From the NCBI GenBank assembly GCA_963775685.1, contig CAVZJV010000001.1, forward strand, positions 44,945 to 108,944: a stretch of 64,000 bases of DNA, written 5' to 3'. Origin of the DNA: Candidatus Bathyarchaeota archaeon. GTDB taxonomy: Archaea > Thermoproteota > Bathyarchaeia > Bathyarchaeales > Bathycorpusculaceae. Made by a program: the position numbers and the translations under genes. Numbering within the stretch: the stretch's first letter is position 1; every line of letters begins with the position of its first letter. A model generated the notes under the pieces. That model saw only the letters and a list, made by a program, of their open reading frames with translations, ran no database searches and was not told the origin of the DNA. Of this stretch, positions 1-64,000 are shown one piece after another.

Positions 1-685
1 CTTGGGGATTTGTAAGCAATAAATTTGCAGTCTGACTATTCGCCTGTGACAATTGAGAGAGAGGTTTAATATCGAAAGTAAGGTTAGTGATTGATTCTAA
101 ACTTGAAAGTTCTGGTTCATCTAAAGTATTTTCCAAACAGCATTCCGCCCCTTGCTGGTCCTTCACCTATACCAGTTAAGATGGGGGCGATTGCCATCAT
201 CATTGGTTGATTATCAAGGAGAATTAGCCCTGAAACTGCTGTATTTCGTGATGAGTACTCCCCGATGTATGATGAAAGAGTCTGTTTCGTTTCTTGAGAG
301 GTTAGGCTTTTACCCGAATTATTGAGGTCATAGGATTGCATATAAACTACGTTTTTGTTGTTGTCCATAATCGCAACTATGTTTAGTTTTAAATTTTGAA
401 ACGTCGAATCAATAAAATTAGTGTCAACAAATTGCTGGTTTTGGTTTTGAACAAAGTTGTAAGTTTCATCCCAACTTGCATAGTCTACCAAATTAGTTTC
501 TACCTGTGAAAGACGATAATTTAATGAAGTCAAGGCTTGGTTGAGGTTTTGTTGGTTTTTTTCCTTGTCTAAAACTTCAAACCCTGGAGTAATAACAAAA
601 ACTGCTACTTAAATGAAGTAAAAGAAAAGTAACTAGAGCAATAAATACAATTAGGATAGCACTTTTTGTCCTAATTTTCATGACC
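1..685 (-). pseudogene. CHASE4 sensor-domain protein (sensor kinase-type N-terminus), interrupted, runs off the window
   Basis: ORF 117-533 has DYASWDETYNFV and GPARGGMLFGKY motifs typical of CHASE4; upstream TM segment and downstream part are in other frames. Confidence 0.6.
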
Positions 686-1137
686 ATATTTCCTGTAGAC
701 TCTTTAATTCAAACTATTTCTAATTTAAGTCTAGTGGATTTAAAATATTGTCAGACAGTGTTACTCTAAAAACTCAACTTGTACTCTTTCATCTTATTTA
801 ACGAATAACTTTTTCGCATATAGCATGAAAACAATACCAAAGGATTTAATGCTGACCGCTTTTATGGCAGCCTAACTCTTCTTCACATTCGCCAGAAAAC
901 AATCTGAACAAACCTAAAACAATAACCCGCCAATTGCACTCACAACCCAATCTTGAAAAATACACATCACAACCACATCCTCCCCACCCAACAGTGATCA
1001 CAACATGGAAGATAACCACAACCAACCCCAACGCAATCCAAAAACAAACAAAAACCAACTAGAAACCTACAAAACAAAAAACAAGAAACAATGGAAATCT
1101 CAACTTAAAGCATAACATTTGACCAAACAGCAGAGTA

Positions 1138-1806
1138 ATGTTCAAAAGCAACATTTCAACACTCCAATTTTCAATGATACCTGTTCTGAATGTTAATTGG
1201 CAAAGCCATCTAGCCGACTACAGCCTTAGCGAGCGCGACGCTGATGTGTTGGCGCTTATCGAAAACGAAGACTTAGCCACCTTTACATTCGACGGACTCA
1301 AAAGAAGGACAGGCCTACATCCTGAAACGCTCTCACGCATATTAAGCCGCCTCGAAGAAGAAGGCATAATCAAAAAAGAACACACAGGATACCGTGTAAC
1401 CCCAAAAATAACCGAACTCAAACTTCATACCCTAAGAAAAGAAAAGCCCACAACCCCGCTTATACAGACTTTTCTGCCCTCTGACCTTATGACCCAACAG
1501 CTAATCCTCAACCTCAAAGGTAAATGGTTTGGCTTGCTCCGTTGGCTTGGCATATCCGAAAACAGCCAAGGCGTAACCCTCAAATGGATTACAGAGGACG
1601 GCGCAATCCAGATAGCTGCAAACATTCAAGGCACGGCACTCAACATAGAAGCAAAATTCTTAACAAGCAACAACCTCAACTTAGCGTTGAAGGCTTCTTA
1701 CCAGTTGATGTCGCTGATTGGTAAAATGTGCATAAACTCCCAATTGTCTAGACCAGCTATAGCCAGAAACGTTGGATACTTTGGCGGCTCAATGATGCCA
1801 GCCTAA
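1138..1806 (+). CDS. winged-helix DNA-binding domain protein
   Basis: TFDGLKRRTGLHPETLSRILSRLEEEGII is a wHTH motif. Confidence 0.7.
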   Translation: MFKSNISTLQFSMIPVLNVNWQSHLADYSLSERDADVLALIENEDLATFTFDGLKRRTGLHPETLSRILSRLEEEGIIKKEHTGYRVTPKITELKLHTLRKEKPTTPLIQTFLPSDLMTQQLILNLKGKWFGLLRWLGISENSQGVTLKWITEDGAIQIAANIQGTALNIEAKFLTSNNLNLALKASYQLMSLIGKMCINSQLSRPAIARNVGYFGGSMMPA

Positions 1807-1882
1807 ATTTTGTGACTGACTTTGCGGGTTCCTTAGTCAACAAATACCTTTTTGTACTTATACTCTTTTGGAGAAAAACCAA

Positions 1883-2815
1883 ATGAGTCAACTAACTAAC
1901 CCATTAGAGGTCCTAAAATCTCTCTCAGACGCAACAAGTTTGCTCATCAAGAAAATTTCTCAGTCGGTGGTGAGCGTCAAAGCACAGATGTCAAGGGGCA
2001 CTGGCGTTGTCATAACCAAAGACGGTTACATTATCACCTGCAATCACGTACTTCAAGGATGCGGCACCCTCAAAATCGGCCAAGGAGAAAAAACCTTCAA
2101 CACAAAAATCGTAGGCACGGATCCATACAACGACGTGGCTTTACTTAAAGCAGAGCAAGGGGAATTTACGCCCATCGAAATGGGAGATTCCGAGAAACTC
2201 AGTGTAGGCCAATACGTTCTGGCTCTTGCTAACCCGTTTAACAGAAATCAACCAACCGCCACCAGCGGCATGGTCACCAGCGTAAACAGCACAATCCGAG
2301 GCTGGCGGGGGGCATCTGCAATGGAGAATGTCATAGCGACCGACGCCCAACTAAACCCGGGCTTTAGCGGCGGACCACTCATAGACTCCCAAGGCAGGCT
2401 AATCGGCATAAACACTGCTTACGTTTGGCAAAGAGGCATCGCCATTCCCGTAAACAAGGTCAAAGGCATCGCCGACCGCTTGATGACTGGAAGAGTAGCG
2501 CAAAGAGGATATCTGGGCATAGTCGCTAACACAGTGGCTATCCCTGAGGAAATCGCTGAAGCAGCACACTTAGAACAGGAAACCGGCGTCATGATCTTTA
2601 GCGTTGAAGCAGGCTCACCCGCACGCAAAGCAGGCTTAGCCATGGGTGACGTCCTTGTCAAATTCAACGGCAAACCGGTTACCGAATTCTACGACTTACC
2701 AAGGCTTTTAAACGAAGATGTGATTGACAAAGAAACCAAACTGACCATCATCCGCAAAGAGAGCCTCATCGAAACAACCATAACCCCAACAGTTCACGGA
2801 GGCGAAGAAGACTGA
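1883..2815 (+). CDS. htrA: HtrA/DegP-like trypsin serine protease with PDZ domain
   Basis: TCNHV, NDVALL and NPGFSGGPL catalytic triad motifs; C-terminal PDZ (SPARKAGLAMGDV). Confidence 0.9.
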   Translation: MSQLTNPLEVLKSLSDATSLLIKKISQSVVSVKAQMSRGTGVVITKDGYIITCNHVLQGCGTLKIGQGEKTFNTKIVGTDPYNDVALLKAEQGEFTPIEMGDSEKLSVGQYVLALANPFNRNQPTATSGMVTSVNSTIRGWRGASAMENVIATDAQLNPGFSGGPLIDSQGRLIGINTAYVWQRGIAIPVNKVKGIADRLMTGRVAQRGYLGIVANTVAIPEEIAEAAHLEQETGVMIFSVEAGSPARKAGLAMGDVLVKFNGKPVTEFYDLPRLLNEDVIDKETKLTIIRKESLIETTITPTVHGGEED

Positions 2816-3028
2816 TAAGCAAAATGCCCCTCGAGATTGACCCGCCCTCTCCGATGCCGACACCGCCGCTACGCCGAAGACCATCACCTATGCCACAGCT
2901 AAAAAACGCTTACGCTGTTGCACTAACTGTTCCTTTCCCTTCTGTTTTTGATTAGAGAGCAAAATTTCTCTTTTCTTTTTTTAATTAGCTTATAAGCAAA
3001 TTAAGCTTATCAATAGATGGGGATTTGA

Positions 3029-3424
3029 ATGCATGCTGGATTTGTCTTTGCCATTGGCATTTTAATTATGATTGCAGCGTTTCTGTTTTTCGCTGGAATC
3101 TCAGGAACCACATTTTATGGATTAGCTGTGTCGGTTGAAGTAAGTATTGGAATAACCCTCATCGTCGTTGCTTTGATTATCATCGTCATAGTCTCCATGG
3201 GAGTTAAAGCCCAGTTTAGACGGATAAAAACTGGCAAAGAAGCCTTAATCGGTGCCTCAGGCATTGCAATAACTGACCTTAAACCTAAAGGCGAAGTTCG
3301 TGTGATGGGTGAGTTCTGGGAAGCCATAGCCCAAAATGGCGAAATTGCCGCTGGTCAAGCGGTGGAAGTCGTAGGCATGGAAGGCATGTTTCTTGTGGTA
3401 AAACCAGTCGAGCAAAAAGCTTAA
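3029..3424 (+). CDS. short NfeD family membrane protein
   Basis: TM helices then TGKEALIG...LKPKGEVRVMGEFWEA OB-fold; adjacent to an SPFH gene. Confidence 0.85.
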   Translation: MHAGFVFAIGILIMIAAFLFFAGISGTTFYGLAVSVEVSIGITLIVVALIIIVIVSMGVKAQFRRIKTGKEALIGASGIAITDLKPKGEVRVMGEFWEAIAQNGEIAAGQAVEVVGMEGMFLVVKPVEQKA

Positions 3425-3463
3425 TTCTCCAGCGATAGAATACACCTAGTTGAGGAATGAAGT

Positions 3464-4327
3464 TTGGTTGATGTTTTAACGCCTATTATCGGTTTCATAG
3501 TCATTGTTGTTGTACTTTTCCTGTTAAGTGGCATTCGCGTCTTAAGAGAATGGGAACGTATGCCCGTTTTAAGGCTCGGACGTTACGTAGGCTTGAAGGG
3601 TCCAGGAATCATATATCTTGTTCCCTTAATCGATAGAGCACCCTTAAAAATCTCCACAAGGTTAGACACTATACAATTCCGCACGGAATCAACTTTAACA
3701 AAAGACAACGTACCCGTAAATGTCGACTCAGTTTTGTATATGAAACCCGTTGATTTGGAGAAAGCGGTTCTGCAAGTAGAAAACTACTATCAAGCCACGC
3801 AGCTAGCATCACAAACAACTCTTCGGGAAGTTATAGGTAAAGTTAGCCTCAATGAATTACTGGCTGAACGCGAAAAAGTCGGAGCCCACCTTCGCGAAAT
3901 CATAGATGAAAAAACCGAAGCTTGGGGCATAAAAGCCACTGCTGTCGAAGTCCGAGATGTCATTATCCCAGCCAACCTACAAGACGCCATGAGTCGCCAA
4001 GCACAAGCTGAACGAGAACGCATTGCAAGAGTCACCCTAGCCACAGCTGAGTTTGAAGCATCAGCAAAAATGATTGAAGCCGCAAAAATGTATGAGTCAA
4101 GCGAACAAGGTCTACGTTTAAGATGGATGAACATTATCTACGAACTTGGCCAACAAGCCGGTACAAACACAATAATGCTAATTCCCTCCTCTATGCCTGA
4201 AGCCGGTTGGCCACCTGTTGGCACGTTTGGTTTCAAAGAACTGCCCAAAGGCCAACCAGGGGAGAAACCAGCAAAGAAACCCGTGGCCAGAGCTGAACCA
4301 CCTCTATCTGAAGAACCGGAAGAATAA
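3464..4327 (+). CDS. SPFH/band-7 (stomatin/slipin) protein
   Basis: RLGRY..KGPG, TKDNVPVNVD, AQTTLREVIG-like and AMSRQAQAERER motifs. Confidence 0.92.
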   Translation: MVDVLTPIIGFIVIVVVLFLLSGIRVLREWERMPVLRLGRYVGLKGPGIIYLVPLIDRAPLKISTRLDTIQFRTESTLTKDNVPVNVDSVLYMKPVDLEKAVLQVENYYQATQLASQTTLREVIGKVSLNELLAEREKVGAHLREIIDEKTEAWGIKATAVEVRDVIIPANLQDAMSRQAQAERERIARVTLATAEFEASAKMIEAAKMYESSEQGLRLRWMNIIYELGQQAGTNTIMLIPSSMPEAGWPPVGTFGFKELPKGQPGEKPAKKPVARAEPPLSEEPEE

Positions 4328-4331
4328 GAGC

Positions 4332-5354
4332 TTAAGCGGTTCTTACTGCTTCAACGGTACGCTTCAAAAGTAATTCAGTTGCATCCTGGCTTGGCCAGCT
4401 GCCTAAACCGCAGTCGGGACCCGTGAAAGTCATGCACGCGCCAAACTTTTCTTTGGCAAAAACAAACCTTTTCTTCATCGTTTCCACATTTTCAACTAAT
4501 TGTTCAGTTGACGGCTGGGTTATGCCTTTCTCGTAGAGTTCAGCCCAGATAGTATCTATGTCTGTTCTGGTGATACCCACGCGTATCTGTTTGTCAGCTT
4601 TTTCCAGAACGCTTTTGGAGACAGCTTCAATATTTTTTGGGGATGCAGCGTACTCAAAAGATAAAACATCAAGACCTTTTACCGAAAGCAAATCGTGCAC
4701 TCCCGATGCAAAGTGTAAGTGAATCTGTTTTATGGGTCCTTGAAAGTCGTAGGCTTTTTCAAGTGTTTGATGAACCAACTCAGGGGAGCCTGAAAAACTG
4801 CTGTGGCCAAGGCTTGGTTCGTCGATGGATATGACTCTGGTTTCTATGTACTTGTTGTTTAGGATGCTGTTTTTTGCGAATCGGTTTATCGTTTGAGCAA
4901 ACCCTTCAAGCACATCTGGATAAGCTGTTGCGCCCACTTCAGATAGGTATTGCTCTATTGGACCAAAAATTGAAACCCGCAATTGAATCTTTTTGCCGAA
5001 CTCCTCGCTTAGGCTCTTAGCTTCTTGGTTTAACACGTAAATTTCTGGAAGAAACGCCATCTCCTCTTCAACGACGAAGGAGCCCTTCTCCATTGCTGCA
5101 TGGACAGCATCGCCGACTTGTCTGATTCCGCTGAAATGTTGAGGAAAATTTGCGACATCTAACCCACATGCCAGCTTTTTCTTAAACGACTCAACAACGA
5201 CGTTGTAAAAGTTTTTTTGAGTAAAATCTTCTTTTGACGGGTCTTGTTGGTTGATTATTGCTTCTCTTGCAAGCTCGTAGGCTTTAGCGTACGCTTCTCT
5301 TTTGATTCCAGCCGGTAAAGGAAAACTGCCAATATCGTCAACTAAAGTGTCCAT
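4332..5354 (-). CDS. cobalamin-independent methionine synthase-like (single-barrel MetE/URO-D superfamily) protein
   Basis: DDIGSFP N-terminus, SIDEPS, HLH, FEYA and GPDCGLGSW motifs. Confidence 0.75.
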   Translation of the reverse strand: MDTLVDDIGSFPLPAGIKREAYAKAYELAREAIINQQDPSKEDFTQKNFYNVVVESFKKKLACGLDVANFPQHFSGIRQVGDAVHAAMEKGSFVVEEEMAFLPEIYVLNQEAKSLSEEFGKKIQLRVSIFGPIEQYLSEVGATAYPDVLEGFAQTINRFAKNSILNNKYIETRVISIDEPSLGHSSFSGSPELVHQTLEKAYDFQGPIKQIHLHFASGVHDLLSVKGLDVLSFEYAASPKNIEAVSKSVLEKADKQIRVGITRTDIDTIWAELYEKGITQPSTEQLVENVETMKKRFVFAKEKFGACMTFTGPDCGLGSWPSQDATELLLKRTVEAVRTA

Positions 5355-5426
5355 AAAGTATTATTGACTGGCGAAATTGTATTAAAGGTATATGCTACCA
5401 ACAAACCGCTGAAAGGTATGAACGCA

Positions 5427-5850
5427 ATGTCTGACTGTATATTCTGCCAGATAATCAAAAAACAAGCCCCTGCCTAGCATAGTCTACGAGGATGAACAGG
5501 TTGTGGCGTTTTTGAGTAACCGCCCAGTAAACGAGGGACACACACTTGTGGTTCCCAAAAAACACTACGAGAACATCTATGGGATTTCTGAGGAGGAAGC
5601 GGCTTACTTGTTTAAGGTTGTTAAGCGGGTTGCGCACGCCGTTAGGGATGCAACGGATGCTCAGGGGATCAGGATTGTGCAGAATAATGATTGGGCGGCT
5701 GGACAAGTGGTTTTTCACTTGCATGTGCATGTGATTCCTATGGAGCCAAATGAGGGCTTCATTCATGGCAAGGCTTTTCGAGATCACACAAATCCACGAA
5801 GTTCAGAGGAATTGGAAAAAGATGCGGAAAGAATAATTCAGCACCTTTAA
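5427..5850 (+). CDS. hit: HIT family hydrolase (frameshift near 5475)
   Basis: MSDCIFCQII from ATG 5427, then GHTLVVPKKH and the HLHVHVIP histidine triad in another frame. Confidence 0.85.
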
Positions 5851-6059
5851 AACCCCAAATCGCTGGGATGGATCTACCATTACATTCTGGCTCGGTGTTC
5901 CAATGAATATAAGTTACCTTAGTCGGTTACGGTGATGTTTTGTCCATTTAAGATTACAATTAATGTAGAACGGGTTAAGGTGATGTTTTCCAAAGCGTTG
6001 TCGTTCGTAAGCCCAGAATGTCTAAAGGTTGAGAAAGTTCTTTTTATGATGAACGAGAA

Positions 6060-6689
6060 ATGAATCAAAACCACAACCCTAAAACCGTTTACTGGCTTGA
6101 CAATACACTTTACCTAAACATTACGAATCAATGCTCAAACAACTGTTATTTCTGTTTTAAACGTTATAAGCATGGAGTTGGCGGATTCAACCTTAAACTT
6201 ATCCAGGAACCAACCGTAGAAGAAGTCAAAACTGAAATAGAGGAGGTTTTACGAATTCGCAGTTGGGACGGGTTGGTTTTCTGCGGTTTTGGTGAGCCTA
6301 CAAAACGGCTTGATATGTTGCTTGAAGTTGCCAGATGGACAAGAGATCACCATGGAAGACCCCTGAAAACTCGTTTGGACACAAACGGGCATGGCTATGT
6401 GCTAAATCCCGGCAGGAATGTTGCAGCGGAGTTGAAGGCAGTTGGCGTCGAGAAAGTGAGCGTAAGCCTAAACGCCGGAGATAGTAAAACTTACCTGGAG
6501 ATTTGCAAGCCAACATTCTCAGACTCATTCGAAGCAGTTATTGATTTTGTCTGCAAAGCCAAGTTGCTTCTCGAAGTTGAGGTTTCGGTTGTTAGACTGA
6601 CTGAAGTAGATTTGAGTAAAGCCCAAGAGATTGCAGACAGTTTGGGCGTTAAACTCAAAGTCCGAGATTACATTCCATGCTTCTACTGA
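6060..6689 (+). CDS. TatD-associated radical SAM protein
   Basis: LYLNITNQCSNNCYFC (CxxxCxxC), VFCGFGEP, RLDTNGHG, SVSLNA. Confidence 0.88.
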   Translation: MNQNHNPKTVYWLDNTLYLNITNQCSNNCYFCFKRYKHGVGGFNLKLIQEPTVEEVKTEIEEVLRIRSWDGLVFCGFGEPTKRLDMLLEVARWTRDHHGRPLKTRLDTNGHGYVLNPGRNVAAELKAVGVEKVSVSLNAGDSKTYLEICKPTFSDSFEAVIDFVCKAKLLLEVEVSVVRLTEVDLSKAQEIADSLGVKLKVRDYIPCFY

Positions 6690-6915
6690 TTTTACAAACC
6701 TAAGAACCGTTTTTTAGTGCCCACTTCATACGACAAAACACTAAATCCTGGGCGAAAATGTTTTAAATCAAAACCGCCAATTTCAACGCCGGAGCTATTC
6801 ATGAGGAAAACATTGCTCTTTGAGTTCGACGTGCCTTGCTACAGAAAACGCGCATTCGGACTTTCAGCCAAAAATAAACAACCAAGATAAACCAAATACT
6901 TGAGGCGAATTAAAC

Positions 6916-7765
6916 CTAAGTATGGTTTACATAGATGCCTTTCTCGAAGGCGAAAAAGGCTTTTTTCCTTTTAGCATAAGGCAAAACAGAGGATAAGGTT
7001 GCAACTACAAAAACTGGAATTATCCAACTTGAAAACTCTGGCACTTGATCATCATCCGAGAAGACTACAACCAAATCGCCCAACAACGGCTTATCATGTT
7101 CAGAATGCATTTGACCAAAACCACATGTATAGAGCCTTCTTTTGCTATCTCGTAGTTTATGGTGTTCCATTTTGTGTCAGTTTCTGCTGTGTAGGCATGC
7201 AGGTTGGTGGCGTTTGCTTCAATGCGCATACAAAATAAGCTGTTGAATTGTTGTTGTCTTGGGAAAGGTACGGGCAGATATTTAGGTCATATAGAAACAA
7301 GTAACTTCCATTTGTCATTTCCAGGGGTGCTCATAATGGATGCTCAGATCAAAAAACCAGAAACATTTTCGAGCAAGCTATAGATCGTCCACCAATCACC
7401 GATTGCTGTATAATGCAAAATCTCTGGATAAGATTCGGTATAGTTTCTCCAGCTAAACTCCTTATTGTCTAGCGATAACATGTATGTTTGTTGTTCCAGG
7501 ATGCATTGGATAAACCATGGGCAATTCACCGTTAAAAATGCAATCCAGAGTGTTCTGGATTGTATATAGGGTAGTTTCCATCAATTTTTGCCCACAAGGA
7601 ACCGTTGATGTTTGTTATTGTATAGTTAATGTATTCAACAGGCATGGCTAATGATGGAGTTGAGCTCGCTGGGATTTGCGGCTGCATTTGGAACAAATTC
7701 AAAGACAGCTACCGAACTTAGAAGCGCCAAGAGGAATACCAGACTAACGCAATTTTCTGCATAGT
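6916..7765 (-). pseudogene. degraded secreted protein with PEF-CTERM-like tail
   Basis: signal-peptide-like segment near 7700-7760, several broken frames, ends VPEFSSWIIPVFVVATLSSVLPYAKRKK. Confidence 0.5.
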
Positions 7766-7929
7766 TGCCAAGCGATATTCAGTTTAAGTTACTTTATAAT
7801 TTTTTTGGACCCCAAAATAGATGGACTCCCGTCCATACAACGCCGTAGTAAGGGAAAGAATTTTAATCCGCACACACCTCTTTTATTAAGTAAAACTGCT
7901 TATTTTTCTTGCTAGTTCTGGGATTATTA

Positions 7930-9894
7930 ATGGGTACTTGTAAAGAGAAGCCAGAAAAGAAAACAGGGGTTAAAGGTGAAGGGATAGAAAACAAGCGAAC
8001 TCTTGTTGCGTTTGCTGTTTGGCTAGGCGTAACCATCCTTGTCAGCGGTTTACTGGATCTGTTTGCTAAAGGTTTGCCGCTTGGCTTTACCATGCCAATT
8101 CTTAATATCCCCGCTACTTTGTCTATGATTCTTTACTACTTTTCAATCCTGACAGCTGCAAGCTATATTGGCGTAGTCGGCTTGAAGGAGCTGGTTTTGG
8201 AGAAACGCTTCAGCGTAGAGTTCCTCATGGCAGTTGCTGGATTAGGTGCACTTTTCCTTGACTACAGATTTGAGGCCGCAACCGTTCTGTTCCTCTACTG
8301 CTTAGCAGAATACTTTGAAGGCTACATCCAAGACAGAGCCAAGAGAACCGTTGAGAAGATATCCAGAGTTATACCTGAAAACGCAAGAATCCTAAGCGAA
8401 GGCACAGAAAAAAGCGTTAAAGTGAACGAAGTGGAAACTGGAGCAATTCTGCTCGTTAAGCCAGGAGAAAGAATCCCTCTAGATGGCAACGTAATTAATG
8501 GATTCTCGCATGTTGATCAGGCTTTGGTTACCGGCGAGTCAGTGCCCGTACCCAAAAGGGTAAACGACTGCGTGTTCGCTGGCACACAAAATACGACAGG
8601 AGTTCTCAAAATCACCGTTACTAAGAAATCCACAGAAACCCTGGTTTCTCGTATTGTTCAGCTTGTGATGGAGTCCCAAAAAAGAAAAGCATCAATAGAA
8701 ACGTTGGTGGACAGGTTTGCTAAGATTTATGTGCCGATAGTGATTGCACTTGCCGTTTTCACCGCTGGAGCCTTACCGTACCTTTTGGGAGGAACCTTCC
8801 AAACCTGGTTCTACCGATCACTAATACTGCTGGTGGTTTCTTGCCCAAGCGCATTCATCATTTCCGTGCCAGCAACAATTTTTATAGCTATAACAATTGC
8901 CGCAAAACGCGGTGTAATAATTAAGGGTGGAGTTTTCATTGAAAAACTTGCTCGAGTTAAGCATGTTGTTTTTGACAAAACGGGCACATTAACTCTTGGT
9001 CGGCAATCCGTTCACGAAATTAGGCGACCAGATAATTCTAAAGCTGAAGATGAAGCACTAACTTACGCTGCGGCTTTGGATCAGTTTTCCAACCACCCAG
9101 TTGCCCAGGCTATCGTACGGAAGGCTATGGAACGCGGTATTGACCTTAGCAAAGTAAAAGTCACCGATGTTTTGGAGGTTCCAGGAAAAGGCATCGTGGG
9201 CATAGTGAACGGCAAACACGTAGCTATTGGCAATTTGGAGTTTATGCGTGAGTTAGGCTGTGATTGCACAGAAGCCTTTGAGGTAAGCGCAGGTGACGCC
9301 CACACTGCAATCTGTGTTTCGGTTGGCAAGACGGGCTTGGCAGCAGTTTGTGTGGTTGACCAGGTCCGCGAAGACGCCCTGGTTGCAATTCGTTCTTTAA
9401 AAAAGGCAAATATCAAGACAACTATGTTAACCGGAGATAGGAAAGAGATTGCAAACGAAACAGCACACACATTAGGCATTGACGATTTTCAGTCGGAACT
9501 ATTTCCTGAAGACAAGCTCAAATGCATCGAGGATATGAAGGGTAAAGATGGGCTTGTGGCTATGGTAGGTGACGGAGTAAATGATGCTCCTGCGCTTGCT
9601 GCTTCAGACGTTGGAATTGCAATGGGCGCACATGGCGTAGACATTGCGCTAGAATCCGCAGACGTTGTTTTAGTGAAAGATGAACTTGCCCAAATTCCCT
9701 ACCTGCTAAAGTTAAGCGACAAAACAATGACCATAGCGAAACAAAACATTGCCGCATCACTGGTTATAAAGTTGATTTTGGGTGCTTTGGGTTTAATGGG
9801 TTTGACACCACTCTGGTTTACAGTTGCCTCAGGCGACGATGGCGTTACTATGTTACTTCTGCTCAATACATTACGGCTTGAAAGAATAAAATAA
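7930..9894 (+). CDS. heavy-metal translocating P1B-type ATPase (Zn/Cd/Co-like)
   Basis: TGES, SCPS, DKTGT, HP and GDGVNDAPAL motifs; no N-terminal CxxC domain. Confidence 0.92.
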   Translation: MGTCKEKPEKKTGVKGEGIENKRTLVAFAVWLGVTILVSGLLDLFAKGLPLGFTMPILNIPATLSMILYYFSILTAASYIGVVGLKELVLEKRFSVEFLMAVAGLGALFLDYRFEAATVLFLYCLAEYFEGYIQDRAKRTVEKISRVIPENARILSEGTEKSVKVNEVETGAILLVKPGERIPLDGNVINGFSHVDQALVTGESVPVPKRVNDCVFAGTQNTTGVLKITVTKKSTETLVSRIVQLVMESQKRKASIETLVDRFAKIYVPIVIALAVFTAGALPYLLGGTFQTWFYRSLILLVVSCPSAFIISVPATIFIAITIAAKRGVIIKGGVFIEKLARVKHVVFDKTGTLTLGRQSVHEIRRPDNSKAEDEALTYAAALDQFSNHPVAQAIVRKAMERGIDLSKVKVTDVLEVPGKGIVGIVNGKHVAIGNLEFMRELGCDCTEAFEVSAGDAHTAICVSVGKTGLAAVCVVDQVREDALVAIRSLKKANIKTTMLTGDRKEIANETAHTLGIDDFQSELFPEDKLKCIEDMKGKDGLVAMVGDGVNDAPALAASDVGIAMGAHGVDIALESADVVLVKDELAQIPYLLKLSDKTMTIAKQNIAASLVIKLILGALGLMGLTPLWFTVASGDDGVTMLLLLNTLRLERIK

Positions 9895-10108
9895 CCTACG
9901 CTTATCTTAGCCGCTATTTTTTCAATGGACCCCTATTAATAGTTAGATTGGCCGTTTAGAAAGTCACAAACGCCCGCGTTGTCCTATCAACCTTTGCTTA
10001 TTGCAACCAATTGTCAAAAGGTACTTGGTTGGAAGAGCCCATTTTAGTTCATCTAGCAGTTGACTTGATCTATGAAATATTAATAAGTCCAAAAGCTCGA
10101 CTTAACTT

Positions 10109-10633
10109 ATGCCTAAAAAGTCAAAGGCTTACCCTGAGCCTCATTCAAAGGGGCAACGAAAATCCTTACCTAAAAAGACTAAACCTAAAGCTCAACCAAA
10201 AAAGGTAAACATATTAAAAAGCAAATATTACTGGGCGACTTTGACTGTGATTATTCTTATTTTTGCCGTTGCTGTAGGATATTTAGCGCAAATTTCTCTA
10301 GTTAAGGAGTTACTGATGTTAGGCACATTATTTTCGGTGATAGGTTTGGCATTTTATATCGGGTTTAAATCCTCTGAGGGTTACAGCAAAAGAGCAACTT
10401 TCTTTTTTGTTGGAGCATCCATCATTGGCTTTGGCATTTGGGCTGTGATGGTACTTTCCTTTAATGCAACCGGGCTGACCGCTCAAATTTCAAGTTCAAT
10501 CGGTATCGACTTCTTTGTTATAACAAGCCTGATAATCTGCTTAGCTTTTGGAGCATTAATCGGTGACTTGATAGGTAAAAATAGGGAAACTATCGAGATT
10601 TTCGTTGATAAAATCCGGAATAAATTGTATTAG
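10109..10633 (+). CDS. hypothetical 4-TM membrane protein with basic N-terminus
   Basis: open frame with four hydrophobic segments. Confidence 0.65.
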   Translation: MPKKSKAYPEPHSKGQRKSLPKKTKPKAQPKKVNILKSKYYWATLTVIILIFAVAVGYLAQISLVKELLMLGTLFSVIGLAFYIGFKSSEGYSKRATFFFVGASIIGFGIWAVMVLSFNATGLTAQISSSIGIDFFVITSLIICLAFGALIGDLIGKNRETIEIFVDKIRNKLY

Positions 10634-10738
10634 TTTGCAGAAAAAGACTAATGGAAACAATTGGTCTACGCTTCCCCAGAAACTTTAAGAGCACAGTCCT
10701 TCAGCATGTTCTAAGACCAACGTAAGGACCGACTACCA

Positions 10739-11617
10739 TTGAAATTTGGAATAATGACAAGGAATCCAGAGGCATGGAGCAGCACTCAGGTTCGAGAAGC
10801 GCTAACCAAACGAGCCATCCGGTACGAATGTTTCACTTTTCCACGCCTCGTGGCACGTCTCGCTTACAGACCTTACTTTAAAGTTAACGGCACTAGCATA
10901 CTGGACGAGTTAGATGCTTTGATTATTCGTCCGATTGGACGTGGCTCACTAGAGGAACTAGTTTTTCGTATGGATATGTTATACAAGCTGGAACGTCAAG
11001 GCTTCTACATGGTAAATCCACCCACAGCCATCGAGCACTGCGTCGACAAATATGACATCTTGGCGCTTCTGGAGGACATTGGCGTTCCTGTACCTCGCAC
11101 CTTAGCCACCGAAAGCGTAAATGAAGCCATAAAAGCATTCCATGAACTAGGCGGCGACATAGTCGTCAAACCCATATTTGGCTCACGCGGAAAAGGAGCC
11201 ACCCGGGTAAACGACATAGACATCGCCGACACAGTCTTTAAAGCCATAACCTTCCACCATGGCGTAATCTATATGCAAGAATTTGTTCCTCATGGAACTT
11301 CAGACATACGCGCCTTTGTTATCGGCAACCAGGTTGTTGCCTCAATGCGAAGAGTTGCTACAGGATGGAAAACCAACTACAGCCAAGGAGCCAAACCTGC
11401 TCCTGCAAAAATCAGTAAAGAATTTGGAGAAATAGCCATAAAATCCGCTAAAGCTGTGGGCTGCAAAATCGCCGGGGTGGACATTCTTGAGGGCCCAGAT
11501 GGACCACGCATTGTGGATGTGAATAGTCAGCCGGGTTGGAAAGGCTTGCAGGTAGTTGCGAAAGTTAACATCGCCGAAGAAATAGTCAACTTTGTGCTAA
11601 AAGAACTCAAAAAGTAA
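10739..11617 (+). CDS. RimK-family ATP-grasp alpha-L-glutamate ligase (MptN/CofF-like)
   Basis: VVKPIFGSRGKG, YMQEFV, DIRAFVIG, WKTNYSQG and DVNSQPG motifs. Confidence 0.88.
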   Translation: MKFGIMTRNPEAWSSTQVREALTKRAIRYECFTFPRLVARLAYRPYFKVNGTSILDELDALIIRPIGRGSLEELVFRMDMLYKLERQGFYMVNPPTAIEHCVDKYDILALLEDIGVPVPRTLATESVNEAIKAFHELGGDIVVKPIFGSRGKGATRVNDIDIADTVFKAITFHHGVIYMQEFVPHGTSDIRAFVIGNQVVASMRRVATGWKTNYSQGAKPAPAKISKEFGEIAIKSAKAVGCKIAGVDILEGPDGPRIVDVNSQPGWKGLQVVAKVNIAEEIVNFVLKELKK

Positions 11618-12616
11618 CTATTTTCCAGAAAGAATTCGTGTGTAGGGGTCGTCAGCTATCTGGGGGAACGGCGCTTCTTTTCCTTTCTTAATTAGAATCC
11701 GTTCTGTATTCTCTGTGAATTCACCCAAAAAATAAGCCGAAAGCTCATTCTTCCTTAATGCGGCTTTCACTTTTTCTTGCGCTTCAGGCTTCACGGCTGC
11801 CAAAATCGTTCCCGTCGAAGACAAAGCCAGCATTTGGTCATCGGTGAGGTTGAAATGGTTTTTTAGCTCATAAACTTCCTTTGAAACTGGAACTTTATCC
11901 AAATCCACCCTAAACCCAACTTTTGACGCCAAAGCCAACTCGTTTAGCGCCGCCACAAACCCACCTTCCGTTGCATCATGCATCGCATGCACTCCCTCAA
12001 TCTCGATGAGTTGGAGAGCTTCTTTTACGCAACTTTGCAAGTAGACCAGTTTTTCGAGCGCGCCTTGTTCGTCAACACCAAAGAGCGCCTGGGCTTTTTC
12101 CTTGTGGTTGAGCGAGAAGTTGGTGATTGTTTCTAAACCAAGCGGCTTAGTGCACAAGATCAAGTCATCTGACTTAGCGTTTCCCGGCGTAATCAACTTC
12201 GTGGGTTCTAAGGTTCCGTAAACGGTGCAGACTCCGAGCGGTTCTTTGAGGCTACCGTACATACCTGTGTGCCCGCGGACGATGGCTATCCCTAATTCGT
12301 CGGCAGCGCTGCAGGTTTGTTTCATGATCTTTTGGAAGACTTCAGCTTTGGTTCCTATCGGTCCAAGAAGGTTAATGGTGCAAAATTCAGGTTTAGCCCC
12401 AAATAGCGCCACATCGGAGGCGGCATAATTAATCATTAGCCACCCAAACCAGTTTTCAGAAACCCCCGTGCATGGGTCCGTTGCAACCGCCACGTACTTG
12501 CCATGTAAAAGGTGAACCCCTGCATCATACCCAATCATAGGTGGGATGATAACTCGGAAATCTTTTTTTATGCAATTTAGCATTTTCTCTAAGTCTTTGC
12601 CGGCTAGTTTTCCCAT
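11618..12616 (-). CDS. AIR-synthase/PurM-fold protein (ThiL/HypE-like)
   Basis: GYDAGV, ATDP, NYAASDVALFGA, RGHT and MHDATEGG motifs; overlaps the thiT stop codon (TAATG). Confidence 0.8.
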   Translation of the reverse strand: MGKLAGKDLEKMLNCIKKDFRVIIPPMIGYDAGVHLLHGKYVAVATDPCTGVSENWFGWLMINYAASDVALFGAKPEFCTINLLGPIGTKAEVFQKIMKQTCSAADELGIAIVRGHTGMYGSLKEPLGVCTVYGTLEPTKLITPGNAKSDDLILCTKPLGLETITNFSLNHKEKAQALFGVDEQGALEKLVYLQSCVKEALQLIEIEGVHAMHDATEGGFVAALNELALASKVGFRVDLDKVPVSKEVYELKNHFNLTDDQMLALSSTGTILAAVKPEAQEKVKAALRKNELSAYFLGEFTENTERILIKKGKEAPFPQIADDPYTRILSGK

Positions 12617-13152
12617 TACATGTATGCCTTCAACACATTGCTCTTATGTAGTAAGTAGATAAAGAAAACGCTAATTATCAACTCGGGCAGCATGTAACTT
12701 CCGTTGTAGATTGTTGAGTAAACCCAAGGATTCATTCCTGGAGGAGCGTAGCTTGCAAAGAAGAGTGCTCCTGAAATCAGATGCATAATAAATCTGCCTG
12801 TTATTGCAACAACCACGCCTACTAATGCATATTTCTTGAAGAAACCCGCTAACCCCAAGCAACCGAATGCTAAGGGGTAATCCAGCAAAATTTGAGTTGG
12901 GTAATATATTTGGGGCATAATCGCCAACTGCACCAACCCATAGATGACGCCTGTAAAGATGCCGATTTTTGGTCCTCTGCGCAGAGCCAGCCAAAGCATG
13001 GGCACCATTGAGCCTGCAGTAACGGATCCACCTTCTGGAAAAACGACGAATGTAATAAGACTCAAGGCTGTGCTTAAGGCTGTAAAAATTGCTATTTCTG
13101 CGAGGATTTGAGTTCTGGGTTCAATTTTAGGTTTAGATGTATTGTGGTTCAT
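12616..13152 (-). CDS. thiT: energy-coupling-factor thiamine transporter S component
   Basis: PEGGSVT, LRRGPKIG, QILLDYPLAF, HLISGALFF and YSTIYNGSY motifs; true start is ATG 13152 directly after the riboswitch. Confidence 0.9.
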   Translation of the reverse strand: MNHNTSKPKIEPRTQILAEIAIFTALSTALSLITFVVFPEGGSVTAGSMVPMLWLALRRGPKIGIFTGVIYGLVQLAIMPQIYYPTQILLDYPLAFGCLGLAGFFKKYALVGVVVAITGRFIMHLISGALFFASYAPPGMNPWVYSTIYNGSYMLPELIISVFFIYLLHKSNVLKAYM

Positions 13153-13156
13153 TTGT

Positions 13157-13250
13157 TTTCCCTCCGCCAGTATTACCTGGTTCAGGTTCCTAAGGGTCGA
13201 CAGCAAACAGCCGTCCTCTCAGCCAGGTCATTTTCCCAGCTCCCCAAGAA
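13157..13250 (-). promoter_or_regulatory. TPP (thi-box) riboswitch
   Basis: minus strand reads GGGGAGCTGGG..CTGGCTGAGAGGACGGC..GTCGACCCTTAGGAACCTGAACCAGGTAATACTGGCGGAGGGAA, with all conserved TPP aptamer segments, 5 nt upstream of the thiT ATG. Confidence 0.93.
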
Positions 13251-13305
13251 CTATTGGGTAATGTTGCTTTGACTCATATTAGTTTTGCTAATAATTGCAC
13301 TTTGT

Positions 13306-14112
13306 TTATTTGTTTTGAGTCGTGTCTTTTATTTTCATTTTATTCTTGTATGCAAAGATTGCTGCAATCGCCGAACCGGTTACGAAAACGGCGGCTATTA
13401 AGACTATTGAACTATTGTCCAAGCTTATTGATTGACCATTTTCGGTTTGTGGTTGAAGTGTTTGAGTGGGCTTAGAGTCGTTTGCGGGAGGAACAATTTG
13501 GTTTGTCGTGGAGTTATCAGGAATAGGTTGGGAAGTAGATTGCGTTTGTTTGGGAGTCATTGTGGGTGTAGGAAGTGCCTGTGTGTTTTCAAGGAGGTTT
13601 GTTATTAGATCGGCTCGCCCCCCCGATCCCGAGGCGGCGGCCGGTGAATCAACTTCATTGTCGCCCATAGTTATGGAAACTATTTGAGCAATCCAAGATG
13701 CGCCGTTAACTCCTGGAAGGACCAAACGTAGCCCAGTTACTGGATCCCCGTCTTTTTGATAAGCTATAATCGTTTCTTGCGTCATAGCCAATTGAATGGG
13801 TATTGTGACCATGTAAGAGTCTGAAGCTGTAAATTGGATTGATTTTACTTCAGAGCTAACGTTTGCCTGTGTTAATATATAGCTGAGTTGCACTCCAGTC
13901 CAATCTCCACTGGCTACAAGGCTGCCATAACAGTAGAGTTCAGCATATAGAGTGGTTTGGGGCATTTCTGTAATTTGTTGATAAGTTAAGTTGTAGGTAT
14001 CGTGTGATAGGTTTATTACTTCGATTGTGCTGTCGGCAATTGTTGTGGGTATGATGGTCATTAGCAGTACTGCCATAATTACCAATATTGGGATATATTG
14101 AACTTTCATCAT
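13306..14112 (-). CDS. secreted, membrane-anchored molybdopterin-binding (sulfite oxidase/MsrP-like) domain protein
   Basis: signal peptide, LYCYG, GDWTGVQL, F.ASDSY, GLRLVLPG..W; T/P/Q linker and C-terminal TM helix. Confidence 0.7.
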   Translation of the reverse strand: MMKVQYIPILVIMAVLLMTIIPTTIADSTIEVINLSHDTYNLTYQQITEMPQTTLYAELYCYGSLVASGDWTGVQLSYILTQANVSSEVKSIQFTASDSYMVTIPIQLAMTQETIIAYQKDGDPVTGLRLVLPGVNGASWIAQIVSITMGDNEVDSPAAASGSGGRADLITNLLENTQALPTPTMTPKQTQSTSQPIPDNSTTNQIVPPANDSKPTQTLQPQTENGQSISLDNSSIVLIAAVFVTGSAIAAIFAYKNKMKIKDTTQNK

Positions 14113-14419
14113 CGTTCCATCCACATATGCAATTATATGACATGTGTCATACTCTTAAAGTCTTCTCCAAAAACAGTAAGCTAAAGCCATTAACCTGTAA
14201 GAATACACATTACAGAAAACGACCCAAAGAAACTATTCAATTGACTTCAGTCAAACAGCCGAAAAAAATAATTACCTCAAGAGGCTTGTTGCTTTTAAAA
14301 GATTTAGTGTTCTATAGCATGCTGTTGTTGCCAAAAAACCTCATATCACAACAACCAAACAAAATGCAGACAAAAAGCTCAAAAACACCTTGAGCAATCT
14401 ACATTTAAATTAGATGTTG

Positions 14420-15525
14420 TAGTCCCCAAAACCCGCTTGATCTACTTAGATAACCTCAAAGTGTTCCTAATCATTCTTGTAATCCTAGTTCACTTAACGA
14501 TAACTTACGGGCCTCCAACAGGCTTATGGCACTATCACGAAGGCACAGTAAGCATGCCAGAGGGCTTACTATACGTGTTTTTCCAAGTAATCTGCCAAGC
14601 GTTCTTTATGGGACTATTGTTCCTGCTCTCGGGCTATTTCACCCCTGCATCCTACGACCGTAAAGGACAAGGACTATACATTGTGGATCGTCTATTGAGA
14701 CTTGGAATCCCAATCTGAGCTTCATTTTCTTCATCGACCCCTTGATGCAGTTTGCGCTTAACGGCTTCCAAGGGTCGCTTCTAGGCTTCTTTGCTGCAAA
14801 CCCTCTCGCAGGATTGGGATTTGGACCTCTGTGGTTTGTTGAGGCGTTGCTTTTCTTTGCCATAGCATTCATGGCTTGGCGAAGCCTCGCACTTAAACCT
14901 GCCAAAGCATATGGCACTCCAAAAAATCACGTCATCTTGCTCTTTGGCTTAATGCTCGGCGCAGTAACGTTTGTTACTAGACTTGTTTTTCCGGTTGGCT
15001 ATGTTTTTGATTTACTCAACTTCCAGCTTCCCTTCTTTCCACAGTACATTGCATTGTTTGTAGTTGGGATAATAGGTTACAGAAACAATTGGATTCAAAG
15101 TATACTGAAAAGTACAGGCAGTTTTTGGGTTAGGGTCGCCATTTTGCTTTTGGCGTTATTGCCAATCATAATAATTGTCGGTGGCTCCAATGGCTACTTC
15201 AACCCCTTTTACGGCGGAATGTTTTGGCAGCCGGCGGCTTATGCATTTTGGGAACAACTCTTCTGCGTCGCAGTGGTTGTTGGTTTAACGGTGTTTTTCC
15301 GAGAAAGACTGAACACCCAAAATCGGTTCACCAAAGCACTCTCTGATAGCTCATACACCGCATACATACTGCAAGCGCCCATACTCATCTATCTAGCTCT
15401 GGCATTGAAAAACATCCAGATGCCGCTTGCTAAAATTCGAGGTTGTAAGCCCCGTTGCTGTAGCGCTCTGTTTTCTGGTTGCTTTCTTGATTAGAAAAAT
15501 TCCCAAAGTAGACAAAGTCCTTTAA
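14420..15525 (+). pseudogene. acyltransferase-3 (OpgC/MdoC-like) membrane protein, two frameshifts
   Basis: RLIYLDNLK, FFMGLLFLLSGYF, RLLRLGIP, GPLWFV and SYTAY motifs across frames. Confidence 0.75.
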
Positions 15526-15596
15526 TCCCAGCTTGAGCGTAACACTTAAACAGTCAATAGACCTTACCAGATGAAAAGTTACGGAGTCAACTAATC

Positions 15597-18080
15597 ATGC
15601 AACCTATGCCTAAGGAATACAATTTTTCTGAAATTGAGCGGAAATGGCAGATCAAATGGGAAGAAATCGGCATCTACCACTACGACTGGAATGACAAAGA
15701 GCGCCTTCCTTTCAGCATTGACACGCCGCCGCCTTACCCGTCGGGCGAGTTGCACATGGGCAATGTTTTAAACTGGACCTATTTTGATATGGTTGCCCGC
15801 TTCAAACGCATGCAAGGCTTCAACGTGCTGTTCCCGCAGGGTTGGGACTGCCATGGATTAGGCATAGAAATTCAAGTGGAAAAAGCCAAAAACATCCGCA
15901 AACGTGATGTCCCACCTGATCAGTTTCGCTCATGGTGCATCGAACTGGTCGAAAAATACATCGTCATGATGAAAGAAGGCATCCTTAAGATGGGAGCTAG
16001 CATCGATTGGACCACCGAATACAAAACGATGAACCCGGACTATTGGCGCCGCACACAACTGAGCTTTGTTTTGCTGCACAAGAAAGGTTACATGTACCGG
16101 GGCACACATCCGGTGAATTGGTGTACCAGAGACGAAACTGCCATCGCCGACGCTGAAGTTGACCATGTAAAGAAAGAGGGGGTCCTCCATTACATTCGTT
16201 TTAACCTTGAAGGAAGTAGCGAATACCTGCTCATCGCGACGTCACGTCCTGAATTCATACCTGCATGCGTCGCAGTGGAAGTTAACCCCAAAGACGAACG
16301 CTACAACAAGTACATTAATAGAAAAATCTCTGTGCCGCTGATGAACCGTGAAGTGACAGTTATCGCTGAGGAATCAGTTGATCCATGCTTTGGTACGGGG
16401 GTTGTCCAGATTTGCACGTACGGCGATAAAGAAGACGTGAAGACAGTCATAAAACATAAACTCCCAGTCATTCGACTTTTAAAGGAAAATGGGCAAATCA
16501 GCGAGGCAGGCTGCAAATACGCAGGGTTATACGTTAACCAAGCACGCGCAGCTATCGTCGCAGACTTAGCAACCGCTGGATTGCTGGAAAAATCGGAGAA
16601 GATCCAGCATGAAGTCGGAGTTTGTGACCGCTGCAAAGCCCAAGTCGAAATCCTCGAGGTTAAACAGTGGTTCATGAAAACCATGCCTCTCTCCGAAGCA
16701 ATAGAGAAGAACGCTAACGAAATCCCCTGGTACCCCGACTACATGAAAAACCGCCTCATCGATTGGACCCGCGCCCTGGATTGGGATTGGGTGGTTAGCC
16801 GCCAACGCTTATTCGCCACGCCGATTCCGGTGTGGTACTGCAAGAGCTGCGGCGAAGTCCTTGTTGCCCTGGAAAGCTGGGTGCCAATTGATCCCCGAAT
16901 GGAAAAACCTAAAGTTGAGGCGTGCCCTAGGTGCGGCGGAACCGACTTTGCAGGCGAAACCGATGTGCTCGACACATGGATGGATTCGTCAATTACCTGT
17001 GCTGTCCATGCTGGTTGGCCTGACCGGGCTGACTGGAAGCACCTGTTCCCCGCAAGCATGCATCCCTCAGGCACAGATATCATCCGAACATGGGCATACT
17101 ACCTCATGGTACGTCACCTCGCACTTTTCGATGAGCGCCCATTCAACAGTGTCCTGATAAACGGCATGGTACTTGGCGCTGACGGCAGAAAAATGAGTAA
17201 ATCCCTGAAGAACTATGTTGCAGCACCTGAAGTACTCAACAAAAGCGGCGCAGACGCAACTCGGCAGTGGGCAGCTGGCGGAGGCGCAACAGGTTCAGAT
17301 ATTCCTTTCCGCGCCCAAGACGTTGAATACGGCAGACGCTTCCTAGTTAAGCTCTGGAACGTTACAGGGTTCGCAAGCAACCTACTTGCGGACTACAACC
17401 CAAAAGCCAACGCTGAAGTGGAACTGCAACTGCTCGACAAATGGATCCTTAGCAAAACTGAGAACATAATAAAGAAAATTACTGACGCATTTGAGAAATG
17501 CCAATTCAACATCGCCGTTGAAGACATACGCAACTTCACCTGGCACGTGTTCTGCGACTACTACATTGAATCGGTAAAAGACCGACTTTACCGTCAAGAA
17601 CCCGAAAGTTCAGCGAAAAGACGAGCCGCACAGCAGACCTTATACAACGTTTTATACAAGATTCTGCAGCTACTAGCTCCGATAACTCCCCACTTAACTG
17701 AAGAAATCTACCAAAACATGTACGCTGAAGACAAAGGATTTAAAAGCTTACAGATTACATCCTGGCCAAAAATAGACAACGCTCTTGTCGATAAAACTGT
17801 TGAAGAGGAAGGGGATAAAGTCATGGCTTTAATTGAGGATGTGCGAAGAAAGAAAGCTGCACAAAAATTGGCGCTAAATACTCCAATTTTATCTCTTGAA
17901 GTCTATACTGGAAGTCAAACAAGTGCTGACATAATTATTTCAAGCAAAGAAGATATCGCCGGCACTCTCAAAGTTGTAGGTGATTTCAACGTTGTTACCA
18001 AAGCCGGTCAAGGACAAGAAGTGCCGATGTTTCCGGGAGTAATTCCCGTCGCTGTCTTTGGGGCGGTAACTAAAAAATGA
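15597..18080 (+). CDS. valS: valyl-tRNA synthetase (archaeal type)
   Basis: DTPPPYPSGELHMGN (HIGH-like), DWVVSRQR, DTWMDSS and KMSKS. Confidence 0.96.
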   Translation: MQPMPKEYNFSEIERKWQIKWEEIGIYHYDWNDKERLPFSIDTPPPYPSGELHMGNVLNWTYFDMVARFKRMQGFNVLFPQGWDCHGLGIEIQVEKAKNIRKRDVPPDQFRSWCIELVEKYIVMMKEGILKMGASIDWTTEYKTMNPDYWRRTQLSFVLLHKKGYMYRGTHPVNWCTRDETAIADAEVDHVKKEGVLHYIRFNLEGSSEYLLIATSRPEFIPACVAVEVNPKDERYNKYINRKISVPLMNREVTVIAEESVDPCFGTGVVQICTYGDKEDVKTVIKHKLPVIRLLKENGQISEAGCKYAGLYVNQARAAIVADLATAGLLEKSEKIQHEVGVCDRCKAQVEILEVKQWFMKTMPLSEAIEKNANEIPWYPDYMKNRLIDWTRALDWDWVVSRQRLFATPIPVWYCKSCGEVLVALESWVPIDPRMEKPKVEACPRCGGTDFAGETDVLDTWMDSSITCAVHAGWPDRADWKHLFPASMHPSGTDIIRTWAYYLMVRHLALFDERPFNSVLINGMVLGADGRKMSKSLKNYVAAPEVLNKSGADATRQWAAGGGATGSDIPFRAQDVEYGRRFLVKLWNVTGFASNLLADYNPKANAEVELQLLDKWILSKTENIIKKITDAFEKCQFNIAVEDIRNFTWHVFCDYYIESVKDRLYRQEPESSAKRRAAQQTLYNVLYKILQLLAPITPHLTEEIYQNMYAEDKGFKSLQITSWPKIDNALVDKTVEEEGDKVMALIEDVRRKKAAQKLALNTPILSLEVYTGSQTSADIIISSKEDIAGTLKVVGDFNVVTKAGQGQEVPMFPGVIPVAVFGAVTKK

Positions 18081-18811
18081 AACGTGTTGGGTTGATTGGT
18101 TGCGGTGCAATTGGAACAGTCTTAGCTGAATCTATGGAGCGCAAGATAGTTGTTTGTGATGAACTTGTCATTTTTGATGTGGACGGGGCAAAAGCACAAA
18201 AACTCAAAGACCGATTAAAATTCCCTGTAAAAATCATGGCAAACGTGGATGAGTTGCTTGCGTCTAAGCCGTCAATAGTTGTTGAGGCAGCATCCCAGCA
18301 AGCCGTGCGAGAATACTACAACAAAATTTTAGCAGCAAATGTTGACTTCATCGTTATGAGTACAGGCGCTCTTTTGGATTTAAACACAAATACTCCTCGC
18401 CTTCATTTTCCCTCAGGCGCCATCGGAGGCTTAGACGCACTCTCTCCTGCCGCTTTAGCAGGAATCAGCGAGGTCACGTTGACCAGCCGCAAACCCCCTA
18501 AAGCGCTGGGAAAAACCAACAGCCAAGAAGAGACCATCTACGAGGGCTACGCAGAGCAAGCTACAAGACAGTTCCCACGCGAAATGAACGTAGCAGCAAC
18601 ATTAGCGTTAACCGTTAAACCTGCCAAAGTAAAAGTCAAAGTCGTCTCCGACCCCGCCGTCACACGCAACACCCACCAAATCCACGCAAAATGGCGCTAC
18701 GGAGAAATAAACCTCCAATTCGCCAACGACCCCCACCCTGACAACCCCCACACCAGTGCCCTCGCGGCCTGGTCAGTCATAAACCTACTAAAATCACAAC
18801 TAGAAAAATAG
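18077..18811 (+). CDS. nadX: L-aspartate dehydrogenase
   Basis: GCGAIG, VEAAS, MSTGAL, SGAIGGLD and NPHTSALAA motifs. Confidence 0.88.
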   Translation: MKRVGLIGCGAIGTVLAESMERKIVVCDELVIFDVDGAKAQKLKDRLKFPVKIMANVDELLASKPSIVVEAASQQAVREYYNKILAANVDFIVMSTGALLDLNTNTPRLHFPSGAIGGLDALSPAALAGISEVTLTSRKPPKALGKTNSQEETIYEGYAEQATRQFPREMNVAATLALTVKPAKVKVKVVSDPAVTRNTHQIHAKWRYGEINLQFANDPHPDNPHTSALAAWSVINLLKSQLEK

Positions 18812-19050
18812 CAACACCAAAAGCGTGGATACTTAGGGAAGCGACTGAATAAAGCAATACCCCGTTAAATCATATCTCAAGGTTTACGATCAAACACAAA
18901 TATAAGAAGCTGTTTTGCTGTGTTTCGTTTGTTTGGTAGATTGCTTATTTGGGGTGTTTGGTTGGGGGTTGGTAGGGCTGCCAGCGCCTGGGCGGCTGAG
19001 GGTTAAAAAATTGAAATAAACAAAAAGAAAGAAGAAGAATACAGTTTATT

Positions 19051-20904
19051 TTATTCAGTTGTGGTGTTTTCTTCGTTTTCGTCTGCTTGGTGGGTTTGGT
19101 CGCTGTCTTCGTCCGTTGTCAATTCTGAATGCGCCTGCTGAGGCGCTTCTGAAGGGTGGGCTGGACTGTGGGCCTCCTCCACCATGGAAACGGGTTCGAT
19201 TGCTGGCTCTTCTAGAACTTTTTCAAGGGTTGTTTCAACTGGAGCTTGCTCTGTTACCTCGAAGGATTGGAGTGGAGCTTCTACTTCAGGCTGTTCCTGG
19301 GCTGCTTCTGCAACTACATCTGTTGGGTCTACTATTTCTTCTGAAGCTTCAATGTTGATTGCGGGATTTTCTTTGATATCGATGGTTGGTTGCTCAACTG
19401 GGGCTACCTCTTCAACTATATCGGCTGGAGCTTCTTCAACGATTTCAGCAGCTTCTTCTACTGGTGATTCGATTACTGGAGCTTCTGTGATTGGTTCTTC
19501 GACTGCTGGCTCTGCAATTACAGCTTCGTTTATTATTTCAGTTGCTTCTGGCTCAGCAGAAACTATCGGAGCTTCTTCCATGGGGGCTACTTCAATAATT
19601 GAGGTTGCTTCAACCGATGCTACGATTGCTGGAGATTCTTCGGCTGGAGTCTCAACTGCCGGAGCCTCAACGATTGGGGCTTCTTCAATTGAGGCGACTT
19701 CAATGGTTGGTTGCTCAACTAGAGCTACCTCTTCAACCATTTCGGCTGGAGCTTCTTCAACGATTGCTGCAGCCTCTTCAATTGGGGCAGTTTCAACTGG
19801 ACCTTGTTCCATTGTGACAATCTCTACTGGAGTGGCTTCTTCAATAACTGGCTCTGCTTCTGCAACAACTTCAACCGCTGGGGCTTCCTCAACTATTGCG
19901 GGAGCAATTTCGACTAGTGTGTTTTCCATGGGGGCTGCTTCGAGGGGGGCTTCTTCAATTGGAGCTTGCTCGATTGGAGATGCTTCTTCGACCATTGCGG
20001 GAGCGACTTCTTCTGGAGCTTGCTCGACTATGGCTGCTTCTTCAATTATTTGGGCTGGAGCTTCTTCAACGATTGCAGTAGCTTCTTCTACTGGAGTTTC
20101 AATTACTAGAGTTTCTGCAACTGACTTTTCGACTGTTGGAGCGTCTATCGTTGGCGCCTCGGTTGGGATTTCAACCGCGGGAGCCTCAACAACTGGAGCT
20201 TCCTCAACAATTGGTGTACTCTCGATTATTGGAGCGGTTTCGACTTGGGCTTCGATGGTGGCTTGCTCAACTTGAACTTCCACTGGGGCCTCTAAAGGGA
20301 CCGCCATCTCAACTGGGGCTGTCTCAGCTACTGGAGCTTCAGCTGGGGCAGTTTCGATTGGCGCTGCTTCAACTGGGCAAGTTTCTATAATTGGAGCTGA
20401 CTCAACAAGTGTAGCTTCCAATGGGACCTCTAAAGGGGCCGCTTCTACCGCCGTCGGTTGAACTGCTGGAGCTTCCATTATTGGAGCTGGTTCTGGAGCT
20501 TGAATTGGTTGAGCGCTATGAAAAAGTTGGTCTGTTGCCTGTTTGATTACACCGAGTTCGTTTCTTGTTGTTTCAAGAGTGTTTGAGAGCAGACTTATTT
20601 CTCGTGCGTAGCTTTCCTCGTCTATTTCTCCGACTACATGTTGAATTTCGTAGTTAGCGAGAAGGGTTTCTAAGGTTTTTAATTGGCTTTCTAGTTCGAG
20701 GGTTTTCGCCTGCATTTTTTCGCCGAGTTCTTGGCGTTGTTTTTCGATTTCGGCTATTGCTGCGGTTATGTCGCCTGTGAATGAGTCGCGTGTGGCTTGT
20801 GAGATTTTGCCTGACATAAAGAGGTTGTCTAAGGCATGCTTCTTTTTGTTGGCTATTTCGTATTCTTCATTTAATCGTTTAAAGGTATATTTCCATGAAA
20901 TCAC
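19051..20904 (-). CDS. CdvA-like coiled-coil protein with a long acidic E/A/P/V/I repeat tail
   Basis: KKKHALDNLFMSGKISQAT and ANYEIQHVVGEIDEESY resemble the CdvA coiled-coil domain; about 470 aa low-complexity tail; GTG start at 20904 with GGTG upstream. Confidence 0.7.
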   Translation of the reverse strand: MISWKYTFKRLNEEYEIANKKKHALDNLFMSGKISQATRDSFTGDITAAIAEIEKQRQELGEKMQAKTLELESQLKTLETLLANYEIQHVVGEIDEESYAREISLLSNTLETTRNELGVIKQATDQLFHSAQPIQAPEPAPIMEAPAVQPTAVEAAPLEVPLEATLVESAPIIETCPVEAAPIETAPAEAPVAETAPVEMAVPLEAPVEVQVEQATIEAQVETAPIIESTPIVEEAPVVEAPAVEIPTEAPTIDAPTVEKSVAETLVIETPVEEATAIVEEAPAQIIEEAAIVEQAPEEVAPAMVEEASPIEQAPIEEAPLEAAPMENTLVEIAPAIVEEAPAVEVVAEAEPVIEEATPVEIVTMEQGPVETAPIEEAAAIVEEAPAEMVEEVALVEQPTIEVASIEEAPIVEAPAVETPAEESPAIVASVEATSIIEVAPMEEAPIVSAEPEATEIINEAVIAEPAVEEPITEAPVIESPVEEAAEIVEEAPADIVEEVAPVEQPTIDIKENPAINIEASEEIVDPTDVVAEAAQEQPEVEAPLQSFEVTEQAPVETTLEKVLEEPAIEPVSMVEEAHSPAHPSEAPQQAHSELTTDEDSDQTHQADENEENTTTE

Positions 20905-21319
20905 GTTTAGGGCACCATACTTTCGATGGGTAAAATGAGAATTAACGTTTGTTAACATGTACATATATCGCTGACTATTAAATTCGGGCGAGGAGGCAGA
21001 AAAATGGATATTTTAACGTTAAAACATGGTGGGTTTGTAGGGGTTTATGTATATAAAAAGTGAAATTTTTCTTGAAATTACGTGGATTAAGATAACACTT
21101 CTATGTCAACTATCATGCATCTATGGGCAAGTTATGTAACCATATATGAAAATGAGTTTGGGCAATTTACGAAGTTTTATTGTTGAGCTTAGCTCTTCAG
21201 GTTCAAGAGCGAGAGTTTATTTTGTTTATACACTTTCAGCAGTGTCATAACTTTTTATTTAAATCCAAATAATTCCTATATAACTAAACAAGAACAAACA
21301 ACCGAAGGAACAGAATAAC

Positions 21320-21719
21320 ATGGTTGCCTTAACAATCACAGTAAACGGAGACAAATCCGAAGCCAGAATAATCAAAAAATGCATGAACGCGTAATCAAAA
21401 GCTTCATGGACACAATAATACTGGCTGAACTCCAAAACGGCCCCATAAGCGGATACACCGTCACATCCTTCATATGCAAAAAATTTTGGTTCCTCGCCAG
21501 CTCAGGAACCGTCTACCCCTGCTTTATTCTCTGGAACGCAACGGTTTAGTTGAGGGAATCTGGATCGAACGCAAAAGAGTCTACAAACTCACCGAAAAAG
21601 GTGCAAAAACCATCGGAACCATCCTCAACTCCCAAGAAAAAATCAAGGGCTTCATATCAACAATCCTTAGAGCCCAAACACCCCCATTAGCAATTCCTTT
21701 TTTTTCACTAAATCAATAG
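21320..21719 (+). pseudogene. PadR-family transcriptional regulator, frameshifted
   Basis: FMDTIILAELQNGPISGY, SSGTVYP and LLYSLERNGLV...KRVYKLTEKG across frames. Confidence 0.7.
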
Positions 21720-21771
21720 AAATACTAAAAAACCCCTTCTTCTTTTCCTATCAGCCGCAACAAATCTTTGC

Positions 21772-21849
21772 GGGTCCGTAGCTCAGTCAGGCTAGAGCAT
21801 CGGACTTTTAATCCGAGGGTCGCGGGTTCAACTCCCGTCGGACCCGCCA
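21772..21849 (+). tRNA. tRNA-Lys (anticodon TTT), intronless, encoded CCA
   Basis: GGGTCCG/CGGACCC acceptor stem, TCGGA-CTTTTAA-TCCGA anticodon arm, GGTTCAACTCC T-arm, 3' GCCA. Confidence 0.96.
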
Positions 21850-22293
21850 TAAATTTCCGAGTTTTATATATTAGTTGTTGCGGAAAAGCGCCTATACTAC
21901 AAACAACAGGACTATGCTGCGCTGTGCTGTTTGTCGTCTAAGTTGAATTCAAGGTGCAAGGTGGTTATGGAGGCTATAACAGGCAGAAACCAAGAACAGA
22001 GCTTGTGTATTTGCTGAATAATTAGGTGCCTGCCAGTTGACTGTGAACTTCTTCGGATTTAGGGGTTCGTCTACTGCGCTTATGTGTCAATTTTAGAAAA
22101 CTGGGTGAAAAAGGCGAAACAGAATAATTTAAGTTATCGCTCGCCCAAATGTCTGGTGCAGTGGATATAGCATTGCACTTAGAAAACCACTGCTTCTATC
22201 GCTATGAGCTCAAAATAAAGGAAAAGACGGATTGAATGGACAGATATCCAATCGGTCGAGGATTCCTGGCTATTGCGCGTCACTGGCAACGTT

Positions 22294-22488
22294 TTATTTC
22301 TTCTTGCACGGCTTATAAATAACACCTGCAATGAACAACACAATCCCAACGATGGGTAATACGAGCACCGCTTCTTGGCCTCTTGCAAAATAGAGGACAA
22401 GGCCCACAACAATTAATATTCCCCCAATTCCAAGAAGTCGCCCTTTGTTTGTTTGATAATAATCTTTCATGTCCACCACTTTTCCCAC
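22294..22488 (-). CDS. small 2-TM membrane protein
   Basis: GGAGGAGGTG SD upstream; two hydrophobic helices. Confidence 0.55.
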   Translation of the reverse strand: MGKVVDMKDYYQTNKGRLLGIGGILIVVGLVLYFARGQEAVLVLPIVGIVLFIAGVIYKPCKKK

Positions 22489-22513
22489 CTCCTCCTCGGC
22501 GCTTCCAACTTTG

Positions 22514-22801
22514 CTACTTCCACTTTGTTAGTATTTCCTCTCGTTGAAAAGCTGCTTTACTTACGAAATAAAGAGCGATATCAATCGCGGAAAGGATACC
22601 TGTGATTATAAGAATCCCGTTTATGTCTAGACTTATTATGCGTATTTCGCTAGCTAAATAAATTGCTAAAAATGGCAAGAAAATAAATATCCCAAAATTA
22701 TTAGCGCTGCGAACGTCGTTAACTCGAAGACTAACGTTGTCTACAGCTATCAAGTCAGAGAATTTTTTTGTTAGATTCTCAGTTTCTATAAAACCAATCA
22801 C
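22514..22801 (-). pseudogene. deletion fusion of an ABC ATPase N-terminus and an ABC-2 permease C-terminus
   Basis: IETENLTKKFSDLIAVDNVSLRVN is joined directly to DVRSANNFG...FQREEILTKWK. Confidence 0.7.
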
Positions 22802-23374
22802 TGGGTCATGGTGATTAGTTAGTTATGTTAAAGCATTATTAGTACGTCGCTAACCAACACAAGGTTAGATTCTGTGGGTTCGAATTGTCTTAATCAGGTT
22901 GCCTTGGTTTTTTTAAGGCTTGTTTCTGCCCAAAGAAAAAGTTCGTCCACTATAATGGTGAAAAAATGATTAAGTGCCAATTAGAGACGAAGGGGGTTTA
23001 TGGAAAGTTTATGACATTCCATTAAATGGAACATTAACTAAATCAACTGACAGCAAAAGCCATCCGTAGTTGTCTTTGTCGCAGGCAGCGGACCAATAGC
23101 CCCCAGTCGCTCGCGATTTCGAAAAGTCATAAGTTGAGCTTTTATTGTGGGTTCAATGGACGAATATGCTAGATAAATTTCCAGCAGTAGCCCTATTTGC
23201 GGCTGAAAACTGTTGTATCCTTTTAATGCGGTTTTTTCCCATCAGAAAGATGAGGCGAAGGCTTGGTGCAGTAGTGGGCATTCTTGCTGGTTTAGTTTAA
23301 TGTTTTTTGGCGGGTGCAAACTGCGCTAACTTAAAAAAATGGGCCAACCTGATGGGTTTGAATTTTTGTTTGGT

Positions 23375-24412
23375 TTACCAGAATTTGAGTGGTGACTTGA
23401 AGCTCTCTTCAATTTCTTTTCTGGTCTTGGTGCCTAGCTTAACTGGGGCATCCTCTAGCCATGGGATGTACTCCCATTTCCAAATCCTCTCGTTCGCGTC
23501 GTGTTCAGCCATGGCGTGGTTTGCTGTGTTTACAAACATCACAGGGTGTTTATGGTCTACGAAATAGTACGTGATTGGATGTTTTGGTGCTGGTGGAGGT
23601 TTGTCGCCGTGGATTGAATCGGCATTCATTCCGGTCTCGTAGCTGTATATTCCTTCGAAGGTAAATCTATTATTAGCCGGATCCTTGGCGACAAGAATCT
23701 TGAATGATTCTAGATCCATCACCCTTCCGTAGATTATTTGTCGTAGTCCTTGGTAGATAGAATTCAAGATCCCGTGCTGGCGAAGTCTTTCGTTGTTGAA
23801 TAGAAGAGAAACCTCCATTTCATAAGATCCATCTTGGTTGGTAGGTCCTCTTGCGCAGTGGACTTCGCGAAGGAAGTTTTTCAAGGCGTCAACGCTCGGC
23901 TGATATACAACGGGAATTACCCTGTTGTCTTGCACATTTACCTGTACATCGAAGATATTATTTGGATTCTTCGATGGATGACCCAATTCATTCACTATCT
24001 CAGTATACAAACTGTAGATTGTTGAATCGGTGATGTCTACGCCTTGCTGTGCCCACTCCCAGATCCAATGTTTATCATCAAGCTGAAAGACCCAACGATT
24101 TTTTGGGCCTTCTCTTCTATTTGGTATATTATTCCTCGCAGTATACAGCTCAGTTTTGGGTTCAGATGGTTTTGTCGAAATCTCAAAGCCCAGCATGTAC
24201 CTTAGCATAACTTCTTTTTCCATGAAATTACTAAGTATTGTTTGGCTGCTTCGGACAACAATCAGGCACTCATTGTTTAGAGTTCTCGCAAAACTCATCG
24301 TGCAATTATCCGAGTCCCAGAAATCTTCCTCACCAGTCCAAGAAAACTTGCCAAAGTAACCAACCTGCCATTTTTTCTCTTTAACAGTAAACCAAACTGG
24401 TTTTGAAAACAT
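23375..24412 (-). CDS. hypothetical protein (345 aa)
   Basis: long intact ORF; no family recognised. Confidence 0.7.
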   Translation of the reverse strand: MFSKPVWFTVKEKKWQVGYFGKFSWTGEEDFWDSDNCTMSFARTLNNECLIVVRSSQTILSNFMEKEVMLRYMLGFEISTKPSEPKTELYTARNNIPNRREGPKNRWVFQLDDKHWIWEWAQQGVDITDSTIYSLYTEIVNELGHPSKNPNNIFDVQVNVQDNRVIPVVYQPSVDALKNFLREVHCARGPTNQDGSYEMEVSLLFNNERLRQHGILNSIYQGLRQIIYGRVMDLESFKILVAKDPANNRFTFEGIYSYETGMNADSIHGDKPPPAPKHPITYYFVDHKHPVMFVNTANHAMAEHDANERIWKWEYIPWLEDAPVKLGTKTRKEIEESFKSPLKFW

Positions 24413-24879
24413 CGTTAACCTAAGTTATGTTACTCTCTGATCTATTTGATGTTTCTTCTCCACAGAACAGTGCGAATTTCTGACATGGTCCTTTGTTAGT
24501 TTAAAGAAGTAGGTTTTGCAGTAGAGAAAAAACCCGTTAAATGAATTATAGTTGCACACTTGTTGCATTGAATTATCACTTCATCCAGACTCTGTGTTTT
24601 GACCTTTATCTCCAAAATTGATTATCCTTCTTCGGCGCAGTCATCGGGGATATTCTATTTCCACATTCTGGACATAGAAATGCTCCTTCTCCATCTATTG
24701 AGTTAAGTCCAATACATGCGATTGGACTCATTCCATTTGTTGTCCGCATATATAGTTAGAGTTTTCAAAATCGTTCATGTTTAAGATCTTATTAATTGGT
24801 TTTTCCATTTTGCGCTAAATTCTTCCCAAATTGTTGCCTAATTCGAAAAAAAGATCATTAAAAAGAGAAAGTTGGTGGA

Positions 24880-25060
24880 CTAAACTTAATCTCCACACAC
24901 ACCTCAACTCAACATAGGCTGCGACAGGAACGCCTACTTCTTCCCAAAACCCTGCGCCCTCGCCAACAATTCCAAATTATCATGGTTGATACTTCTACCC
25001 TTATTCATCTGCGCACTATCAATTGTAAGCGTAGTTAAGTTAAGAAGGATATCTTTGAGA
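24880..25060 (+). pseudogene. remnant C-terminus of a PEF-CTERM-type surface protein
   Basis: TPTSSQNPAPSPTIP, then after a frameshift LSWLILLPLFICALSIVSVVKLRR. Confidence 0.45.
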
Positions 25061-25205
25061 ATAACCCAACATTCAGCTCATCTCCCGGTCAAACAGAAAA
25101 GAAGTGCGCAAGCAAAAAGATCACGTGTTCCAAAAGAGGAACAACATGTTCCAAGAATAGAACTAAAAGTGCCTCCTTAGTAATAGCTATTGTCTGGTGT
25201 TATAG

Positions 25206-26291
25206 ATGAGGAAAGCGACTCTTATGTTGGCGATTCTTCTTCCATGTCTGTTAATGTCAGTCGCGGCAGAGTTGGGCACTGTTAAGGCACAAGATATTTC
25301 TATTGACGTAGAATTTGTGTCGCCTCCACCTGCATATGTGAATCAAACGTTTGAAATCAGGGCAACAGTTAGTGGTGGAACGCCGCCCTATACTTATCAG
25401 TGGTATACTAAGTGGTTTCCTCCTTGGGAGGCAGGCATGGATCCAGCCCAATATCGGGCAAGTGGCGGAAATGAAATCGCTGCGCCTGAAGCTACGTCTG
25501 CAACATTCTGGTTTACTCCAACAGTCGAAGGGATCTACTGGATTTCCGTTGGCGTATCGGACTCTGCTGGACATTCTGTATCACATTATCCATCTATTCA
25601 GCCATTCCAACTTATCGTTCAAAACCCACAACCATTGGACCTTGAAAAACTGTTTGATGTTGACTTGATGTATGCATACATTCAGCAAGGTGCTTCTTCT
25701 GCAATTGCCGTGATCAACTTTACCAGTATTTCTAACGTTACATTGCCCACTGATTCGGGTGTAACTGAAGTCTACACAATTCAGGTTTTCTCAGGTGGAA
25801 ACGTTGTTGGTACAAAAGGAGCGATTGGGTGTTCAATTGGCAAGGATGTAAACAGTAGTTTTCTCATGGATTTAGCTATGAGTTTCGGTCACTTTTCAGG
25901 GGCACAAGGAGGGGGATTGCGGTATTGTGAAGTTTTTTACGAACCCCTAAATCCAGCTTTGAGGGAACCTATCTCTATCAGTGTGATAAGGCTGGGGTGG
26001 ATTACTGTCAACGGAAATGATACTCAAACCAATCTTTTACATAATGAAACAGTAACTCATGTCGAACTATCAAAATACCAAAACGGCTTCCTATACAATA
26101 AACTACTATCTCAAGAGCAACTTATGAAAACAAACATGTTTGAACCATTAAATACGTCCTCTTCAAACTCAAGCCCAACATCAACGCCTACCGTTCCAGA
26201 GTTTTCTTGGTTGATAATTATTCTTGCATTGTTGGGTACAGCGACCTTTGCGGTAGTCTTCCACTACAGAGGAAAAAGAGCTAATACCTGA
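25206..26291 (+). CDS. secreted surface protein with Ig/PKD-like domain and PEF-CTERM tail
   Basis: signal peptide, SGGTPPYTYQWY, VSDSAG; ends PTVPEFSW-TM-RGKR. Confidence 0.75.
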   Translation: MRKATLMLAILLPCLLMSVAAELGTVKAQDISIDVEFVSPPPAYVNQTFEIRATVSGGTPPYTYQWYTKWFPPWEAGMDPAQYRASGGNEIAAPEATSATFWFTPTVEGIYWISVGVSDSAGHSVSHYPSIQPFQLIVQNPQPLDLEKLFDVDLMYAYIQQGASSAIAVINFTSISNVTLPTDSGVTEVYTIQVFSGGNVVGTKGAIGCSIGKDVNSSFLMDLAMSFGHFSGAQGGGLRYCEVFYEPLNPALREPISISVIRLGWITVNGNDTQTNLLHNETVTHVELSKYQNGFLYNKLLSQEQLMKTNMFEPLNTSSSNSSPTSTPTVPEFSWLIIILALLGTATFAVVFHYRGKRANT

Positions 26292-26448
26292 ACTTTTTCA
26301 GGCAAAGGAGAGTTCTCCAACAAATCGTTTGGTGCCAACCTTATTAAAATTGCTCCGATAAGATCATCATGATTGTTTTAGTTATAATGTCAATAGATAA
26401 TTTTGAGATTTCTTAAAAATAAAAAAAGAAAAGAAGGGTGATTTTGTT

Positions 26449-29251
26449 TTATTTTTTTCGAAGAATCATCAGTATGGCTGCGCCGATGATAACCAATATG
26501 ACTATTATGGCAATTCCAGTGCCTAACACATAGGTGTCAGTCATTGAGACGGGTGGTGCTGCTGTTGGTGTTGAGGTTGCATGTGGTTCTGGGACAGTAA
26601 AGGTGGTCTCCGAACTTGATGGCCAGTAACCATTTGTTCCAGCGAATGTTGCGACTACTTTGAAGTCCCCTGAAATGTCAGGTGTCCATGTTAGGCTGTA
26701 CATTCCATATTCGTCAGTTGTTGCTGACCCGATGCTTCGGAAGTTGCCGTTAGAATCCACAACATTTATCGTAACATCAACGCCTGTAAAGTTATCATAA
26801 AGTGGCTTCTGCTGATAGACATAGCCCATCCAATCTTTCATGCCTAGCGTCGGATGCAACAGGAACACTGCTTGGGAAGCGTGCCGATTGCTCATCTTGT
26901 TGTGTGCCTGCGGAGATATCTGTCACTGTACCTCTAATGACTATTGATGAATCAAAAGCTTGAGCTGAAACACTCATGGCGCTGGGTCCTCTGCCTATAC
27001 TGTAAACTCGGTTGTCAAGACCGTTTATGAATACGCTAAAGCCATCTGCGGTAGCCCATGAATAAGCTTCGCTGAAACCCCACTCGCTGGGGTATTCTGA
27101 AAGTTGCCATATTTCTTCTCCTGTGGTGGCGTTAATAGCACGTGCTGTAGCACCTTTGTAGAATGGGTTTGGCATAGTGTGTTCATCAGTAGCCACGTAT
27201 ACTACTCCGTTAGCAATAGCTTGTATCATAGTTGGGTAAACTCCATAGAAGATCTGCAAGCCACCGTTAGTGCTGTTGCCTTCTCCGCCGTTACCGTAAG
27301 TCCACAATAATTCGCCAGTTAAATCGTCATAGCAGTAGGTTACTCCTCCGAAGCCAGCATTATAGAATTTCCCATAAGCAATTGTGCCTAAAACGGGCTG
27401 TCCAGGGTCGAAATAGTAGTTCCAAACCGATTGGGGTTGTGTTGTCCAAAGCAAGCTGCCGTCCTTCAAACTGTATCCCTGCCAATTTAGAGTTTCCATT
27501 AGTTGTATAACAAAGACGCCTGTATCAAAATCTACTGCGCTTTGCAACATAGTGACGTTGCCTGCTACTGGATTATATGTTTTCGTCCACATTACAGTGC
27601 CAACTTGTCCTTTAGATGCGTTGAGGTTAACAGCGAAGTATGTGTAAGGAGCTTGATCTGCGCCGTTCCGATTTGCTGCGAAACCTGAAGGCAGGTTGCC
27701 GCTTCTGAGAAGCATCATATCACCATAGTTAGCTGCTTGTACAGAGGGTGCTGGGGTCATGGTGTTGAGCCATGGTATCGAAATGTTCCAGTCATAAGTA
27801 GTTAAACCGTGACTGGGCGCGTTAGGATTGATAGTAGTAGAGTTAATGGGGATATCCGCATCGACTATGATATAATCTGTGTATTGGCTAGTACCTAACT
27901 GTGCTGGATTTTTTGTAATGAGAGCGTTGTTGGTTGCATTTACAAGTGCTGGTGAAAGACTGCCAGCGCCGGTGAATGGATTAATGTCGTACTGCCACAG
28001 TTTAGATGAGTTCCATTGAGACAAATACCATTGTGGATTCGCAGTTGTGCCTGCGTTGCGCATAACATACCTTATTATTTCGCCGCTTGGACCCATAACT
28101 GACGTACCTGAAGGGACATTTTTTGTGTCGAATAGCCAGTTTCCTGTGTATGCATCATAAGCACTGCCAAAGTTGGATGTGAACAATATTGGTGTAAAAG
28201 TCCCATGCTGTTCTTGATCCCAAAGATTGAATATATAGCCAAATGAAAGTGGTGGGACATCGTTGCGAGACCAGAGAACCTTTCCCGTGCGAAGATCCAT
28301 AGCGGTAGTTGGTCCACTGGCTGTGCCTGTGAATGATACTGGTTCAGTGTAAATGAGGATTCCACTGATTATTATCGGACCGACGAATCTTGGCTGGTAT
28401 GCTGACCCCTCGTAATATTGGACTCCTTGAACAGCGCCGTTGGGATTTGTGCCGCCTTCAACAAACTGGTTTCCGCCGACAACTCCTCCGAACTGAAGCG
28501 GACGCGTCCACATAATGTGAGGAGTTAAGGGTCCTATGGCATCGTTATGGTACATTGTTGCGTCTGAGGTGCTAGCGGCGCCTCCTGGAACTGGGGAGCC
28601 TCTACCTAGCCAGTTGGACGAAATTGCCCACCAGTCGGTGTTTTCTCCGTATATTGGGTGTGTCCAGTATTCCTTTGGAAGCGGATAGCTAGTTATGGGC
28701 GAAGATATGGGATCTTGTTGCACAATAAGCGTTGTAGATGCTTGGGCTGGCAAATAGGTATCGTTAATCAGAATTGATTTTTCATAGCCGTTTCCGTTCT
28801 CTCCATAGGCTTGTCCAGGAAAGCTGAAGTCTAGAGTGTAGGTACCAATTTGGTCAGGAGTAAATTTGGTAAATTGATTTGATGTAGTATCAAAGACAGT
28901 CTCAAAAATCTGTGTTGTCGCATGACCGTCAGGCGCTATGATTGTAAGATTGTAGTTTTTGAATCGATAGCTGTTTGATAGCAACGCCGCGCTGGCTGTA
29001 GAGCCATTTGTGCCAACGGCAGCAGCGGATCCACCTGCTACTCCGTAGACAGGGTCAAGCCACATATAGACATGTGCTTCTTGCCCGACACCTATAGGAT
29101 CAGGTGCTGCAACAACGTAAGCATATGTAGGAATATCCCATGGCGGAGAATGTGCACTAGTAGCCGGTACTAGTATCATTGAAGCGCCCATAGAAATTGT
29201 TAAAAGCAAAGCAATCAAAATAGCCATAGTTTTATTTTTTAATTTTTGCAT
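26449..29251 (-). CDS. large PQQ-like beta-propeller surface protein (frameshift near 26845)
   Basis: signal peptide, PDPIGVGQ, AMDLRTGKVLW, TGELLWTY and INATTGEEIW repeats; continues as MKDWMGYVYQQKP...TM-RKK. Confidence 0.8.
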
Positions 29252-30306
29252 TTTGTTTTTCTTTTCCGTTCATTTTATTTTCAGTTGAAAAAAACAGTCT
29301 ACATTTAAATTCTTCCAATTAAACAACCTTTCAGATATTATATTTATAAATAAACAAAATAGATCTGCAATTTTTCAACTAAATAACAACTTAAGACCAT
29401 AAAGCTTAAATAATTTTCGGTTTAATTGTCATAAAAAATAACTTGAAAATACGTCTATAACCAGGGTAAAAAGTTTGAATCAATTTAGCCAGATTACTAA
29501 AAAAGTCCAAAACCAAAAATTGATTTAGAAAAAACCTGATTCTTATAGGCACCCAAAATAATCTTTAATTACAGACAACTACCATTATTTTCCAAAGGAT
29601 CGCTCTATTGTTTGCCTATTTGCTCTAAGTCACTTTGTTGCAGTTCAGCTTACTCTTCCCAAACAAGTTTACCCACTCCAGCGGTATCCAGAACTTCACC
29701 GACACTTATTTTGGAGTCGATCCTTACACCATCTATATCCTTTAAACAAATACTATGCCGAGATATGGTCAAACCCAGTTATTGTTGACGGAGTAGTTTA
29801 AGTTGGTGTTGAGAGCGTTCATATTTAGGAAGTCTATACATATGATTAACCTCTTGGAACTGGAAAATGCACAGTTACAGTTAAAAAAGTGTCCACTATA
29901 TGTGGGGAGGAATTAATTTTTTTCCTCTCCGCCTTCTGCCATATGTATGAAACCGAAAACTGCTTATGCGTTACTGCATTAGATAAGGGATTGATGGAAA
30001 CAATGTTTTCTGTCCAACAAGGAATCATATTCTTCGAATTAAAAATTTTTAGAGGTATAAAGAAATGACATCGAAAAAATCTAAAGTAAATAGTTTAGCA
30101 CATAATACGGACTTCAAATATCGACTCAAAGAGGTCCAAAAGAAAAATCAAAGCCCCAACAAAAGAATTGAGACATTTTTGCCCATTTCAAATGAAGCGG
30201 CACCAAAAACTAACTAACCATGGAAATAATTGATGCGCCCTTTTCGGTGAATTTGCTGTAAGGATGCTGTCAATGATTAAAACTTGTTAAAATTTTATTA
30301 AAAATT

Positions 30307-30534
30307 CTATAGCTTGGAAACGGTCAAGTAGTTGTTGTTCATTTTGCATGACAAGGCTCTTTTTTTAACAAATAGGTTAATTGCGGAACGATCATAATCT
30401 CCTCTGATCTGTAATCGATACCCGTCTGGTTCATCGTGTTCAATAAGAACTAATTGGGGATTAACAAGGTTGTTAGCTCCTAATTCATTTAATAAAACTA
30501 TTGCTTCTTCTTTCTTCATATGCTTTTCCACCAT
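30307..30534 (-). CDS. small hypothetical protein
   Basis: MKKEEAIVLLNEL...GYRLQIRGDYD; plausible compact protein. Confidence 0.5.
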   Translation of the reverse strand: MVEKHMKKEEAIVLLNELGANNLVNPQLVLIEHDEPDGYRLQIRGDYDRSAINLFVKKRALSCKMNNNYLTVSKL

Positions 30535-30965
30535 ATCAATTATGAACCGTACAAGATTAAGATTATGCAGTTAAATCAAATAAGCCAATGGATTGATTCT
30601 TACAAATGAAAATAGATAATTATTTGACAATATGAAAGGCTTATGGGTCTTGGTTGGTTTGTTAGGTTAGATGTTAGGTTTAAAGGCAGTACTTGCAATC
30701 TTCAAAGCTCCTCTTTCTCATGTGATTTAACGCCATCGATTCTAAGTTGAGTCTCAGGCGGCTTAATTCCCTTCAAATAATGCTTTATCCAAATCTCACA
30801 ATAACCCACACAAGCGCAAAAATCAGAAGCCGACGATGTGATTTAACCATAAAATCGCCTTCGGACGCTTGCTTTATCTCTATCATAACCTCACAAACCG
30901 CAAAGAGAGTAAAAGCCATTAAGTCAAATTCAAAATACCCCTCTAAAAAGAAAAAGTCGATTAAC

Positions 30966-31006
30966 TAGTAGAAGAAAAAACTTGAAAAAATCGCGGTTCT
31001 TCTTCC
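30966..31006 (-). repeat. REP-like palindrome copy
   Basis: plus strand GTAGAAGAA-aaaacttgaaaaaatcgcgg-TTCTTCTTCC; reverse orientation relative to the 40795 copy. Confidence 0.7.
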
Positions 31007-31055
31007 AACCAAACATTATCTATGGGTATACACGAAAAATCAGAATTTCGCTAAA

Positions 31056-31097
31056 GAGCTGGGATGGGAGTTGAACCTGTATATCTGGTCTGCAGTC
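31056..31097 (-). pseudogene. degenerate 3' fragment of tRNA-Cys(GCA)
   Basis: minus strand GACTGCAGACCAGATATACAGGTTCAACTCCCATCCCAGCTC contains an anticodon loop, T-loop and acceptor 3' strand; 5' half absent. Confidence 0.5.
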
Positions 31098-31109
31098 TGT
31101 AAGGGAGAT

Positions 31110-31505
31110 CTATTGGATGCTCTCTAATGTGGAAGCGTTTGTTGTAGGTGTTATCTTTTTGATTAATCGGGCATCTTCTGTTATTAATCTAAGATCTTTT
31201 ACTTTAGCAAAATAAGCATATGAAGCGTCGTAAAAAGTAATCTTGAGTTTTATTGCTGTATCCAATATTTCCTCTTCGCTCCCCGCTACTTCTATTAGGT
31301 CCATTAAGTTTAGGATATGATTGATTGTTTTCTCCATCATTTTTGCTTCTTGCTCTGAAACTTTAGCATGTAAGACACAGTCTTTCCAAATGATGTTTCC
31401 CAATTCATATCTTGCTAACTCTATCGTGTAGTTTCCAGCCAAAAACTCGATTTTGTTTTCTTTAACGGCTCTAAAAATGGCTGATGAATCAAAAAGAAAC
31501 TTCAT
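31110..31505 (-). CDS. vapC: VapC PIN-domain toxin
   Basis: FLFDSSAI, ELGN, ITFYDASY and LITED motifs. Confidence 0.9.
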   Translation of the reverse strand: MKFLFDSSAIFRAVKENKIEFLAGNYTIELARYELGNIIWKDCVLHAKVSEQEAKMMEKTINHILNLMDLIEVAGSEEEILDTAIKLKITFYDASYAYFAKVKDLRLITEDARLIKKITPTTNASTLESIQ

Positions 31506-31735
31506 CGGCTGTCCCGGTCTTTTCTAATGCTTTTCACGATGTCTTCGACACTGACCTTATCAAGTATTGGCTTTAGCTTGTCTATCTCTACTTTTAGCTC
31601 TTCCATTTCTCTTTTCTTTACTTCATCTTCAAGGGCTTTTCGCAAAATCTTGGATGGCTTGATTTTGAATTTCTGAATTTTTTCTTTAAGTTGCTTGGGG
31701 ATTTTTGTAGAGACGGTTGCGGATTGCTGTACCAA
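31502..31735 (-). CDS. VapB/CcdA-like RHH antitoxin
   Basis: TVSTKIPKQLKEK..ILRKALEDEV..IRKDRDSR; ATGA overlap with vapC. Confidence 0.85.
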   Translation of the reverse strand: MVQQSATVSTKIPKQLKEKIQKFKIKPSKILRKALEDEVKKREMEELKVEIDKLKPILDKVSVEDIVKSIRKDRDSR

Positions 31736-31885
31736 ATTACTCTCACCAAAAATTACTACTTTAAAGTAAGATAAAATAGTTTCCATAGAGTGTAAGAAAA
31801 TTATTAATCATCTGTCGAACAGAGGTGAGAGTTGAGCTCATTAGTCCTATCCCAGAGTAGAAATTTCGCTCAGTGAAATTAACAA

Positions 31886-31927
31886 AAGAACAACAACAAA
31901 CTGGAATTTTGGCGTGTTGTTGTTCTT
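31886..31927. repeat. palindrome related to the REP-like family
   Basis: AAGAACAACAACA-aactggaattttggcg-TGTTGTTGTTCTT. Confidence 0.6.
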
Positions 31928-32053
31928 CCGATAAAAACAGGTTTATTTTTAGGTCTATCGAGCCGCAGCTTTAAGAAAATATTTTTGTTGTTCTGGTCCT
32001 CATTTTGTCTACACAACACATATATGATTTCTTAATATTCTTGCAATCACCTG

Positions 32054-32689
32054 GTGGCCGAATTGGAAAGCAATCAACAAGTCGTAAAAAAAACCATACT
32101 TAGCAAAAAATTAATCGCAATAATTATAGTGGCGGTTATAGCAATTGCAACAGTCGCCTCTACTACGGCGATTTTAACGACAGGCAACAAATCACCCAAT
32201 AGCCAAATTAACACGGAGAATAGTTTGACAGATAACCAGAATAGCCCGGAATCTTGGATCAAAAAGGGAGCTTATGCAACCTATGCAGGCCAAGCTGAAA
32301 TCTTATCTTTGAGCATCGCCTTTAGCGCGAGAATAGAAATAGTTGATTTCAACCAAACTCACCTGCAAATATCCACCGACTACATCATGTCGACATCTTT
32401 CGGTGCAACAGAAAACACAACCACGATCTGGGTGAGCAGAGAAGACATGAATTTCCAACCAGAAGACCTACCACTAAACAACACGTACACTACACAAATA
32501 ACCATACCGAACCTTGGAACAAGAACCTGCACCGTTTACGAATATAGCAACGAAGGAATCAGCGCAGCCTACTATGTGGACAACAGCGTCCAATGGCCAA
32601 TCAAAATGGTAATGACCTCGCCAGCAGTTGAAGGACAAACCTACAACATGGATATAAACCTGGTAGATACAAACATACCCGGCCTCTAA
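32054..32689 (+). CDS. membrane-anchored secreted hypothetical protein
   Basis: N-terminal TM helix; beta-rich body ending LVDTNIPGL. Confidence 0.7.
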   Translation: MAELESNQQVVKKTILSKKLIAIIIVAVIAIATVASTTAILTTGNKSPNSQINTENSLTDNQNSPESWIKKGAYATYAGQAEILSLSIAFSARIEIVDFNQTHLQISTDYIMSTSFGATENTTTIWVSREDMNFQPEDLPLNNTYTTQITIPNLGTRTCTVYEYSNEGISAAYYVDNSVQWPIKMVMTSPAVEGQTYNMDINLVDTNIPGL

Positions 32690-33642
32690 TAATTGCCGGC
32701 TATCAAATTTGTCTGGGTAATGGGTATTTGCTTAAATGAGCTTTAATTTGTCTTCTTTTTATCTCCTTAAAATCTTTGCGTCGGAGCAAAATTTTTGTGT
32801 ACCAAATTGCATTTTGTATTAAAGAACTTCTTCTGAGAGCAAGAACTTCCATTACTGAGAGGTAGCATGCAAGTGTGTGTTTTTATTTTTTGTTCTTGTT
32901 GAGAGAGTAACATAGAGAGTTGGGTTTGGGGATTAAATCTTAATCTTTTTCCCTTTCGTAACTTCCTAACTACTTAACTTCTCTCCACTCCTATCTACTC
33001 CTCTTCTCACAAAATACAAAACCTAAACCTAAAAAAATAAAACTCACACACAAAGACTATATGAATAATATCAGTTGAATAATATCAGTCAGTCATCTTG
33101 TTTATTCGAGATAGTCAAAGTTCTTTTTTAGATTTTTATTTTAGAATTTGACATATTTCTTTATTGTTCGAACATTTGTTCTATGGAAAAATGACATAAA
33201 AATTCAGCAATTTCCCAAGTTCATAAAGTATGTCGATTGTCTGTTCCCTAACTTTAATTGTGCCGTTGTTTTAAATTTCAAAATTAAAATGTGCTATGGC
33301 ATTCTTAATTTTCGATTTGCCTCATTGTTAAATAATTCAAAACCAAGTTCTTTCAAGAACGCTTCTTTAATCAGAGCATACCAATGTCTGAAATGGCTTC
33401 AAAATAACGTGCAAATCTATTTTCGAATGAATTATAAAGGTCATATCCCAGCAAAACAAGCAAAAAACACACATAATTCATACCGTTGGAAAATCCTCCT
33501 TCTACAAGAGGCAAGTAAAATATCAGTTAAGAGAAAAGGGTATTGGCATTTCTTTCTATTGATAAAATATATGTACCGAATTTCGTTCGAATAGAGTTTT
33601 CTGGTAAAAGCGGAGCTTCTTAGAAGTAATAGAGTGACCCGT

Positions 33643-33990
33643 TTAGTCGCTGTTTCTCTCTTGAAGTTTCCTTGCTTCTCTTTGAATCTGTTCTAGAGCA
33701 TATGCAATTAGTAAGCATAGACCGTTGTTTCCCACAAGCATTTCGCTGTCTTTTAATGAAGTAGCCATATCGTAAAAAATATTCTCAATTTCTTCTTCTG
33801 CATCGGGTTGCAACTTTAGTAATGATAAGTCAAGGTGTGTTTCTGCAAAAGGAAATTTCTCTTGCAGCTCTCGAAGTATTGTTCTTTGTTCGCATAACTG
33901 CCTGGTTTCTTTTATCGGCATACCTTTTCCTTTGTCAACGAGCATGTTCAAATTAAAAGTCAAATAGGTCAATAGGCTGATTTTTACCAT
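33643..33990 (-). CDS. hypothetical protein, possibly a fragment
   Basis: ORF only. Confidence 0.35.
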   Translation of the reverse strand: MVKISLLTYLTFNLNMLVDKGKGMPIKETRQLCEQRTILRELQEKFPFAETHLDLSLLKLQPDAEEEIENIFYDMATSLKDSEMLVGNNGLCLLIAYALEQIQREARKLQERNSD

Positions 33991-34428
33991 GTATTGAACC
34001 TCATAGCAGTGTCATTCGAATCGATTATTAGTTTTTCTATCTTTGCTTTAGCACGAAGAATCTAAAAAATTAAGCTTCGGTTTTTCGTCCTTCAAAACTA
34101 ACTTGTAACATTCACATTTAGGTTTAGTACATACTCTATCTAAAAAATATGAATGTTCACTTTTAAGATGTCCGCACGTGCACATTTCATCTTTAATTTT
34201 AGCTTTTTCCATCAAGATTTCTCTGTGTTAAATAAACAACTTTAGCCTTGAAAAGGTTTTAGGTGTGGTTCTAATTAAATTTTGGTGCACACACACAATT
34301 TTTATTATATTTTTTTCAATAACCTATAAACCGCTAATTGCAAATAAACATTTATGGTGATAACGCTAAAATGGGTAAATAATCTTATGTTACTTTGTAT
34401 TATGTGAAGTAATGTGAGGGCTGCTTCG

Positions 34429-34665
34429 ATGGTGAAAAATGTAATCGATTTAAATGAAAGGGACAGCCGAGTAATCAACATAGTTAAGGCAAAGTATGGG
34501 CTCAAAGATAAAAGCCAAGCTTTAAGCATAATTATCCAGCATTATGAAAAGTGTGAACTTGAACCCCCGCTTAGACCCGCGTTTGAGAAGGAAATAGAGG
34601 AAACCGTTAAGAACGGCAAATTTGTCAAAGTTAAGAATTTCGCGGAAGACTACGGGCTAAAGTGA
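34429..34665 (+). CDS. DUF2683-family antitoxin, copy 1
   Basis: NIVKAKYGLKDKSQAL..ELEPPLRP; near-identical to 44347-44583. Confidence 0.75.
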   Translation: MVKNVIDLNERDSRVINIVKAKYGLKDKSQALSIIIQHYEKCELEPPLRPAFEKEIEETVKNGKFVKVKNFAEDYGLK

Positions 34666-34700
34666 TTGCTTGTGCAGCCTTGAAATTGAGGAAGAAAGAA

Positions 34701-35099
34701 ATGACAAAAGAAGATATTTACAAAGACTATGGCAAGTTCAGCGGTGTCAAAAGTAGGTCAAAAACCAAAACACAAAAACCTCCAAAGAAACTAAACCAGT
34801 GTTCCAAATGCGGCAGAGTAGGCGACGAAATGACTAAACACTCCCTCACAGGTGAACATAAGCCACCTTTCATATGGCTGTGCAGGCAACCATGCCACGA
34901 CGAAGTGCACAAGTTCGGCCTAAAAATGACAAAAGAACAAAAAGCAGCACTAAAGCGGCAGCCACCCTGCAGCATACAATTTCCCACAGAAAACAACATA
35001 GCCAATCCTTATACAAAACTGATTGAGCCTGAATCGCTGGAGGGGGAAAAATTCAAGCAGTCTTTCAAGCGAATAAATTCTGAAAATGAAGAAACGTAA
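34701..35099 (+). CDS. HNH-like Zn-binding protein
   Basis: CSKC..KH..LCRQPCHDEVH pattern. Confidence 0.5.
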   Translation: MTKEDIYKDYGKFSGVKSRSKTKTQKPPKKLNQCSKCGRVGDEMTKHSLTGEHKPPFIWLCRQPCHDEVHKFGLKMTKEQKAALKRQPPCSIQFPTENNIANPYTKLIEPESLEGEKFKQSFKRINSENEET

Positions 35100-35104
35100 T
35101 ACTC

Positions 35105-35170
35105 GAGAACAAACTGTAGAAGAAGAATAAATCGTGTTTTTTCCAAGCAGCACATGTTTTTTTTCTTTCA
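35105..35170 (+). repeat. REP-like repeat copy (degenerate right arm)
   Basis: GAGAACAAACTGTAGAAGAAGAA matches 45869-45891 GAGAACAAACTATAGAAGAAGAA. Confidence 0.6.
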
Positions 35171-35420
35171 AACTTCAGCATTGCAGTACTCTCAAGAGAA
35201 GAAGAACAACATTTGAAAAATATTGCAGATTAAAGCGTTTTTCTATCGATTGCATGCAATGTTGCAGCAACCAACAATTGGTTAACTGATAGAAGAAGAA
35301 ACGTAATAGATATGGATACAGGTTTAACCCTGCTTTCGATGGGGTTAAAGAGTTATAATTAATGAACAGTTGAAAACTGGCTGCTAACTTTTTTCTATCA
35401 GTTCATCCTTGCGTTTGTGT

Positions 35421-37306
35421 TTATGGTTGTTTGATGGTGAGGATGCGTCCATAGTTGCTGTGGACGTTGATTATTCGTGTTTCGCTTTGGGCTATGTTGC
35501 CTATGTCTTGGTATCCAGGAAGTTCATCGATGTAGTTGCCTGCAAAATCGAAGGTGAATGGCACGTTTTGTTCTTGGTCGCTAAAGTTTAATGCTATCAG
35601 GCTAAAGTTTTGGCCGTCGACACGGTGGAAAATAAGGATTCCTTTTTTTGTAGGTTGGCTTGGTCGTCATGGAAATAAGCTTCTCCTTGTCTTATTTGGG
35701 GGTTTTTTCTGCGGATTTTAATAAGGTTTCTGACGAGACCGACTGTTGATTTGCCGATCTGATCGTAGAAGTAGTCCCAGCGTACTGGTCGGAAAAGAAG
35801 CACACGTCCCATTGATGCGGTGTCTGAGGGGTTTGGCAGGTAATAGTTTTCTGCGAATTCTTGGCCTTGCCAAAGCAGTGGAATCCCTTTAGCCATGAGC
35901 ATCCCGATTAGGTATGGTTGCAGTTTATAGAATAAGCTTCTGTTTCCCTGCCAAATTAGCGGATCTCCCTCTACATTGCTGAAGTTGCAGATGAATCGTG
36001 AGTGGTCATGATTTTCAAAGTATTGGAGCGCAGTCTTTTTCAGAGTGTCTCCGTTGGTGGTTTGTACTCTTGGGAATTGGTCAAGGCAAAACATGAAGCC
36101 CAAATTTGTAAGTTCGTTCATGTTTCCTTTGGCGATTTTTTCGCCTGCGTTAAGGGTTTTGTCTTGCCAGGTTGTGTTTGAGTAGCTCTCTGTTAGAATT
36201 CCTTTTGGATCGTTTAGTTGTTCGGCACATTGGATAAGATTGATTTTTTCGTTATTGTAGAATCGTTGCCAATCTGGGTCATCTTTCTTTGATTTTATTA
36301 GTTGATACGTTTGGTACGTAAGTGCCGCATATTTATTTCCGGTGGGGCCATCCCAAAAATTAGGGACATTATCGTAGCGGAATCCATCTATGTGGAATTG
36401 TTTGAGCCATTGGTAGTTGACTGTGTAGAAGAAATTTTGTGTGAATGCTTTGTCGTAATTGGGAGTTTTTCCGTATTCATCGGTGCCTTTTATGAAGGGG
36501 TTGTCTTGGTACTGTAGAGCATCGTAAATGTAGAAGTAGGCAAAGTCGGCGGCTGTGTGGGCGTATACTGAGTCAACGATAACTGCTATTCCATGTTGGT
36601 GCGCTGCATCGATGAGTTTTTGCATATCTTTTCTGTTTCCAAAGCGTTCGTCCACGCCAAAGTAGCCGATGGGTAAGTAGCCCCAATCTATTGTTGCTGC
36701 AACATTGGATAGAGGCATTAGCTCTATGCAGTTTATCCCTAAGTCTGCTAAGTAATCTAATCTGGCTATGGTTTGATCGACGCTTCCGCCAAATTCGTTA
36801 ATCATTAACTCATAAATTATTAGGTCTTCTAGATCTGGCGTTTTCCAGGTGGCTTCGCTTGGACTCCATTGGTATGGCTTGTAGCCTAAGGTTATGGCTG
36901 AGAGTTTGCCTATGCCAAATTCACTGGCGCAGGGGTCGATAATCCAATCTAGCAGTTTTTGGGGGTATTTGCTTTCGTCTAGGTTTGGGTTTTCCAAACA
37001 GTATCGGTAGACGTATCGTCCATTGGTTCCCCAGACTGAATCTGGTGTAGGTTTAGCAATTGACGGTATGTCTAGACTTGTTGACCAGTAATCACCATAA
37101 TCCGGATCTGTTGAATGATCCAATTCAAATTTGAGAGGCTGGATATTTTGAAGAAACTGATCTTTCTCGTGGATAATTTTGACGAAAAGCTTGTTGCCGT
37201 CAACGGCTGATATCCATGGTAAAAAGATTCCAAAATTAACGGTTCCTATTGGTCCTTCACGAGCACCTAGTTTAGTTAATGGCAGAAGTTTCAAAAGAAT
37301 CCCCAT
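35421..37306 (-). CDS. GH13 alpha-amylase family (branching enzyme/TreZ-like), frameshift near 35645
   Basis: IIYELMI, GINCIELMP, WGYLP, DSVYAH, IDGFRYD, ENHDH and GIPLLWQGQE motifs; C-terminal beta domain in a second frame. Confidence 0.85.
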
Positions 37307-37365
37307 AAGCTAAATGGTAATTCTAGTTTTTTAACACTCCTACGTTAGGAAGATTAAGAAAAAGG

Positions 37366-37410
37366 GAAGCTGTTGTTTACCTTGAAATTTCACATAGAAC
37401 AGCTACTTCT
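37366..37410 (+). repeat. REP-like palindrome variant
   Basis: GAAGCTGTT-gtttaccttGAAATTTCAcatag-AACAGCTACTTC. Confidence 0.55.
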
Positions 37411-37656
37411 AAGATTATGTTTTTTTTAGCTTTCTCCTTTTAAATGCATAGGTTGCAGGCGATTTTTCTTAAAATTGTGGGACACAAAGAAGTGTCAAAA
37501 GATAGAATTCGAAAAGCTGAGCATGTTAACTACTGCACATAATGGTAGGTTCTAAACGTGGGTAAGTTATCGGTTCTCTATTGTAAGCGATGTAATTGTT
37601 TTTATTCTCAGAGCTTCATAGGGGTAATTTGGAAACAGAAGGAGTTGAAATGAAGA

Positions 37657-38646
37657 ATGAGCTGGGCATCTGATGCATGGAATTGGGTTAAAGATAAAGC
37701 AGGAGAGGTAGGTAATGCTATTGGGGATAGCGTAAAGACTTTTTCTGGAGGGTTAATTGACTTTTTTACTAATGCTAGTGCTGTGCTTGAACGGTTTAAA
37801 ACGGTTGAACAGCCGAAAATTGAGGCTATTATGGATTCGGTTGATGGTAACCTTGAGGAATCAAAAGAAGTTCTCGAACAAGTGGACAAACTATTTGTGA
37901 CAAAGAAGAAAATACCGCTTGGAGTAACGGAAATAGACCAACTGCCTGGTTTCACCAAATTGAAGCTTCAGTTTCTATTGGATGAAGTAAATAGCCTTGA
38001 GAGCTCAGTGACAAGGGATTTGACGTTGTTATCTCATTATAGAGCGATCAAGGCGGGTTTTCAGCCGACTGATTTACAGATTCAGAACGAGATTGATTCG
38101 ATAAAATTGGGCATTTTCTCTAAAAGTTCGCTTGATGATATAACAAAGAAATCTCTGGACAATGCTGCAAAAGAAACTGTAGCATACATGCCTCCACCAG
38201 TGCTTAGTTTAACAAAGGAACTTACTCCCACAATAGACAAATACTTTGCATTAAACTCCAGATATGAATCTTTCAAGGCATACCAGATTTTCCATTGGGG
38301 AGAAATCGACAAGCTACATGGAGAAATCGACAAGATTAAGTATGCATACATTGAGGAACCTGGCGTAATTCCGAGAACTTTAGCAAATATTGAGAATATT
38401 GTTGCCAGAGTCAATGCGGAAGAGCAACCAAGAATCGAGAAGATAATGGACTCAGTAAATGGAAACTTGGTGGAGTCGCAAGGGATACTCAACAAGATAA
38501 ATGGAATTGCAGGAAAAGTAACTGGTTTTGTAGGCAACAACACTCTATTGCTTAAGATCGGTATTGGCATTGCAGGTGCCGGAATTGTTCTTACCTTAAT
38601 ATTAATACCCATATTGTTAATCAGATGGATAGTTTGGGGCGTCTAG
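37657..38646 (+). CDS. hypothetical helical protein with internal duplication and C-terminal TM anchor
   Basis: EQPKIEAIMDSVDGNLEES and EQPRIEKIMDSVNGNLVES repeat; C-terminal TM helix. Confidence 0.7.
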   Translation: MSWASDAWNWVKDKAGEVGNAIGDSVKTFSGGLIDFFTNASAVLERFKTVEQPKIEAIMDSVDGNLEESKEVLEQVDKLFVTKKKIPLGVTEIDQLPGFTKLKLQFLLDEVNSLESSVTRDLTLLSHYRAIKAGFQPTDLQIQNEIDSIKLGIFSKSSLDDITKKSLDNAAKETVAYMPPPVLSLTKELTPTIDKYFALNSRYESFKAYQIFHWGEIDKLHGEIDKIKYAYIEEPGVIPRTLANIENIVARVNAEEQPRIEKIMDSVNGNLVESQGILNKINGIAGKVTGFVGNNTLLLKIGIGIAGAGIVLTLILIPILLIRWIVWGV

Positions 38647-38700
38647 CGAATATTCACTTTTTTATTAGCCCAAGAACCTTTTTAGTTTAGAAGCTAATTT

Positions 38701-40191
38701 TCAGTGTGAGCTTATGAGTTTTTTCCCGATTTTCAACACTTCTTTTACCATAGTCTCGAAGTCTTCCCGGCGACTCCTATGATTGGTGTTAGCCACACGA
38801 AGAACATATCTGCCATTGATTACTGTCCCTGTTAAAACGGCAATGCCGCTTTCCTGTAACTCAATGGCAATCTGCTTGTTAACTTCATCAAGCACAATGT
38901 CATCTACCTCAGTTGAAACAAACCGGAAGCAGACAATATTAAGGCTAATGGGTGCTGAAAGCTCCAGATCAGACGAAGCTTCGATTAGTTCGCCCAAATA
39001 AAACGCTTGATCGATGTTCTGCTGAATTATCCTAGCGTATTTCTTTGAGCCATGCTCTTTAATCGACATCCAAGCCTTAAGCGCGTGAAATCCTCGTGAA
39101 AGCTCATAACCGTAATCGCTAAACCAAGGTAAATCGCCTCCAGCAACACCGCGTTCTCCTTTCCCGTGAGCAAGGTAATCAGGCGTTAAAGAGAAAGCCT
39201 TACGATGATACTTTTCTTGCTGCACTAGAACACATCCAATTTCGTAGGGCATGTACATCCACTTATGCAGATCCAAAGCCAACGAGTCAGCCAACTCAAT
39301 TCCCATTACCAATTTTTTTGCTTTAGGCGACAGGCGAGCCCAAGCACCGAACGCTCCGTCAACATGGAACCAAAGTTTTTCTCTTCTGCATAAGGCAGCC
39401 AAGGAATAAAGGTCATCAACGCTTCCGGTGTTTGTTGTGCCTGCAGCTCCAACAACGCAGAAAGGCGCGAAGCCCTCTTTGCGGTCTTGTATGATGGCTA
39501 CATTGAGCTTTGCAACGTCAATTTGGAAATGATCGTTAACCGGCAACAATCGCAGGGCCTCATTTCCAAGTCCAAGAAGTTCAACCGCTTTCTGAATTGA
39601 ACTGTGGGCTTCTTCGCTGGCATAAAGCACCATCTTTTCAGGTGAAAGTTGCAGTCCTTTCTTACGTAGGTCAAAGCTTGCTTTCATGTTGCGCGCGACT
39701 GCTAAACCGATCAAGTTAGAAGCTGAGCAACCGCTGGTTAATATTCCGCTTGCTGAAGCTGGAAATCCAAGCATTTCCTTAATCCAGTCCAGGACCTGTT
39801 TTTCAACGTGGTTAGCGATATGGTTGCCCCCTCCATTGTTTGTGTTCATAGAGGTTGCCAACAGTTCGGCAAAGGCACCAGTTACGGTTCCCGTTCCCAG
39901 TATCCAACCCCAAAAGCGTGGGTGGATATTTCCCATTGGATACGGCAACACTTTTTCCACAAATTCCCGGTAGACTTCTTCAGGTTGTTCAGGATTGAGC
40001 GGCACGGGTGCAGTAAACTGGGATTTGACTTGATCGGGAATATTTTGCCAGACAGGACGCTCTCGAACAGTTTTCAGGTAATCTATTATGTCGTCAATCA
40101 TCTTGTGACCTAGCTTTCGAGTAGATTCCCAATCTTTAGGATCTAGCGTTTCTTCAGTCGTGGCTTTGTTGGTTTCTCGCGTCACATTCAT
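38701..40191 (-). CDS. PLP-dependent group II (aromatic amino acid/DABA-type) decarboxylase
   Basis: HPRFWG, AHSSIQKA, AGTTNTGSVD, WFHVDGAFG and LDLHKW (PLP lysine). Confidence 0.92.
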   Translation of the reverse strand: MNVTRETNKATTEETLDPKDWESTRKLGHKMIDDIIDYLKTVRERPVWQNIPDQVKSQFTAPVPLNPEQPEEVYREFVEKVLPYPMGNIHPRFWGWILGTGTVTGAFAELLATSMNTNNGGGNHIANHVEKQVLDWIKEMLGFPASASGILTSGCSASNLIGLAVARNMKASFDLRKKGLQLSPEKMVLYASEEAHSSIQKAVELLGLGNEALRLLPVNDHFQIDVAKLNVAIIQDRKEGFAPFCVVGAAGTTNTGSVDDLYSLAALCRREKLWFHVDGAFGAWARLSPKAKKLVMGIELADSLALDLHKWMYMPYEIGCVLVQQEKYHRKAFSLTPDYLAHGKGERGVAGGDLPWFSDYGYELSRGFHALKAWMSIKEHGSKKYARIIQQNIDQAFYLGELIEASSDLELSAPISLNIVCFRFVSTEVDDIVLDEVNKQIAIELQESGIAVLTGTVINGRYVLRVANTNHRSRREDFETMVKEVLKIGKKLISSH

Positions 40192-40794
40192 CCTCTGTTT
40201 AATCCCTATTGAATACTGGCTTTATTTGTTACTATAAAATTGTTAAATAATTTCAGCCGAAAGTTAACGTTCCAAACTATTCGCCTCATCTTTTTCTCGG
40301 TTTTTTGATTACAAAGCTATGTATGATGCGGTACAGGTTAGTACGAATATAAATTCCCAAGGCAATGGGGCTATTTTTTGGGGGCTTTTGTTCTAAAAAT
40401 GGTGCCGATCCTTTGTCTGTTATTGTTGCGGTTCGTAAAGAAGGAAGCCATCTGTAGGTGGTGCAGATTGAACGCCGTTTGGGGGAGAACTGGATAAGGC
40501 TTGGGTAAAGGGGGTATCTAATCATTTGCAGGCTAAAAATGAATTTGTGCTTAGCCAAGAAAAATTGAAAGATTCAGTTAAACGTGGAGTACTTCTAACG
40601 TTACGAGATACATTTGGTAAGAATGCCTTGTCTATTCCAAATAAGTTTACCCAACTTGTTGAAAGCGTTTATAAATAAGTTTTTTCTCCGGACTTAAAAA
40701 AAGACTAACTTGCTTCGTGGGTTTAAGACCGCAGCACAACCACCTCTCCCACGCTTCAAATATTTTAGAAGAAACAAACACTTCTCGCCTAACA

Positions 40795-40845
40795 GAAGTA
40801 GAAGTAGACCAGAAAATATTTCACTGTTCTTCTACTACCCATAAA
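40795..40845 (+). repeat. REP-like palindrome, reference copy
   Basis: GAAGTAGAAGTAGACCAGAAAATATTTCACTGTTCTTCTACTACCCATAAA. Confidence 0.85.
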
Positions 40846-40951
40846 GACCTCTCTTTGGGGTGGGTAAATCAACAACTTACGTTTTTCCAAACTAATCATT
40901 TCAAATTTATTAGTAAGTTTGTATCTGTTTATCATTAGTTCGGTGGGTTTG

Positions 40952-41188
40952 ATGGCTAAACCTGCGTATTTAGATGAGGACGACCTTAAACTTCTTTTTG
41001 AAACTAAACAAAAGTTAGATGAAGCTACCAAACTGATGGGTGAACTTATGGAAACCATTGATGTTTTAAATGATCCTGAAATGATGAAAGCCCTCAATCA
41101 AGGACAAGAGGACATTAAAGCTGGCAGAATCAAAGATTTGTGGTCGCTTCTAAAGGATGAGAAAGCGATGAAAACAAAGAACTCTTGA
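40952..41188 (+). CDS. orphan antitoxin-like protein (Phd/YefM C-terminal-like)
   Basis: ELMETIDVLNDPEMMKALNQGQEDIKAGR; no toxin gene follows. Confidence 0.65.
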   Translation: MAKPAYLDEDDLKLLFETKQKLDEATKLMGELMETIDVLNDPEMMKALNQGQEDIKAGRIKDLWSLLKDEKAMKTKNS

Positions 41189-41327
41189 GTTTATTTTGAA
41201 AGATGACACTGTTGTGTAAAATTGGTTTGCTTCATTATACCATCATGATTATCTCTTTGGCCAAGTCTCCTTTTTTTGAATGTAAAAGGGGTAAGGCTTA
41301 AGAATTTCGAAAACGCTATGCAATCAT

Positions 41328-41531
41328 ATGCTACGCTATAGAGTTATAATAGAAAAAGATGAAGATGGCATGCTTGTCGCTAAAGTTCCTGACTTGCCTG
41401 GTTGTGCTACCGAGGGAAAAACAAGAGTGGAACTTATGAAAAATGTCAAGGAAGCGATACAGGCGTACATTGAGGCGTTAAAGGAACATGGTGAGCCAGT
41501 TCCTATTGAAACGGTGCAAGTTAGTGTCTAA
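41328..41531 (+). CDS. hicB: HicB antitoxin
   Basis: YRVIIEKDEDG..VPDLPGCATEGKT..NVKEAI. Confidence 0.9.
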   Translation: MLRYRVIIEKDEDGMLVAKVPDLPGCATEGKTRVELMKNVKEAIQAYIEALKEHGEPVPIETVQVSV

Positions 41532-41781
41532 ACTAAAGACGCTTGATTATGATGTTGTATTAAAGGCTCTCGTAAAAATCGGCTATGTTGTTAATAATCA
41601 GAGGGGTAGCCACATCGTTATGCGATTTGTAGACAAACAAAAGTACATTACTTTATTTGGCTGTAGAAATAACGAGGTTATGGTGGTTATCCCTGCCCAT
41701 AAACCTCTGGGAAAAGGTATGTTACGTACCATTATCAGGGAAATTGACCTCTCAGTTGAGGAATTCAACGAGTTTCTTTGA
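41524..41781 (+). CDS. hicA: HicA mRNA interferase toxin
   Basis: QRGSH, VIPAHKPLGKGMLRTIIRE. Confidence 0.88.
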   Translation: MSKLKTLDYDVVLKALVKIGYVVNNQRGSHIVMRFVDKQKYITLFGCRNNEVMVVIPAHKPLGKGMLRTIIREIDLSVEEFNEFL

Positions 41782-41887
41782 AATCTTATTCAATGGAATT
41801 GAATTATGAGGGCTCCTATCGGTTTGGGGTTAAGCGGAGGGAATCTAGTTTGTTTCTGTTAATTAGAATAATCTGGGATTAGACTGA

Positions 41888-41937
41888 AAGTAGAAGTAGA
41901 CCAGAAATTTTTTCACTGTTCTTCTACTACCCATAAA
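41888..41937 (+). repeat. REP-like palindrome copy
   Basis: AAGTAGAAGTAGACCAGAAATTTTTTCACTGTTCTTCTACTACCCATAAA, 2 mismatches to the 40795 copy. Confidence 0.85.
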
Positions 41938-42165
41938 AACACCCATCTGTGGTTGGCGGTTGATTGCTGCCCATTAAAGTTGGATAAAGAAAAACTCACA
42001 ATAAAAAGTTGCGTTTTAATTGATGTTGTGGGGATTCGAACCTCTACTCGATAGAGATGTCACCGCTTGTCTTCTTTTTTTATTTGAATTACTAACTTTC
42101 TGAAGATGTGGAGAGATAGATAGAAAAAAAGTTGTAACTGGATTTAGTTTCTTTTGAAGAACAAT

Positions 42166-42771
42166 CTATCTTGTGATTTCTTTCTCTATCTTTTCAAATA
42201 GTTCTACAAAAGTCTGTTCCGGCTGAGCACCTACAATTGTATATTCATCATTTATAATAAACGTAGGAACACCAGTAATGTTGCGTTTTTTTGCTTCAGC
42301 ACAGTTATTTGCATATGTTTTTTGGAGCAAGGGGTCTTCCAACGCATTTTCAACATCCTTTTTTGTTAAGCCAATTTTCTTTGCTAAATCTATGATGACC
42401 TCGTCATTTCCGATGTCCAGGCAGTCTTCAAAGTAGGCTTTGAATATTGTATCAGTAAATTCTTCATTTTTGCCCATTATCCGTGAATATTCACCCACTA
42501 TAAGAGGTCGTCTTGAATTAGGCATCACCATAACATCACAAAAGTTCAAACCGTACTCTCTGCCTCTATTTCTCAAATGTTCTTACATTTCATTTGTTTG
42601 AGAAATGTATTTTCTTAAATCGACGCCGCAGATGGGCGTTTCTGGATGAATTTCAATTCCAACGTGTTCAAGCTCAATATCAAACTGATTTTTGAGTTTA
42701 TCAATAATAGCTTTGCCAAGGTAACAAAAGGGGCAAATGTAATCTGAAAACATTCTAATTTTTATCTTCAT
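42166..42771 (-). pseudogene. DsbA/FrnE-family oxidoreductase with in-frame TAA at 42583-42585
   Basis: SDYICPFCY, then ...NEM*EHLRNRG...ITGVPTFII.. GAQP in the same frame. Confidence 0.8.
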
Positions 42772-42779
42772 TAAATCGC

Positions 42780-43592
42780 CTATTGACTGTCTGGTTTTTT
42801 TCCTTCTTCTGTTTGCTTAGGTAACGAGTGCGCTTCTGTTGAAAAAGCACCGACGGTTTTAATCAGTTTTAGTCCTCTTTGAGTTATGACGTAGTCTCCT
42901 TTGGATGCTTCTTGCGCCATCAGATTTGCATCAATAAGCTTCTTTAGATGAAATGCTAAGTGGCCTGCCTTTAGATCTACTGTTCTGGACAATTCTGAGA
43001 AGCTTCGTTTTCCTTCGCTAACTGAAAATAGAATCTTGAGCCGTGAATGGTTTGAGAGCGGTTCAAACAGTGAATCAATGAGAAATTGAGTGTCAATGAC
43101 TTCAGGGTTCTTGGTTTTGTTACTGCCTTCAACTAATACAATTTCATGGTAGGCTCTTTTTTCACGCTTTAGCTTCTTATCAAAGTTGGAGAAACAGTTT
43201 CCGCATTGCTGACCTTTGGTCTTTTCAACCATTAACTCGTTTTCAGCTATTTTATCATCTAAGTCTGCAAGAGCTTCTTTTGTTCCAGATTGTTTGATAA
43301 CTTGTGTGTTTTCCTCTATTGTGTTTTTGTAATGCTCAAGGCATTTGTTTCTGTTTTGGCAATCTTCTTTGAGCAACGTTGCAATGTCTTGATTTAGAGA
43401 TTGCGACCTGTGGCCAGCATAGACCGATAGGTGATTTTGTATAAGAGTATCTTCAATTGCACGAAGACGTTCCTTCAAAACGGTTTCTTCTACCCTGTTC
43501 ATGTCTGTTCTTAAGCCTTTAATCTCCATCTTCAACTCAGCGATTGCACCAATTATGTAATCGTATGATGAATCCTTGCCTGTGTGAGTCAA
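42780..43592 (-). CDS. ArsR-like wHTH regulator with Cys-containing N-terminal domain
   Basis: PLSNHSRLKIL..SFSELS..GHLAFHLKKL..YVITQRG. Confidence 0.8.
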   Translation of the reverse strand: MTHTGKDSSYDYIIGAIAELKMEIKGLRTDMNRVEETVLKERLRAIEDTLIQNHLSVYAGHRSQSLNQDIATLLKEDCQNRNKCLEHYKNTIEENTQVIKQSGTKEALADLDDKIAENELMVEKTKGQQCGNCFSNFDKKLKREKRAYHEIVLVEGSNKTKNPEVIDTQFLIDSLFEPLSNHSRLKILFSVSEGKRSFSELSRTVDLKAGHLAFHLKKLIDANLMAQEASKGDYVITQRGLKLIKTVGAFSTEAHSLPKQTEEGKKPDSQ

Positions 43593-43688
43593 ATACTGTG
43601 CTTCCCTTTCATTTGCTGAGTATATTCTACTTCCCTAAAAGTATATTAGAGTTTTGCAGTTATGCTTACATTATAGGATGTGTGAATT

Positions 43689-44087
43689 TTGGTTAGTATC
43701 CCTAAAGATGTAATGGATGTTTTAAATGCAAGTGATTCAGCGAAAATGATAGCAACTATCGACGATAAAGGCATTCCAAACGTAGTTCCATTATGGTTTG
43801 TAGTAGTAGACCCTGAAACTATTGTGTTCGCAGAAGTTTTCATCAAGAAGACAAAAGAAAACCTTGAAAAAAACAAGCAAGTTGCTCTTGCAGTGTTCAA
43901 AGGACCAATGACAGGCTACCAACTAAAGGGAACATTCAGTGGTTTCCAAACAAGTGGCCCAATTTTCGATGACTTCGCAAAGAAGAGCATGGAAACTATG
44001 AAAATAAAAATAAAAAGTGTTGGCATAATAAAAGTCACTGAAGTCTTCTCTGCTTCGCCAGGACAAGGCAGCAAAAAACTAGCATAA
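43689..44087 (+). CDS. pyridoxamine 5'-phosphate oxidase-like FMN-binding protein
   Basis: IATIDDKGIPNVVP, KTKENLEKN, GYQLKG. Confidence 0.85.
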   Translation: MVSIPKDVMDVLNASDSAKMIATIDDKGIPNVVPLWFVVVDPETIVFAEVFIKKTKENLEKNKQVALAVFKGPMTGYQLKGTFSGFQTSGPIFDDFAKKSMETMKIKIKSVGIIKVTEVFSASPGQGSKKLA

Positions 44088-44346
44088 CCTTGTCAAATGC
44101 GGACTTACTTTCTTTCCCAGTTTTTTATCCTGGAAAACAAATTCCTTTGATTCAAATCTAAGCGTTTAAGATTGGCTTATGGGCAGCAGTTGCAGTTGTT
44201 GGTGTTGAGCCATTTTTTGTGCCACTTAAAGTGTGCACTCGGAGTAAGAATGTTTTATTGAATTAATTCAATCACTCGGATTGTTGGTATGCCCTAAATT
44301 ATCTTGTGTTACTTTGTGTTATGTGAGGTAATTGGAGGCTGCTTTA

Positions 44347-44583
44347 ATGGTGAAAAATGTTATCGATTTAAACGAAAGGGACAGCCGAGTAATCAACATA
44401 GTTAAGGCAAAGTATGGGCTTAAAGATAAAAGCCAAGCTTTAAGCATAATTATCCAGCATTATGAAAAGTGTGAGCTTGAACCTCAGCTTAGACCCGAGT
44501 TTGTGAAGGAAATAGCGGACACCGTTAAGAGGGGTAAATTTGTCAAGGTTAAGGATTTCGCGGAAGAGTATGGACTAAAGTGA
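44347..44583 (+). CDS. DUF2683-family antitoxin, copy 2
   Basis: near-identical to 34429-34665. Confidence 0.75.
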   Translation: MVKNVIDLNERDSRVINIVKAKYGLKDKSQALSIIIQHYEKCELEPQLRPEFVKEIADTVKRGKFVKVKDFAEEYGLK

Positions 44584-44605
44584 TTGCTTGAATAGTCTTG
44601 AAATC

Positions 44606-44642
44606 GAGGAAGAGGTTTCTAAAACTTTTCACAACCTGCTTC
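44606..44642 (+). repeat. REP-like palindrome variant overlapping a possible RelE start
   Basis: GAGGAAGAGG-tttctAAAACTTTTCACaa-CCTGCTTC. Confidence 0.45.
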
Positions 44643-44667
44643 AGTTAGCTTACCCAAGACCCTCCAT

Positions 44668-45180
44668 TTACATTTTGTCTATTAATTCCATTATCTTAGC
44701 GTAGGTTTCCACATTGCAGCGCCAACCTAAAGAAATCATATCCTTAACAGCCCCTTTAGCTTGCTCTTTTAACAGTAGCCCTTCAAAAACCGCCCGTGCC
44801 AAAATGTAGGGTGTGCCCACATAGCTGATTTTGTATATTTTAGCGGTTTTTCTTGCTACTTCATCATCAATAACCGCCAATCCTTTATGCTCTTTGGCAA
44901 GCGCTAAAACCTCTGCGTCGGCGGCATGAAGCCCCTGTGTCTTGGACAATTGTGAAAGGAACAGTTTGTCTTTGGGTTTGTAAAGTTCAAAAACTCCGTT
45001 TTCGAAGAGTTTTTCTAGCGCAATTGCATCTGGAACTCCTTTTTGTTTGCCTTTATCTACAACTTCAGTTTTCACCAGTAGAGAGGTCAACTTTTTCTCT
45101 TGAAGGTTTTCAATAATTCCGCTTAACCCTACTTTGGATAGATATATTAAAGGGGTGGAATTGAAAACTAACGGTTTCAA
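44668..45180 (-). CDS. DUF3368 PIN-domain toxin
   Basis: VFNSTPLIYL, ADAEVLALA, VIDDEVAR and GTPYIL motifs. Confidence 0.85.
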   Translation of the reverse strand: MKPLVFNSTPLIYLSKVGLSGIIENLQEKKLTSLLVKTEVVDKGKQKGVPDAIALEKLFENGVFELYKPKDKLFLSQLSKTQGLHAADAEVLALAKEHKGLAVIDDEVARKTAKIYKISYVGTPYILARAVFEGLLLKEQAKGAVKDMISLGWRCNVETYAKIMELIDKM

Positions 45181-45497
45181 TTTTGTTCCGCCGCTGATGC
45201 TGATGTAAATTCGTTCTCGACTTCTTCTGGATCAAACCTGACCCATTCAACGTTATGTTGTTTTAATAGATCTGCAAATTCCCAAAGAGAGAGTTTTGCA
45301 ATGTCTGCTGCTTGGGCAAAAGTGACTTTGCCTTTACTTAAGAGTTCTAAGGCGGTTTGCTTTCGCCATTCGGTTATGCCTGTTTGAAGAAGATTTCGGA
45401 CAACTGTTGCTTTATCAAGTTTTTCTTTTTTTATGATTTCAGAAATTTCTTTATCTAATTCAGCTGGGACGCGAACTGCTAATGGTTTGAGTGTCAA
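45177..45497 (-). CDS. UPF0175 family antitoxin
   Basis: AVRVP..KATVVR..GKVTFAQAADIAKLSLWEF. Confidence 0.85.
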   Translation of the reverse strand: MTLKPLAVRVPAELDKEISEIIKKEKLDKATVVRNLLQTGITEWRKQTALELLSKGKVTFAQAADIAKLSLWEFADLLKQHNVEWVRFDPEEVENEFTSASAAEQN

Positions 45498-45546
45498 ACA
45501 CCTGTCACCGTATACAATAGATGCCATTTGCATACATAAGTATTTT

Positions 45547-45560
45547 GCATAAAATTATGC
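45547..45560. promoter_or_regulatory. palindromic operator candidate upstream of the UPF0175-DUF3368 operon
   Basis: GCATAA-AA-TTATGC. Confidence 0.35.
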
Positions 45561-45715
45561 GATAACACGTAATTTTCTCTTTAAACTCTGTCTACATTTT
45601 TTATTAAAAATAGGTGTTAAGAGTAAAGAAGTTGTCTCAAAAAAGCTTAATCACATAGTTTTATCAAAAGTATGTGGTTAGCCACTAAAATAATTTTCAA
45701 AGCCCACTTTTAATT

Positions 45716-45760
45716 GAAAGAAGAAGTAGACCAGAAAATATTTCACTGTTCTTCTACTAC
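45716..45760 (+). repeat. REP-like palindrome copy
   Basis: GAAAGAAGAAGTAGACCAGAAAATATTTCACTGTTCTTCTACTAC. Confidence 0.85.
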
Positions 45761-45868
45761 CTCTATAAGCTTAGAAAATTTGGCTGGTTAAAAGAAGACA
45801 GTAACCCCGTTTGGCAATCGAGCGTACCTGATAGGCTTACATATAGAAAGTCTGTTCATTCAGAACTT

Positions 45869-45919
45869 GAGAACAAACTATAGAAGAAGAACGGAGTGTC
45901 AAGAAAAAATTCACTGTCT
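45869..45919 (+). repeat. REP-like repeat copy (partial)
   Basis: GAGAACAAACTATAGAAGAAGAAC..AAAAAATTCACTGTC. Confidence 0.6.
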
Positions 45920-46134
45920 AAGATGGGTAGTAGTCGTCTGGCAAGCTCTATAGACGACTACTTCTAATGTTTGCCGATGTTGAAAAAGCGTGATTTCCTG
46001 CGGCAAGTATTTTTTCTTCTTTTTTCAACTTTAAGCAAATTTACTATTGGATTCACCAGATAATGGGTAAACGAGATGTAAGGGCTTTTTCTGGATGGAC
46101 CTCCGATAAGCCGTATGATATCGGCGGTACAAAA

Positions 46135-46923
46135 ATGAGTGAAGTAGTCGTTGGGTTGGATGTTCACCTGAAGAATACTCAGGTGACAGTTATGAAGAAT
46201 GACTTAATTGGAGAAATAGTGAAAAAAGAAAGAGTAGGAACTAACAAAGCTGAACTGCAGAAGTCTTTAGCATCCGTTCCTAAAGGCAGTAAGGTAGCTT
46301 TGGAATCGGTTGGTTCCTGTTGGCCATGGATTGATTTTCTAGAAGAGCTTGGATACGAAGTATTGCTTGCTAATCCAGTGAAAGTGAAGCTGCGAGCGGA
46401 AGATATTAAGAATGATAAGGTAGATAGTAGGACGTTGGCTGAATTGGTTAGGGTGAACTGGTTGCCAACATGTTACATACCGCCAGCTGAGCTTCGTTGG
46501 CTGCGTAGTCTATTGCGTCATAGATCTTATCGAACGAGACTTTCTACCAGTGTTAAAAATAGAAGCAAATCTGAGTTTAGAAAGCGAGATATCCAGTTGG
46601 ATGTTAATCTTGGAACTATTAAAGGAAGGAAAGCGGCTGGTATGCTTGATGTTTTTGAGGTTAATCAGAATATTGAACTGCTTGACTTGATTGTAAGACA
46701 AAACAAGGAAGTGGAAAAGCAGCTTTTGAAAAAGTATGGAAAGATCAAGCCTGTTGAGTTATTGACGTCTATTCCCGAGATTGGGGGTCATCTTGCATGT
46801 GTTTATAGGGACGCTTTTAAAAGGAAAGGGAAGGGTGCTGACGCGATTAAGGTTGTTGCGCGTAAGTTAGTAAATGTGGTTTGGGCTGTTTGGATGTATG
46901 AGAAAGAGTTCATGGTAAAGTAG
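46135..46923 (+). pseudogene. IS110 DEDD recombinase lacking most of the C-terminal Tnp domain
   Basis: GLDVH, ALES, LANP and KNDKVD (DEDD) present; SIPEIG is joined directly to GHL..VARKL and the RF..YAGL.P..SG segment is missing. Confidence 0.85.
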
Positions 46924-46924
46924 G

Positions 46925-47050
46925 ACAAACAACAGGGGATGTCTTCTGTCTTCTTCTGCGGTTTGACCGCTTTCGGGTAGAGTGGAGTGTTCCTTTGTTG
47001 TTGGCTGAAGCCGATGTGCGACTTGGTTCGCTGATAGGAGAATGCTGTCT
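46925..47050 (+). ncRNA. predicted bridge/seek RNA of the IS110 element
   Basis: outer stem AACAACAGGGGA/TTCCTTTGTTGTT encloses guides TCTTCTTCT (46949-57) and GTAG (46977-80) around a GCGGT/ACCGC stem; second loop has CGACT (47019-23) and ATAGGAG (47034-40) around a TTCG hairpin. Confidence 0.8.
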
Positions 47051-47154
47051 GAAATACAGGTTTGAGTAAAAGGATTTAAGAAAGAAATGAGGTGAGATGG
47101 TTAGGTAGTCGGGGTCTGTTTAGAGCTGGCCTTCGTCTGGTCTTCTTACATAGG

Positions 47155-47202
47155 AGAAGAAGAAGCGTAATTTTTTCATTCTTCTTCTTTTGACGCTGAT
47201 CT
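47155..47202 (+). repeat. REP-like palindrome copy (IS110 target)
   Basis: AGAAGAAGAAGCGTAATTTTTTCATTCTTCTTCTTTTGACGCTGATCT. Confidence 0.8.
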
Positions 47203-47250
47203 TAATGTGCATAGCTTGCCTTTATAGAAGTTTAGGTGTTCGGTTTACGG

Positions 47251-48753
47251 TTAATTTGTGGTGGTTGTGAAGGTCTTCTTGTCTTTCTTGCATAGTTCAT
47301 GCACAAGGTCTCTTCCCATTAGGCAAACTGTACTGATTCCAAATGTTCCTCCAGCCCATTGTCCAACCATGTAAAAATTCTGCAATCCAGGTAATGTTTT
47401 GCTAACACCCTTCTTATTTATTTCTTTAGCTAGTTCTTTAGGTGGCGGCCAAGGCTGAGCAAATCCACGATAACCGCCCGTCCAATGCTCCACAGAAACC
47501 GGTGTTACAACATCGAAAGCTTCGATTTGTTTTGTGAATCCAGGAAAACGCTTCTCTAATCTCGTAGCAACCATATCCGCTAACTGTTGCTTGTGTTCTC
47601 TGTAATGTTCTTGATTTGCTGATAGTTTTTTCCAATACTCATAGTTCGAGTCAAAATTAATTTTGATAACACATTTGCCAACTGGTGCTAATGATTGATC
47701 AAAGTTTAATATTTCAATGTCGAGTCTATCTTTTTCTTTTTCCTCTACAGTTATTGGTTGGTCCAAAAAGAGCACCATTGCATGGGGTTCGTTCGAAAAA
47801 CTTCTGTTAACTCCATACCAAATCTCAAGCCCAAAAGGTTGAGTCTTGGGACATGAATTGTAGTAAGAGTGGATGAGTTTATTAGAATATTTTTCTTTTA
47901 GCATTCCAAATATTGTTGAATAGCCATCAGCTGCCGAAATTACTAAGTCTGCAAAATGTTCCGATCCATCTTCAAGCACAATTCCTTTCGCTACGTCGTT
48001 TTCAATGATTATCTTCTTTACTTTTGAATTATAGCGTACTTCTCCACCGAGTTCTTTGTAGCGTTTCTCAATGTTGCGTGAAAGAGCTGCTGAACCTCCG
48101 ATTGGCCATCCTGCGTCAGCTATACTTAACATCGAGAGAAAAATTATGGGCACTATTGTAGGTACTTCTTCTATATCGTATTGAATTGTGGAGAATGCTT
48201 TTTTTAGAAATGGATCTGTGAATTTTTGGGCGTATTCTTTTAAATTAATTTTTCCATACTTCATAAAGAAACTCATTAGTGGCAGAATTTTCAGTTTTCC
48301 GCCTACACCGCCAAACATTGCGCCAAATACATCTTGACCGCTGAATTTCCGAATTGCTTTTGTGAATTCTTCGATTAGTCTTGTATCGGCTGGTGAGAGT
48401 TCTTTCATGTGTTTTTCCAGTTTTTCGATATCTGAGTAGACTGTGAAAGCTTTTCCGTTTACGTCTTCAACTTGGACAAATTCATTAAAAGCGTAGGCGT
48501 TGGTTCCTTTTAGTGCTCCAAGTTCTTGCCATATTTTATTGTATAAGGTTCCTGTTGGTTTGGGGGAAACACCAAAGACGTTGTGAACTGCATAATCAAA
48601 ATGGTAATCATTGCGTTTCCATGAAACACAGACGCCGCCGGGTTTGTTTTGCATTTCGCAGATTTGGGTTTTATATCCGTTCATTTGGCTGTAGCAGCCA
48701 GTGGATAAGCCGGCTAAGCCACCGCCTATAATTATTATGGATTTTTCTGCCAT
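47251..48753 (-). CDS. phytoene desaturase-like FAD-dependent oxidoreductase
   Basis: IIGGGLAGL, PGG, GGEVRYNSKV, DVVTP and FYMVGQW motifs. Confidence 0.88.
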   Translation of the reverse strand: MAEKSIIIIGGGLAGLSTGCYSQMNGYKTQICEMQNKPGGVCVSWKRNDYHFDYAVHNVFGVSPKPTGTLYNKIWQELGALKGTNAYAFNEFVQVEDVNGKAFTVYSDIEKLEKHMKELSPADTRLIEEFTKAIRKFSGQDVFGAMFGGVGGKLKILPLMSFFMKYGKINLKEYAQKFTDPFLKKAFSTIQYDIEEVPTIVPIIFLSMLSIADAGWPIGGSAALSRNIEKRYKELGGEVRYNSKVKKIIIENDVAKGIVLEDGSEHFADLVISAADGYSTIFGMLKEKYSNKLIHSYYNSCPKTQPFGLEIWYGVNRSFSNEPHAMVLFLDQPITVEEKEKDRLDIEILNFDQSLAPVGKCVIKINFDSNYEYWKKLSANQEHYREHKQQLADMVATRLEKRFPGFTKQIEAFDVVTPVSVEHWTGGYRGFAQPWPPPKELAKEINKKGVSKTLPGLQNFYMVGQWAGGTFGISTVCLMGRDLVHELCKKDKKTFTTTTN

Positions 48754-48869
48754 TGAAGTCCACCCAGAACATTATTGCTAATTACAAAAGTCGCAATTAA
48801 ACTTTAACAAAAAGGGAACCTTAGCTCAATAACTTGTTACATTGTTTGAATTTTACATTTTTTAATTTG

Positions 48870-48914
48870 GAAGTAGTTGTCGAAGCTGAAAATTTCAACT
48901 AGACTGCTACTTCT
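48870..48914 (+). repeat. REP-like palindrome variant
   Basis: GAAGTAGTTGTC-gaagctgAAAATTTCAacta-GACTGCTACTTC. Confidence 0.65.
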
Positions 48915-48932
48915 CTTTATTTGAAGAACTTT

Positions 48933-49250
48933 TTACTGATTACCTTTGCAATGTGTTTCAAAATGACTTGTTAACGAGCAGAAGAAGACTAAATTTTTCA
49001 ATCTTCTTCTTCTTTTGACACCTGATCTATTGGCGCACATATTTATTTTAGCAAAGTCAAGGTAGAAGTTGTTGTTCACCTGAAATTTCAATCTTTCTGG
49101 GGCAAACTTTTCACGGTATTTCGCGTAAGCCCTTTTGCGGGCAAACAACCAAATGGAAACGTTGCTGAAGGATATTCCTTCAACTTTGATTTCTTCTTGA
49201 TTATTGTAATCTTCAAAGAGAATCTTGTAATCTAGTTTGGGGTAAGACAT
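48933..49250 (-). pseudogene. truncated hypothetical gene reading into the repeat
   Basis: plausible N-terminus MSYPKLDYKILFED; the C-terminus is translated repeat sequence. Confidence 0.35.
48976..49028 (+). repeat. REP-like palindrome copy
   Basis: GAGCAGAAGAAGACTAAATTTTTCAATCTTCTTCTTCTTTTGACACCTGATCT, sharing the tail of the 47155 copy. Confidence 0.8.
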
Positions 49251-49446
49251 TGCGACTCACTCTGGATAAGCGGTATTGTTTTAAATTCCTCATATAATTA
49301 CTCAAACATTTTTATGACAATCTTTGATCAGAACGGCATCACCGTTAATATCGGGGTGGGATAGTTTTTGAGCCGAAAGAGAGCTGGGAATGCCACCACT
49401 ACGACTATAGCTGCCTCTGTGATGAGCGAGAATAAAGGTGGATAAA

Positions 49447-49595
49447 ATGGCTGAAGAAAAAGAATGTAGAAAATGTAAGGTTTGTGGGAAGGAGATCAGT
49501 GCCCAAGACATGAAAGCTTCGATGGTATGTGTTGGGAGTGCTGGGATGACCAACTAACTGAGGAATCTGACAGTATGTTTGACGAATTAATGTAG
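49447..49595 (+). CDS. Zn-finger microprotein (frameshift near 49509)
   Basis: MAEEKECRKCKVCGKEISAQ then HESFDGMCWECWDDQLTEESDSMFDELM; AAGGTG SD. Confidence 0.55.
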
Positions 49596-49609
49596 AGGTA
49601 GGTGTTGTT

Positions 49610-49753
49610 TTGTGGCTGTGTAAGAATTGTGGACACGATAATCCTGATGATGCGGTAGCCTGCGAGGTCTGTGGTGCCTTAATGGATGAAATCGGTGACT
49701 CTGGCGATAACAAAGATTCAGAAGACCTCTTTTTCGATGATGAAGGCATCTAA
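49610..49753 (+). CDS. RanBP2-type zinc-finger microprotein (47 aa) with acidic tail
   Basis: MWLCKNCGHDNPDDAVACEVCG fits W-x-C-x2-C-x3-N-x6-C-x2-C; GAGGTAGGTG SD; below the ORF-track cut-off. Confidence 0.7.
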   Translation: MWLCKNCGHDNPDDAVACEVCGALMDEIGDSGDNKDSEDLFFDDEGI

Positions 49754-49817
49754 GGACTGTGGAAGGTTTCTTGGAGTTTAGTTATGCTTTCTGGATTTGG
49801 CTGGCGCACTATGCGGT

Positions 49818-50021
49818 TTATAGTGATGGTGTTTTTGCGTGTCTTTCTGAATGCAATTGTCCGCCCGTTGCCCAATTATTTTTTGGCGCTTCATAAATCA
49901 CTATATGCACTGCTTCCTTAGGAACCCCCATTTCTTCAAAAACTTTAGTTATCCCTTCAACTGTTTTCTTCTTATTCTCAGAAGTCATTCCTTCCCACAC
50001 AGAAACTTGAACTATCGGCAT
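49818..50021 (-). CDS. 4-oxalocrotonate tautomerase family protein
   Basis: Pro-1 (MPIVQV), NWATGG. Confidence 0.9.
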   Translation of the reverse strand: MPIVQVSVWEGMTSENKKKTVEGITKVFEEMGVPKEAVHIVIYEAPKNNWATGGQLHSERHAKTPSL

Positions 50022-50125
50022 TACATTTTACCTCAAATAACTGTGATATTTCGTCCAATTAATGTGTTCTTATCGAGTGTGCACGTGATAGTGTTAAAAT
50101 TCAAGTGTTCTTACCAAGTGTAAGT

Positions 50126-50818
50126 ATGCCTAAGATACGAGCAATCCTGTTTGACCTTGACAATACGTTAATTGACTTTATTCGTATGAAAGAGGAATCT
50201 TGCAGAGCAGCGGTTAAGGCGATGGTAGCGTCAGGATTGCAGATGAAGGAAGACCAAGCGTTTGAAATTTTACTGAATACCTACTTTGACGTGGAAATAG
50301 AATCAAACATAGCCTTCTCAGAGTTTCTAAAAAGCATCGATCAGTTTAATCACAAAATACTTGCTTCAGGCATCAACACCTACCTAAAAACAAAAAACAA
50401 ATTCCTAAAACCCTATCCTAATGTCAAACCAGTCCTTGGAAAGCTAAAAAGAAAAGGCATTTTTCTCTCAATTGTTACCGATGCACCAAAAACCAAGGCT
50501 TACCAACGATTATTAGGTATGGGAATAGAACCTTACTTCAAATTTGTAGTTGGATACGAAGATACAAACAAAAGCAAACATACCGGCTTACCACTTCTGC
50601 GGGCTTTGGAAATACTGAGAAAAGAATGCCCAAACATAGAAAACTCGGAAATTCTAATGGTCGGCGATTCAATAGAAAAAGACATAGTTCCAGCAAAAGA
50701 CCTTGGGCTAAGAACAGCACTCGCCAAATATGGGCAAAAAACCCCTGAAAGTGGATTCGCAGATTACCAGCTAGTAAATTTCATAGAAATCATCGATATT
50801 GTCGAATCAATCCAGTAA
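50126..50818 (+). CDS. HAD-superfamily hydrolase
   Basis: FDLDNTL, IVTD and MVGDSIEKDI motifs. Confidence 0.9.
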   Translation: MPKIRAILFDLDNTLIDFIRMKEESCRAAVKAMVASGLQMKEDQAFEILLNTYFDVEIESNIAFSEFLKSIDQFNHKILASGINTYLKTKNKFLKPYPNVKPVLGKLKRKGIFLSIVTDAPKTKAYQRLLGMGIEPYFKFVVGYEDTNKSKHTGLPLLRALEILRKECPNIENSEILMVGDSIEKDIVPAKDLGLRTALAKYGQKTPESGFADYQLVNFIEIIDIVESIQ

Positions 50819-51582
50819 GCCAAGACATCACTATAGTAGCCAAAAATAAATTATAACTAAACAATATTTCCCATTTTTTGATGTTCAGTTAGCTTCTCGT
50901 TTGCCAAAGTATAAGATCAATTTTCTTAGTATCAGATATCCCCGAATTCGGAACTCTATTGCCAATTCGGCAAGTTGAGTTTTGCCTTTTATAATTGTTC
51001 TTGCAGGTCGGGGTGTGTAGCTGAAATGTCCTAGCAGAAGGATTTTGAGAATGAATAAACGCTTACAAATTGAATTTGGGCCGAAAGTCGGAGAGCAGAG
51101 GGGTTGACACTGGGCGCTAACTAATTTTACGTTTGAAATAGGGGTGGGACCGAAAAAGCTGGATAGCGGTTTTTTCAATTCCAACTTTAGAATCTTAAGG
51201 TTTTTGAAAATGTGGCTGTCAGACGCGCCCCTCAAAAGAAGACTATGTGGATGCTTTGAAAGAGTACTAGACCAAAATGCTACAGAGGCGTGTTGCTAAA
51301 TTTCGTGAACGCAGAAAGTGGAAGAGTAAAAGTCGATTTAGATAGTAAAAGAGTGCGCGTGAAAACTATTTTTTCAGAAACAGGTTATTTGCATCACGCC
51401 TACGGAAGCGTCTTTGCTTCTTTCTGGCTGCGAAGGTTCCCAATTTAGCATCTACTCTCCATCTATAGTTAATGCACCCTGGTACGCTGCTCTTTTTTGC
51501 CTGAATCAGCAAGTAATCCAATCATTAAACTGTTTATTCGTACTTTAATTTTAGATACATAAAGCACTCGGACACTTATCAG

Positions 51583-51863
51583 ATGCTCATAGACTTAAAC
51601 TCAAGTGCCCAAATGGGTGACGAAAGCAAAGATATTGGACAAAAGGAGTTTAAAATGCACATCAAAGAAGAAGCCCAAACGCTAAAACAGGCAAAAGACG
51701 TTAGTGAAGTTGTAGAGGACAAGAAGATTAAGCAACTTATTTTGAATATTTTGGAAGATGAGCATAAACATCACAGGATTCTAAAAGAAGTATTTGAATT
51801 CTGAACAAGGAATCAAACGAATGGGACGCTTACTTATACGACCTGATAGCAGGCTTCCCATAA
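51583..51863 (+). pseudogene. ferritin/rubrerythrin-like C-terminal fragment
   Basis: HIKEE and ILEDEHKHH diiron-type motifs; frameshifted tail. Confidence 0.5.
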
Positions 51864-51898
51864 ACCCTATTTTTATTAAAAGACCCTTATTGGAGAGT

Positions 51899-52156
51899 TC
51901 AGGGAAGATACTTATTGGTCCTACTTTTGGTTTTTGAATTTAGAAGTGAACTAGAAAGATGCTTTCCTGTATTTACATCTAGCAGCCAATAGCCATTTTC
52001 ATCACAGGATTCAATTATAAACTCGTTTTCGCCTGATAATTCATCATCCTTCAATATTACAAAAGTTAATCCGTCAAATTTCATCACAAATTCATTTGTT
52101 ATCGGTTGTGTAAATATCGCCTCAGGAAATAATTCAGACAGCTTTTCCCAACTCAA
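51899..52156 (-). CDS. hypothetical protein or fragment
   Basis: ORF only. Confidence 0.3.
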   Translation of the reverse strand: MSWEKLSELFPEAIFTQPITNEFVMKFDGLTFVILKDDELSGENEFIIESCDENGYWLLDVNTGKHLSSSLLNSKTKSRTNKYLP

Positions 52157-52866
52157 AATTCTTCCAATGCAAACTTCATTGTCTTAATCTCTGAACCAAA
52201 CACTGTCTTATCTATAAACCACTCCTCGTTTTTCATTCTAAGATTGTCAAGTGTAAAAAGTTTCTTATAAGAGACAAATTTCAAGAAAATCCCAGGTAGT
52301 TCTAATTCCTCTTTTCAAATTAATAATTTTCGGGTGTTGCAATCTTGATGTAACCTAAAGATGATTTCGCGCAAATAAGTGCATTATAGAACAATTATTC
52401 CCGTTTGCCGTTTGTTTGCTCAAACTTCATCTGAATGCTTGCACCAGTTGTACTTAGTGAAGGAAGGAGCTTACCGATGGCACTATGGGTCGTCCAATTA
52501 AATTTTAATTTAATTCCCTCCTCCTTGGCCACCATATCACCTTCAGCATTAACTGACTATATCCATTTCAATTGAAGGATATTCAAGGCATTAACTATAG
52601 TAAAATCAAGGTAAATTAGGCGTATATCCTAAAAAAAAAGAAAATACTCGACAAAAAGCAGCGATTATACTTGCACAGCTTGTACCACATCTGAGTTTGT
52701 ATGCATCCAATTAATGCAGGATAAACGCTTCATTGATGCATGCGAGCAGTATGGCGCGCTGGTTTGTCCCCTAAATTAAGCTCACGTTCAATGGCTGTGA
52801 CTTCAAAGTCGCACCAACATATTTTCATTAAGCAGCGCAGGCTTTTGAAACAAAGGAGAATCTGGA

Positions 52867-53217
52867 ATGACCACTGATAATAACAAAGTCATCGCACGCA
52901 AATTCATCAAAGAAGTGTTAGGCAAAGGCAATATTGACCTTATCGACGAATTGCTTGCACCGGACTATGTGAATCCGAGTATGGGCGTAACCAACCGCAT
53001 TGGCTTCAAAGCTGTGGTTTCTGGCCTGAAGGTTTCTTTGCCGGCACGCGATTTTGAAATCTCAGACCTGGTAGCCGAAGGCGATTCAGTCGTTTTTCGG
53101 GGCAACATGAACGTCACCCTCGCCAACGGAAAAAAGGTCTCTGCCCGAGTAATCACCTATTACCGTCTCGCCAACGAAAAGATCGTGGAAGATGAACTGA
53201 TAAGCATACGCCTCTGA
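52867..53217 (+). CDS. SnoaL-like ester cyclase / NTF2-fold protein
   Basis: NKVIARKFI..GNIDLIDELLAPDYV, LVAEGD and KIVED motifs. Confidence 0.85.
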   Translation: MTTDNNKVIARKFIKEVLGKGNIDLIDELLAPDYVNPSMGVTNRIGFKAVVSGLKVSLPARDFEISDLVAEGDSVVFRGNMNVTLANGKKVSARVITYYRLANEKIVEDELISIRL

Positions 53218-53289
53218 CCGAATTGTTAAGTAGCATGATGCCGCCAAAGTAGCGCGTGCCAGTATTATAAGAACCTCATATCTTGGCAA

Positions 53290-53425
53290 TCTACAGATTC
53301 CTTAAGACACATTACGGTCTAGCCCTCTGATAAGGTTAGAGGCTTACGCGACGTAGCTTCGTATGCACTCTTCAGCATTCTGTGCTTGGCTCTTAACCGA
53401 GCGGCAGCAGAAAACATGGCAATAG
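53290..53425 (+). pseudogene. C-terminal remnant of a DDE (IS4/IS5-like) transposase
   Basis: FLKTHYGL, then KVRGLRDVASYALFSILCLALNRAAAENM. Confidence 0.45.
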
Positions 53426-53556
53426 ATTACGAATTTTAATTGCAGGAATCTAAAAATGACGTATTAATTATGACTTTCAAACACGACAAGCTTATACTTG
53501 TCTTAATGCAAACTAGATAGTGATAGAGTACTATTTTTCTTAGGAGGTGAAAGATA

Positions 53557-53973
53557 ATGGGTGGAATTTGTGATACTGCAGTTGCTGCTGGCAATTTCAA
53601 GACGCTAGTAGCAGCTACTCAAGCCGCTGGACTAGTCGAAACCTTAAACACTAAAGGTCCGTACACTGTTTTTGCTCCTACTGACGCTGCATTTGCGAAA
53701 CTACCACCGGGAACTGTAGAAGGTCTTCTAAAAGACATCCCAAAACTGACGGCAATTCTAACATACCACGTGATTGATGCAGCTGTACCAGCATCTGATG
53801 TGGTTCAACATAAGAATTTAACAACTCTTCAAGGACAAGACCTCAAAGTTGATGCAGCAAAATGGCATCTTCATAAGTCTGTCAAAATTAATGATGCAAA
53901 CATAATTACAGCTGATGTTAAAGCAGATAATGGCGTAATTCACATAATCGACAAAGTGCTCATTCCAAAGTAG
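53557..53973 (+). CDS. fasciclin (FAS1) domain protein
   Basis: GPYTVFAPTDAAF, ILTYHV and NGVIHIIDKVL motifs. Confidence 0.93.
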   Translation: MGGICDTAVAAGNFKTLVAATQAAGLVETLNTKGPYTVFAPTDAAFAKLPPGTVEGLLKDIPKLTAILTYHVIDAAVPASDVVQHKNLTTLQGQDLKVDAAKWHLHKSVKINDANIITADVKADNGVIHIIDKVLIPK

Positions 53974-54031
53974 AGCAAAACAAAAATACCTTCTTTTTTT
54001 CTTATTATTTTGTTTAATGATGACTATTTGA

Positions 54032-54748
54032 GTGGAAGACATCGTAGTTATCGATAATCTGCATAAAACTTATAAAAAAACGTAATTGCTGTAGATGGCA
54101 TATCATTTACAGTTAAGAAAGGAGAGATCTTCGGTTTCTTGGGCCCAAACGGGGCGGGCAAAAGCACAACAATAAAAATTCTCACAACATTGCTGGAAAA
54201 AACCTCTGAAAAACGCCACAATCGATAAACTAGACATCGATGCTGACCAAGCAAAAGTGAAACGAATAATCGGCTACTCCTCACAGAAAGTAGGCGTAGA
54301 TGAAGACCTCACCGCCCGCGAGAACCTTATGCTCCAATGCAGATTTCACCATATTCCAAAGGAAAAAGCAAAAACCAATGTAAACGAGCTCCTCCAAACT
54401 ATTCGCCTCTCTGAGGCCGCCGATAGACGATTGAAAACATTTTCGGGAGGAATGAGAAAACACTAGACGTAGCTCATCGCTATTTTCAGATCCAAAAATT
54501 CTGTTCTGGATGAGCCCACAACGGGGCTAGATCCTCAGAGCAGGCAAGACATCTGGGATACATAATCAAACTCAACCGTTAAGGCACGACAATATTTCTA
54601 ACCACACAATACATGGAAGAAGCAGATCGCTTAGCCAACAGATTATGCATGTAGATCAAGGAAAAATCGTAGCCGAAGGGACACCCGCCGAACTCAAGGC
54701 AAAGGCTGGAGCAGACAAGATCACTCTGCGATTCAAAATAGATTCATA
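54032..54748 (+). pseudogene. DrrA-like ABC transporter ATP-binding subunit, multiply frameshifted
   Basis: [29 protein letters not shown] and TTQYMEEAD in different frames. Confidence 0.8.
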
Positions 54749-55077
54749 ATTATTAATTTAACAGCCTTGAGGTTGGTCATATCTTTTTTTATTATGTCGT
54801 GTTTACAATAGGTGTAAATTGATTTTTCATTGAATGCGTCCACTACAACTCTATGATAGCGGTATCTCAAGACGCTTCGATTGCTTGAAGCTTGCTAAAA
54901 CCAAACAAGAAGACTTAATAGCGAATATATCCCTAACGAAACTCTCTTCAACTTGAGGATCCAGCGTTGTAAAAGGCATTTTCTTATCATCAAGAAATGC
55001 AACAGTATCTTTGCCGATAAAAATATAAAAAAGAGACCTAGGACATAAATAAAAAATAGATTGGTGTGAAATAAAAC

Positions 55078-55272
55078 TTGCAAGTCTTTGGAATTAGGGA
55101 AAAGCCAACGAAATATTACTGTTGTGATTGCAAGAAAAAGTTAAAAGCTCGCGCAAAGACGCCTGAGTGGAGAAAAATTCCAGCAGACCAGAAAAGATGT
55201 AGAAGCTGTTCTGCAAGACATAGAGGCTTGTTAAAATGGAAAAAACAATCACTCGTTAGTACACCTCCTTAA
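55078..55272 (+). CDS. small Zn-ribbon protein
   Basis: CCDC...RCRSC. Confidence 0.4.
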   Translation: MQVFGIREKPTKYYCCDCKKKLKARAKTPEWRKIPADQKRCRSCSARHRGLLKWKKQSLVSTPP

Positions 55273-55413
55273 AGGGCACCCTCCTCACATCTAAAGACCC
55301 TGTCATTGCACAGCACATGCAATTACCAAAAGGAAATTAACCTCAAAAATAGCAGAGACCAAAAGTAAGTTATTTTATGCAAAAACTTAGTCCGGGGGTG
55401 CATTAGGGACATT

Positions 55414-55650
55414 TTAACTTATTTTTTTAATCAAAATCCGAAGGATATTGCCCTCTTTAGAAATAGAAACCAACTCTTGTCCTGTGTACTTTACAAGGCT
55501 ATTGATGTCTGCTTCTGCAGCAGGATCATCAGCAACAACCTCCAAAATCTGACCTATCTCCATTTCATCAAGTGCTAATCTAGTTCTGAAGACTGGTTCG
55601 GGACAATATAATCCCAAGGTATCGAGTTTTTTATAGATCTTAGCAGCCAC
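55414..55650 (-). CDS. tusA: TusA/SirA sulfur carrier
   Basis: LDTLGLYCPEP, VADDPAAEADI. Confidence 0.9.
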   Translation of the reverse strand: MAAKIYKKLDTLGLYCPEPVFRTRLALDEMEIGQILEVVADDPAAEADINSLVKYTGQELVSISKEGNILRILIKKIS

Positions 55651-55694
55651 AACTTCCTCTCCGAATCATTTCTATTTTAAGATGTTGTGGTAGT

Positions 55695-56066
55695 TTAGAA
55701 CCACATTGTGGCATTTGCAGTTAGGGCTAAGTCATTTAAAGTTGCCGTGCCTACGATTTTGACTCCTGGTATTAAGGTTACTTTATCCCATCCGAGCATT
55801 TGTTTGGAAGCTTCACAGACATCAATTTCGATTCCCATTTGCATGGTTTTTTGCAACATTTCCGCAACACTGGGGAAGGTACCAAGCTTTATTTTTTCGG
55901 CTGCGCCCGGAAGAAGGATCCTAAGACCTTGCCCTAGAAAATAAACTCTTGGGTTTAGACCCATAGCTTTCGCTGTTTGTGCCAAAACTAGCGGAGAGTA
56001 TTGTCTTTCAGGATTATCACTTGTTTGCACATACAAAACAAATTTTTCATCTTTCAAAAAAATCAC
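55695..56066 (-). CDS. DsrE-family sulfur relay protein
   Basis: VYFLGQG, DVCEAS, GTATL; next to tusA. Confidence 0.8.
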   Translation of the reverse strand: MIFLKDEKFVLYVQTSDNPERQYSPLVLAQTAKAMGLNPRVYFLGQGLRILLPGAAEKIKLGTFPSVAEMLQKTMQMGIEIDVCEASKQMLGWDKVTLIPGVKIVGTATLNDLALTANATMWF

Positions 56067-56407
56067 CTGTACACATTATATTTTCTACGGTCTCCCTTAA
56101 TAAGTATAACGGTGTTATGAACATGTTTGAATCTTTACCATAATTAAACATCTAATTGAAGTGCTTCTTCACTAGCACGTTAGAAGGTATGACAAAAGGC
56201 ATCCGATTATGAAATAGTCTTTTCCTGTTTCGTCGAGTCTGGCAGGCTGAGTGACAAACTGATATTACAGCGGTTAAGAAAGAGAAAGACTGAAGGCTAA
56301 AAGCGGTAGTGGCGAAACGACATTTTAGAACAGATGAATTGTTACCGAAAGTAATAATGGCAAGAATTAAATGCGCTCTAACAAAATACTTTATGAGAGG
56401 CGCTTTA

Positions 56408-56452
56408 ATGCTTGAAAAAGATATAGAAAATCTACTTGCAAAATATCCACTG
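56408..56452 (+). pseudogene. N-terminal remnant of a NucS/DUF91-like endonuclease
   Basis: MLEKDIENLLAKYP. Confidence 0.35.
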
Positions 56453-56459
56453 CTTAAGA

Positions 56460-56695
56460 AGGGATTTTAATGGTGACTTCGAGAAGGTCTTCAACTTGTC
56501 ACTCTTTTGCTGAGTCTACGTTTTTGATGCCTTCTATTTTAGTAGCAATTAATTCACCTGGCGTCTTTTGAACCGTATCACAATAAGTTTTAAGGTATCG
56601 AGTGAATAGCCTTTTGGTGCGTGGTGAACCTAATTTGTTCAGCCGCCTCTACCAGAGGTGTAACAAGTAATCCAAGAGTCCTGTTCTTCTGTCAT
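56460..56695 (-). pseudogene. N-terminal remnant of an archaeal tyrosine recombinase/integrase
   Basis: RLNKLGSPRTKRLFTRYLKTYCDTVQKTPGELIATKIEGIKNVDSAKE*QVEDLLE resembles a SAM-like core-binding domain. Confidence 0.45.
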
Positions 56696-57012
56696 GCGAC
56701 TCAAAGGTCAATCCCCCTTTAAGAGGTTTTAAAAATTATGGCTTGTTGATAATTAGACCATATCCCAGCTGGGGTAATTCTTAATTAGACTCGAAAATTC
56801 CCTGATAATTATTAACTCAGATGTGTTCAATATCCTGGGCACAAATATGTTCTGCATCGATGTTATCGACTAATTAAAGTGCCCAAAAAAGCCCATGTGC
56901 TTGAGAAATTAAGATGACTTCAGCTAATAAGACGGGGTATAAATAATACACTAAGTAAATAAAACTAGGTAACTAAGTTCTTAACTATGAAATCTATTGA
57001 TAGGTGAACAAC

Positions 57013-57416
57013 ATGGCAAAGAGTAGTGAGAAGAAAGATGAGTCTGCTTCACAGCTTACCGACGGGAGAATTCATCAATATGCGACTGGCGCGGAGAAAC
57101 GTTAGCTAAAGTACGCCATCTAATCAAGGAGGCAGACCCGGAAATAGTTGAAGAGTGGAAGTGGGTGAAGCCAACAAATCCCGGGACTCCAGTCTGGTCC
57201 CACAACGGCGGCATCTGCACAGGAGAGACCTACAAGAGGGCGGTCAAGCTTACTTTCTTTAAGGGTGCTTCACTAGATAACCCCTCTCACCTGTTCAACC
57301 AGCCGGGAACCGTTAGGCGCGCCATAGACATACATGAAGGAGAAAAGATTAACGAGGAAGCCTTCAAGACCCTAATTCGTGCCGCTGTGAAACTGAATAC
57401 ATCCAAGTCCCGATAG
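57013..57416 (+). pseudogene. DUF1801 (YdhG-like) protein, frameshifted
   Basis: DWRGETLAKVRHLIKEADPEIVEEWKW..PVWSHNGGICTGETYK..KLTFFKGASL. Confidence 0.85.
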
Positions 57417-57539
57417 TGCAACACTTCAGGTTGCCGATTTCGTCATTACTCTTTGTTAGAGCTTGTATCATAATTATCAAGGGAATTCCCAACATAATTC
57501 TTAATTCCTTCGAAATAAAGCTCGGGCATAATTGTTTGC

Positions 57540-57752
57540 CTAGAATTTTCTTTGTGAATGCCTAGTTTCTCTGTTGTTTGGTCGAGAAAACATTCGAGTA
57601 TCAACTAATTCATTGTCTCTATGAAAATTGTTCTTAGCAAATTCTCGTTTTTCAAGTCCACACACGCAACAAAAGAAACCGCCTTGTGCACCCCTAAGTA
57701 TTGCACCGCCACATCGGGAACATCTATCAGCATTACTCTTGCTATACGACAT
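57540..57752 (-). CDS. small Zn-ribbon protein
   Basis: CSRCGG...FCCVCG. Confidence 0.45.
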   Translation of the reverse strand: MSYSKSNADRCSRCGGAILRGAQGGFFCCVCGLEKREFAKNNFHRDNELVDTRMFSRPNNRETRHSQRKF

Positions 57753-57970
57753 TTAGATCTATAGCCACATAGTTTAGAAGCCATATTTAATTATTCGCAT
57801 CCCTCAAAAGCCACAGCCATCGCAACCCATTGAGAATTCATCCTCACTTAACTCTTGAAAGTTACATTTGAGTAAAAATCTTTACTCATTTCAGCGTCAT
57901 TTTAAACTTAATTCTGGTCGCCGCAATTAACCGAAATTTTTTGGTTTTTAGTCTGATTGGAGGATTTAAA

Positions 57971-58050
57971 TTGAACGGAGAAAAAAAGCGAATTCTTGTA
58001 GTAGATGACGAAGTGAATGTTTTAAATCGACACATAAAAAGATGTAACTA
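57971..58050 (+). pseudogene. response-regulator receiver N-terminal remnant
   Basis: KKRILVVDDE after a GGAGG SD. Confidence 0.5.
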
Positions 58051-58387
58051 AAATTTTTCAGCTAAATTTTTTAACAGAGCCATAGCTTCTTCTCTATTAA
58101 ATCAGTTCCCTGCTACAATTTTTGTTGTATAATGCTTTAGCACTTCTAAGGATTTTTCATTTTTTACTTTTGGGTTATTATAGCGTTTGGGCAAATAGTG
58201 CGCTATTGCTTTTTTCTGCGGAGATCTAACAGTTTACTATTGGTAGGTTCTGATGGCTCTTTTTTATGGTAGCGTGCGCTAAATTTTTGCCATCAAAGCG
58301 ACAAAGCCATTGACTTTTTGCAAAAGCTTATATCTACTTTTTCAATTAAATGTTGAATAACAAACAAACGCAAAAATTCGTGATTTT

Positions 58388-59152
58388 ATGAATAAAATGA
58401 AGAACATATTTCTTGCTATGCTTTTAACATCAGCAATTTTACTAGCAGGCATAAATCTTAGCTCCGTAACAGCACAAACAACAAATTCCACTTACGCCTA
58501 TGATTCAATTGGCGGAACAATTGCAGCAAACGGAAACGCAGTAACCGGCGGAACCTCCATTACCACCAACACCAACGAAAATGCTGAATTCACAGCTACC
58601 GCTCAATCTGGCTTTGAATTTCTAGCTTGGGAATACGCTACTGCCGCAGGGGGTTGCACAGTTACTGATAACCCAGCATCGATAAACATTACCGTAGACG
58701 GCGCAATACAGGCGCTCTTCATACCAACAACGAACACAACTGCGACATCTAGTCAAACTGGGGCAGCCACTGTCATTATCTACAATTCAATAGGTGGAGA
58801 AACTACTCCAGCGGGCACAGCACCTCCAGCAACATACACTAATTACAATATCGGTGATGTTGTTACGTTTACAACGACCCCTGGTGCCGACTTTAAATTC
58901 CTCTACTGGATAGTTGCCACCTCAACAACCAACTACTACACCTCTAGCACTCTGGACCTACCCATAACGGAAAACACAGTTGTAATGCAAGCAATTTTCA
59001 TCCCAACTGACAGCAGCGTAACACTGCCCGGCCAACCTATGCCTACACCTACAGTGCCAGAATTTTCTGGTATTGCAGCCGCAGCAATCGCAGTGGCATT
59101 AGTCGCAGTTGCAGTCGGAACATACACATTCAGCAAGAAAGCTAAAAAATAA
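58388..59152 (+). CDS. surface protein with two InlB-B-repeat-like domains and PEF-CTERM tail
   Basis: signal peptide; SIGG..F.FL.W..QA.FIPT occurs twice; ends PTVPEFSG-TM-KKAKK. Confidence 0.75.
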   Translation: MNKMKNIFLAMLLTSAILLAGINLSSVTAQTTNSTYAYDSIGGTIAANGNAVTGGTSITTNTNENAEFTATAQSGFEFLAWEYATAAGGCTVTDNPASINITVDGAIQALFIPTTNTTATSSQTGAATVIIYNSIGGETTPAGTAPPATYTNYNIGDVVTFTTTPGADFKFLYWIVATSTTNYYTSSTLDLPITENTVVMQAIFIPTDSSVTLPGQPMPTPTVPEFSGIAAAAIAVALVAVAVGTYTFSKKAKK

Positions 59153-59469
59153 ATTCTCTTTTTTTTATGTTTTTAATTTATGTTTTGGCTTTGATTTTAA
59201 CTAATTAAATTTCTTTTTGTTTGCTTCTGCGCATTTAGGGCTGAGGACAAAACGTCCAAAGCATTGAGGGAGAACGATTTTGTTTAAATCTTGTCTATTG
59301 GAAGCACAAGCAATACATGACCTCACAGAACTTGAGAAATAGAGTCTTACCGGTTAATGGCAATGTTAACACCATAATAATAATTTAGGAATTCATCCTT
59401 CAAATAAGTGGAGATAATTCCAGAATTGCCTTACTCTAATAAAAAAGCTATCCTTAGAGACAAAATCAC

Positions 59470-60274
59470 TTAGTCTAAAGTAATCAATAGTGTTTGGATA
59501 GGACTTATCAATCGTTCTCGCATTCTGTTCTGCAAATCGTATTGTCTCGATTGCCTTGTTTTGCTCGCCATTAGTTGTTGTATCTGATGCTCTGACAGTT
59601 CTGCGTACGCTAAAAAACTCTCTACAGAAAGAGCGAAACAGAGTGTGTGTAGGATTTCTGTGGTAATAATAGCGAGGCAATGTTTGGCTGGTTTTGTCGC
59701 CCTTATTTCAGCAAACAATCGGCTTAATTGGGCTCGTGAGCTTGGACCGTAAAGTTTAGATTTAATTTGAATCCATTTTTCTACATCAAAAAATAACAAA
59801 AGTTTGTTAACGTAATAATCATTATAATAGATACTCAGTTGCTCAGAAACTTTAGAAGAGAAATGGGAATCAACATGTTTACTATAATCATTACAGAAAC
59901 TAAGAAATTGGTCGCTTTGAGTAAAATCGACTGCTGCATAATCTAACAAATGACAAAACGCTTCTAAGATAATAAACTCGCAATTCTCCTTTGTTTTATT
60001 CATCAGGTCATCGGTGTTAATCGCTATAGCGCCTCTATTTTGTTTGGAGGCGTATGCATGAGCTTGAAGCGGTAACTTGCGTATAAGTTTCCACCGATTG
60101 CTTGCGTGATTTGTTTTTGAAAAACCTCAAGCATCGAAAAGTATTAGCAACAAATACAATTCTAAGAGTACGGTAATCTTGTGCAACTTGTGTTTTTGTA
60201 ATCAAGTTGTCGCAAATTATTTTGTAGCGGCTAACATCATTTTTTGTTATCGTCATATATAGAGTTTCCATCAT
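59470..60274 (-). pseudogene. hypothetical gene, probably one frameshifted ORF
   Basis: ORFs 60035-60274 and 59470-60003 are co-linear and can be joined by one frameshift. Confidence 0.35.
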
Positions 60275-60795
60275 ATCACTCGCTTAGTTATTGATCGACA
60301 ATAGTTTGGATAGGTATCACTCTCAATTTATATTGTCTTTGAATGTCAACGCCTATAGGTAACGCCTAGGGGCAAATCGAAGTTGGAATTTAGAAGCAGA
60401 GGACACTGAAATTTAAAAGAATACGCGTTTAGTCTGAAATTATTTTGTTCTTATACATTATGCATATCTGCCAGTATGGATCTTCAAAACCAACAAACTA
60501 TTCAAAACTGACGAAAAGTGCCACTCTCAAAAGAGAAGCTGCTGATGCTGCTGCAAATGAATTTTGCACAATTGCTGTTGTATATTTCAAGATTTACCCA
60601 AATTACAATATTTGGTTTGAGCCTGAGAAGTTGTTTTTGTTGTACTTAATTTCCGCACACCGGCTGCAACAACTATCAATCAAAAGTTAAACCGGCCAAA
60701 ATCTGCACTAAGTGCTCACATATGTTTGTGGTGCCTTTTTTTCAAAATAGCATAGGGCTTTTATAATCATTGTAGAGATTGTAGGTGACCCTAAA

Positions 60796-62046
60796 TTGCC
60801 AATTTCGTATTTGTGCCGGAAATGCGGTAAAGATTACTCGAAAGAAGAGTATGCACAAAACAGATTCTGCTTGTCATGCGGTTCTTTTCTTTTGCTCAAT
60901 TTTAGAGTACAAGATCAGGGTTCAACGTCTGGAACGGTGGCAGTTAAAGTTGATGATTCTTTCAAGGAAAAATCCGCATTGAGTAGGGCTGCTGAGAGTC
61001 TTAGGCAGAGGGTGGCTGATTCAAAAGAGTATGAGGTCGTATCTGAAGCCGCCAAAAAGGAGCTTAAGAAACCGGTTTTTGAGAGTTGGGTGTGGAGTGC
61101 CGAATACAACGATGCCCTGTACCTCGAAGGCGAACTGATCAAGCAATACCAGGACAGGAGTCTTGAAGACGCGATACCTGGCAAAGTTGTTTCAAATGAA
61201 CAGGGCGAATGCTACTCAATCTCAACTTCTGGCACATCCAACTTCAAACTGGCACCTTACCAGGAAAGCAGGCAACACGTCATATCCGACTTAAAAGTCC
61301 TATCAGGAATTGGACCGGTGGGTGAACAAGCACTAAAGCGCCTGGGCTACAAGACAGTTGAAGACCTAAAGCGTCATTCACGATGGAAAAAACAAGCCGT
61401 CGACTACATGAAAATAGTCGATAACAGAGAAGTGGACTCGATACAGAAATGGCTCTGGCAACGCCTTCCAAAATCCCACCCTCTCCTCCACTATTTGGCA
61501 GGGTTCTGCCAAGACCAAAACTTCGCCATAATAGACATCGAAACCATGGGACTGTCAGAAAGACCCATCATACTTTTAGGAATAGCAAAACCAACAAAGA
61601 CCCACATTTGCACAAGCCAATTCCTGTTAAGGGATATCCAAGATGAACCAAGCGCGATTTGGGCCTTAATCCAACAGGTCGAACCTAACTCGTCATTCAT
61701 AACCTTCAACGGCAGAAGCTTTGATATCCCATACATCAAACAAAGACTGGCCTACTATGGATTAGATGCACCCTTGGACAATACACACTTTGACATACTA
61801 CATTTTACTAGACGCGCCCTACGCCACAAACTATCCGACTGCAGATTAGACACCGTTGAGACATACATCGGCGTCAAAAGAGACGTAAATATACCAGGAT
61901 CATTAGTTCCCCACTTCTACGAAACCTACCTAAAAACCAAAAATGTTGGACCTCTCGTGCCCATAGTTGAACACAACAAACAAGACCTATTAACACTGGG
62001 AAGCCTGTTCTCGAGGCTCTATGAGGAATGGCACCTTGATAGATGA
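60796..62046 (+). CDS. YprB/MrfB-like DEDD exonuclease with N-terminal Zn ribbon and HhH motif
   Basis: CRKC..CLSC, GIGP (HhH), IDIETMGL, TFNGRSFDIP, HFDILH and EHNKQDL motifs. Confidence 0.85.
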   Translation: MPISYLCRKCGKDYSKEEYAQNRFCLSCGSFLLLNFRVQDQGSTSGTVAVKVDDSFKEKSALSRAAESLRQRVADSKEYEVVSEAAKKELKKPVFESWVWSAEYNDALYLEGELIKQYQDRSLEDAIPGKVVSNEQGECYSISTSGTSNFKLAPYQESRQHVISDLKVLSGIGPVGEQALKRLGYKTVEDLKRHSRWKKQAVDYMKIVDNREVDSIQKWLWQRLPKSHPLLHYLAGFCQDQNFAIIDIETMGLSERPIILLGIAKPTKTHICTSQFLLRDIQDEPSAIWALIQQVEPNSSFITFNGRSFDIPYIKQRLAYYGLDAPLDNTHFDILHFTRRALRHKLSDCRLDTVETYIGVKRDVNIPGSLVPHFYETYLKTKNVGPLVPIVEHNKQDLLTLGSLFSRLYEEWHLDR

Positions 62047-64000
62047 CTTCATAAAATCCATAAAACACATGTCATCCTACAAAAAACAAATCGTTCACAT
62101 AGAAAAAATTCCATCTCAAGAAGCAAACTATGCAGAACTCGACAAACCGCTTCCCCAAAACCTGCAAAATTGCCTCCAAAACAGAAAAATAAGATTCTAT
62201 TCCCATCAAGCAGAGGCCATAAACGTAGCCAAGCAAGGCAAAAACGTCGTAATTGCCACCCCAACTGCCTCCGGAAAAACCTTAGCCTTCAACATTCCTG
62301 TTCTTGAAGCATTAACCAACGACAAGAAAGCAACCGCACTGTACCTCTACCCAACCAAAGCCCTAACAAACGATCAACTAAAAGTTCTAAAAGAGCTCGA
62401 AAAAGACACATGCATAAAGACAGATGCCAACGTCTACGACGGAGACACACCCCCGTATCAAAGAGCAACCATACGGGAAAATTCAAGAATAATCCTAACC
62501 AACCCCTACGGACTCCACCAATACCTACCCTGGCACTACAAATGGCGAAGCTTTCTCCAAAACCTCAAATTCATCATAATTGACGAAGCTCACGTCTACC
62601 GTGGAGTCTTCGGCTCAAACGTCGCCATGGTCATAAGACGACTACTAAGAATCTGCAACTACTACCACGCAAACCCACAAATCATACTCTCCTCAGCAAC
62701 CATCGCAAACCCTAAAGAACACGCCAGCAGACTGACAGGAAAAGCCTTTGAAGTAGTCACAAAAGACGGCGCACCAAAAGGAAACAAATCCTTTGTCTTT
62801 TGGAACCCACCCTTCATCGACCAAGCCAACACAAACCGTAGATCCACCCACCAAGAAACCAAGGACCTATTAACACTAAACCTCCTCAAAAACCTCCAAA
62901 CCCTCTGCTTCACAACCTCAAGACAGATGGCTGAACTTATAACACGATGGACCAAAGAAGAACTCATCAGACGAAAAAAACCACCCAGCATCATAACAGC
63001 CTACCGCGCAGGCTACCTCCCCCAAGAAAGACGAGACATAGAAAACAAACTAAAAAACAAAACCCTAATCGGCGTCGTCTCAACAAACGCAAGTAAACTC
63101 GGAATCGACATAGGCTCACTGGACTCAGTGATCATCTCCGGCTACCCCGGAACCATCATCTCCACATGGCAACAAGCCGGACGAGCAGGCAGAAAAAGCT
63201 CCGATTCACTCATAACCCTAGTAGCCTTCCAAAACCCCCTAGACCAATACTTCATGAAACACCCAGACGACTTCTTTGGAAGACCACACGAACAAGCAAT
63301 CATCGACCTCCACAACCAATACATCTCTTTAGGACACATAATGTGCGCCTCAAGCGAACTGCCAATAAACCAAGACGTTGACAAACAATTTTTCACCGAA
63401 CTGCTTCCAGAGAGCATTAAAGCGCTGGAGCAAGAAAACCTAATCCGAAAGACCCCCAGAGGATGGGTCTACTCAGGCACAGCAAGAACAACAGAAATCG
63501 TGAATCTTGAAAGCATAACCTACCAAACCGTTTCTGTGACCTGCAACGGAAACCTTCTAGAAACCCTCACCCTCAACAAAGCCTATGAAGAAGCTCACGC
63601 AGGCGCCGTATTGCTGCATCAAGGAGAAACCTACATCACTGAAGACCTCAACTTGGGCCAATTAACCGCAAAAGTTAGGCAAGAAAACGTCAACTACTAC
63701 ACAGAAGCACTAAAAGACGTCGACGTCACCATCAAAAAAACACAAGAAGAAAACAACAACGGAGTTAAGGTTCGACTCGGGAACTAGCCATAACCGAAAT
63801 TTACCATACCTACCTAACCAAAACATACGATGAAGTCATAAAAAGAACCCCGCTTAGCCTGCCCCCTCTCTCTTTTTCAACCGTGGGCTTGTGGTTTATT
63901 ATTCCAGAAGAAATCAGAGAAGAAATCGAAGCTCAAGGGCTCGATTTTGACGGCGGACTCCACGCGGTTGAACATGCCATGATAGCGATGTCGCCTATTT
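62021..64000 (+). CDS. YprA/MrfA/Hrq1-family DEAH helicase (DUF1998 type), frameshift near 63780, runs off the window
   Basis: TPTASGKT, YPTKAL, DEAHVYRGVFGS, SATIAN and QQAGRAGR; GGLHAVEHAMI in the next frame. Confidence 0.9.

Follow-up and report, generated by a model that had tools for sequence, protein, structure and literature searches.

The most probable reading of the data (probability roughly 0.6) is that the window (the whole stretch of 64,000 nucleotides that was analysed) carries a TPP-sensing riboswitch directly before an operon of thiT and a PurM-like gene in a thiamine auxotroph, and that this riboswitch acts as a translational OFF switch without a separate expression platform. 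Judged from sequence, the element was confirmed as a TPP riboswitch by its Rfam score, by invariant ligand-pocket motifs, and by covariation.

Infernal (cmscan), proposed as a check in an earlier note on this DNA, returned a full-length RF00059 (TPP) match at 13256..13143 on the minus strand (model positions 1–105, E = 4.3e-8). At 55.2 bits, the window copy passes the gathering score (54.3) only marginally. RF00059 scores elsewhere were 53.7–72.2 bits in same-genus relatives and up to 83.9 bits in members of the class, and the window element was the sole TPP match at E ≤ 1 across the 3.06-Mb genome. All six motifs that the earlier note had listed as TPP hallmarks were recovered, with the orientation of the element corrected to the minus strand (Table 1). 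A 196-aa ORF from TTG 13206 overlaps the aptamer and was discarded as an ORF-calling artifact.

Table 1. Coordinates of the aptamer, leader, and operon features in the window.
Feature	Position	Strand	Remarks
TPP aptamer	13143..13256	-	RF00059 match
GGGG	13245..13242	-	motif
GCTGAGA	13223..13217	-	motif
GACCC	13198..13194	-	motif
ACCTGA, GGTAATACT, GCGGAGGGAA	GCGGAGGGAA ends at 13158	-	motifs
BRE/TATA-like promoter (putative)	13276..13286	-	AAAAC 13286..13282, TAATAT 13281..13276
Predicted mRNA 5′ end AGUUCUU	13246..13252	-	nominal P1 5′ strand; complementary to J2/4 AGGAAC
P2 5′ strand GGG	13243..13245	-	partner CCC 13196..13194; alignment columns 12–14 with 65–67, G-C in 69/69
P3 hairpin	13222..13240	-	13240..13235 with 13227..13222
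J3/2 CUGAGA, pyrimidine-pocket motif	13217..13222	-	invariant in 69/69
P3a hairpin	13199..13215	-	13215..13210 with 13204..13199
J2/4 (UUAGGAA) and first C of P4	13186..13193	-	predicted partner of 5′ heptamer
P4 5′ strand CCU, J4/5, P5 hairpin, loop L5	13167..13186	-	CCU 13186..13184
P5 hairpin	13180..13177 with 13170..13167	-	
Shine-Dalgarno GGAGG	13161..13165	-	J5/4 G and P4 3′ strand AGG
A-rich spacer GAAAACAA	13153..13160	-	nominal J4/1 and P1 3′ strand
thiT, ECF-type thiamine transporter S component, 178 aa	12616..13152	-	TIGR02357, PF09515
PurM/AIR-synthase-superfamily gene, 332 aa	11618..12616	-	AIRS and AIRS_C domains

Analysis of 69 aligned Bathyarchaeia copies showed pairing in 93.2% of cells, compared with 33–55% when partners were slid by 1–3 columns, and two-sided changes at 11 pairs (111 cells), observed values that were reached by 0 of 500 shuffles. 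Covariation backed P2, P3, P3a, and P5, with two-sided change in three of the six P3 pairs (98.3% of cells pairing) and in all six P3a pairs (97.1%). The pairs of P4 and P5 were invariant except for one P5 pair, which covaried between A-U and G-C (54 and 15 sequences), and P4 is therefore uninformative for covariation. The pocket motifs CUGAGA, ACCUGA, and GCG.AGGGA were invariant in 69/69 copies and present in the window; in the parts of Lang et al. 2007 (PMC2018614) drawn on here, J3/2 belongs to the pyrimidine pocket. J2/4 of the window contains an extra G relative to most relatives, common to 7 of the 69 sequences. Of the 36 same-genus genomes, 34 retained a TPP match, and this retention, together with pairing unmatched by shuffles, places the aptamer far beyond what chance would be expected to produce.

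P1 departed from this pattern, and the description of the riboswitch as canonical held for the Rfam match, the pocket, and the covarying helices, but was not supported for P1. No complementarity beyond shuffled controls was detected between the 5′ flank and the 3′ tail (0/42 copies from the window's own order at p ≤ 0.05), the flank:tail duplex energy being −0.86 kcal/mol, compared with −1.35 kcal/mol for shuffled flanks. In the cmscan alignment, P1 consisted of one G-C pair and three A-U pairs, with one C facing a gap. Strong P1 helices, at −8 to −11 kcal/mol, were present in other families of the class.

The leader is compact at both ends. Among 41 own-order sequences that included 70 nt of upstream DNA, most showed AAAAC followed by a TA-rich box 31–43 nt before GGGG, probably the promoter; applying the usual archaeal TATA-to-start distance, transcription is predicted to start near 13252, and the heptamer at this predicted 5′ end has a conserved A (−7), G (−6), C (−3), and T (−2). 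At the other end, GGAGG lies within the 3′ part of the aptamer, and 8 nt separate it from the thiT ATG (13152..13150), a gap that leaves no room for a separate platform; this fits the earlier note, which had placed the Shine-Dalgarno (SD) sequence here, about 10 nt before the ATG and without an expression platform, and the leader survey that it suggested extended this layout to the order. Of the 43 own-order copies, 42 contained GGAGG, and in 39 an intact ORF (≥100 aa) began 4–12 nt beyond it. The spacer was aligned by cmscan as P1 with a bulge, its complementarity to the 5′ flank not exceeding shuffles.

GGAGG is complementary to the 16S 3′ end (...CACCUCCU), the 16S rRNA ending in ...GGAUCACCUCCU. 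SD-like 5-mers before 1656 crude ORFs peaked at starts −15 to −11 (34, 47, 45, 38, and 40), with counts of 2–9 at −25 to −20, and the thiT GGAGG starts at −13. A strong SD-like 5-mer preceded 224 of these 1656 ORFs (13.5%), and SD-led initiation is therefore not general in the genome. The J5/4 G that completes GGAGG is the equivalent of E. coli thiM U79, a position that is extrahelical in the bound state in the account of Lang 2007 (PMC2018614, in part), and that would for this reason be free to be G. Immediate-start copies in the wider class also carried U or A at this position, and a strict tie of the G to an immediate start was rejected, since G, U, and A all occurred with near and far starts class-wide; GCGGAGGGA was also common in Bacillota aptamers. 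Start codons within the aptamer itself (GGGATG in two loci, L064 and L076) were rejected as well, since these frames yield non-ThiT, low-complexity products and the next ATG is likelier.

The first gene of the operon scored 150.4 bits against TIGR02357 (equivalog cut-off 108.45) and 167.9 bits against PF09515, and four EcfT/CbiQ-family genes were found in the genome. The ATG of the PurM-like gene overlaps the thiT stop (TAATG), and the two genes adjoin in 29 of 34 same-genus loci. The PurM-like gene scored below the selD, thiL, and hypE cut-offs (ThiL, TIGR01379: 80.5 bits versus 184.15), its nearest solved structures were HypE, SelD, and PurM at no more than 50.9 bits, and a canonical ThiL (258.1 bits) is located elsewhere in the genome; the PurM-like product is a candidate thiamine salvage kinase. 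Within this 96.9%-complete genome, ThiC, ThiE, ThiN, and TPK gave 0 matches, ThiD none over the cut-off, and Thi4 only short N-terminal matches, and the genome appears unable to make thiamine. Since synthesis genes were not found, the single switch would govern both uptake and salvage, and since the genome appears unable to make the vitamin, the operon could serve as a community marker of vitamin dependence.

In the favored reading, occlusion would be carried out by the aptamer itself. GGAGG would be assembled from the P4 3′ strand and the J5/4 G, whose E. coli counterpart is extrahelical when ligand is bound, and the spacer before the AUG would be a remnant of the P1 3′ strand. Binding of TPP, as we infer it, would lock the pyrophosphate-sensor arm (P4/P5) against the P2/P3 arm, and because of this lock the small ribosomal subunit would be unable to pair with the SD; under TPP scarcity, P4, with its three base pairs, would open, and importer and salvage enzyme would be made. 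The helical arms of E. coli thiM are largely pre-formed without ligand, and an SD inside P4 might for that reason be poorly accessible even without TPP; its mean unpaired probability was 0.35 without a ligand constraint (ViennaRNA, 38 sequences). Also counting against occlusion, P1, the usual transmitter of binding, is not supported in this lineage.

A rival, considered possible but clearly less probable, is an internal strand exchange, in which the 5′ heptamer AGUUCUU would pair without TPP with J2/4 and the first C of P4 (13252..13246 with AGGAAC 13191..13186), extending P2, breaking the three-way junction and P4, and freeing the SD and spacer; TPP would reclaim J2/4 and close P4 so that it covers the SD, which would make the expression platform an internal part of the aptamer. 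The minimum-free-energy fold of the window element pairs GUUCUUGGGG with CCUUAGGAAC at −36.7 kcal/mol, compared with −34.4 kcal/mol when P2, P4, and P5 were enforced, but nearest-neighbor folding disregards tertiary structure. Ensembles of 38 own-order leaders contained a mean of 2.15 flank:J2/4 pairs, compared with 0.02 flank:tail (P1) pairs, and the extra G of the seven copies, window included, lengthens the flank:J2/4 helix. For flank:J2/4 duplexes the energy was −2.85 kcal/mol, compared with −1.10 kcal/mol when flanks were shuffled; 8 of 42 copies reached p ≤ 0.05 and 34 did not exceed shuffles at this level, figures that are not probabilities since the sequences are kin. In E. coli thiM, J2-4 and P1 form the slow ligand-dependent step according to the sections of PMC2018614 used. 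Several flank types (L009, L014, L016, and L034) were without complementarity, the GAACC target is invariant for aptamer function, which makes two-sided covariation unobtainable, and the helix rests on the predicted transcription start. A broader version, that the TPP riboswitch of this lineage shed P1 and platform to become a one-domain strand-exchange switch, with the PurM-like enzyme as the missing thiamine kinase, is likewise tentative; pyrophosphate-pocket nucleotides would there double as the ribosome-binding site, and the first seven nucleotides of the mRNA would open the SD without TPP.

Control of transcript elongation or mRNA stability, by archaeal oligo-T termination or RNase access for example, was judged improbable. 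A T5 run lies 70 nt past the aptamer, within thiT, and in other Bathyarchaeia families (L051, L053) TPP aptamers are followed by a hairpin with a T-run, 50–120 nt before the ORF, which suggests possible termination-type control within the class. Against this, runs of at least five T within 150 nt were found in 14 of 43 own-order copies, at positions 27–95 nt, and oligo-T termination at the thiT leader was rejected on this lack of conservation; neither hairpin nor T-run can fit in the 8-nt gap between aptamer and AUG, and what stays invariant is the identity of the SD and its spacing. Least probable of all, and very unlikely, is that the aptamer recognizes a thiamine precursor or analogue instead of TPP, or that it is a decaying, functionless relic, readings to which the degenerate P1, the marginal Rfam score, and broken downstream genes in a few relatives (frameshifted in L011, L017, and L027, without a canonical start in L026) could point; against them stand the pocket motifs invariant throughout the 69-sequence alignment, the compensatory changes that keep P3, P3a, and P5, and the near-complete retention within the genus before thiamine transporters.

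The earlier note had also proposed that riboswitch and transporter were acquired together from Firmicutes, and joint horizontal acquisition was only partly supported. The ThiT phylogeny, another of its suggested checks, placed all 57 archaeal rows in one clade (SH-aLRT 96) beside Clostridia-type Bacillota, the gene is patchy in the phylum (42/401), and a TPP aptamer was present at 10 of 12 bacterial thiT loci tested. On the other side, bacterial thiT leaders had platforms of 36–112 nt between aptamer and start in 10 loci, the PurM-like operon partner was found at 0 of 44 bacterial loci, the aptamer was not found at six archaeal thiT loci outside the window's group, and within the class the riboswitch occurs more widely than ThiT. 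In contrast to the compact archaeal layout, among 30 Bacillota loci examined, 18 were aptamer-like with the same GCGGAGGGA, and an ORF followed within 14 nt in 0 or 1 of these 18.

Riboswitches had been described as rare in archaea, which does not hold for this class: a TPP match was obtained in 93 of 151 sampled genomes, some carrying 2–4, before thiT, thiW, ThiC-size, and permease genes. Own-order copies preceded thiT in 37 of 43 cases and another ECF S component in 6 of 43. Archaeal TPP riboswitches were reportedly described by Rodionov in 2002 in Thermoplasmatales and other Euryarchaeota, where the TPP aptamer likewise precedes a thiamine transporter gene. The riboswitch counts of McCown 2017 (PMC5473149), in the portion available, comprise 79 Euryarchaeota, 6 Crenarchaeota, 1 Korarchaeota, and 1 Thaumarchaeota, with Bathyarchaeia not named among them; a description of a TPP riboswitch in Bathyarchaeota or Bathyarchaeia was not found in the literature searched, and supplementary tables such as those of McCown 2017 may list some. 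The survey alters the picture of distribution, in that an uncultured, widespread class uses TPP riboswitches routinely and seems to have an RNA-based thiamine regulon of bacterial style.

The element belongs to the same RF00059 class as the bacterial TPP riboswitches (E. coli thiM, which is translational, and L. lactis RSthiT, PMC8862789), with the same P2-P3(-P3a) and P4-P5 arms and pocket motifs; the P3a stem is described as common among bacteria and archaea in the portion of PMC8862789 consulted. Control of thiT is shared with L. lactis and the 10 bacterial loci. The differences are that the bacterial thiT leaders examined have a separate platform, which in the L. lactis thiT leader includes a U-stretch terminator (PMC8862789, in part), whereas here the start follows 8 nt after GGAGG, P1 is not supported, and the putative promoter is of BRE/TATA type. 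The T. kodakarensis fluoride riboswitch is natural, archaeal, and presumed translational, but belongs to another class; as far as the cited part of PMC8241225 goes (via which Speed 2018 is cited), no other natural archaeal riboswitch has been determined experimentally, and this includes the archaeal TPP riboswitches. The present element spans about 100 nt, from what appears to be the 5′ terminus of the mRNA to the start codon, and carries a bacterial-type GGAGG, a compactness that makes the mechanism testable with a short synthetic RNA and small ribosomal subunits or a reporter. In SAM-II, SAM-III/SMK box, and preQ1-II riboswitches, the SD is part of the aptamer; the principle of a ligand burying the ribosome-binding site within the sensor, with no platform, is the same, but fold and ligand are other, a mechanistic likeness and not family membership. 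The operon also offers a candidate for the thiamine kinase still missing in archaea, and, if the broader strand-exchange version were true, with the PurM-like enzyme as that kinase, the entire B1 economy of this auxotroph would be under the control of a single RNA.

The possibility that the contig might prove bacterial did not materialize, the genome being archaeal and Bathyarchaeia-like. Ten large window ORFs contained no domain-diagnostic NCBIfam families, and the contig was assigned to archaea from the names of homologues, from synteny, and from the promoter motif; the rRNA genes are on other contigs. The closest named relatives of ThiT were from Candidatus Bathycorpusculum.

The TPP model RF00059 gave the sole cis-regulatory match in the window (cmscan, Rfam 15), 5' of thiT, spanning model positions 1–105 at 55.2 bits against a gathering cut-off of 54.3 (E = 4.3e-8), and all TPP motifs named in an earlier note were present on the same strand. 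The whole assembly (3.06 Mb in 14 contigs, 96.92% complete, 2.37% contamination) held no second TPP match at E ≤ 1. The element in this Bathyarchaeia genome is a genuine TPP riboswitch; it belongs to a known class, would be flagged by any Rfam-based annotation, and is predicted from its sequence to respond to TPP.

The window's contig (C1) was without rRNA genes, and no domain-diagnostic family was found among ten large window ORFs; the contig was assigned to an archaeon because of its ThiT kin, named database matches, conserved gene order and BRE/TATA-type motif, which uphold the archaeal host named in the earlier note. The closest named ThiT kin came from MAGs that bear the title Candidatus Bathycorpusculum, at 78% and 73% identity, all ThiT database matches bearing names were Bathycorpusculum, Bathyarchaeota, Bathyarchaeia or Nitrososphaerota, and the order riboswitch–thiT–PurM-like gene was found again in same-genus genomes. 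Against the archaeal model, two SSU rRNA genes on other contigs scored 1484 bits (C14) and 1476.5 bits (C13), and this model won the Rfam clan competition at locus L002. The riboswitch classes known from archaea are TPP and fluoride; McCown 2017 (PMC5473149) counts 79 riboswitches in Euryarchaeota, 6 in Crenarchaeota, 1 in Korarchaeota and 1 in Thaumarchaeota, and a passage in PMC8241225 describes the T. kodakarensis fluoride riboswitch as the only experimentally determined archaeal one. Full-text literature searches, covering few subscription journals, gave no paper tying Bathyarchaeota or Bathyarchaeia to TPP riboswitches, and prior publication is possible.

Positions of the riboswitch, its operon and neighbouring genes in the window
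Feature	Position	Strand	Basis
BRE/TATA-type motif (putative promoter)	AAAAC 13286..13282, TAATAT 13281..13276	-	motif shared by most loci of the order
RF00059 match	13256..13143	-	cmscan
mRNA 5' end (predicted)	near A13252	-	distance from TATA-type box
Shine-Dalgarno (SD) GGAGG	13165..13161	-	sequence and Rfam alignment
thiT start codon ATG	13152..13150	-	
thiT, 178 aa	12616..13152	-	TIGR02357 150.4 bits (cut-off 108.45); PF09515 167.9 bits
PurM-superfamily gene, 332 aa	11618-12616	-	AIRS and AIRS_C domains
Oxidored_molyb-domain gene, 272 aa	13306-14124	-	60.9 bits
Acyl_transf_3 family gene	14437-15494 (ORFs 14437-14718 and 14742-15494)	+	

TPP matches at E ≤ 0.01 were obtained in 43/61 genomes of relatives, the window's own included: in 34 of the 36 other same-genus genomes, and in 8/24 from other families of the order, all from families f4 (1/1), f6 (3/3), f7 (3/3) and f9 (1/1); families f2, f3, f5, f8, f10, f11 and f12 gave none within this 61-genome sample. 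An even draw across the class gave matches in 93/151 genomes (92 above the cut-off), representing 48/79 genera and 64/95 high-quality genomes, with copies per genome reaching 2–4 in some members. Structure was counted as 24 pairs over helices P2, P3, P3a, P4 and P5 in an alignment of 69 aptamer copies (the window, 41 from its order and 27 from the class). Pairing was found in 93.2% of cells, compared with 33–55% when partners were slid by 1–3 columns, and changes on both sides occurred at 11 pairs (111 cells), values reached by 0/500 shuffles; the shuffles ignore kinship, the slid-partner control accounts for it, and the two agree. Covarying pairs comprised 6/6 of P3a and three of P3, while P4 (CCU/AGG), invariant in all 69 copies, is uninformative either way.

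The SD is made up, in the Rfam alignment, of the J5/4 G, the nucleotide after it and AGG, which is the 3' strand of P4, and is separated from the ATG by 8 nt, close to the 10 nt or so estimated earlier. The 16S rRNA 3' end reads ...GGAUCACCUCCU. SD-like 5-mers before 1656 crudely called ORFs peaked at starts −15 to −11 (34–47 counts, versus 2–9 at −25 to −20), a peak that includes the thiT GGAGG at −13, and occurred before only 224 of these ORFs (13.5%). Position 79, the second G of GGAGG, which we take to be the counterpart of E. coli thiM U79 (numbering matched by motif), formed a G-U "pair" in 9/69 copies and was unpaired in 60. A passage in Lang et al. 2007 (PMC2018614) describes U79 of thiM as forced extrahelical once TPP binds; since it is extrahelical in the bound state, the identity of this nucleotide would be free to vary, and a perfect SD can therefore occupy that place.

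Within the order, GGAGG was present in 42/43 copies (the window and 42 loci), followed at 4–12 nt by an intact ORF (≥100 aa) in 39/43, starting with ATG (19), GTG (17) or TTG (3) and spaced by 7–10 nt in 33/39. The four copies without an intact near ORF comprised three with frameshifts (L011, L017 and L027) and one without a canonical ATG, GTG or TTG start (L026), which may be assembly errors or decay; L027, with a frameshifted downstream gene, was also the lone copy without GGAGG (GAAGG). The SD within the aptamer and the lack of a separate expression platform, both proposed in the earlier note, thus hold as a layout conserved across the order. This compact architecture (SD in the pyrophosphate-sensor arm, apparently degenerate P1, no platform) is conserved in the lineage, and would let ligand binding occlude the ribosome-binding site.

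In most loci of the order, AAAAC and a TA-rich box lay 31–43 nt before GGGG and were followed by a T-rich stretch, and A-G at −7/−6 was conserved. With the usual archaeal TATA-to-start distance, the mRNA would begin at the nominal 5' strand of P1. Duplex energy for P1 (10 nt before P2 against 13 nt after P4) averaged −0.86 kcal/mol versus −1.35 for shuffled flanks, complementarity at p ≤ 0.05 was found in 0/42 copies of the order, and the lineage thus gives no support for a P1 helix. P1 was strong in several class members of other families (−8 to −11 kcal/mol). Among loci L047–L076 of other class families, certain TPP aptamers had a strong GC-rich P1, and in L051 and L053 the aptamer was followed by 50–120 nt leaders with a hairpin and T-run; these other-family aptamers may be termination-type archaeal riboswitches.

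An internal strand exchange, in which the flank 5' of P2 pairs, in place of P1, with A(G)GAAC, a stretch made up of J2/4 and the beginning of P4, was also considered, and is attractive because J2-4 and P1 form the slow, ligand-dependent step in thiM, as stated in part of Lang 2007 (PMC2018614). Mean flank:J2/4 duplex energy was −2.85 kcal/mol versus −1.10 for shuffles (p ≤ 0.05 in 8/42), although certain flank types have no complementarity to J2/4, and the flank sequences are kin. Ensembles of 38 leaders averaged 2.15 flank:J2/4 pairs versus 0.02 flank:tail pairs, and the window's minimum-free-energy fold (−36.7 kcal/mol, versus −34.4 with P2, P4 and P5 enforced) includes the flank:J2/4 helix; the exchange depends, however, on the predicted 5' end. 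An additional G in seven copies, the window included, makes the helix longer and in the window also lowers the Rfam score, but the J2/4 target is invariant and compensatory change is therefore invisible. Support for the exchange is weak, and on balance it is considered rather unlikely.

Bacterial thiT leaders (n = 10) differ from the window's 8-nt spacer in having 36–112 nt between aptamer and start, and in Firmicutes examples a hairpin with a T-run precedes a separate SD. A pattern search for GCGGAGGGA followed by a possible start gave hits in 89/401 Bacillota genomes; of 30 such loci inspected, 18 were aptamer-like, and 0 or 1 of these had an ORF (≥100 aa) beginning no more than 14 nt away, the single case (L180) probably being an in-frame extension, with no such ORF in its three kin. 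Since the same pattern occurs in Bacillota aptamers, GGAGG at this site is ordinary, and the mark of the Bathyarchaeia lineage is its predicted employment as a ribosome-binding site.

A 196-aa ORF from TTG 13206 crosses the aptamer and was rejected as an ORF-calling artefact. The PurM-like ATG overlaps the thiT stop (TAATG), giving a translationally coupled pair. The PurM-like gene comes after thiT in 29/34 same-genus loci and several loci of families f4, f6, f7 and f30, and was found at 0/44 bacterial thiT loci. The best NCBIfam scores of the PurM-like protein (selD 89, thiL 80.5, hypE 79.2) were all far under cut-offs, and its closest solved structures were HypE, SelD and PurM (≤50.9 bits). 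A canonical ThiL is encoded at another locus of the genome (258.1 bits), and four EcfT/CbiQ-family genes are present. Genome searches gave 0 matches to ThiC, TPK, ThiE and ThiN, only short N-terminal matches to Thi4, and no ThiD above cut-off; absence of synthesis genes at 96.9% completeness points to a thiamine auxotroph that would import thiamine and have to phosphorylate it, with the PurM-like enzyme a candidate for the missing thiamine kinase and the window element the sole TPP switch of this apparent auxotroph. In 6/43 copies of the order (L007, L011, L034, L038, L041 and L045) the riboswitch precedes another ECF S component of ~180 aa (PF07155, 33 bits; frameshifted in L011) in place of thiT.

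PF09515 (ThiT) was found in 42/401 sampled genomes of the phylum, mostly in the window's family (21/25) and order, in 36/101 Bacillota and 56/81 Synergistota genomes, and among named control genomes only in B. subtilis, T. maritima and L. lactis. A quick IQ-TREE analysis (98 rows, identical rows merged) left out fragments L017, L027 and L079, the window duplicate L101 and the 27%-identical L125. All 57/57 archaeal rows formed one group (SH-aLRT 96) that joined nine Clostridia-type Bacillota rows, Alkalibaculum and Christensenella among them (SH-aLRT 88), with other Bacillota and all Synergistota on the opposite side of this tree, which was midpoint-rooted and sampled two bacterial phyla. Same-genus ThiT fell into three well-separated subclades (8, 12 and 13 rows), 52–66% identical to the window's protein, a distance close to that of certain Bacillota ThiT (up to 57%). 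The pattern is suggestive of ancient paralogy followed by differential loss, or of replacement inside the genus.

TPP aptamers were found at 10/12 further bacterial thiT loci, and were absent at five thiT loci of other phylum classes and one of family f11. Joint acquisition of regulator and transporter, as put forward in the earlier note, agrees with these bacterial aptamers and with the archaeal ThiT clade beside Bacillota, but the platform, promoter and operon partner are archaeal; one old thiT exchange with Bacillota-like bacteria is plausible, and the aptamer may have travelled along. Among the best 30 class loci, aptamers preceded ThiT-like genes in 10, and others in the class preceded ThiW (126 and 150.7 bits), ThiC-size ORFs (432–467 aa) and 433-aa permease-like ORFs; the riboswitch class in this lineage is not tied to thiT.

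The Acyl_transf_3 gene seems split into two ORFs, the second matching profile positions 99–302 only, and may be a frameshift or pseudogene. The Oxidored_molyb protein, encoded immediately 5' of the putative promoter, has hydrophobic segments at both its N and C termini, with a Thr/Gln/Pro-rich stretch between the domain and the C-terminal segment; it is an unusual molybdopterin-domain protein, apparently anchored at the surface.

Follow-up and report, generated by a model that had tools for sequence, protein, structure and literature searches.

The window (the whole 64,000-nucleotide stretch of DNA that was analysed) comes from a soil archaeon and contains a variable gene island with short hairpins at its seams. 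The consensus unit is ∼40 nt long and consists of a purine-rich, mostly (GAA)n 5′ arm, a conserved, asymmetric, A/T-rich loop of ∼16 nt (A-run/T-run) and a (TTC)n 3′ arm; the feet of the hairpins read (G)TAGAAG/CTTCT(AC) or AAAAG/CTTTT. The original prediction grouped 11 elements into one family; using RNA folding, a hairpin finder and a covariance model (R1), we confirm eight of them as true hairpins of one family, regard one (35105) as doubtful and find that two (44606 and 45869) are not hairpins. The covariance model was built from 17 sequences, including all eight confirmed hairpins of the window, so the bit scores given below for these eight are partly by construction. The literal core proposed for the family, AAAWTTTTCA, is too strict: loops vary, and the motif occurs once in the region and three times in the window vs 2.8 expected. 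The elements were also said to lie essentially between genes, which holds for the window hairpins except that the one at 48977 overlaps an ORF of 105 aa that matches no family. Spacing is not regular in the manner of a CRISPR, as had been noted; the intervals range from 105 to 5480 nt. In Rfam 15, at gathering score, the matches in the window are one tRNA and one TPP riboswitch and no hairpin family, and nothing relevant matches 45600–47300 even at E ≤ 1.

Reading along the window (+ strand unless stated), the first hairpin (30968–31005; type 1) is weak, with 7-bp arms (26–32 bits), and has an orthologous hairpin in the sister species G001. It is followed by a PIN/CcdA-like toxin-antitoxin cassette on the − strand (31006..31885; both Pfam matches are below the curated cut-off) and by a palindrome at 31886–31927 that had been described as more distant; this is a hairpin, with a perfect 13-bp AACAACAAC-type stem, a conserved AACTGGAATTTTGGCG loop and a CCGAT tail (fold z −3.7; 21 bits, E 0.028), and it is assigned to a second type (type 2), with relatives at C14:554175, 566095 and 2296146. 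The sequence at 24464–24486, taken earlier for a degenerate inverted copy, is not a hairpin and has no covariance-model match. The doubtful or degenerate copy at 35105..35168 has a 5′-arm-like (GAA)n stretch with no stable hairpin (fold z −0.3; 23.9 bits, E 0.006) and shares a 23-nt direct repeat with 45869. The next hairpin (37364–37408; 31.5 bits), which has an orthologous copy in G001, carries the variant, compensated arms AGCTGTT/AACAGCT. Two type-A hairpins, at 40797–40838 (47.3 bits) and 41889–41930 (47.5 bits), enclose a HicAB cassette (small ORF, HicB and HicA; 40865..41888); extended by the 3′ flank, conserved to 40864 in the first case and reaching 41956 in the second, they form the left and right direct repeats of the cassette (41889..41956 is 86% identical to 40796–40864). 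Element 44606 folds poorly and escapes the model (fold z +0.35; no match). Downstream are a type-A2 hairpin (45719–45760; 45.8 bits), a type-1 hairpin (47152–47193; 45.6 bits) with an insertion sequence (IS) at the foot of its 5′ arm, a hairpin with the variant, compensated arms GTAGTTGTC/GACTGCTAC (48869–48914; 38.0 bits) and a further type-1 hairpin (48977–49015; 43.0 bits) that has its 3′ flank in common with 47152.

The arms of these hairpins covary, as had been proposed. In an ungapped alignment of the 17 sequences, two-sided changes occur in 8 of 13 pairs (14 cells), and in 140 model-aligned matches (130 distinct rows, including both strands of near-palindromes) they occur in 9 of 12 pairs (48 cells); in each alignment, 0 of 500 shuffles gave as many. 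Because the arms are triplet repeats, shifting the partner by +3 retains nearly equal pairing (81% and 89% of cells in the two alignments), as would also be expected if low-complexity (GAA)n/(TTC)n microsatellites in chance inverted pairs had been mistaken for a family. We consider such an artefact very improbable: the asymmetric loop motif, the flanks and the linkers are conserved, arm variants other than (GAA)n are fully compensated, genome-wide model E-values reach 1e-8, the distribution is confined to one genus, and IS copies carry segments that match their hairpin targets (see below). Internal mismatches in 88 distinct hairpins comprise 22 G·T/T·G vs 6 A·C/C·A pairs with symmetric scoring, an excess that may be inflated because the strand was chosen by a model that rewards G-U pairs. 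Tolerance of G·T is a property of one strand, so the relevant molecule is probably the strand with the purine arm first, in single-stranded form (as DNA or RNA).

A scan of the genome and its relatives with the covariance model finds copies well beyond the locus. In the whole 3.06-Mb genome (G000), the model has matches with E ≤ 1 at ∼24 distinct loci, 17 of them being training sequences; eight lie within 18 kb (0.6% of the genome), all on the + strand. The hairpin family is restricted to one genus: the model detects it in 11 of the 24 congeners and in none of the 16 other genera from this order. The hairpins accumulate in flexible islands of low GC content with many toxin-antitoxin and defence genes, although single copies also sit elsewhere in the genome and near-identical copies are found at unrelated loci. 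Within one island all hairpins can share one orientation (at least 13 model matches, all +, in the syntenic island of G001; four matches, all −, in the island of G023); the orientation is mixed in a second cluster (C14:554–566 kb), which lies among PIN/MazE and ABC-3C defence genes.

The proposed BIME-like clustering is borne out, with mixed unit types recurring in fixed order with conserved linkers. Two or three types of arm occur, and their units frequently combine into mosaics of 2–4 hairpins, e.g., the type-1/type-2 pairs at C14:554175/554237, at C14:2210180 and in G001; T2-T1-T2′-T1′ and T2-T1-T3 composites of ∼250–300 nt recur at several loci in G010 and G023, and composites of 3–4 hairpins align over ∼250–300 nt at nine loci in two groups. 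Conserved linkers and flanks reach ∼170–300 nt. The units of a mosaic are mostly in direct orientation, whereas those of Escherichia coli BIMEs alternate.

Differences between sister genomes begin and end at or inside hairpins. The PIN/CcdA-like cassette is missing in G001, where both hairpins are ∼30 nt apart (blastn and junction sequences), and the HicAB cassette is missing there as well, with a single type-A hairpin at the same site. Between G000 and G012, a 118-nt indel has its ends inside two hairpins and a 3.1-kb indel adjoins a hairpin; synteny between G023 and G010 starts at the hairpin beside this 3.1-kb indel. At the level of single units, orthologous loci differ in whether they carry one type-2 hairpin, and one hairpin-level indel is bordered by CTGGAA/CTCGAA. 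Every cassette difference could have arisen by deletion between direct repeats of a larger ancestor, not by insertion.

Some copies are retained at orthologous sites even though their flanks are just 76–82% identical, as might be expected if the hairpins acted in RNA as transcript-end modules, that is, as bidirectional terminators, mRNA 3′-end stabilisers or insulators carried with each cassette and repetitive through reuse of one design. The T-runs in the loop, the TTTT often found 3′ of the 3′ arm, the TAACTGA-type stop codons in both flanks and the tolerance of G·T pairs on one strand are in line with such a role, and in gene contexts based on naive ORF calls (≥90 aa), the hairpins most often lie between convergent genes (27 of 77 classifiable sites). 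However, divergent gene starts flank 16 of the 77 sites and four of the eight window hairpins, the upstream gene runs in the same direction at 44 vs 33 sites (near a coin toss), and a single hairpin orientation is kept across an island with genes on both strands. The ∼170–300-nt conserved linkers and flanks and the near-identical copies at unrelated loci are likewise unexpected for terminators, and archaeal termination is not known to require hairpins. We therefore regard a transcript-end function as unlikely.

The IS at 46071..47159 (+) is a defective element of the IS1111/IS110 type, and its right end lies directly against the 5′ arm of the hairpin at 47152. Its transposase gene (probable start 46135, end 46923) has an in-frame loss of ∼67 aa that removes the Transposase_20 domain, so only the DEDD domain is present; the non-coding region that follows (46924–47150) contains two guide-like segments. 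In one subfamily, all four copies have an identical right end, followed by four different loops and 3′ arms; that is, they abut the 5′ arms of four different hairpins in a fixed position and a fixed orientation, and their left flanks end in ...AAG. The hairpins are thus not the ends of the IS, whose own ends differ from the hairpin, and no parent IS with hairpin-like ends, as expected for a MITE, was found. In all seven copies of two subfamilies, two non-coding segments downstream of the gene correspond to the flanks of that very copy, namely to the left flank and to the complement of the right flank, and the differences between guide segments and flanks are correlated among the seven copies. 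Insertion is, apparently, directed by a putative guide RNA encoded 3′ of the transposase gene. A clean empty site was looked for and not found.

PMC11187229 describes this arrangement of two guide segments for IS1111 seekRNAs, the targets being REPs and attC sites (ISPa11 in REPs of Pseudomonas aeruginosa; ISKpn4 and ISPst6 in integron attC sites). The IS1111 elements covered there share with the archaeal IS a transposase of ∼331 aa with DEDD and Transposase_20 domains (the window copy differs in lacking the C-terminal domain), a long non-coding region 3′ of the gene with two short target-matching segments, a fixed position and orientation in a hairpin, and natural retargeting (PMC11187229), here between subfamilies that are 72–75% identical. 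The archaeal IS differs from them in host and in target, the foot of a (GAA)n arm; the sister subfamily, unlike the first, targets a GTCAAG-type hairpin. With seven copies and at least five left-flank specificities, these elements form a natural guide–target set for an archaeal IS1111-like recombinase, so the target rules are testable.

Targeting by an IS1111-type element, as described for attC sites (PMC11187229), would also fit hairpins that are themselves attC-equivalents, i.e., structure-specific sites of a new, non-canonical archaeal cassette-exchange system. Single-strand hairpins would then bound small modules in integron-like arrays that are excised and re-inserted in one orientation by a recombinase acting in trans, possibly an RNA-guided DEDD (IS1111/IS110-type) recombinase or another enzyme; such a system would be an integron-like gene-capture platform without IntI, with toxin-antitoxin, defence and enzyme genes as its modules. 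Integron attC sites and CALIN arrays (PMC9668308) share with the archaeal hairpins sites between cassettes that fold from a single strand and vary in sequence, one orientation per array, toxin-antitoxin cassettes and arrays with no nearby integrase; here, the array orientation is uniform in three islands, hairpin-bounded toxin-antitoxin units of cassette size occur in one species and are missing from another, one of the strands appears to fold, and the shape of the hairpin is conserved while its sequence varies. However, the archaeal integrons that this source presents have canonical attC sites and IntI (PMC9668308), whereas we find no integron integrase in five hairpin-rich genomes (TIGR02249: best 45 bits vs a cut-off of 265 in G000, G001, G010, G012 and G023) and, by inspection, no R″/R′ boxes (RYYYAAC...GTTRRRY) at the feet of the hairpins, with no GTTRRRY 3′ of the stems and no counterpart of the R/L boxes of attC sites. 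In contrast to attC arrays, the spacing is irregular (0.1–9.5 kb), the intervals hold several genes, which lie on either strand, the hairpins of the C14 cluster point both ways and single copies lie elsewhere in the genome. The IS110 family was not found in hairpin-rich G010 and G012 (window transposase as query, E ≤ 1e-10), and the tyrosine recombinases beside the second cluster (C14:568–571 kb), a kind of enzyme that the original prediction had suggested looking for, belong to a family with many copies whose distribution does not follow that of the hairpin-rich genomes. An attC-equivalent role is, on this evidence, distinctly improbable.

The hairpins had instead been linked to RAYT (HUH) nucleases, a link that we reject. 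PF01797 (Y1_Tnp) has no match in G000 (96.9% complete) or in the hairpin-rich congeners G001, G010 and G012, and only stop-interrupted fragments match in G023 and G011; control genomes did give matches. The GTAG that was read as a RAYT-type signature lies inside the stem, paired with CTAC, and occurs near the foot in a minority of the distinct hairpins (37 of 88), whereas GTAG-REPs, as defined in PMC3733652, have an unpaired terminal GTAG (or CGTC) tag in >90% of members. Since no mobilising enzyme was found, we infer mobility only from the patchy distribution, the near-identical copies at different loci and the hairpin-level indels. Haloarchaeal PATEs derive from IS200/IS605-type ends; they too are small palindromic repeats that encode no protein and lie between genes in archaea, but the genome with the hairpins has no match to a Y1 transposase, and a search of it for TnpB found none.

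What stands of the original interpretation is a family of dispersed, lineage-restricted extragenic palindromes with covarying arms, an asymmetric loop and BIME-like groups that serves as an IS110/IS1111 target. With a probability of roughly 60%, we read these hairpins as REP/BIME-like structured palindromic repeats of a TACK-type archaeon, restricted to one genus, that are both recombination seams and IS landing pads. Bacterial REPs and BIMEs (PMC3733652, PMC2817692) are likewise families of short extragenic stem-loops whose stem variants are compensated and include G·T pairs, form mosaics of unit types with conserved linkers, are patchy among close relatives and are used as targets by IS110/IS1111-type elements. 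They differ in typically numbering >100 or hundreds of copies per genome, compared with ∼24 here; the archaeal hairpins differ in their A/T-rich (GAA)n arms, their long conserved loops, the position of the GTAG and the lack of RAYT, are not depleted between divergent genes, and keep a uniform island orientation in place of an alternating one. The hairpins would act mainly at the level of DNA: small cassettes may be shuffled by homologous, slipped or site-specific recombination between like-oriented copies, and the repeats could maintain themselves and spread by travelling along with cassettes or with the help of some enzyme other than RAYT. In practical terms, the hairpins explain the breaks and rearrangements that genome assemblies from this genus show within the islands. 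REP/BIME-type repeats as IS landing pads are textbook knowledge for Proteobacteria and poorly documented in Archaea. Full-text literature searches, judged by titles, abstracts and selected passages, turned up no paper that describes repeats of this kind in Bathyarchaeia-like archaea or elsewhere among the TACK archaea. The combination of structured repeats, mosaics, hairpin-bounded cassettes and an apparently RNA-guided IS, all without RAYT, suggests that the same architecture may arise by another route.

One composite element lies just upstream of the IS. The type-A2 hairpin with its extended 3′ flank (45716..45807) is the first part, and 46015..46063 (+) the second part, of a ∼170-nt element that two loci in G001 carry without interruption. 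Between the two parts is a 207-nt nested repeat (45808..46014, +), present in three copies in the G001 island; it contains the listed element 45869, which is itself not confirmed as a hairpin (fold z +2.2; no model match), and a hairpin of its own at ∼45927–45964. Judged by eye, the nested repeat opens with a short stretch that resembles the right end of the IS.

The palindrome family of the window is real and its likeness to REPs and BIMEs is functionally apt; the interpretation that links it to RAYT/HUH nucleases is wrong. From sequence comparison, the best description is a set of genus-specific structured palindromic repeats that would fold on one strand and combine into mosaics. Within flexible islands they mark the limits of cassettes that can be exchanged or deleted, and they provide the programmed landing site of a putative RNA-guided, IS1111-like element.

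Folding of each site listed in the original prediction, together with an ungapped stem finder, yielded clear hairpins at window positions 31886, 37366, 40795, 41888, 47155, 48870, and 48976 and weaker ones at 30966 and 45716; sites 35105, 44606, and 45869 gave no hairpin. Taken literally, the loop motif proposed as the family signature, AAAWTTTTCA, occurs no more often than by chance (3 matches vs 2.8 expected); because it is uninformative, we used a profile (nhmmer) and a covariance model instead. The profile of the window copies recovers more members elsewhere in the genome. A generic hairpin scan was too unspecific to define the family (1624 hairpins with at least 9 pairs, 337 with purine- or pyrimidine-rich arms) and exposed additional (GAA)n hairpins with different loops. 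An initial MAFFT/RNAalifold consensus was dropped, since register slippage left just 5 pairs; it was replaced by an ungapped alignment of 17 type-1 copies, that is, copies with a (GAA)n 5' arm, an A/T-rich asymmetric loop, and a (TTC)n 3' arm, on which one 13-pair helix was imposed manually. In this alignment 75.9% of the cells are paired and two-sided changes occur in 8 pairs (14 cells), a result equalled by 0 of 500 shuffles. At E ≤ 1, the covariance model derived from it (R1) identifies ~24 separate loci genome-wide, 17 of which are its own training set; eight of the loci fall in an 18-kb stretch of the window, all on the + strand. In relatives, 140 matches at 57 loci show covariation in 9 of 12 pairs (48 cells; 0 of 500 shuffles). 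The alignment behind this figure was fitted to the model and includes near-palindromes on both strands, and, the arms being triplet repeats, a register shift of 3 pairs almost equally well. Independent arm variants are fully compensated (e.g., GTAGTAGAACAAT/ATTGTTCAACTAC, AGTAGTCGA/TCGACTACT, AGCTGTT/AACAGCT, and AACAACAACA/TGTTGTTGTT), so the claim that the arms covary stands.

The anatomy of the family was described from 88 distinct hairpins, collected from 17 sites in the source genome and 75 in its relatives. The stem has a median of 12 bp (range 6–24) and the loop a median of 16 nt (range 8–25); in the most frequent form, (T)AGAAGAAGAAG is followed by a GCAAA-T(n)-CCAA/TCAA loop and CTTCTTCTTCT. 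The palindrome is often lengthened by the flanks TTAACTGAA / TTCAGTTAA, which are rich in stop codons. With strand-symmetric scoring, the internal mismatches include 22 of the G·T or T·G kind and 6 of the A·C or C·A kind; this excess, which may be overstated because the strand was chosen with a model that favors G-U, suggests that the strand with the purine arm first is the one that folds, either as RNA or as single-stranded DNA. Type-2 hairpins (e.g., 31886) have AACAACAACA arms, a AACTGGAATTTTGGCG loop, and a CCGAT tail; a third type has GTAGTAGTCGA-type arms. Type-1/type-2 pairs occur on another contig of the source genome (C14:554175/554237 and C14:2210180) and in the sister species, G001. 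In two congeners, G010 and G023, composites of 3–4 hairpins with conserved linkers align over ~250–300 nt at several unrelated loci. The BIME-like clustering proposed originally is borne out: these combinations are organized as in BIMEs, but with units that mostly share one direction.

The predicted link to RAYT nucleases fails on two counts. No Y1/RAYT transposase was found in four hairpin-rich genomes, and GTAG, present in 37 of the 88 hairpins, is base-paired there, unlike the free tag of GTAG-REPs (PMC3733652). Canonical attC sites and an IntI characterize published archaeal integrons (PMC9668308); the feet of these hairpins lack attC R boxes, and no integron integrase (IntI) was found in five genomes searched. 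No Rfam family matches the hairpins, a TnpB zinc-ribbon was not found in the source genome, and comparison of the local unknown proteins with NCBIfam found no recombinase or nuclease; a 345-aa ORF (window 23375–24412) is surface-adhesin-like, below the cut-off. Two convergent tyrosine recombinases (475 and 480 aa, 66% identical) are encoded at C14:568180–571145 (8180–11145 of extracted locus L002), beyond the C14 hairpin cluster. The occurrence of their family is unrelated to hairpin content (no copies in G010; 8 copies and no hairpins in G016), and we rejected it as the cognate enzyme. At E ≤ 1e-10 the family was detected in 46 of 61 congeners, and, because it is often multi-copy and often at contig ends, it is likely the integrase of an uncharacterized mobile element.

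R1 matches are found in 12 of 41 genomes, that is, in the source genome and in 11 of its 24 congeners; none is found in 16 genomes from other genera of the order. Five genomes (the source genome, G001, G010, G012, and G023) have 15–19 matches each, both strands counted; the others have 0–3, with none in some complete single-contig genomes. The copies are grouped in islands that start beside a large gene for a PQQ_2 beta-propeller/Ig-like surface protein: window 26449–29251 for the window island, C14:548389–551055 for the island at C14:548–566 kb, 9801–12434 of L023 for the island on G001:C1, and 3693–6383 of L050 for the island on G023:C4. These genes are paralogous, with 820–900-aa products that are probably surface proteins. 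A single orientation is maintained throughout the window island and the syntenic G001 island (at least 13 matches, all +) and in the G023:C4 island (4 matches, all −); orientation is mixed in the C14 cluster. That second cluster also contains a candidate defense module of the ABC-3C type (C14:560650–565922; L002 650–5922), composed of an MC2 middle component, an SMC-like ATPase, and a DEAD/Helicase_C_2 helicase. The locus around C14:748736 is retained, with its hairpin, in G007 alone; the other matches in the orthologue search are mainly paralogous gene families.

The window corresponds to C1:44945–108944 of the source genome (14 contigs, 3.06 Mb, 96.9% completeness), which changes in character along it. 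Core genes fill bases 1–21000 (e.g., a class-I tRNA synthetase, a CdvA-like division protein, and a TPP riboswitch with a thiamine transporter); from ~30 kb onward the GC content drops from 0.41–0.48 to 0.35–0.40, and the genes are small and accessory (PIN/CcdA-like, HicAB, two DUF2683, and UPF0175/DUF3368), together with a split DsbA, an amylase, a PLP decarboxylase, an FAD oxidoreductase, and one IS110-family transposase. The CdvA-like protein fits a TACK-type archaeon; CdvA occurs in Thermoproteota, consistent with the original assignment to Bathyarchaeia.

Comparison of the window with G001, in which the shared blocks are 76–94% identical, places several structural differences at hairpins. 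In the window, 880 nt with the PIN/CcdA-like pair lie between hairpins 30968 and 31886; in G001, the orthologous hairpins are ~30 nt apart with nothing in between. Hairpins 40797 and 41889, which share 86% identity across 69 nt with the 3' flank counted in, enclose a small ORF and HicB/HicA; G001 has a single hairpin copy at this site and no cassette. A ~170-nt element that begins with the 45716 hairpin is intact at two G001 loci and is split in the window by a 207-nt repeat (45808–46014) that has three copies in the G001 island; by eye, the start of this repeat resembles a shortened IS right end (GGCAATCG...CTTACATA). At C14:2035049, G012 has four hairpins vs two in the source genome: a 118-nt difference begins inside one hairpin and ends inside another, and a 3.1-kb difference begins ~25 nt past the next; synteny with G023 and G010 starts at the hairpin that precedes the 3.1-kb difference. 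Exactly one type-2 hairpin distinguishes the orthologous loci on G010:C6 and G023:C14. The hairpins are therefore seams of structural variation, which may have arisen through insertion or through deletions between direct repeats.

The IS110-family gene in the window (46063–46923) is the only one in the genome; relatives 70–83% identical occur in G023, G005, G064, G074, and G059. Compared with the intact G023 protein (331 aa, DEDD_Tnp_IS110 and Transposase_20 domains), the window copy begins at residue 25 and ~67 aa, including the entire second domain, are missing; it is defective. The source genome has just this one defective copy, and, with the window transposase as query, no IS110 was found in the hairpin-rich G010 and G012, so the IS cannot be the agent that propagates the hairpins.

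Every copy of the IS has a very short left end and a ~230-nt conserved non-coding region downstream of the gene, matching the IS1111-type layout (PMC11187229). Four copies of the window subfamily share a common right end that is followed in each by a different loop and (TTC)n arm; thus, each copy abuts the 5' arm of its own, distinct hairpin. On the left, the flanks terminate in GTAGAAG, TTGAAAG, and TTAAAAG, and in GGGTAA for the window copy; that of a fifth copy, at a contig end, is TAGAAGAAG. When seven copies are aligned, the otherwise conserved downstream region contains two short variable segments (in window 46924–47150, in 4293–4520 of L048, and in the other copies), and in all seven one of these matches the left flank of that very copy and the other the complement of its right flank. 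The left-flank segment spans the junction (e.g., GTAGAAGA, TTGAAAGA, and GGGTA in the window subfamily; CTTGGTCAAGA, GTCAAGAT, and AGTCAAGAT in a sister subfamily). The second segment is the complement of the right flank (e.g., TCTTCTTC vs GAAGAAGA; AAAGTTT, AAGGTTT, and AACTTT vs AAACTTT, AAACCTT, and AAAGTTT). Such differences, correlated copy by copy, are the prediction for a guide RNA of the seekRNA/bridge-RNA type, which we infer here, and we conclude that the 5'-arm foot (...AAG|AAGAAG...) is the putative programmed target of the IS. IS1111 members are shown in PMC11187229 to target REPs (ISPa11) and attC sites (ISKpn4 and ISPst6). The guide segments and flanks of the seven copies provide a natural set of archaeal guide–target pairs. 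No clean empty site was found for the copy on G023:C7; G010:C17 matches only from ~20 nt beyond the hairpin and lacks a hairpin upstream of that point. The sister subfamily (72–75% identical; L028, L029, L031, and L049 in G064, G074, and G059) targets another small hairpin, GAAAsTTTGAC ... GTCAAG, so other species of the genus carry further hairpin families missed by R1.

With naive ORFs of at least 90 aa, the gene context of 92 sites is convergent for 27, tandem for 17 in one direction and 17 in the other, divergent for 16, inside an ORF for 14, and unclassifiable for 1; 12 of the 14 enclosing ORFs are 91–155 aa and may be spurious, and the remaining two have lengths of 220 and 366 aa. The counts thus favor convergent pairs somewhat, but the hairpin is bound neither to the 3' ends of genes nor to the direction in which its neighbor runs. 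Divergent gene starts flank 4 of the 8 window hairpins; a promoter or operator reading was rejected on inspection, the distance from hairpin to start codon being 82 to 290 nt and the arm sequences variable.

Several minor features of the window were also recorded. A T-arm-like GGTTCGAATCC motif lies in a stretch (~42000–42060, − strand) that is absent from G001; this tRNA-like stretch has no match in the tRNA-Lys at 21772, in other tRNA genes, or anywhere else in the genome, and an att remnant could not be demonstrated. The TPP riboswitch (13143–13256, − strand; 55.2 bits vs a gathering score of 54.3) is at the 5' end of the Thia_YuaJ thiamine-transporter ORF (12616–13206), whose called start overlaps it; translation probably begins farther downstream than called. 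The CdvA-like protein (637 aa; 19051–20964, − strand) has a long, low-complexity, internally repetitive C-terminal region that accounts for most of the direct-repeat families of the window. The DsbA-like gene is split into ORFs of 136 and 62 aa (42166–42576 and 42583–42771, − strand) vs a single 227-aa ORF in G001, so it is probably a pseudogene; adh_short and DUF72 genes are also split in the G001 island. Finally, a ~320–370-nt unit comprising a DUF2683 gene and its upstream region is present twice in the window (34376–34695 and 44271–44640; ~91% identity) and sits elsewhere in the G001 island, where one copy has lost the gene but still has the region upstream of it and the gene that follows.

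Follow-up and report, generated by a model that had tools for sequence, protein, structure and literature searches.

RNA-guided recombinases of the IS110/IS1111 group are under development as genome-writing tools. To our knowledge, those that have been characterised are all bacterial. The IS1111 layout, in the accessible text of two papers, combines a short left end with a long non-coding stretch after the transposase gene (PMC11187229, PMC11208160). In the seekRNA of IS1111-type elements the guides are reported in a set order: the segment that pairs with the top strand comes first, on the 5' side, and the segment that pairs with the bottom strand follows it (PMC11187229). ISEc11, ISKpn4, ISPa11 and ISPst6, elements with seekRNA, are among the closest known systems (Siddiquee et al. 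2024, PMC11187229). Assignment to the IS1111 type was based on a GL-P----S(t)G motif, a transposase of 330-350 aa and subterminal inverted repeats of 7-17 bp. For archaea, the accessible text of one source counts 662 IS110 recombinases and does not name Bathyarchaeia (10.1101/2024.06.21.599552), and a literature search for Bathyarchaeia together with IS110 found no publication. Archaeal IS1111 bridge RNAs may already be among published predictions, for example in Supplementary Table 5 of Durrant et al. (ISfinder entries).

The window analysed here is a stretch of 64,000 nucleotides from a Candidatus Bathyarchaeota archaeon, with positions counted from its first letter. The segment 46069/46071-47156 is very probably a decayed, immobile IS1111-type copy of the IS110 family with a bridge/seek RNA in its 3' non-coding region. 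The preliminary description had proposed an IS110-family element of archaea, laid out like IS1111 and carrying a bridge/seek RNA behind its transposase gene, and this is supported. The element is a further member of an already known kind, and the IS1111-type family is common in Bathyarchaeia. Its ends and coding remnant are as follows.

46069..46070, + strand: left core dinucleotide, degenerate, AA here; AG in 19/19 homologues and in the empty site of the relative G087
46071..46134, + strand: left end (LE), 64 nt, beginning ACGAGATGTAAGGG where the consensus has ACGGGATGTAAAGG
46076-82, + strand: left subterminal inverted repeat, ATGTAAG, 5 nt from the end
46100-08 / 46119-27, + strand: 5'UTR hairpin, CCTCCGATA / TATCGGCGG, which covers the Shine-Dalgarno sequence
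46135..46923, + strand: transposase gene remnant, 262 aa, only the DEDD/RuvC domain left
47058..47154, + strand: remainder of the right end (RE), with a conserved ATTTAAG...GAGGTG block
47145-51, + strand: right subterminal inverted repeat, CTTACAT, 3 nt from the end
47155..47156, + strand: right core dinucleotide AG

The ends of the element are demonstrated by comparison. All 19 non-redundant homologues with both ends found start with AG-ACGGGATGTAAAGG and finish with CTTACATAGG-AG. Their consensus is AG-ACGG(G/A)ATGTAAAG ... CTT(A/T)CAT(A/G)(G/A)(G/A)-AG, and their flanks are unrelated. The homologue left end AG-ACGGGATG aligns to 46069-46079 of the window. BLAST likeness to the homologues begins at ~46062-46071 and ends at ~47154-47160, and nothing to the left of ~46062-46071 is common to them. 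The subterminal repeats pair over 7 bp and both are conserved among homologues. The RE totals 231 nt (46924-47154) and the LE is short, as in the IS1111 layout. The right end of the window copy equals the consensus exactly. The LE carries, besides the AA core, two more changes within its first 14 nt, and the Shine-Dalgarno sequence has changed from GGAGG to GGCGG. The genome holds one copy of the element. Eight soil-metagenome DNA runs from two studies contain shares of 0.07-0.14 of the stretch, and none of the runs listed is recorded as RNA. Soil-metagenome contigs cover it from 46086 onward, one of them with a canonical LE after a different flank. The four runs examined yielded relatives' contigs only, none of which spans the whole stretch or bridges an empty site; joints in these runs fall inside the transposase gene and are of low likeness.

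The transposase remnant matches PF01548 (E 4.3e-17, 62.8 bits, cut-off 29), and PF02371 (Transposase_20, conserved serine) is absent from it in the Pfam search. Homologues P0002-P0078 have both domains in 329-332 aa and carry the motif YAGLVPRVxQSGEH, which fits the IS1111 motif and is missing from the window copy. Near 46787 this copy has lost 70 aa in frame, and with them the core of Transposase_20 and the serine motif GLVP..QSG (alignment A1). Since this deletion takes out PF02371, the locus is the remnant of an IS110 member and not a working member. Against NF033542, 'IS110 family RNA-guided transposase', the intact P0002 scores 197.9 bits with a cut-off of 140, whereas the window copy scores 101.7 bits and falls below it. 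Structure matches of the transposase are the ISCro4 and IS621 transposases, both distant (IS621 E about 3e-9). Annotated relatives on plasmids reach no more than 33% identity and have the generic label 'IS110 family transposase'; relatives labelled Hadarchaeota and Aenigmatarchaeota also occur.

The RNA downstream of the gene has the following parts.

46925..47057, + strand: bridge/seek RNA core with target-binding and donor-binding loops, 145.2 bits with covariance model R1
46949..46957, + strand: 5' target guide UCUUCUUCU, complement of AG-AAGAAGA on the top strand (47155-63)
46975..46980, + strand: 3' target guide GGGUAG, same sense as GGGT-AA at 46065-70
47006..47017, + strand: donor loop 5' strand UGAAGCCGAUGU, at the position expected of a left-end guide, not complementary to the LE terminus
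47034..47040, + strand: 3' donor guide AUAGGAG, same sense as the right-end terminus plus core at 47150-56

Comparative sequence analysis identifies the non-coding RNA of 46925-47057 as a bridge/seek RNA, which is presumably expressed. The covariance model finds it downstream of 67 homologous transposase genes, and these 67 RNA-bearing loci were retrieved; the window RNA ranks sixth among them and is the only match in its genome. The structure is demonstrated by compensatory changes, with both sides changed, in 19/27 pairs. Pairing is found in 92.7% of alignment cells, compared with 37.8-58.7% when partners are slid by 1-3 columns, and 0/500 shuffles reach any of five covariation measures. The long stem AACAACAGGGGA / TTCCTTTGTTGTT is recovered by folding, and the long stem and internal loop seen at the outset are real. 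Single-sequence folding is unremarkable, with z = 0.13 over 246 nt and z = -1.85 over the core of 133 nt; therefore, the structure rests on covariation. A scan of 45500-47600 against Rfam 15 (E <= 10) gave only chance-level matches and no relevant family.

Judged from the sequences of the homologues, three guides covary with DNA, two with the target flanks and one with the right end. For the 5' target guide, pairing with the right flank over at least 5 nt beyond the core is seen in 35/57 elements, compared with 91/3162 non-self pairs (2.9%); the other 22/57 elements have fewer than 5 matched nt. The 3' target guide equals the left flank over at least 5 nt beyond the core in 29/37 elements, compared with 19/1312 non-self pairs (1.4%), and has fewer than 5 in 8/37. 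The 3' donor 7-mer is exact in its own right end in 55/61 elements, compared with 19/2678 controls, and each of its eight sequence variants matches its own right end; all of these counts overstate the independent events, since the homologues are related to one another. The demonstrated covariation upholds UCUUCUUCU as the guide for the AG-AAGAAGA flank and AUAGGAG as the guide for the right end plus core, and among homologues the loops change together with both flanks. The DNA of the 5' target guide, TCTTCTTCT, has 150 occurrences on both strands of 3.06 Mb and is rare enough to matter. The second target guide is GGGUAG with 46065-70 as its partner, and not GUAG with 45930-33. In the window GGGUAG matches left flank plus core at 5/6 positions, the core G being mutated, and past the core just 4 nt of the left flank match the guide.

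No left-end guide was found in the RNA among four candidates tested across homologues. CGACU was rejected as a strand of a conserved stem. CUGUCU after the donor loop becomes GUCC in three loci (L038, L057, L078) while the LE is unchanged, and UCGUCU in the RE varies though the LE is constant. CCGU against ACGG has one supporting change (LE ATGG with CCAU in L036 and L041) and is contradicted by one clade with LE ACGGC and CCAU. The donor loop 5' strand has a mean longest antisense match of 4.6 nt to the LE terminus. A conserved AAGCC(G/A)U motif occurs in the same sense in this strand and in the left-end 5'UTR hairpin loop. The donor loop 5' strand resembles the loop of that hairpin and not any DNA end.

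The landing site lies among intergenic repeats, two features of which are listed here without strand.

45881..46030: mosaic intergenic repeat unit with hairpin GTAGTAGTCGTCT / AGACGACTACTTC, outside the element, multi-copy in related genomes
47155..47188: target hairpin with arms AGAAGAAGAA (47155-64) and its complement (47179-88), insertion at the 5' foot

The empty site is demonstrated in the relative G087, which is colinear with window 46015-46068 and with 47155 onward and reads ...CACCAGTTAACTGAT-AG-AAGAAGAG.... The element inserted at the foot of a hairpin that belongs to mosaic intergenic repeats, and the REP-like targeting that had been proposed holds in this form. Hairpin-foot insertion is found in only 8/54 family members. 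An integron, with attC-like repeats next to an integrase, was considered and rejected: 19/19 genomic PF00589 matches are on other contigs and none is on C1, and the repeats are without an attC core. The ten neighbouring ORFs (Pfam: HicA, UPF0175 with DUF3368, DUF2683, ArsR-type HTH) are small toxin-antitoxin-like and regulator cassettes, none linked to the element.

The preliminary description placed the element at 45932-47156, with a hairpin AG-TCGTCTGG... as left end, a junction read by CGACU and an interrupted copy of the repeat TTCTTCTACTACCCAT. The strings that it named are present (AG at 45932-33 and 47155-56, TCTTCTTCT at 46949-57, GTAG at 46977-80, CGACT at 47019-23, ATAGGAG at 47034-40). 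Joining 45933 to 47157 does recreate TTCTTCTACTACCCAT over 16/16 nt of the repeat arm. CGACU finds its complement in AGTCG at 45932-36, and the 8-mer GCCGATGT of the donor loop 5' strand recurs at 45972-79. However, 45932 is not an element end and lies 137 bp too far left: 45932-46061 is in no homologue, the left end of 19/19 homologues aligns to 46069, and 45881-46030 is one continuous repeat unit, uninterrupted across 45932, in the related genomes G023 (91% identity) and G001. The 16/16 restoration arises because ATGGGTAGTAG also opens the neighbouring hairpin module. The arm TTCTTCTACTACCCAT is common to the repeats at 40827, 41919 and 45749 (2 mismatches), and the 'resident palindromic repeat' occurs intact only 3 times in the genome, each time within the window. 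It is not the interrupted unit. The predicted empty site ATGGGTAGTAGAAGAAGAAG, set beforehand as the refuting test, is wrong, since G087 joins ...CACCAG.TAA.....AG straight to AAGAAGA. The donor junction CAGACGA-CT-CCTAT is likewise wrong, and CGACU forms the 5' arm of GCGA/UCGC, the conserved hairpin at the apex, in which the CGAC strand and its partner covary (39 sequences with AU and 26 with GC). An element beginning at 45932 therefore has almost no probability left.

It is also conceivable that the 3' structure does no more than end or regulate the transposase mRNA, and that likeness to the flanks comes from a target preference set by the protein. The structure directly follows the stop codon, and the donor loop 5' strand is like the 5'UTR hairpin loop and unlike any DNA end. 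This explanation is nevertheless very improbable, because, over many targets, the loops vary in step with the right end and the two flanks and the stems stay conserved, and two-strand reading has been shown experimentally for ISEc11, ISKpn4, ISPa11 and IS621 (accessible text of PMC11187229 and PMC11208160). A somewhat less remote idea, still very improbable, is that the window copy is non-autonomous yet mobile, with recombinase supplied in trans. The high RNA score, sixth of 67 at 145.2 bits, and the consensus right end would suit it. The related genome G029 has 8 RNA model matches, at least four of which directly adjoin short transposase remnants; therefore, RNA-bearing remnants do persist. 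On the other hand, the left core is AA and not AG, the first 14 nt of the LE have two further changes, the copy is single, and the window genome (96.9% complete) has one RNA match and one PF01548 match, with no other IS110 transposase. With a broken transposase and a mutated left core, the window copy cannot move. It is dead, a fossil with no present function except marking a hairpin-repeat landing site.

An intact member of ~1290 bp would encode a 331-aa DEDD/serine recombinase, whose stop codon would be followed directly by a bridge/seek RNA containing two internal loops. In the donor loop, the 3' strand would read the terminus of the right end together with the core. By analogy with IS621 and ISEc11, we infer a circle intermediate and recombination chemistry in which the element would leave as a circle joined through one AG, and the circle would recombine with a DNA site read by both target guides. 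The window copy probably entered GGGT-AG-AAGAAGA, a hairpin foot in a mosaic intergenic repeat. Afterwards it lost 70 recombinase codons and acquired mutations in the left core and the Shine-Dalgarno sequence, leaving only the RNA gene and the right end intact.

A more speculative and rather unlikely reading is that the family is a distinct archaeal branch of bridge recombinases, whose RNA would pair with only 3/4 DNA arms (target flanks and right end). The left end would then be recognised differently, one possibility being that the AAGCC(G/A)U motif may serve. Were this true, recognition of the donor would be coupled with control of recombinase translation, and the landing pads would be the archaeal counterpart of bacterial mosaic REP/BIME repeats.

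From the window locus a large archaeal family can be reached that is consistent within itself (67 loci with the RNA) and whose target rules can be read straight from sequence. The new covariance model covers an RNA without an Rfam 15 match on the stretch. Intact members (P0002; elements in L004, L053 and L054) are candidates for programmable recombination in archaea.

As described in the accessible text of PMC11187229, the seekRNA IS1111 elements share with the Bathyarchaeia family a long stretch of non-coding DNA after the transposase gene, inverted repeats in subterminal position (7 bp in this family), a GL-P----SG transposase (329-332 aa in this family), and the same guide strand order with two matches that overlap at the insertion point. 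The Bathyarchaeia family differs in its archaeal hosts, its AG core on the transposase strand and its targets. It also has an evident second (donor) loop with a right-end guide, while the seekRNA paper stresses flank recognition (PMC11187229).

From IS621, as far as its accessible description goes (PMC11208160), the family differs in RNA position, which is the left end upstream of the gene in IS621 and the right end here. The guide strand order is reversed, and the second target guide has 6-9 nt compared with 4 nt in IS621. Two departures from IS621 are noteworthy: several target guides have a core position that is non-complementary or bulged, and no left-end donor guide is readable in the RNA. 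Like IS621 (Durrant et al. 2024, PMC11208160; structures 8wt6 and others), the family has two internal loops with two strands each and a donor more conserved than the target. The window copy also resembles IS621 in its insertion at the foot of a palindromic intergenic repeat, the IS621 target being ATCAGGCCTAC in REP. Unlike in ISPpu9 and the IS1111-attC group, the repeats are archaeal mosaic modules, and contig C1 has no integron integrase. Like these REP- and attC-targeting IS110/IS1111 elements, the window element used a short structured intergenic repeat as a safe landing site.

The window contains every string quoted in the preliminary description, both AG dinucleotides and the long stem among them, each exactly where it had been placed or close by, and the stem is recovered in minimum-energy folds. 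The left boundary, set at 45932, was not upheld. The two ends of the window element were compared with the fetched loci by BLAST; on the right side, similarity ceases at approximately 47154-47160 in most loci, and on the left side it begins no earlier than approximately 46062-46071. Both ends were placed in 24 elements, 20 of which are non-redundant including the window copy. The 19 homologues all read flank-AG-ACGG(G/A)ATGTAAAG ... CTT(A/T)CAT(A/G)(G/A)(G/A)-AG-flank, span 1276-1303 bp and lie between flanks that are unrelated; the aligned left end of the window copy is ATGGGT-AA-ACGAGATGTAAGGG at 46063-46084. The stretch 45881-46030, which runs across the earlier boundary, forms one unbroken repeat unit in both G023 (at 91% identity) and G001, and several genomes of the genus carry it in multiple copies. 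G087 has an empty homologous site, in which the counterpart of window 46015-46063 (94% identity) continues directly across AG to AAGAAGAG and then a hairpin, colinear with the joined flanks of the window element. Soil-metagenome contigs cover the stretch from 46086 onward only, and one has the canonical left end preceded by a different flank. The contiguous repeat, the empty site and these contigs together settle the left end.

The empty site found differs in sequence from the one predicted, ATGGGTAGTAGAAGAAGAAG, an outcome that the preliminary description had named as refuting it. The site actually interrupted is GGGT-AG-AAGAAGA, which is itself near the repeat arm in sequence. Cutting out 45934-47156 does recreate the 16 nt of the repeat arm TTCTTCTACTACCCAT, but this is not the real span of the element; the 16/16 restoration arises because ATGGGTAGTAG opens the neighbouring hairpin module too. 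The arm is exact in two repeats (40827 and 41919), and a third (45749) has two mismatches. The genome (3.06 Mb) has just these three copies of the resident repeat intact, all within the window. The pattern GGGTAGAAGAAGA has a one-mismatch match at 40828-40 and 41920-32, and when up to two mismatches are allowed, the window has 11 occurrences where 1.45 would be expected.

The right flank opens an inverted repeat of at least 7 nt exactly at the core in 8/54 elements, compared to 56/2680 random control positions. The elements at a hairpin foot include the window copy, L004, L022, L032 and L038; therefore, this is a trait of the window's sub-clade and not of the entire family. G001, G023 and G087 also have the modules found around the insertion, but differently ordered, a mosaic that may parallel bacterial REP/BIME clusters. 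Genomes of the genus carry short intergenic modules repeatedly and in varying order (window 40790-40842, 41882-41934, 45712-45764, 45881-46030 and 46015-46063; also loci L129, L130, L134, L138 and L139), with many copies, for instance, in G001:C1 151-172 kb and G023:C10 291-320 kb. Among them are a 50-bp GAAGTAGAAGTAGACC...TTCTTCTACTACCCAT hairpin, a GTAGTAGTCGTCT/AGACGACTACTTC hairpin unit and a TTCAACTTTAAGC.AATTTACTATTGG block. Small toxin-antitoxin-like cassettes lie amid the repeats (window 41488-41781 and 44332-45533), with a HicA-like toxin ORF, DUF2683 and a UPF0175 and DUF3368 pair.

The window copy is a fossil. Its single ORF (46063/46135-46923) has the DEDD domain PF01548 alone, and compared to 23 homologues the protein is without 70 consecutive residues, including the family serine motif YAGLVPRVxQSGEH. 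It scores 101.7 against NF033542, below the cut-off of 140, while the intact homologue P0002 scores 197.9. The left core is AA, two further changes fall within the first 14 nt of the left end, and the Shine-Dalgarno sequence is GGCGG in place of GGAGG. The genome (96.9% complete) has one element copy, one PF01548 match and one RNA match. A protein search gave 382 relatives, the close ones being 329-332 aa with PF01548 and PF02371; one of these is annotated as a Bathyarchaeota IS110 transposase. DNA around relatives was drawn from genomes of the same genus, species-representative genomes (20 loci, mostly Bathyarchaeia, with a few labelled Hadarchaeota, Hadesarchaea or Aenigmatarchaeota) and metagenome contigs (75 loci). 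Residues 141-269 of P0002 have a weak match to NF052498, a TIGR-Tas RNA-guided endonuclease, which is below its cut-off (35.9 bits, cut-off 100).

When applied to 20 right ends, RNAalifold returned an outer stem and a short inner one (CUUC/GGAG), an internal loop enclosed by an apical hairpin (GCGG/CCGC), and a second domain with a closing stem (GGC/GCU) and its own apical hairpin (GCGA/UCGC). The covariance model built here also matches relatives of merely 55-60% protein identity. In the RNA alignment, which was fitted to the model and so favours the structure, and whose sequences are mutually related, 92.7% of cells pair compared to 37.8-58.7% with slid partners, both sides change at 19/27 pairs, and the observed values were reached by 0/500 shuffles. 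The sole helix without support, CC with GG (63.6% paired), contains the GG of AUAGGAG, which is more in keeping with a guide than with a stem. Folding of single sequences was not significant by itself (z = 0.13 and -1.85).

Of the 101 genomes sampled in the genus, 9 have a match to the model. One of the genus, G029 (listed with loci L046, L050 and L051), has eight matches accompanied by short C-terminal transposase remnants only; RNA-bearing 3' ends outlast gene decay. Weak matches lie upstream of transposases 35-37% identical at L045:1835-1936 (+), a Hadesarchaea record (40.5 bits), and L011:1351-1469 (+) in G001 (22 bits), a hint that some relatives may have their RNA at the opposite end. 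The right end also has a conserved A/T box approximately 60-85 nt from the tip, at window 47071-47100 (AAAGGATTTAAGAAAGAAATGAGGTGAG) and in the corresponding columns of A2. The box is ATTTAAG or one of its variants, ATATAAG and ATATATG, followed by an invariant GAGGTG; from its sequence, this would be a putative archaeal TATA-type box with a Shine-Dalgarno-like motif.

Both internal loops of the RNA have one geometry: a closing stem, a 5' strand of approximately 12 nt, an apical hairpin, and a 3' strand ending in AG, followed by 3 nt and the closing stem. Four guide strings had been proposed.

Proposed guide strings in the window
46949-57: TCTTCTTCT, 5' target guide
46977-80: GTAG
47019-23: CGACT
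47034-40: ATAGGAG, 3' donor guide

The 5' target guide holds, with 7 nt and the core matched in the window, and AUAGGAG is an exact match to the element's right end. The second target guide, on the 3' strand of the target loop, is GGGUAG, which matches the GGGTA of GGGT-AA at the left flank, and not GUAG set against 45930-33. CGACU, proposed as the left donor guide, is instead the 5' arm of an apical hairpin, whose last pair is AU in 39 sequences and GC in 26.

Right ends were placed via the donor 7-mer and left ends via the ACGGGATG motif with no more than two mismatches; the target-loop strands were then compared with the flanks. The left-flank count covers 37 of 67 non-redundant rows and omits the most distant members, whose left ends were located with a loose motif.

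Guide strands and DNA, counted over related sequences
5' target strand, complementarity to the flank over 5 or more contiguous nt past the core: own 35/57, non-self 91/3162
3' target strand, identity with the left flank over 5 or more nt past the core: own 29/37, non-self 19/1312
3' donor strand, 7-mer exact in the right end: own 55/61, non-self 19/2678

Changes on both sides are seen in L054 (AG-AACAACAAC with UUGUUGUUCU), L061 (AG-TCAAAGTC with CUUUGACU) and L078 (AG-ATAAATGG with CAUUUAUCU). Eight donor-strand variants match their own ends: ATAGGAG, ATAAGAG, ATAGAAG, ATACGAG, AGAAGAG, ATAAAAG, ATGATAG and ACAGAAG. A 5' target guide that matches the flank over 5-7 nt is found in L022, L062, L066, L070, L076, L090, L100, L035, L041 and L065, and these ten are among the guides with G or an extra base at the position of the core complement CU.

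The 5' strand of the donor loop (UGAAGCCGAUGU), at the position expected for a left-end guide, is not complementary to AG-ACGGG; when it was compared with the initial 95 nt of the left end, the longest antisense match averaged 4.6 nt. This strand (47006-47017) and the loop of a 5'UTR hairpin (46109-46118), which covers the Shine-Dalgarno sequence, have AAGCC(G/A)U.. in common in the same sense, as is also seen in 47 homologues. Their longest common string has a mean of 7.2 nt within an element and 6.0 between elements, and is at least 9 nt in 15/47 self pairs compared to 126/2044 non-self pairs. The likeness might reflect a protein-binding mimic or some unusual form of donor recognition. For a CCGU:ACGG pairing, one change is consistent and one clade is against.

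The finding is of value for the family to which it leads and for the question of how the left end is recognised, rather than for the dead copy itself. The literature search turned up no paper in which Bathyarchaeia and IS110 are both named. Archaeal IS110 recombinases are already known, with 662 counted in a passage of 10.1101/2024.06.21.599552, and a passage of PMC11208160 gives bridge RNA predictions for 93% of ISfinder IS1111 entries. Among annotated plasmid-borne proteins, the nearest reach no more than 33% identity. The downstream non-coding region, 7-bp subterminal inverted repeats, protein length and guide order are those of IS1111, and the homologues have the GL-P----SG motif; by the features examined, the element would fit IS1111. 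The segment complementary to the top strand comes first, the order reported for IS1111-type seekRNAs in the relevant passages of PMC11187229 and the reverse of that in IS110/IS621 (passages of PMC11187229 and PMC11208160).
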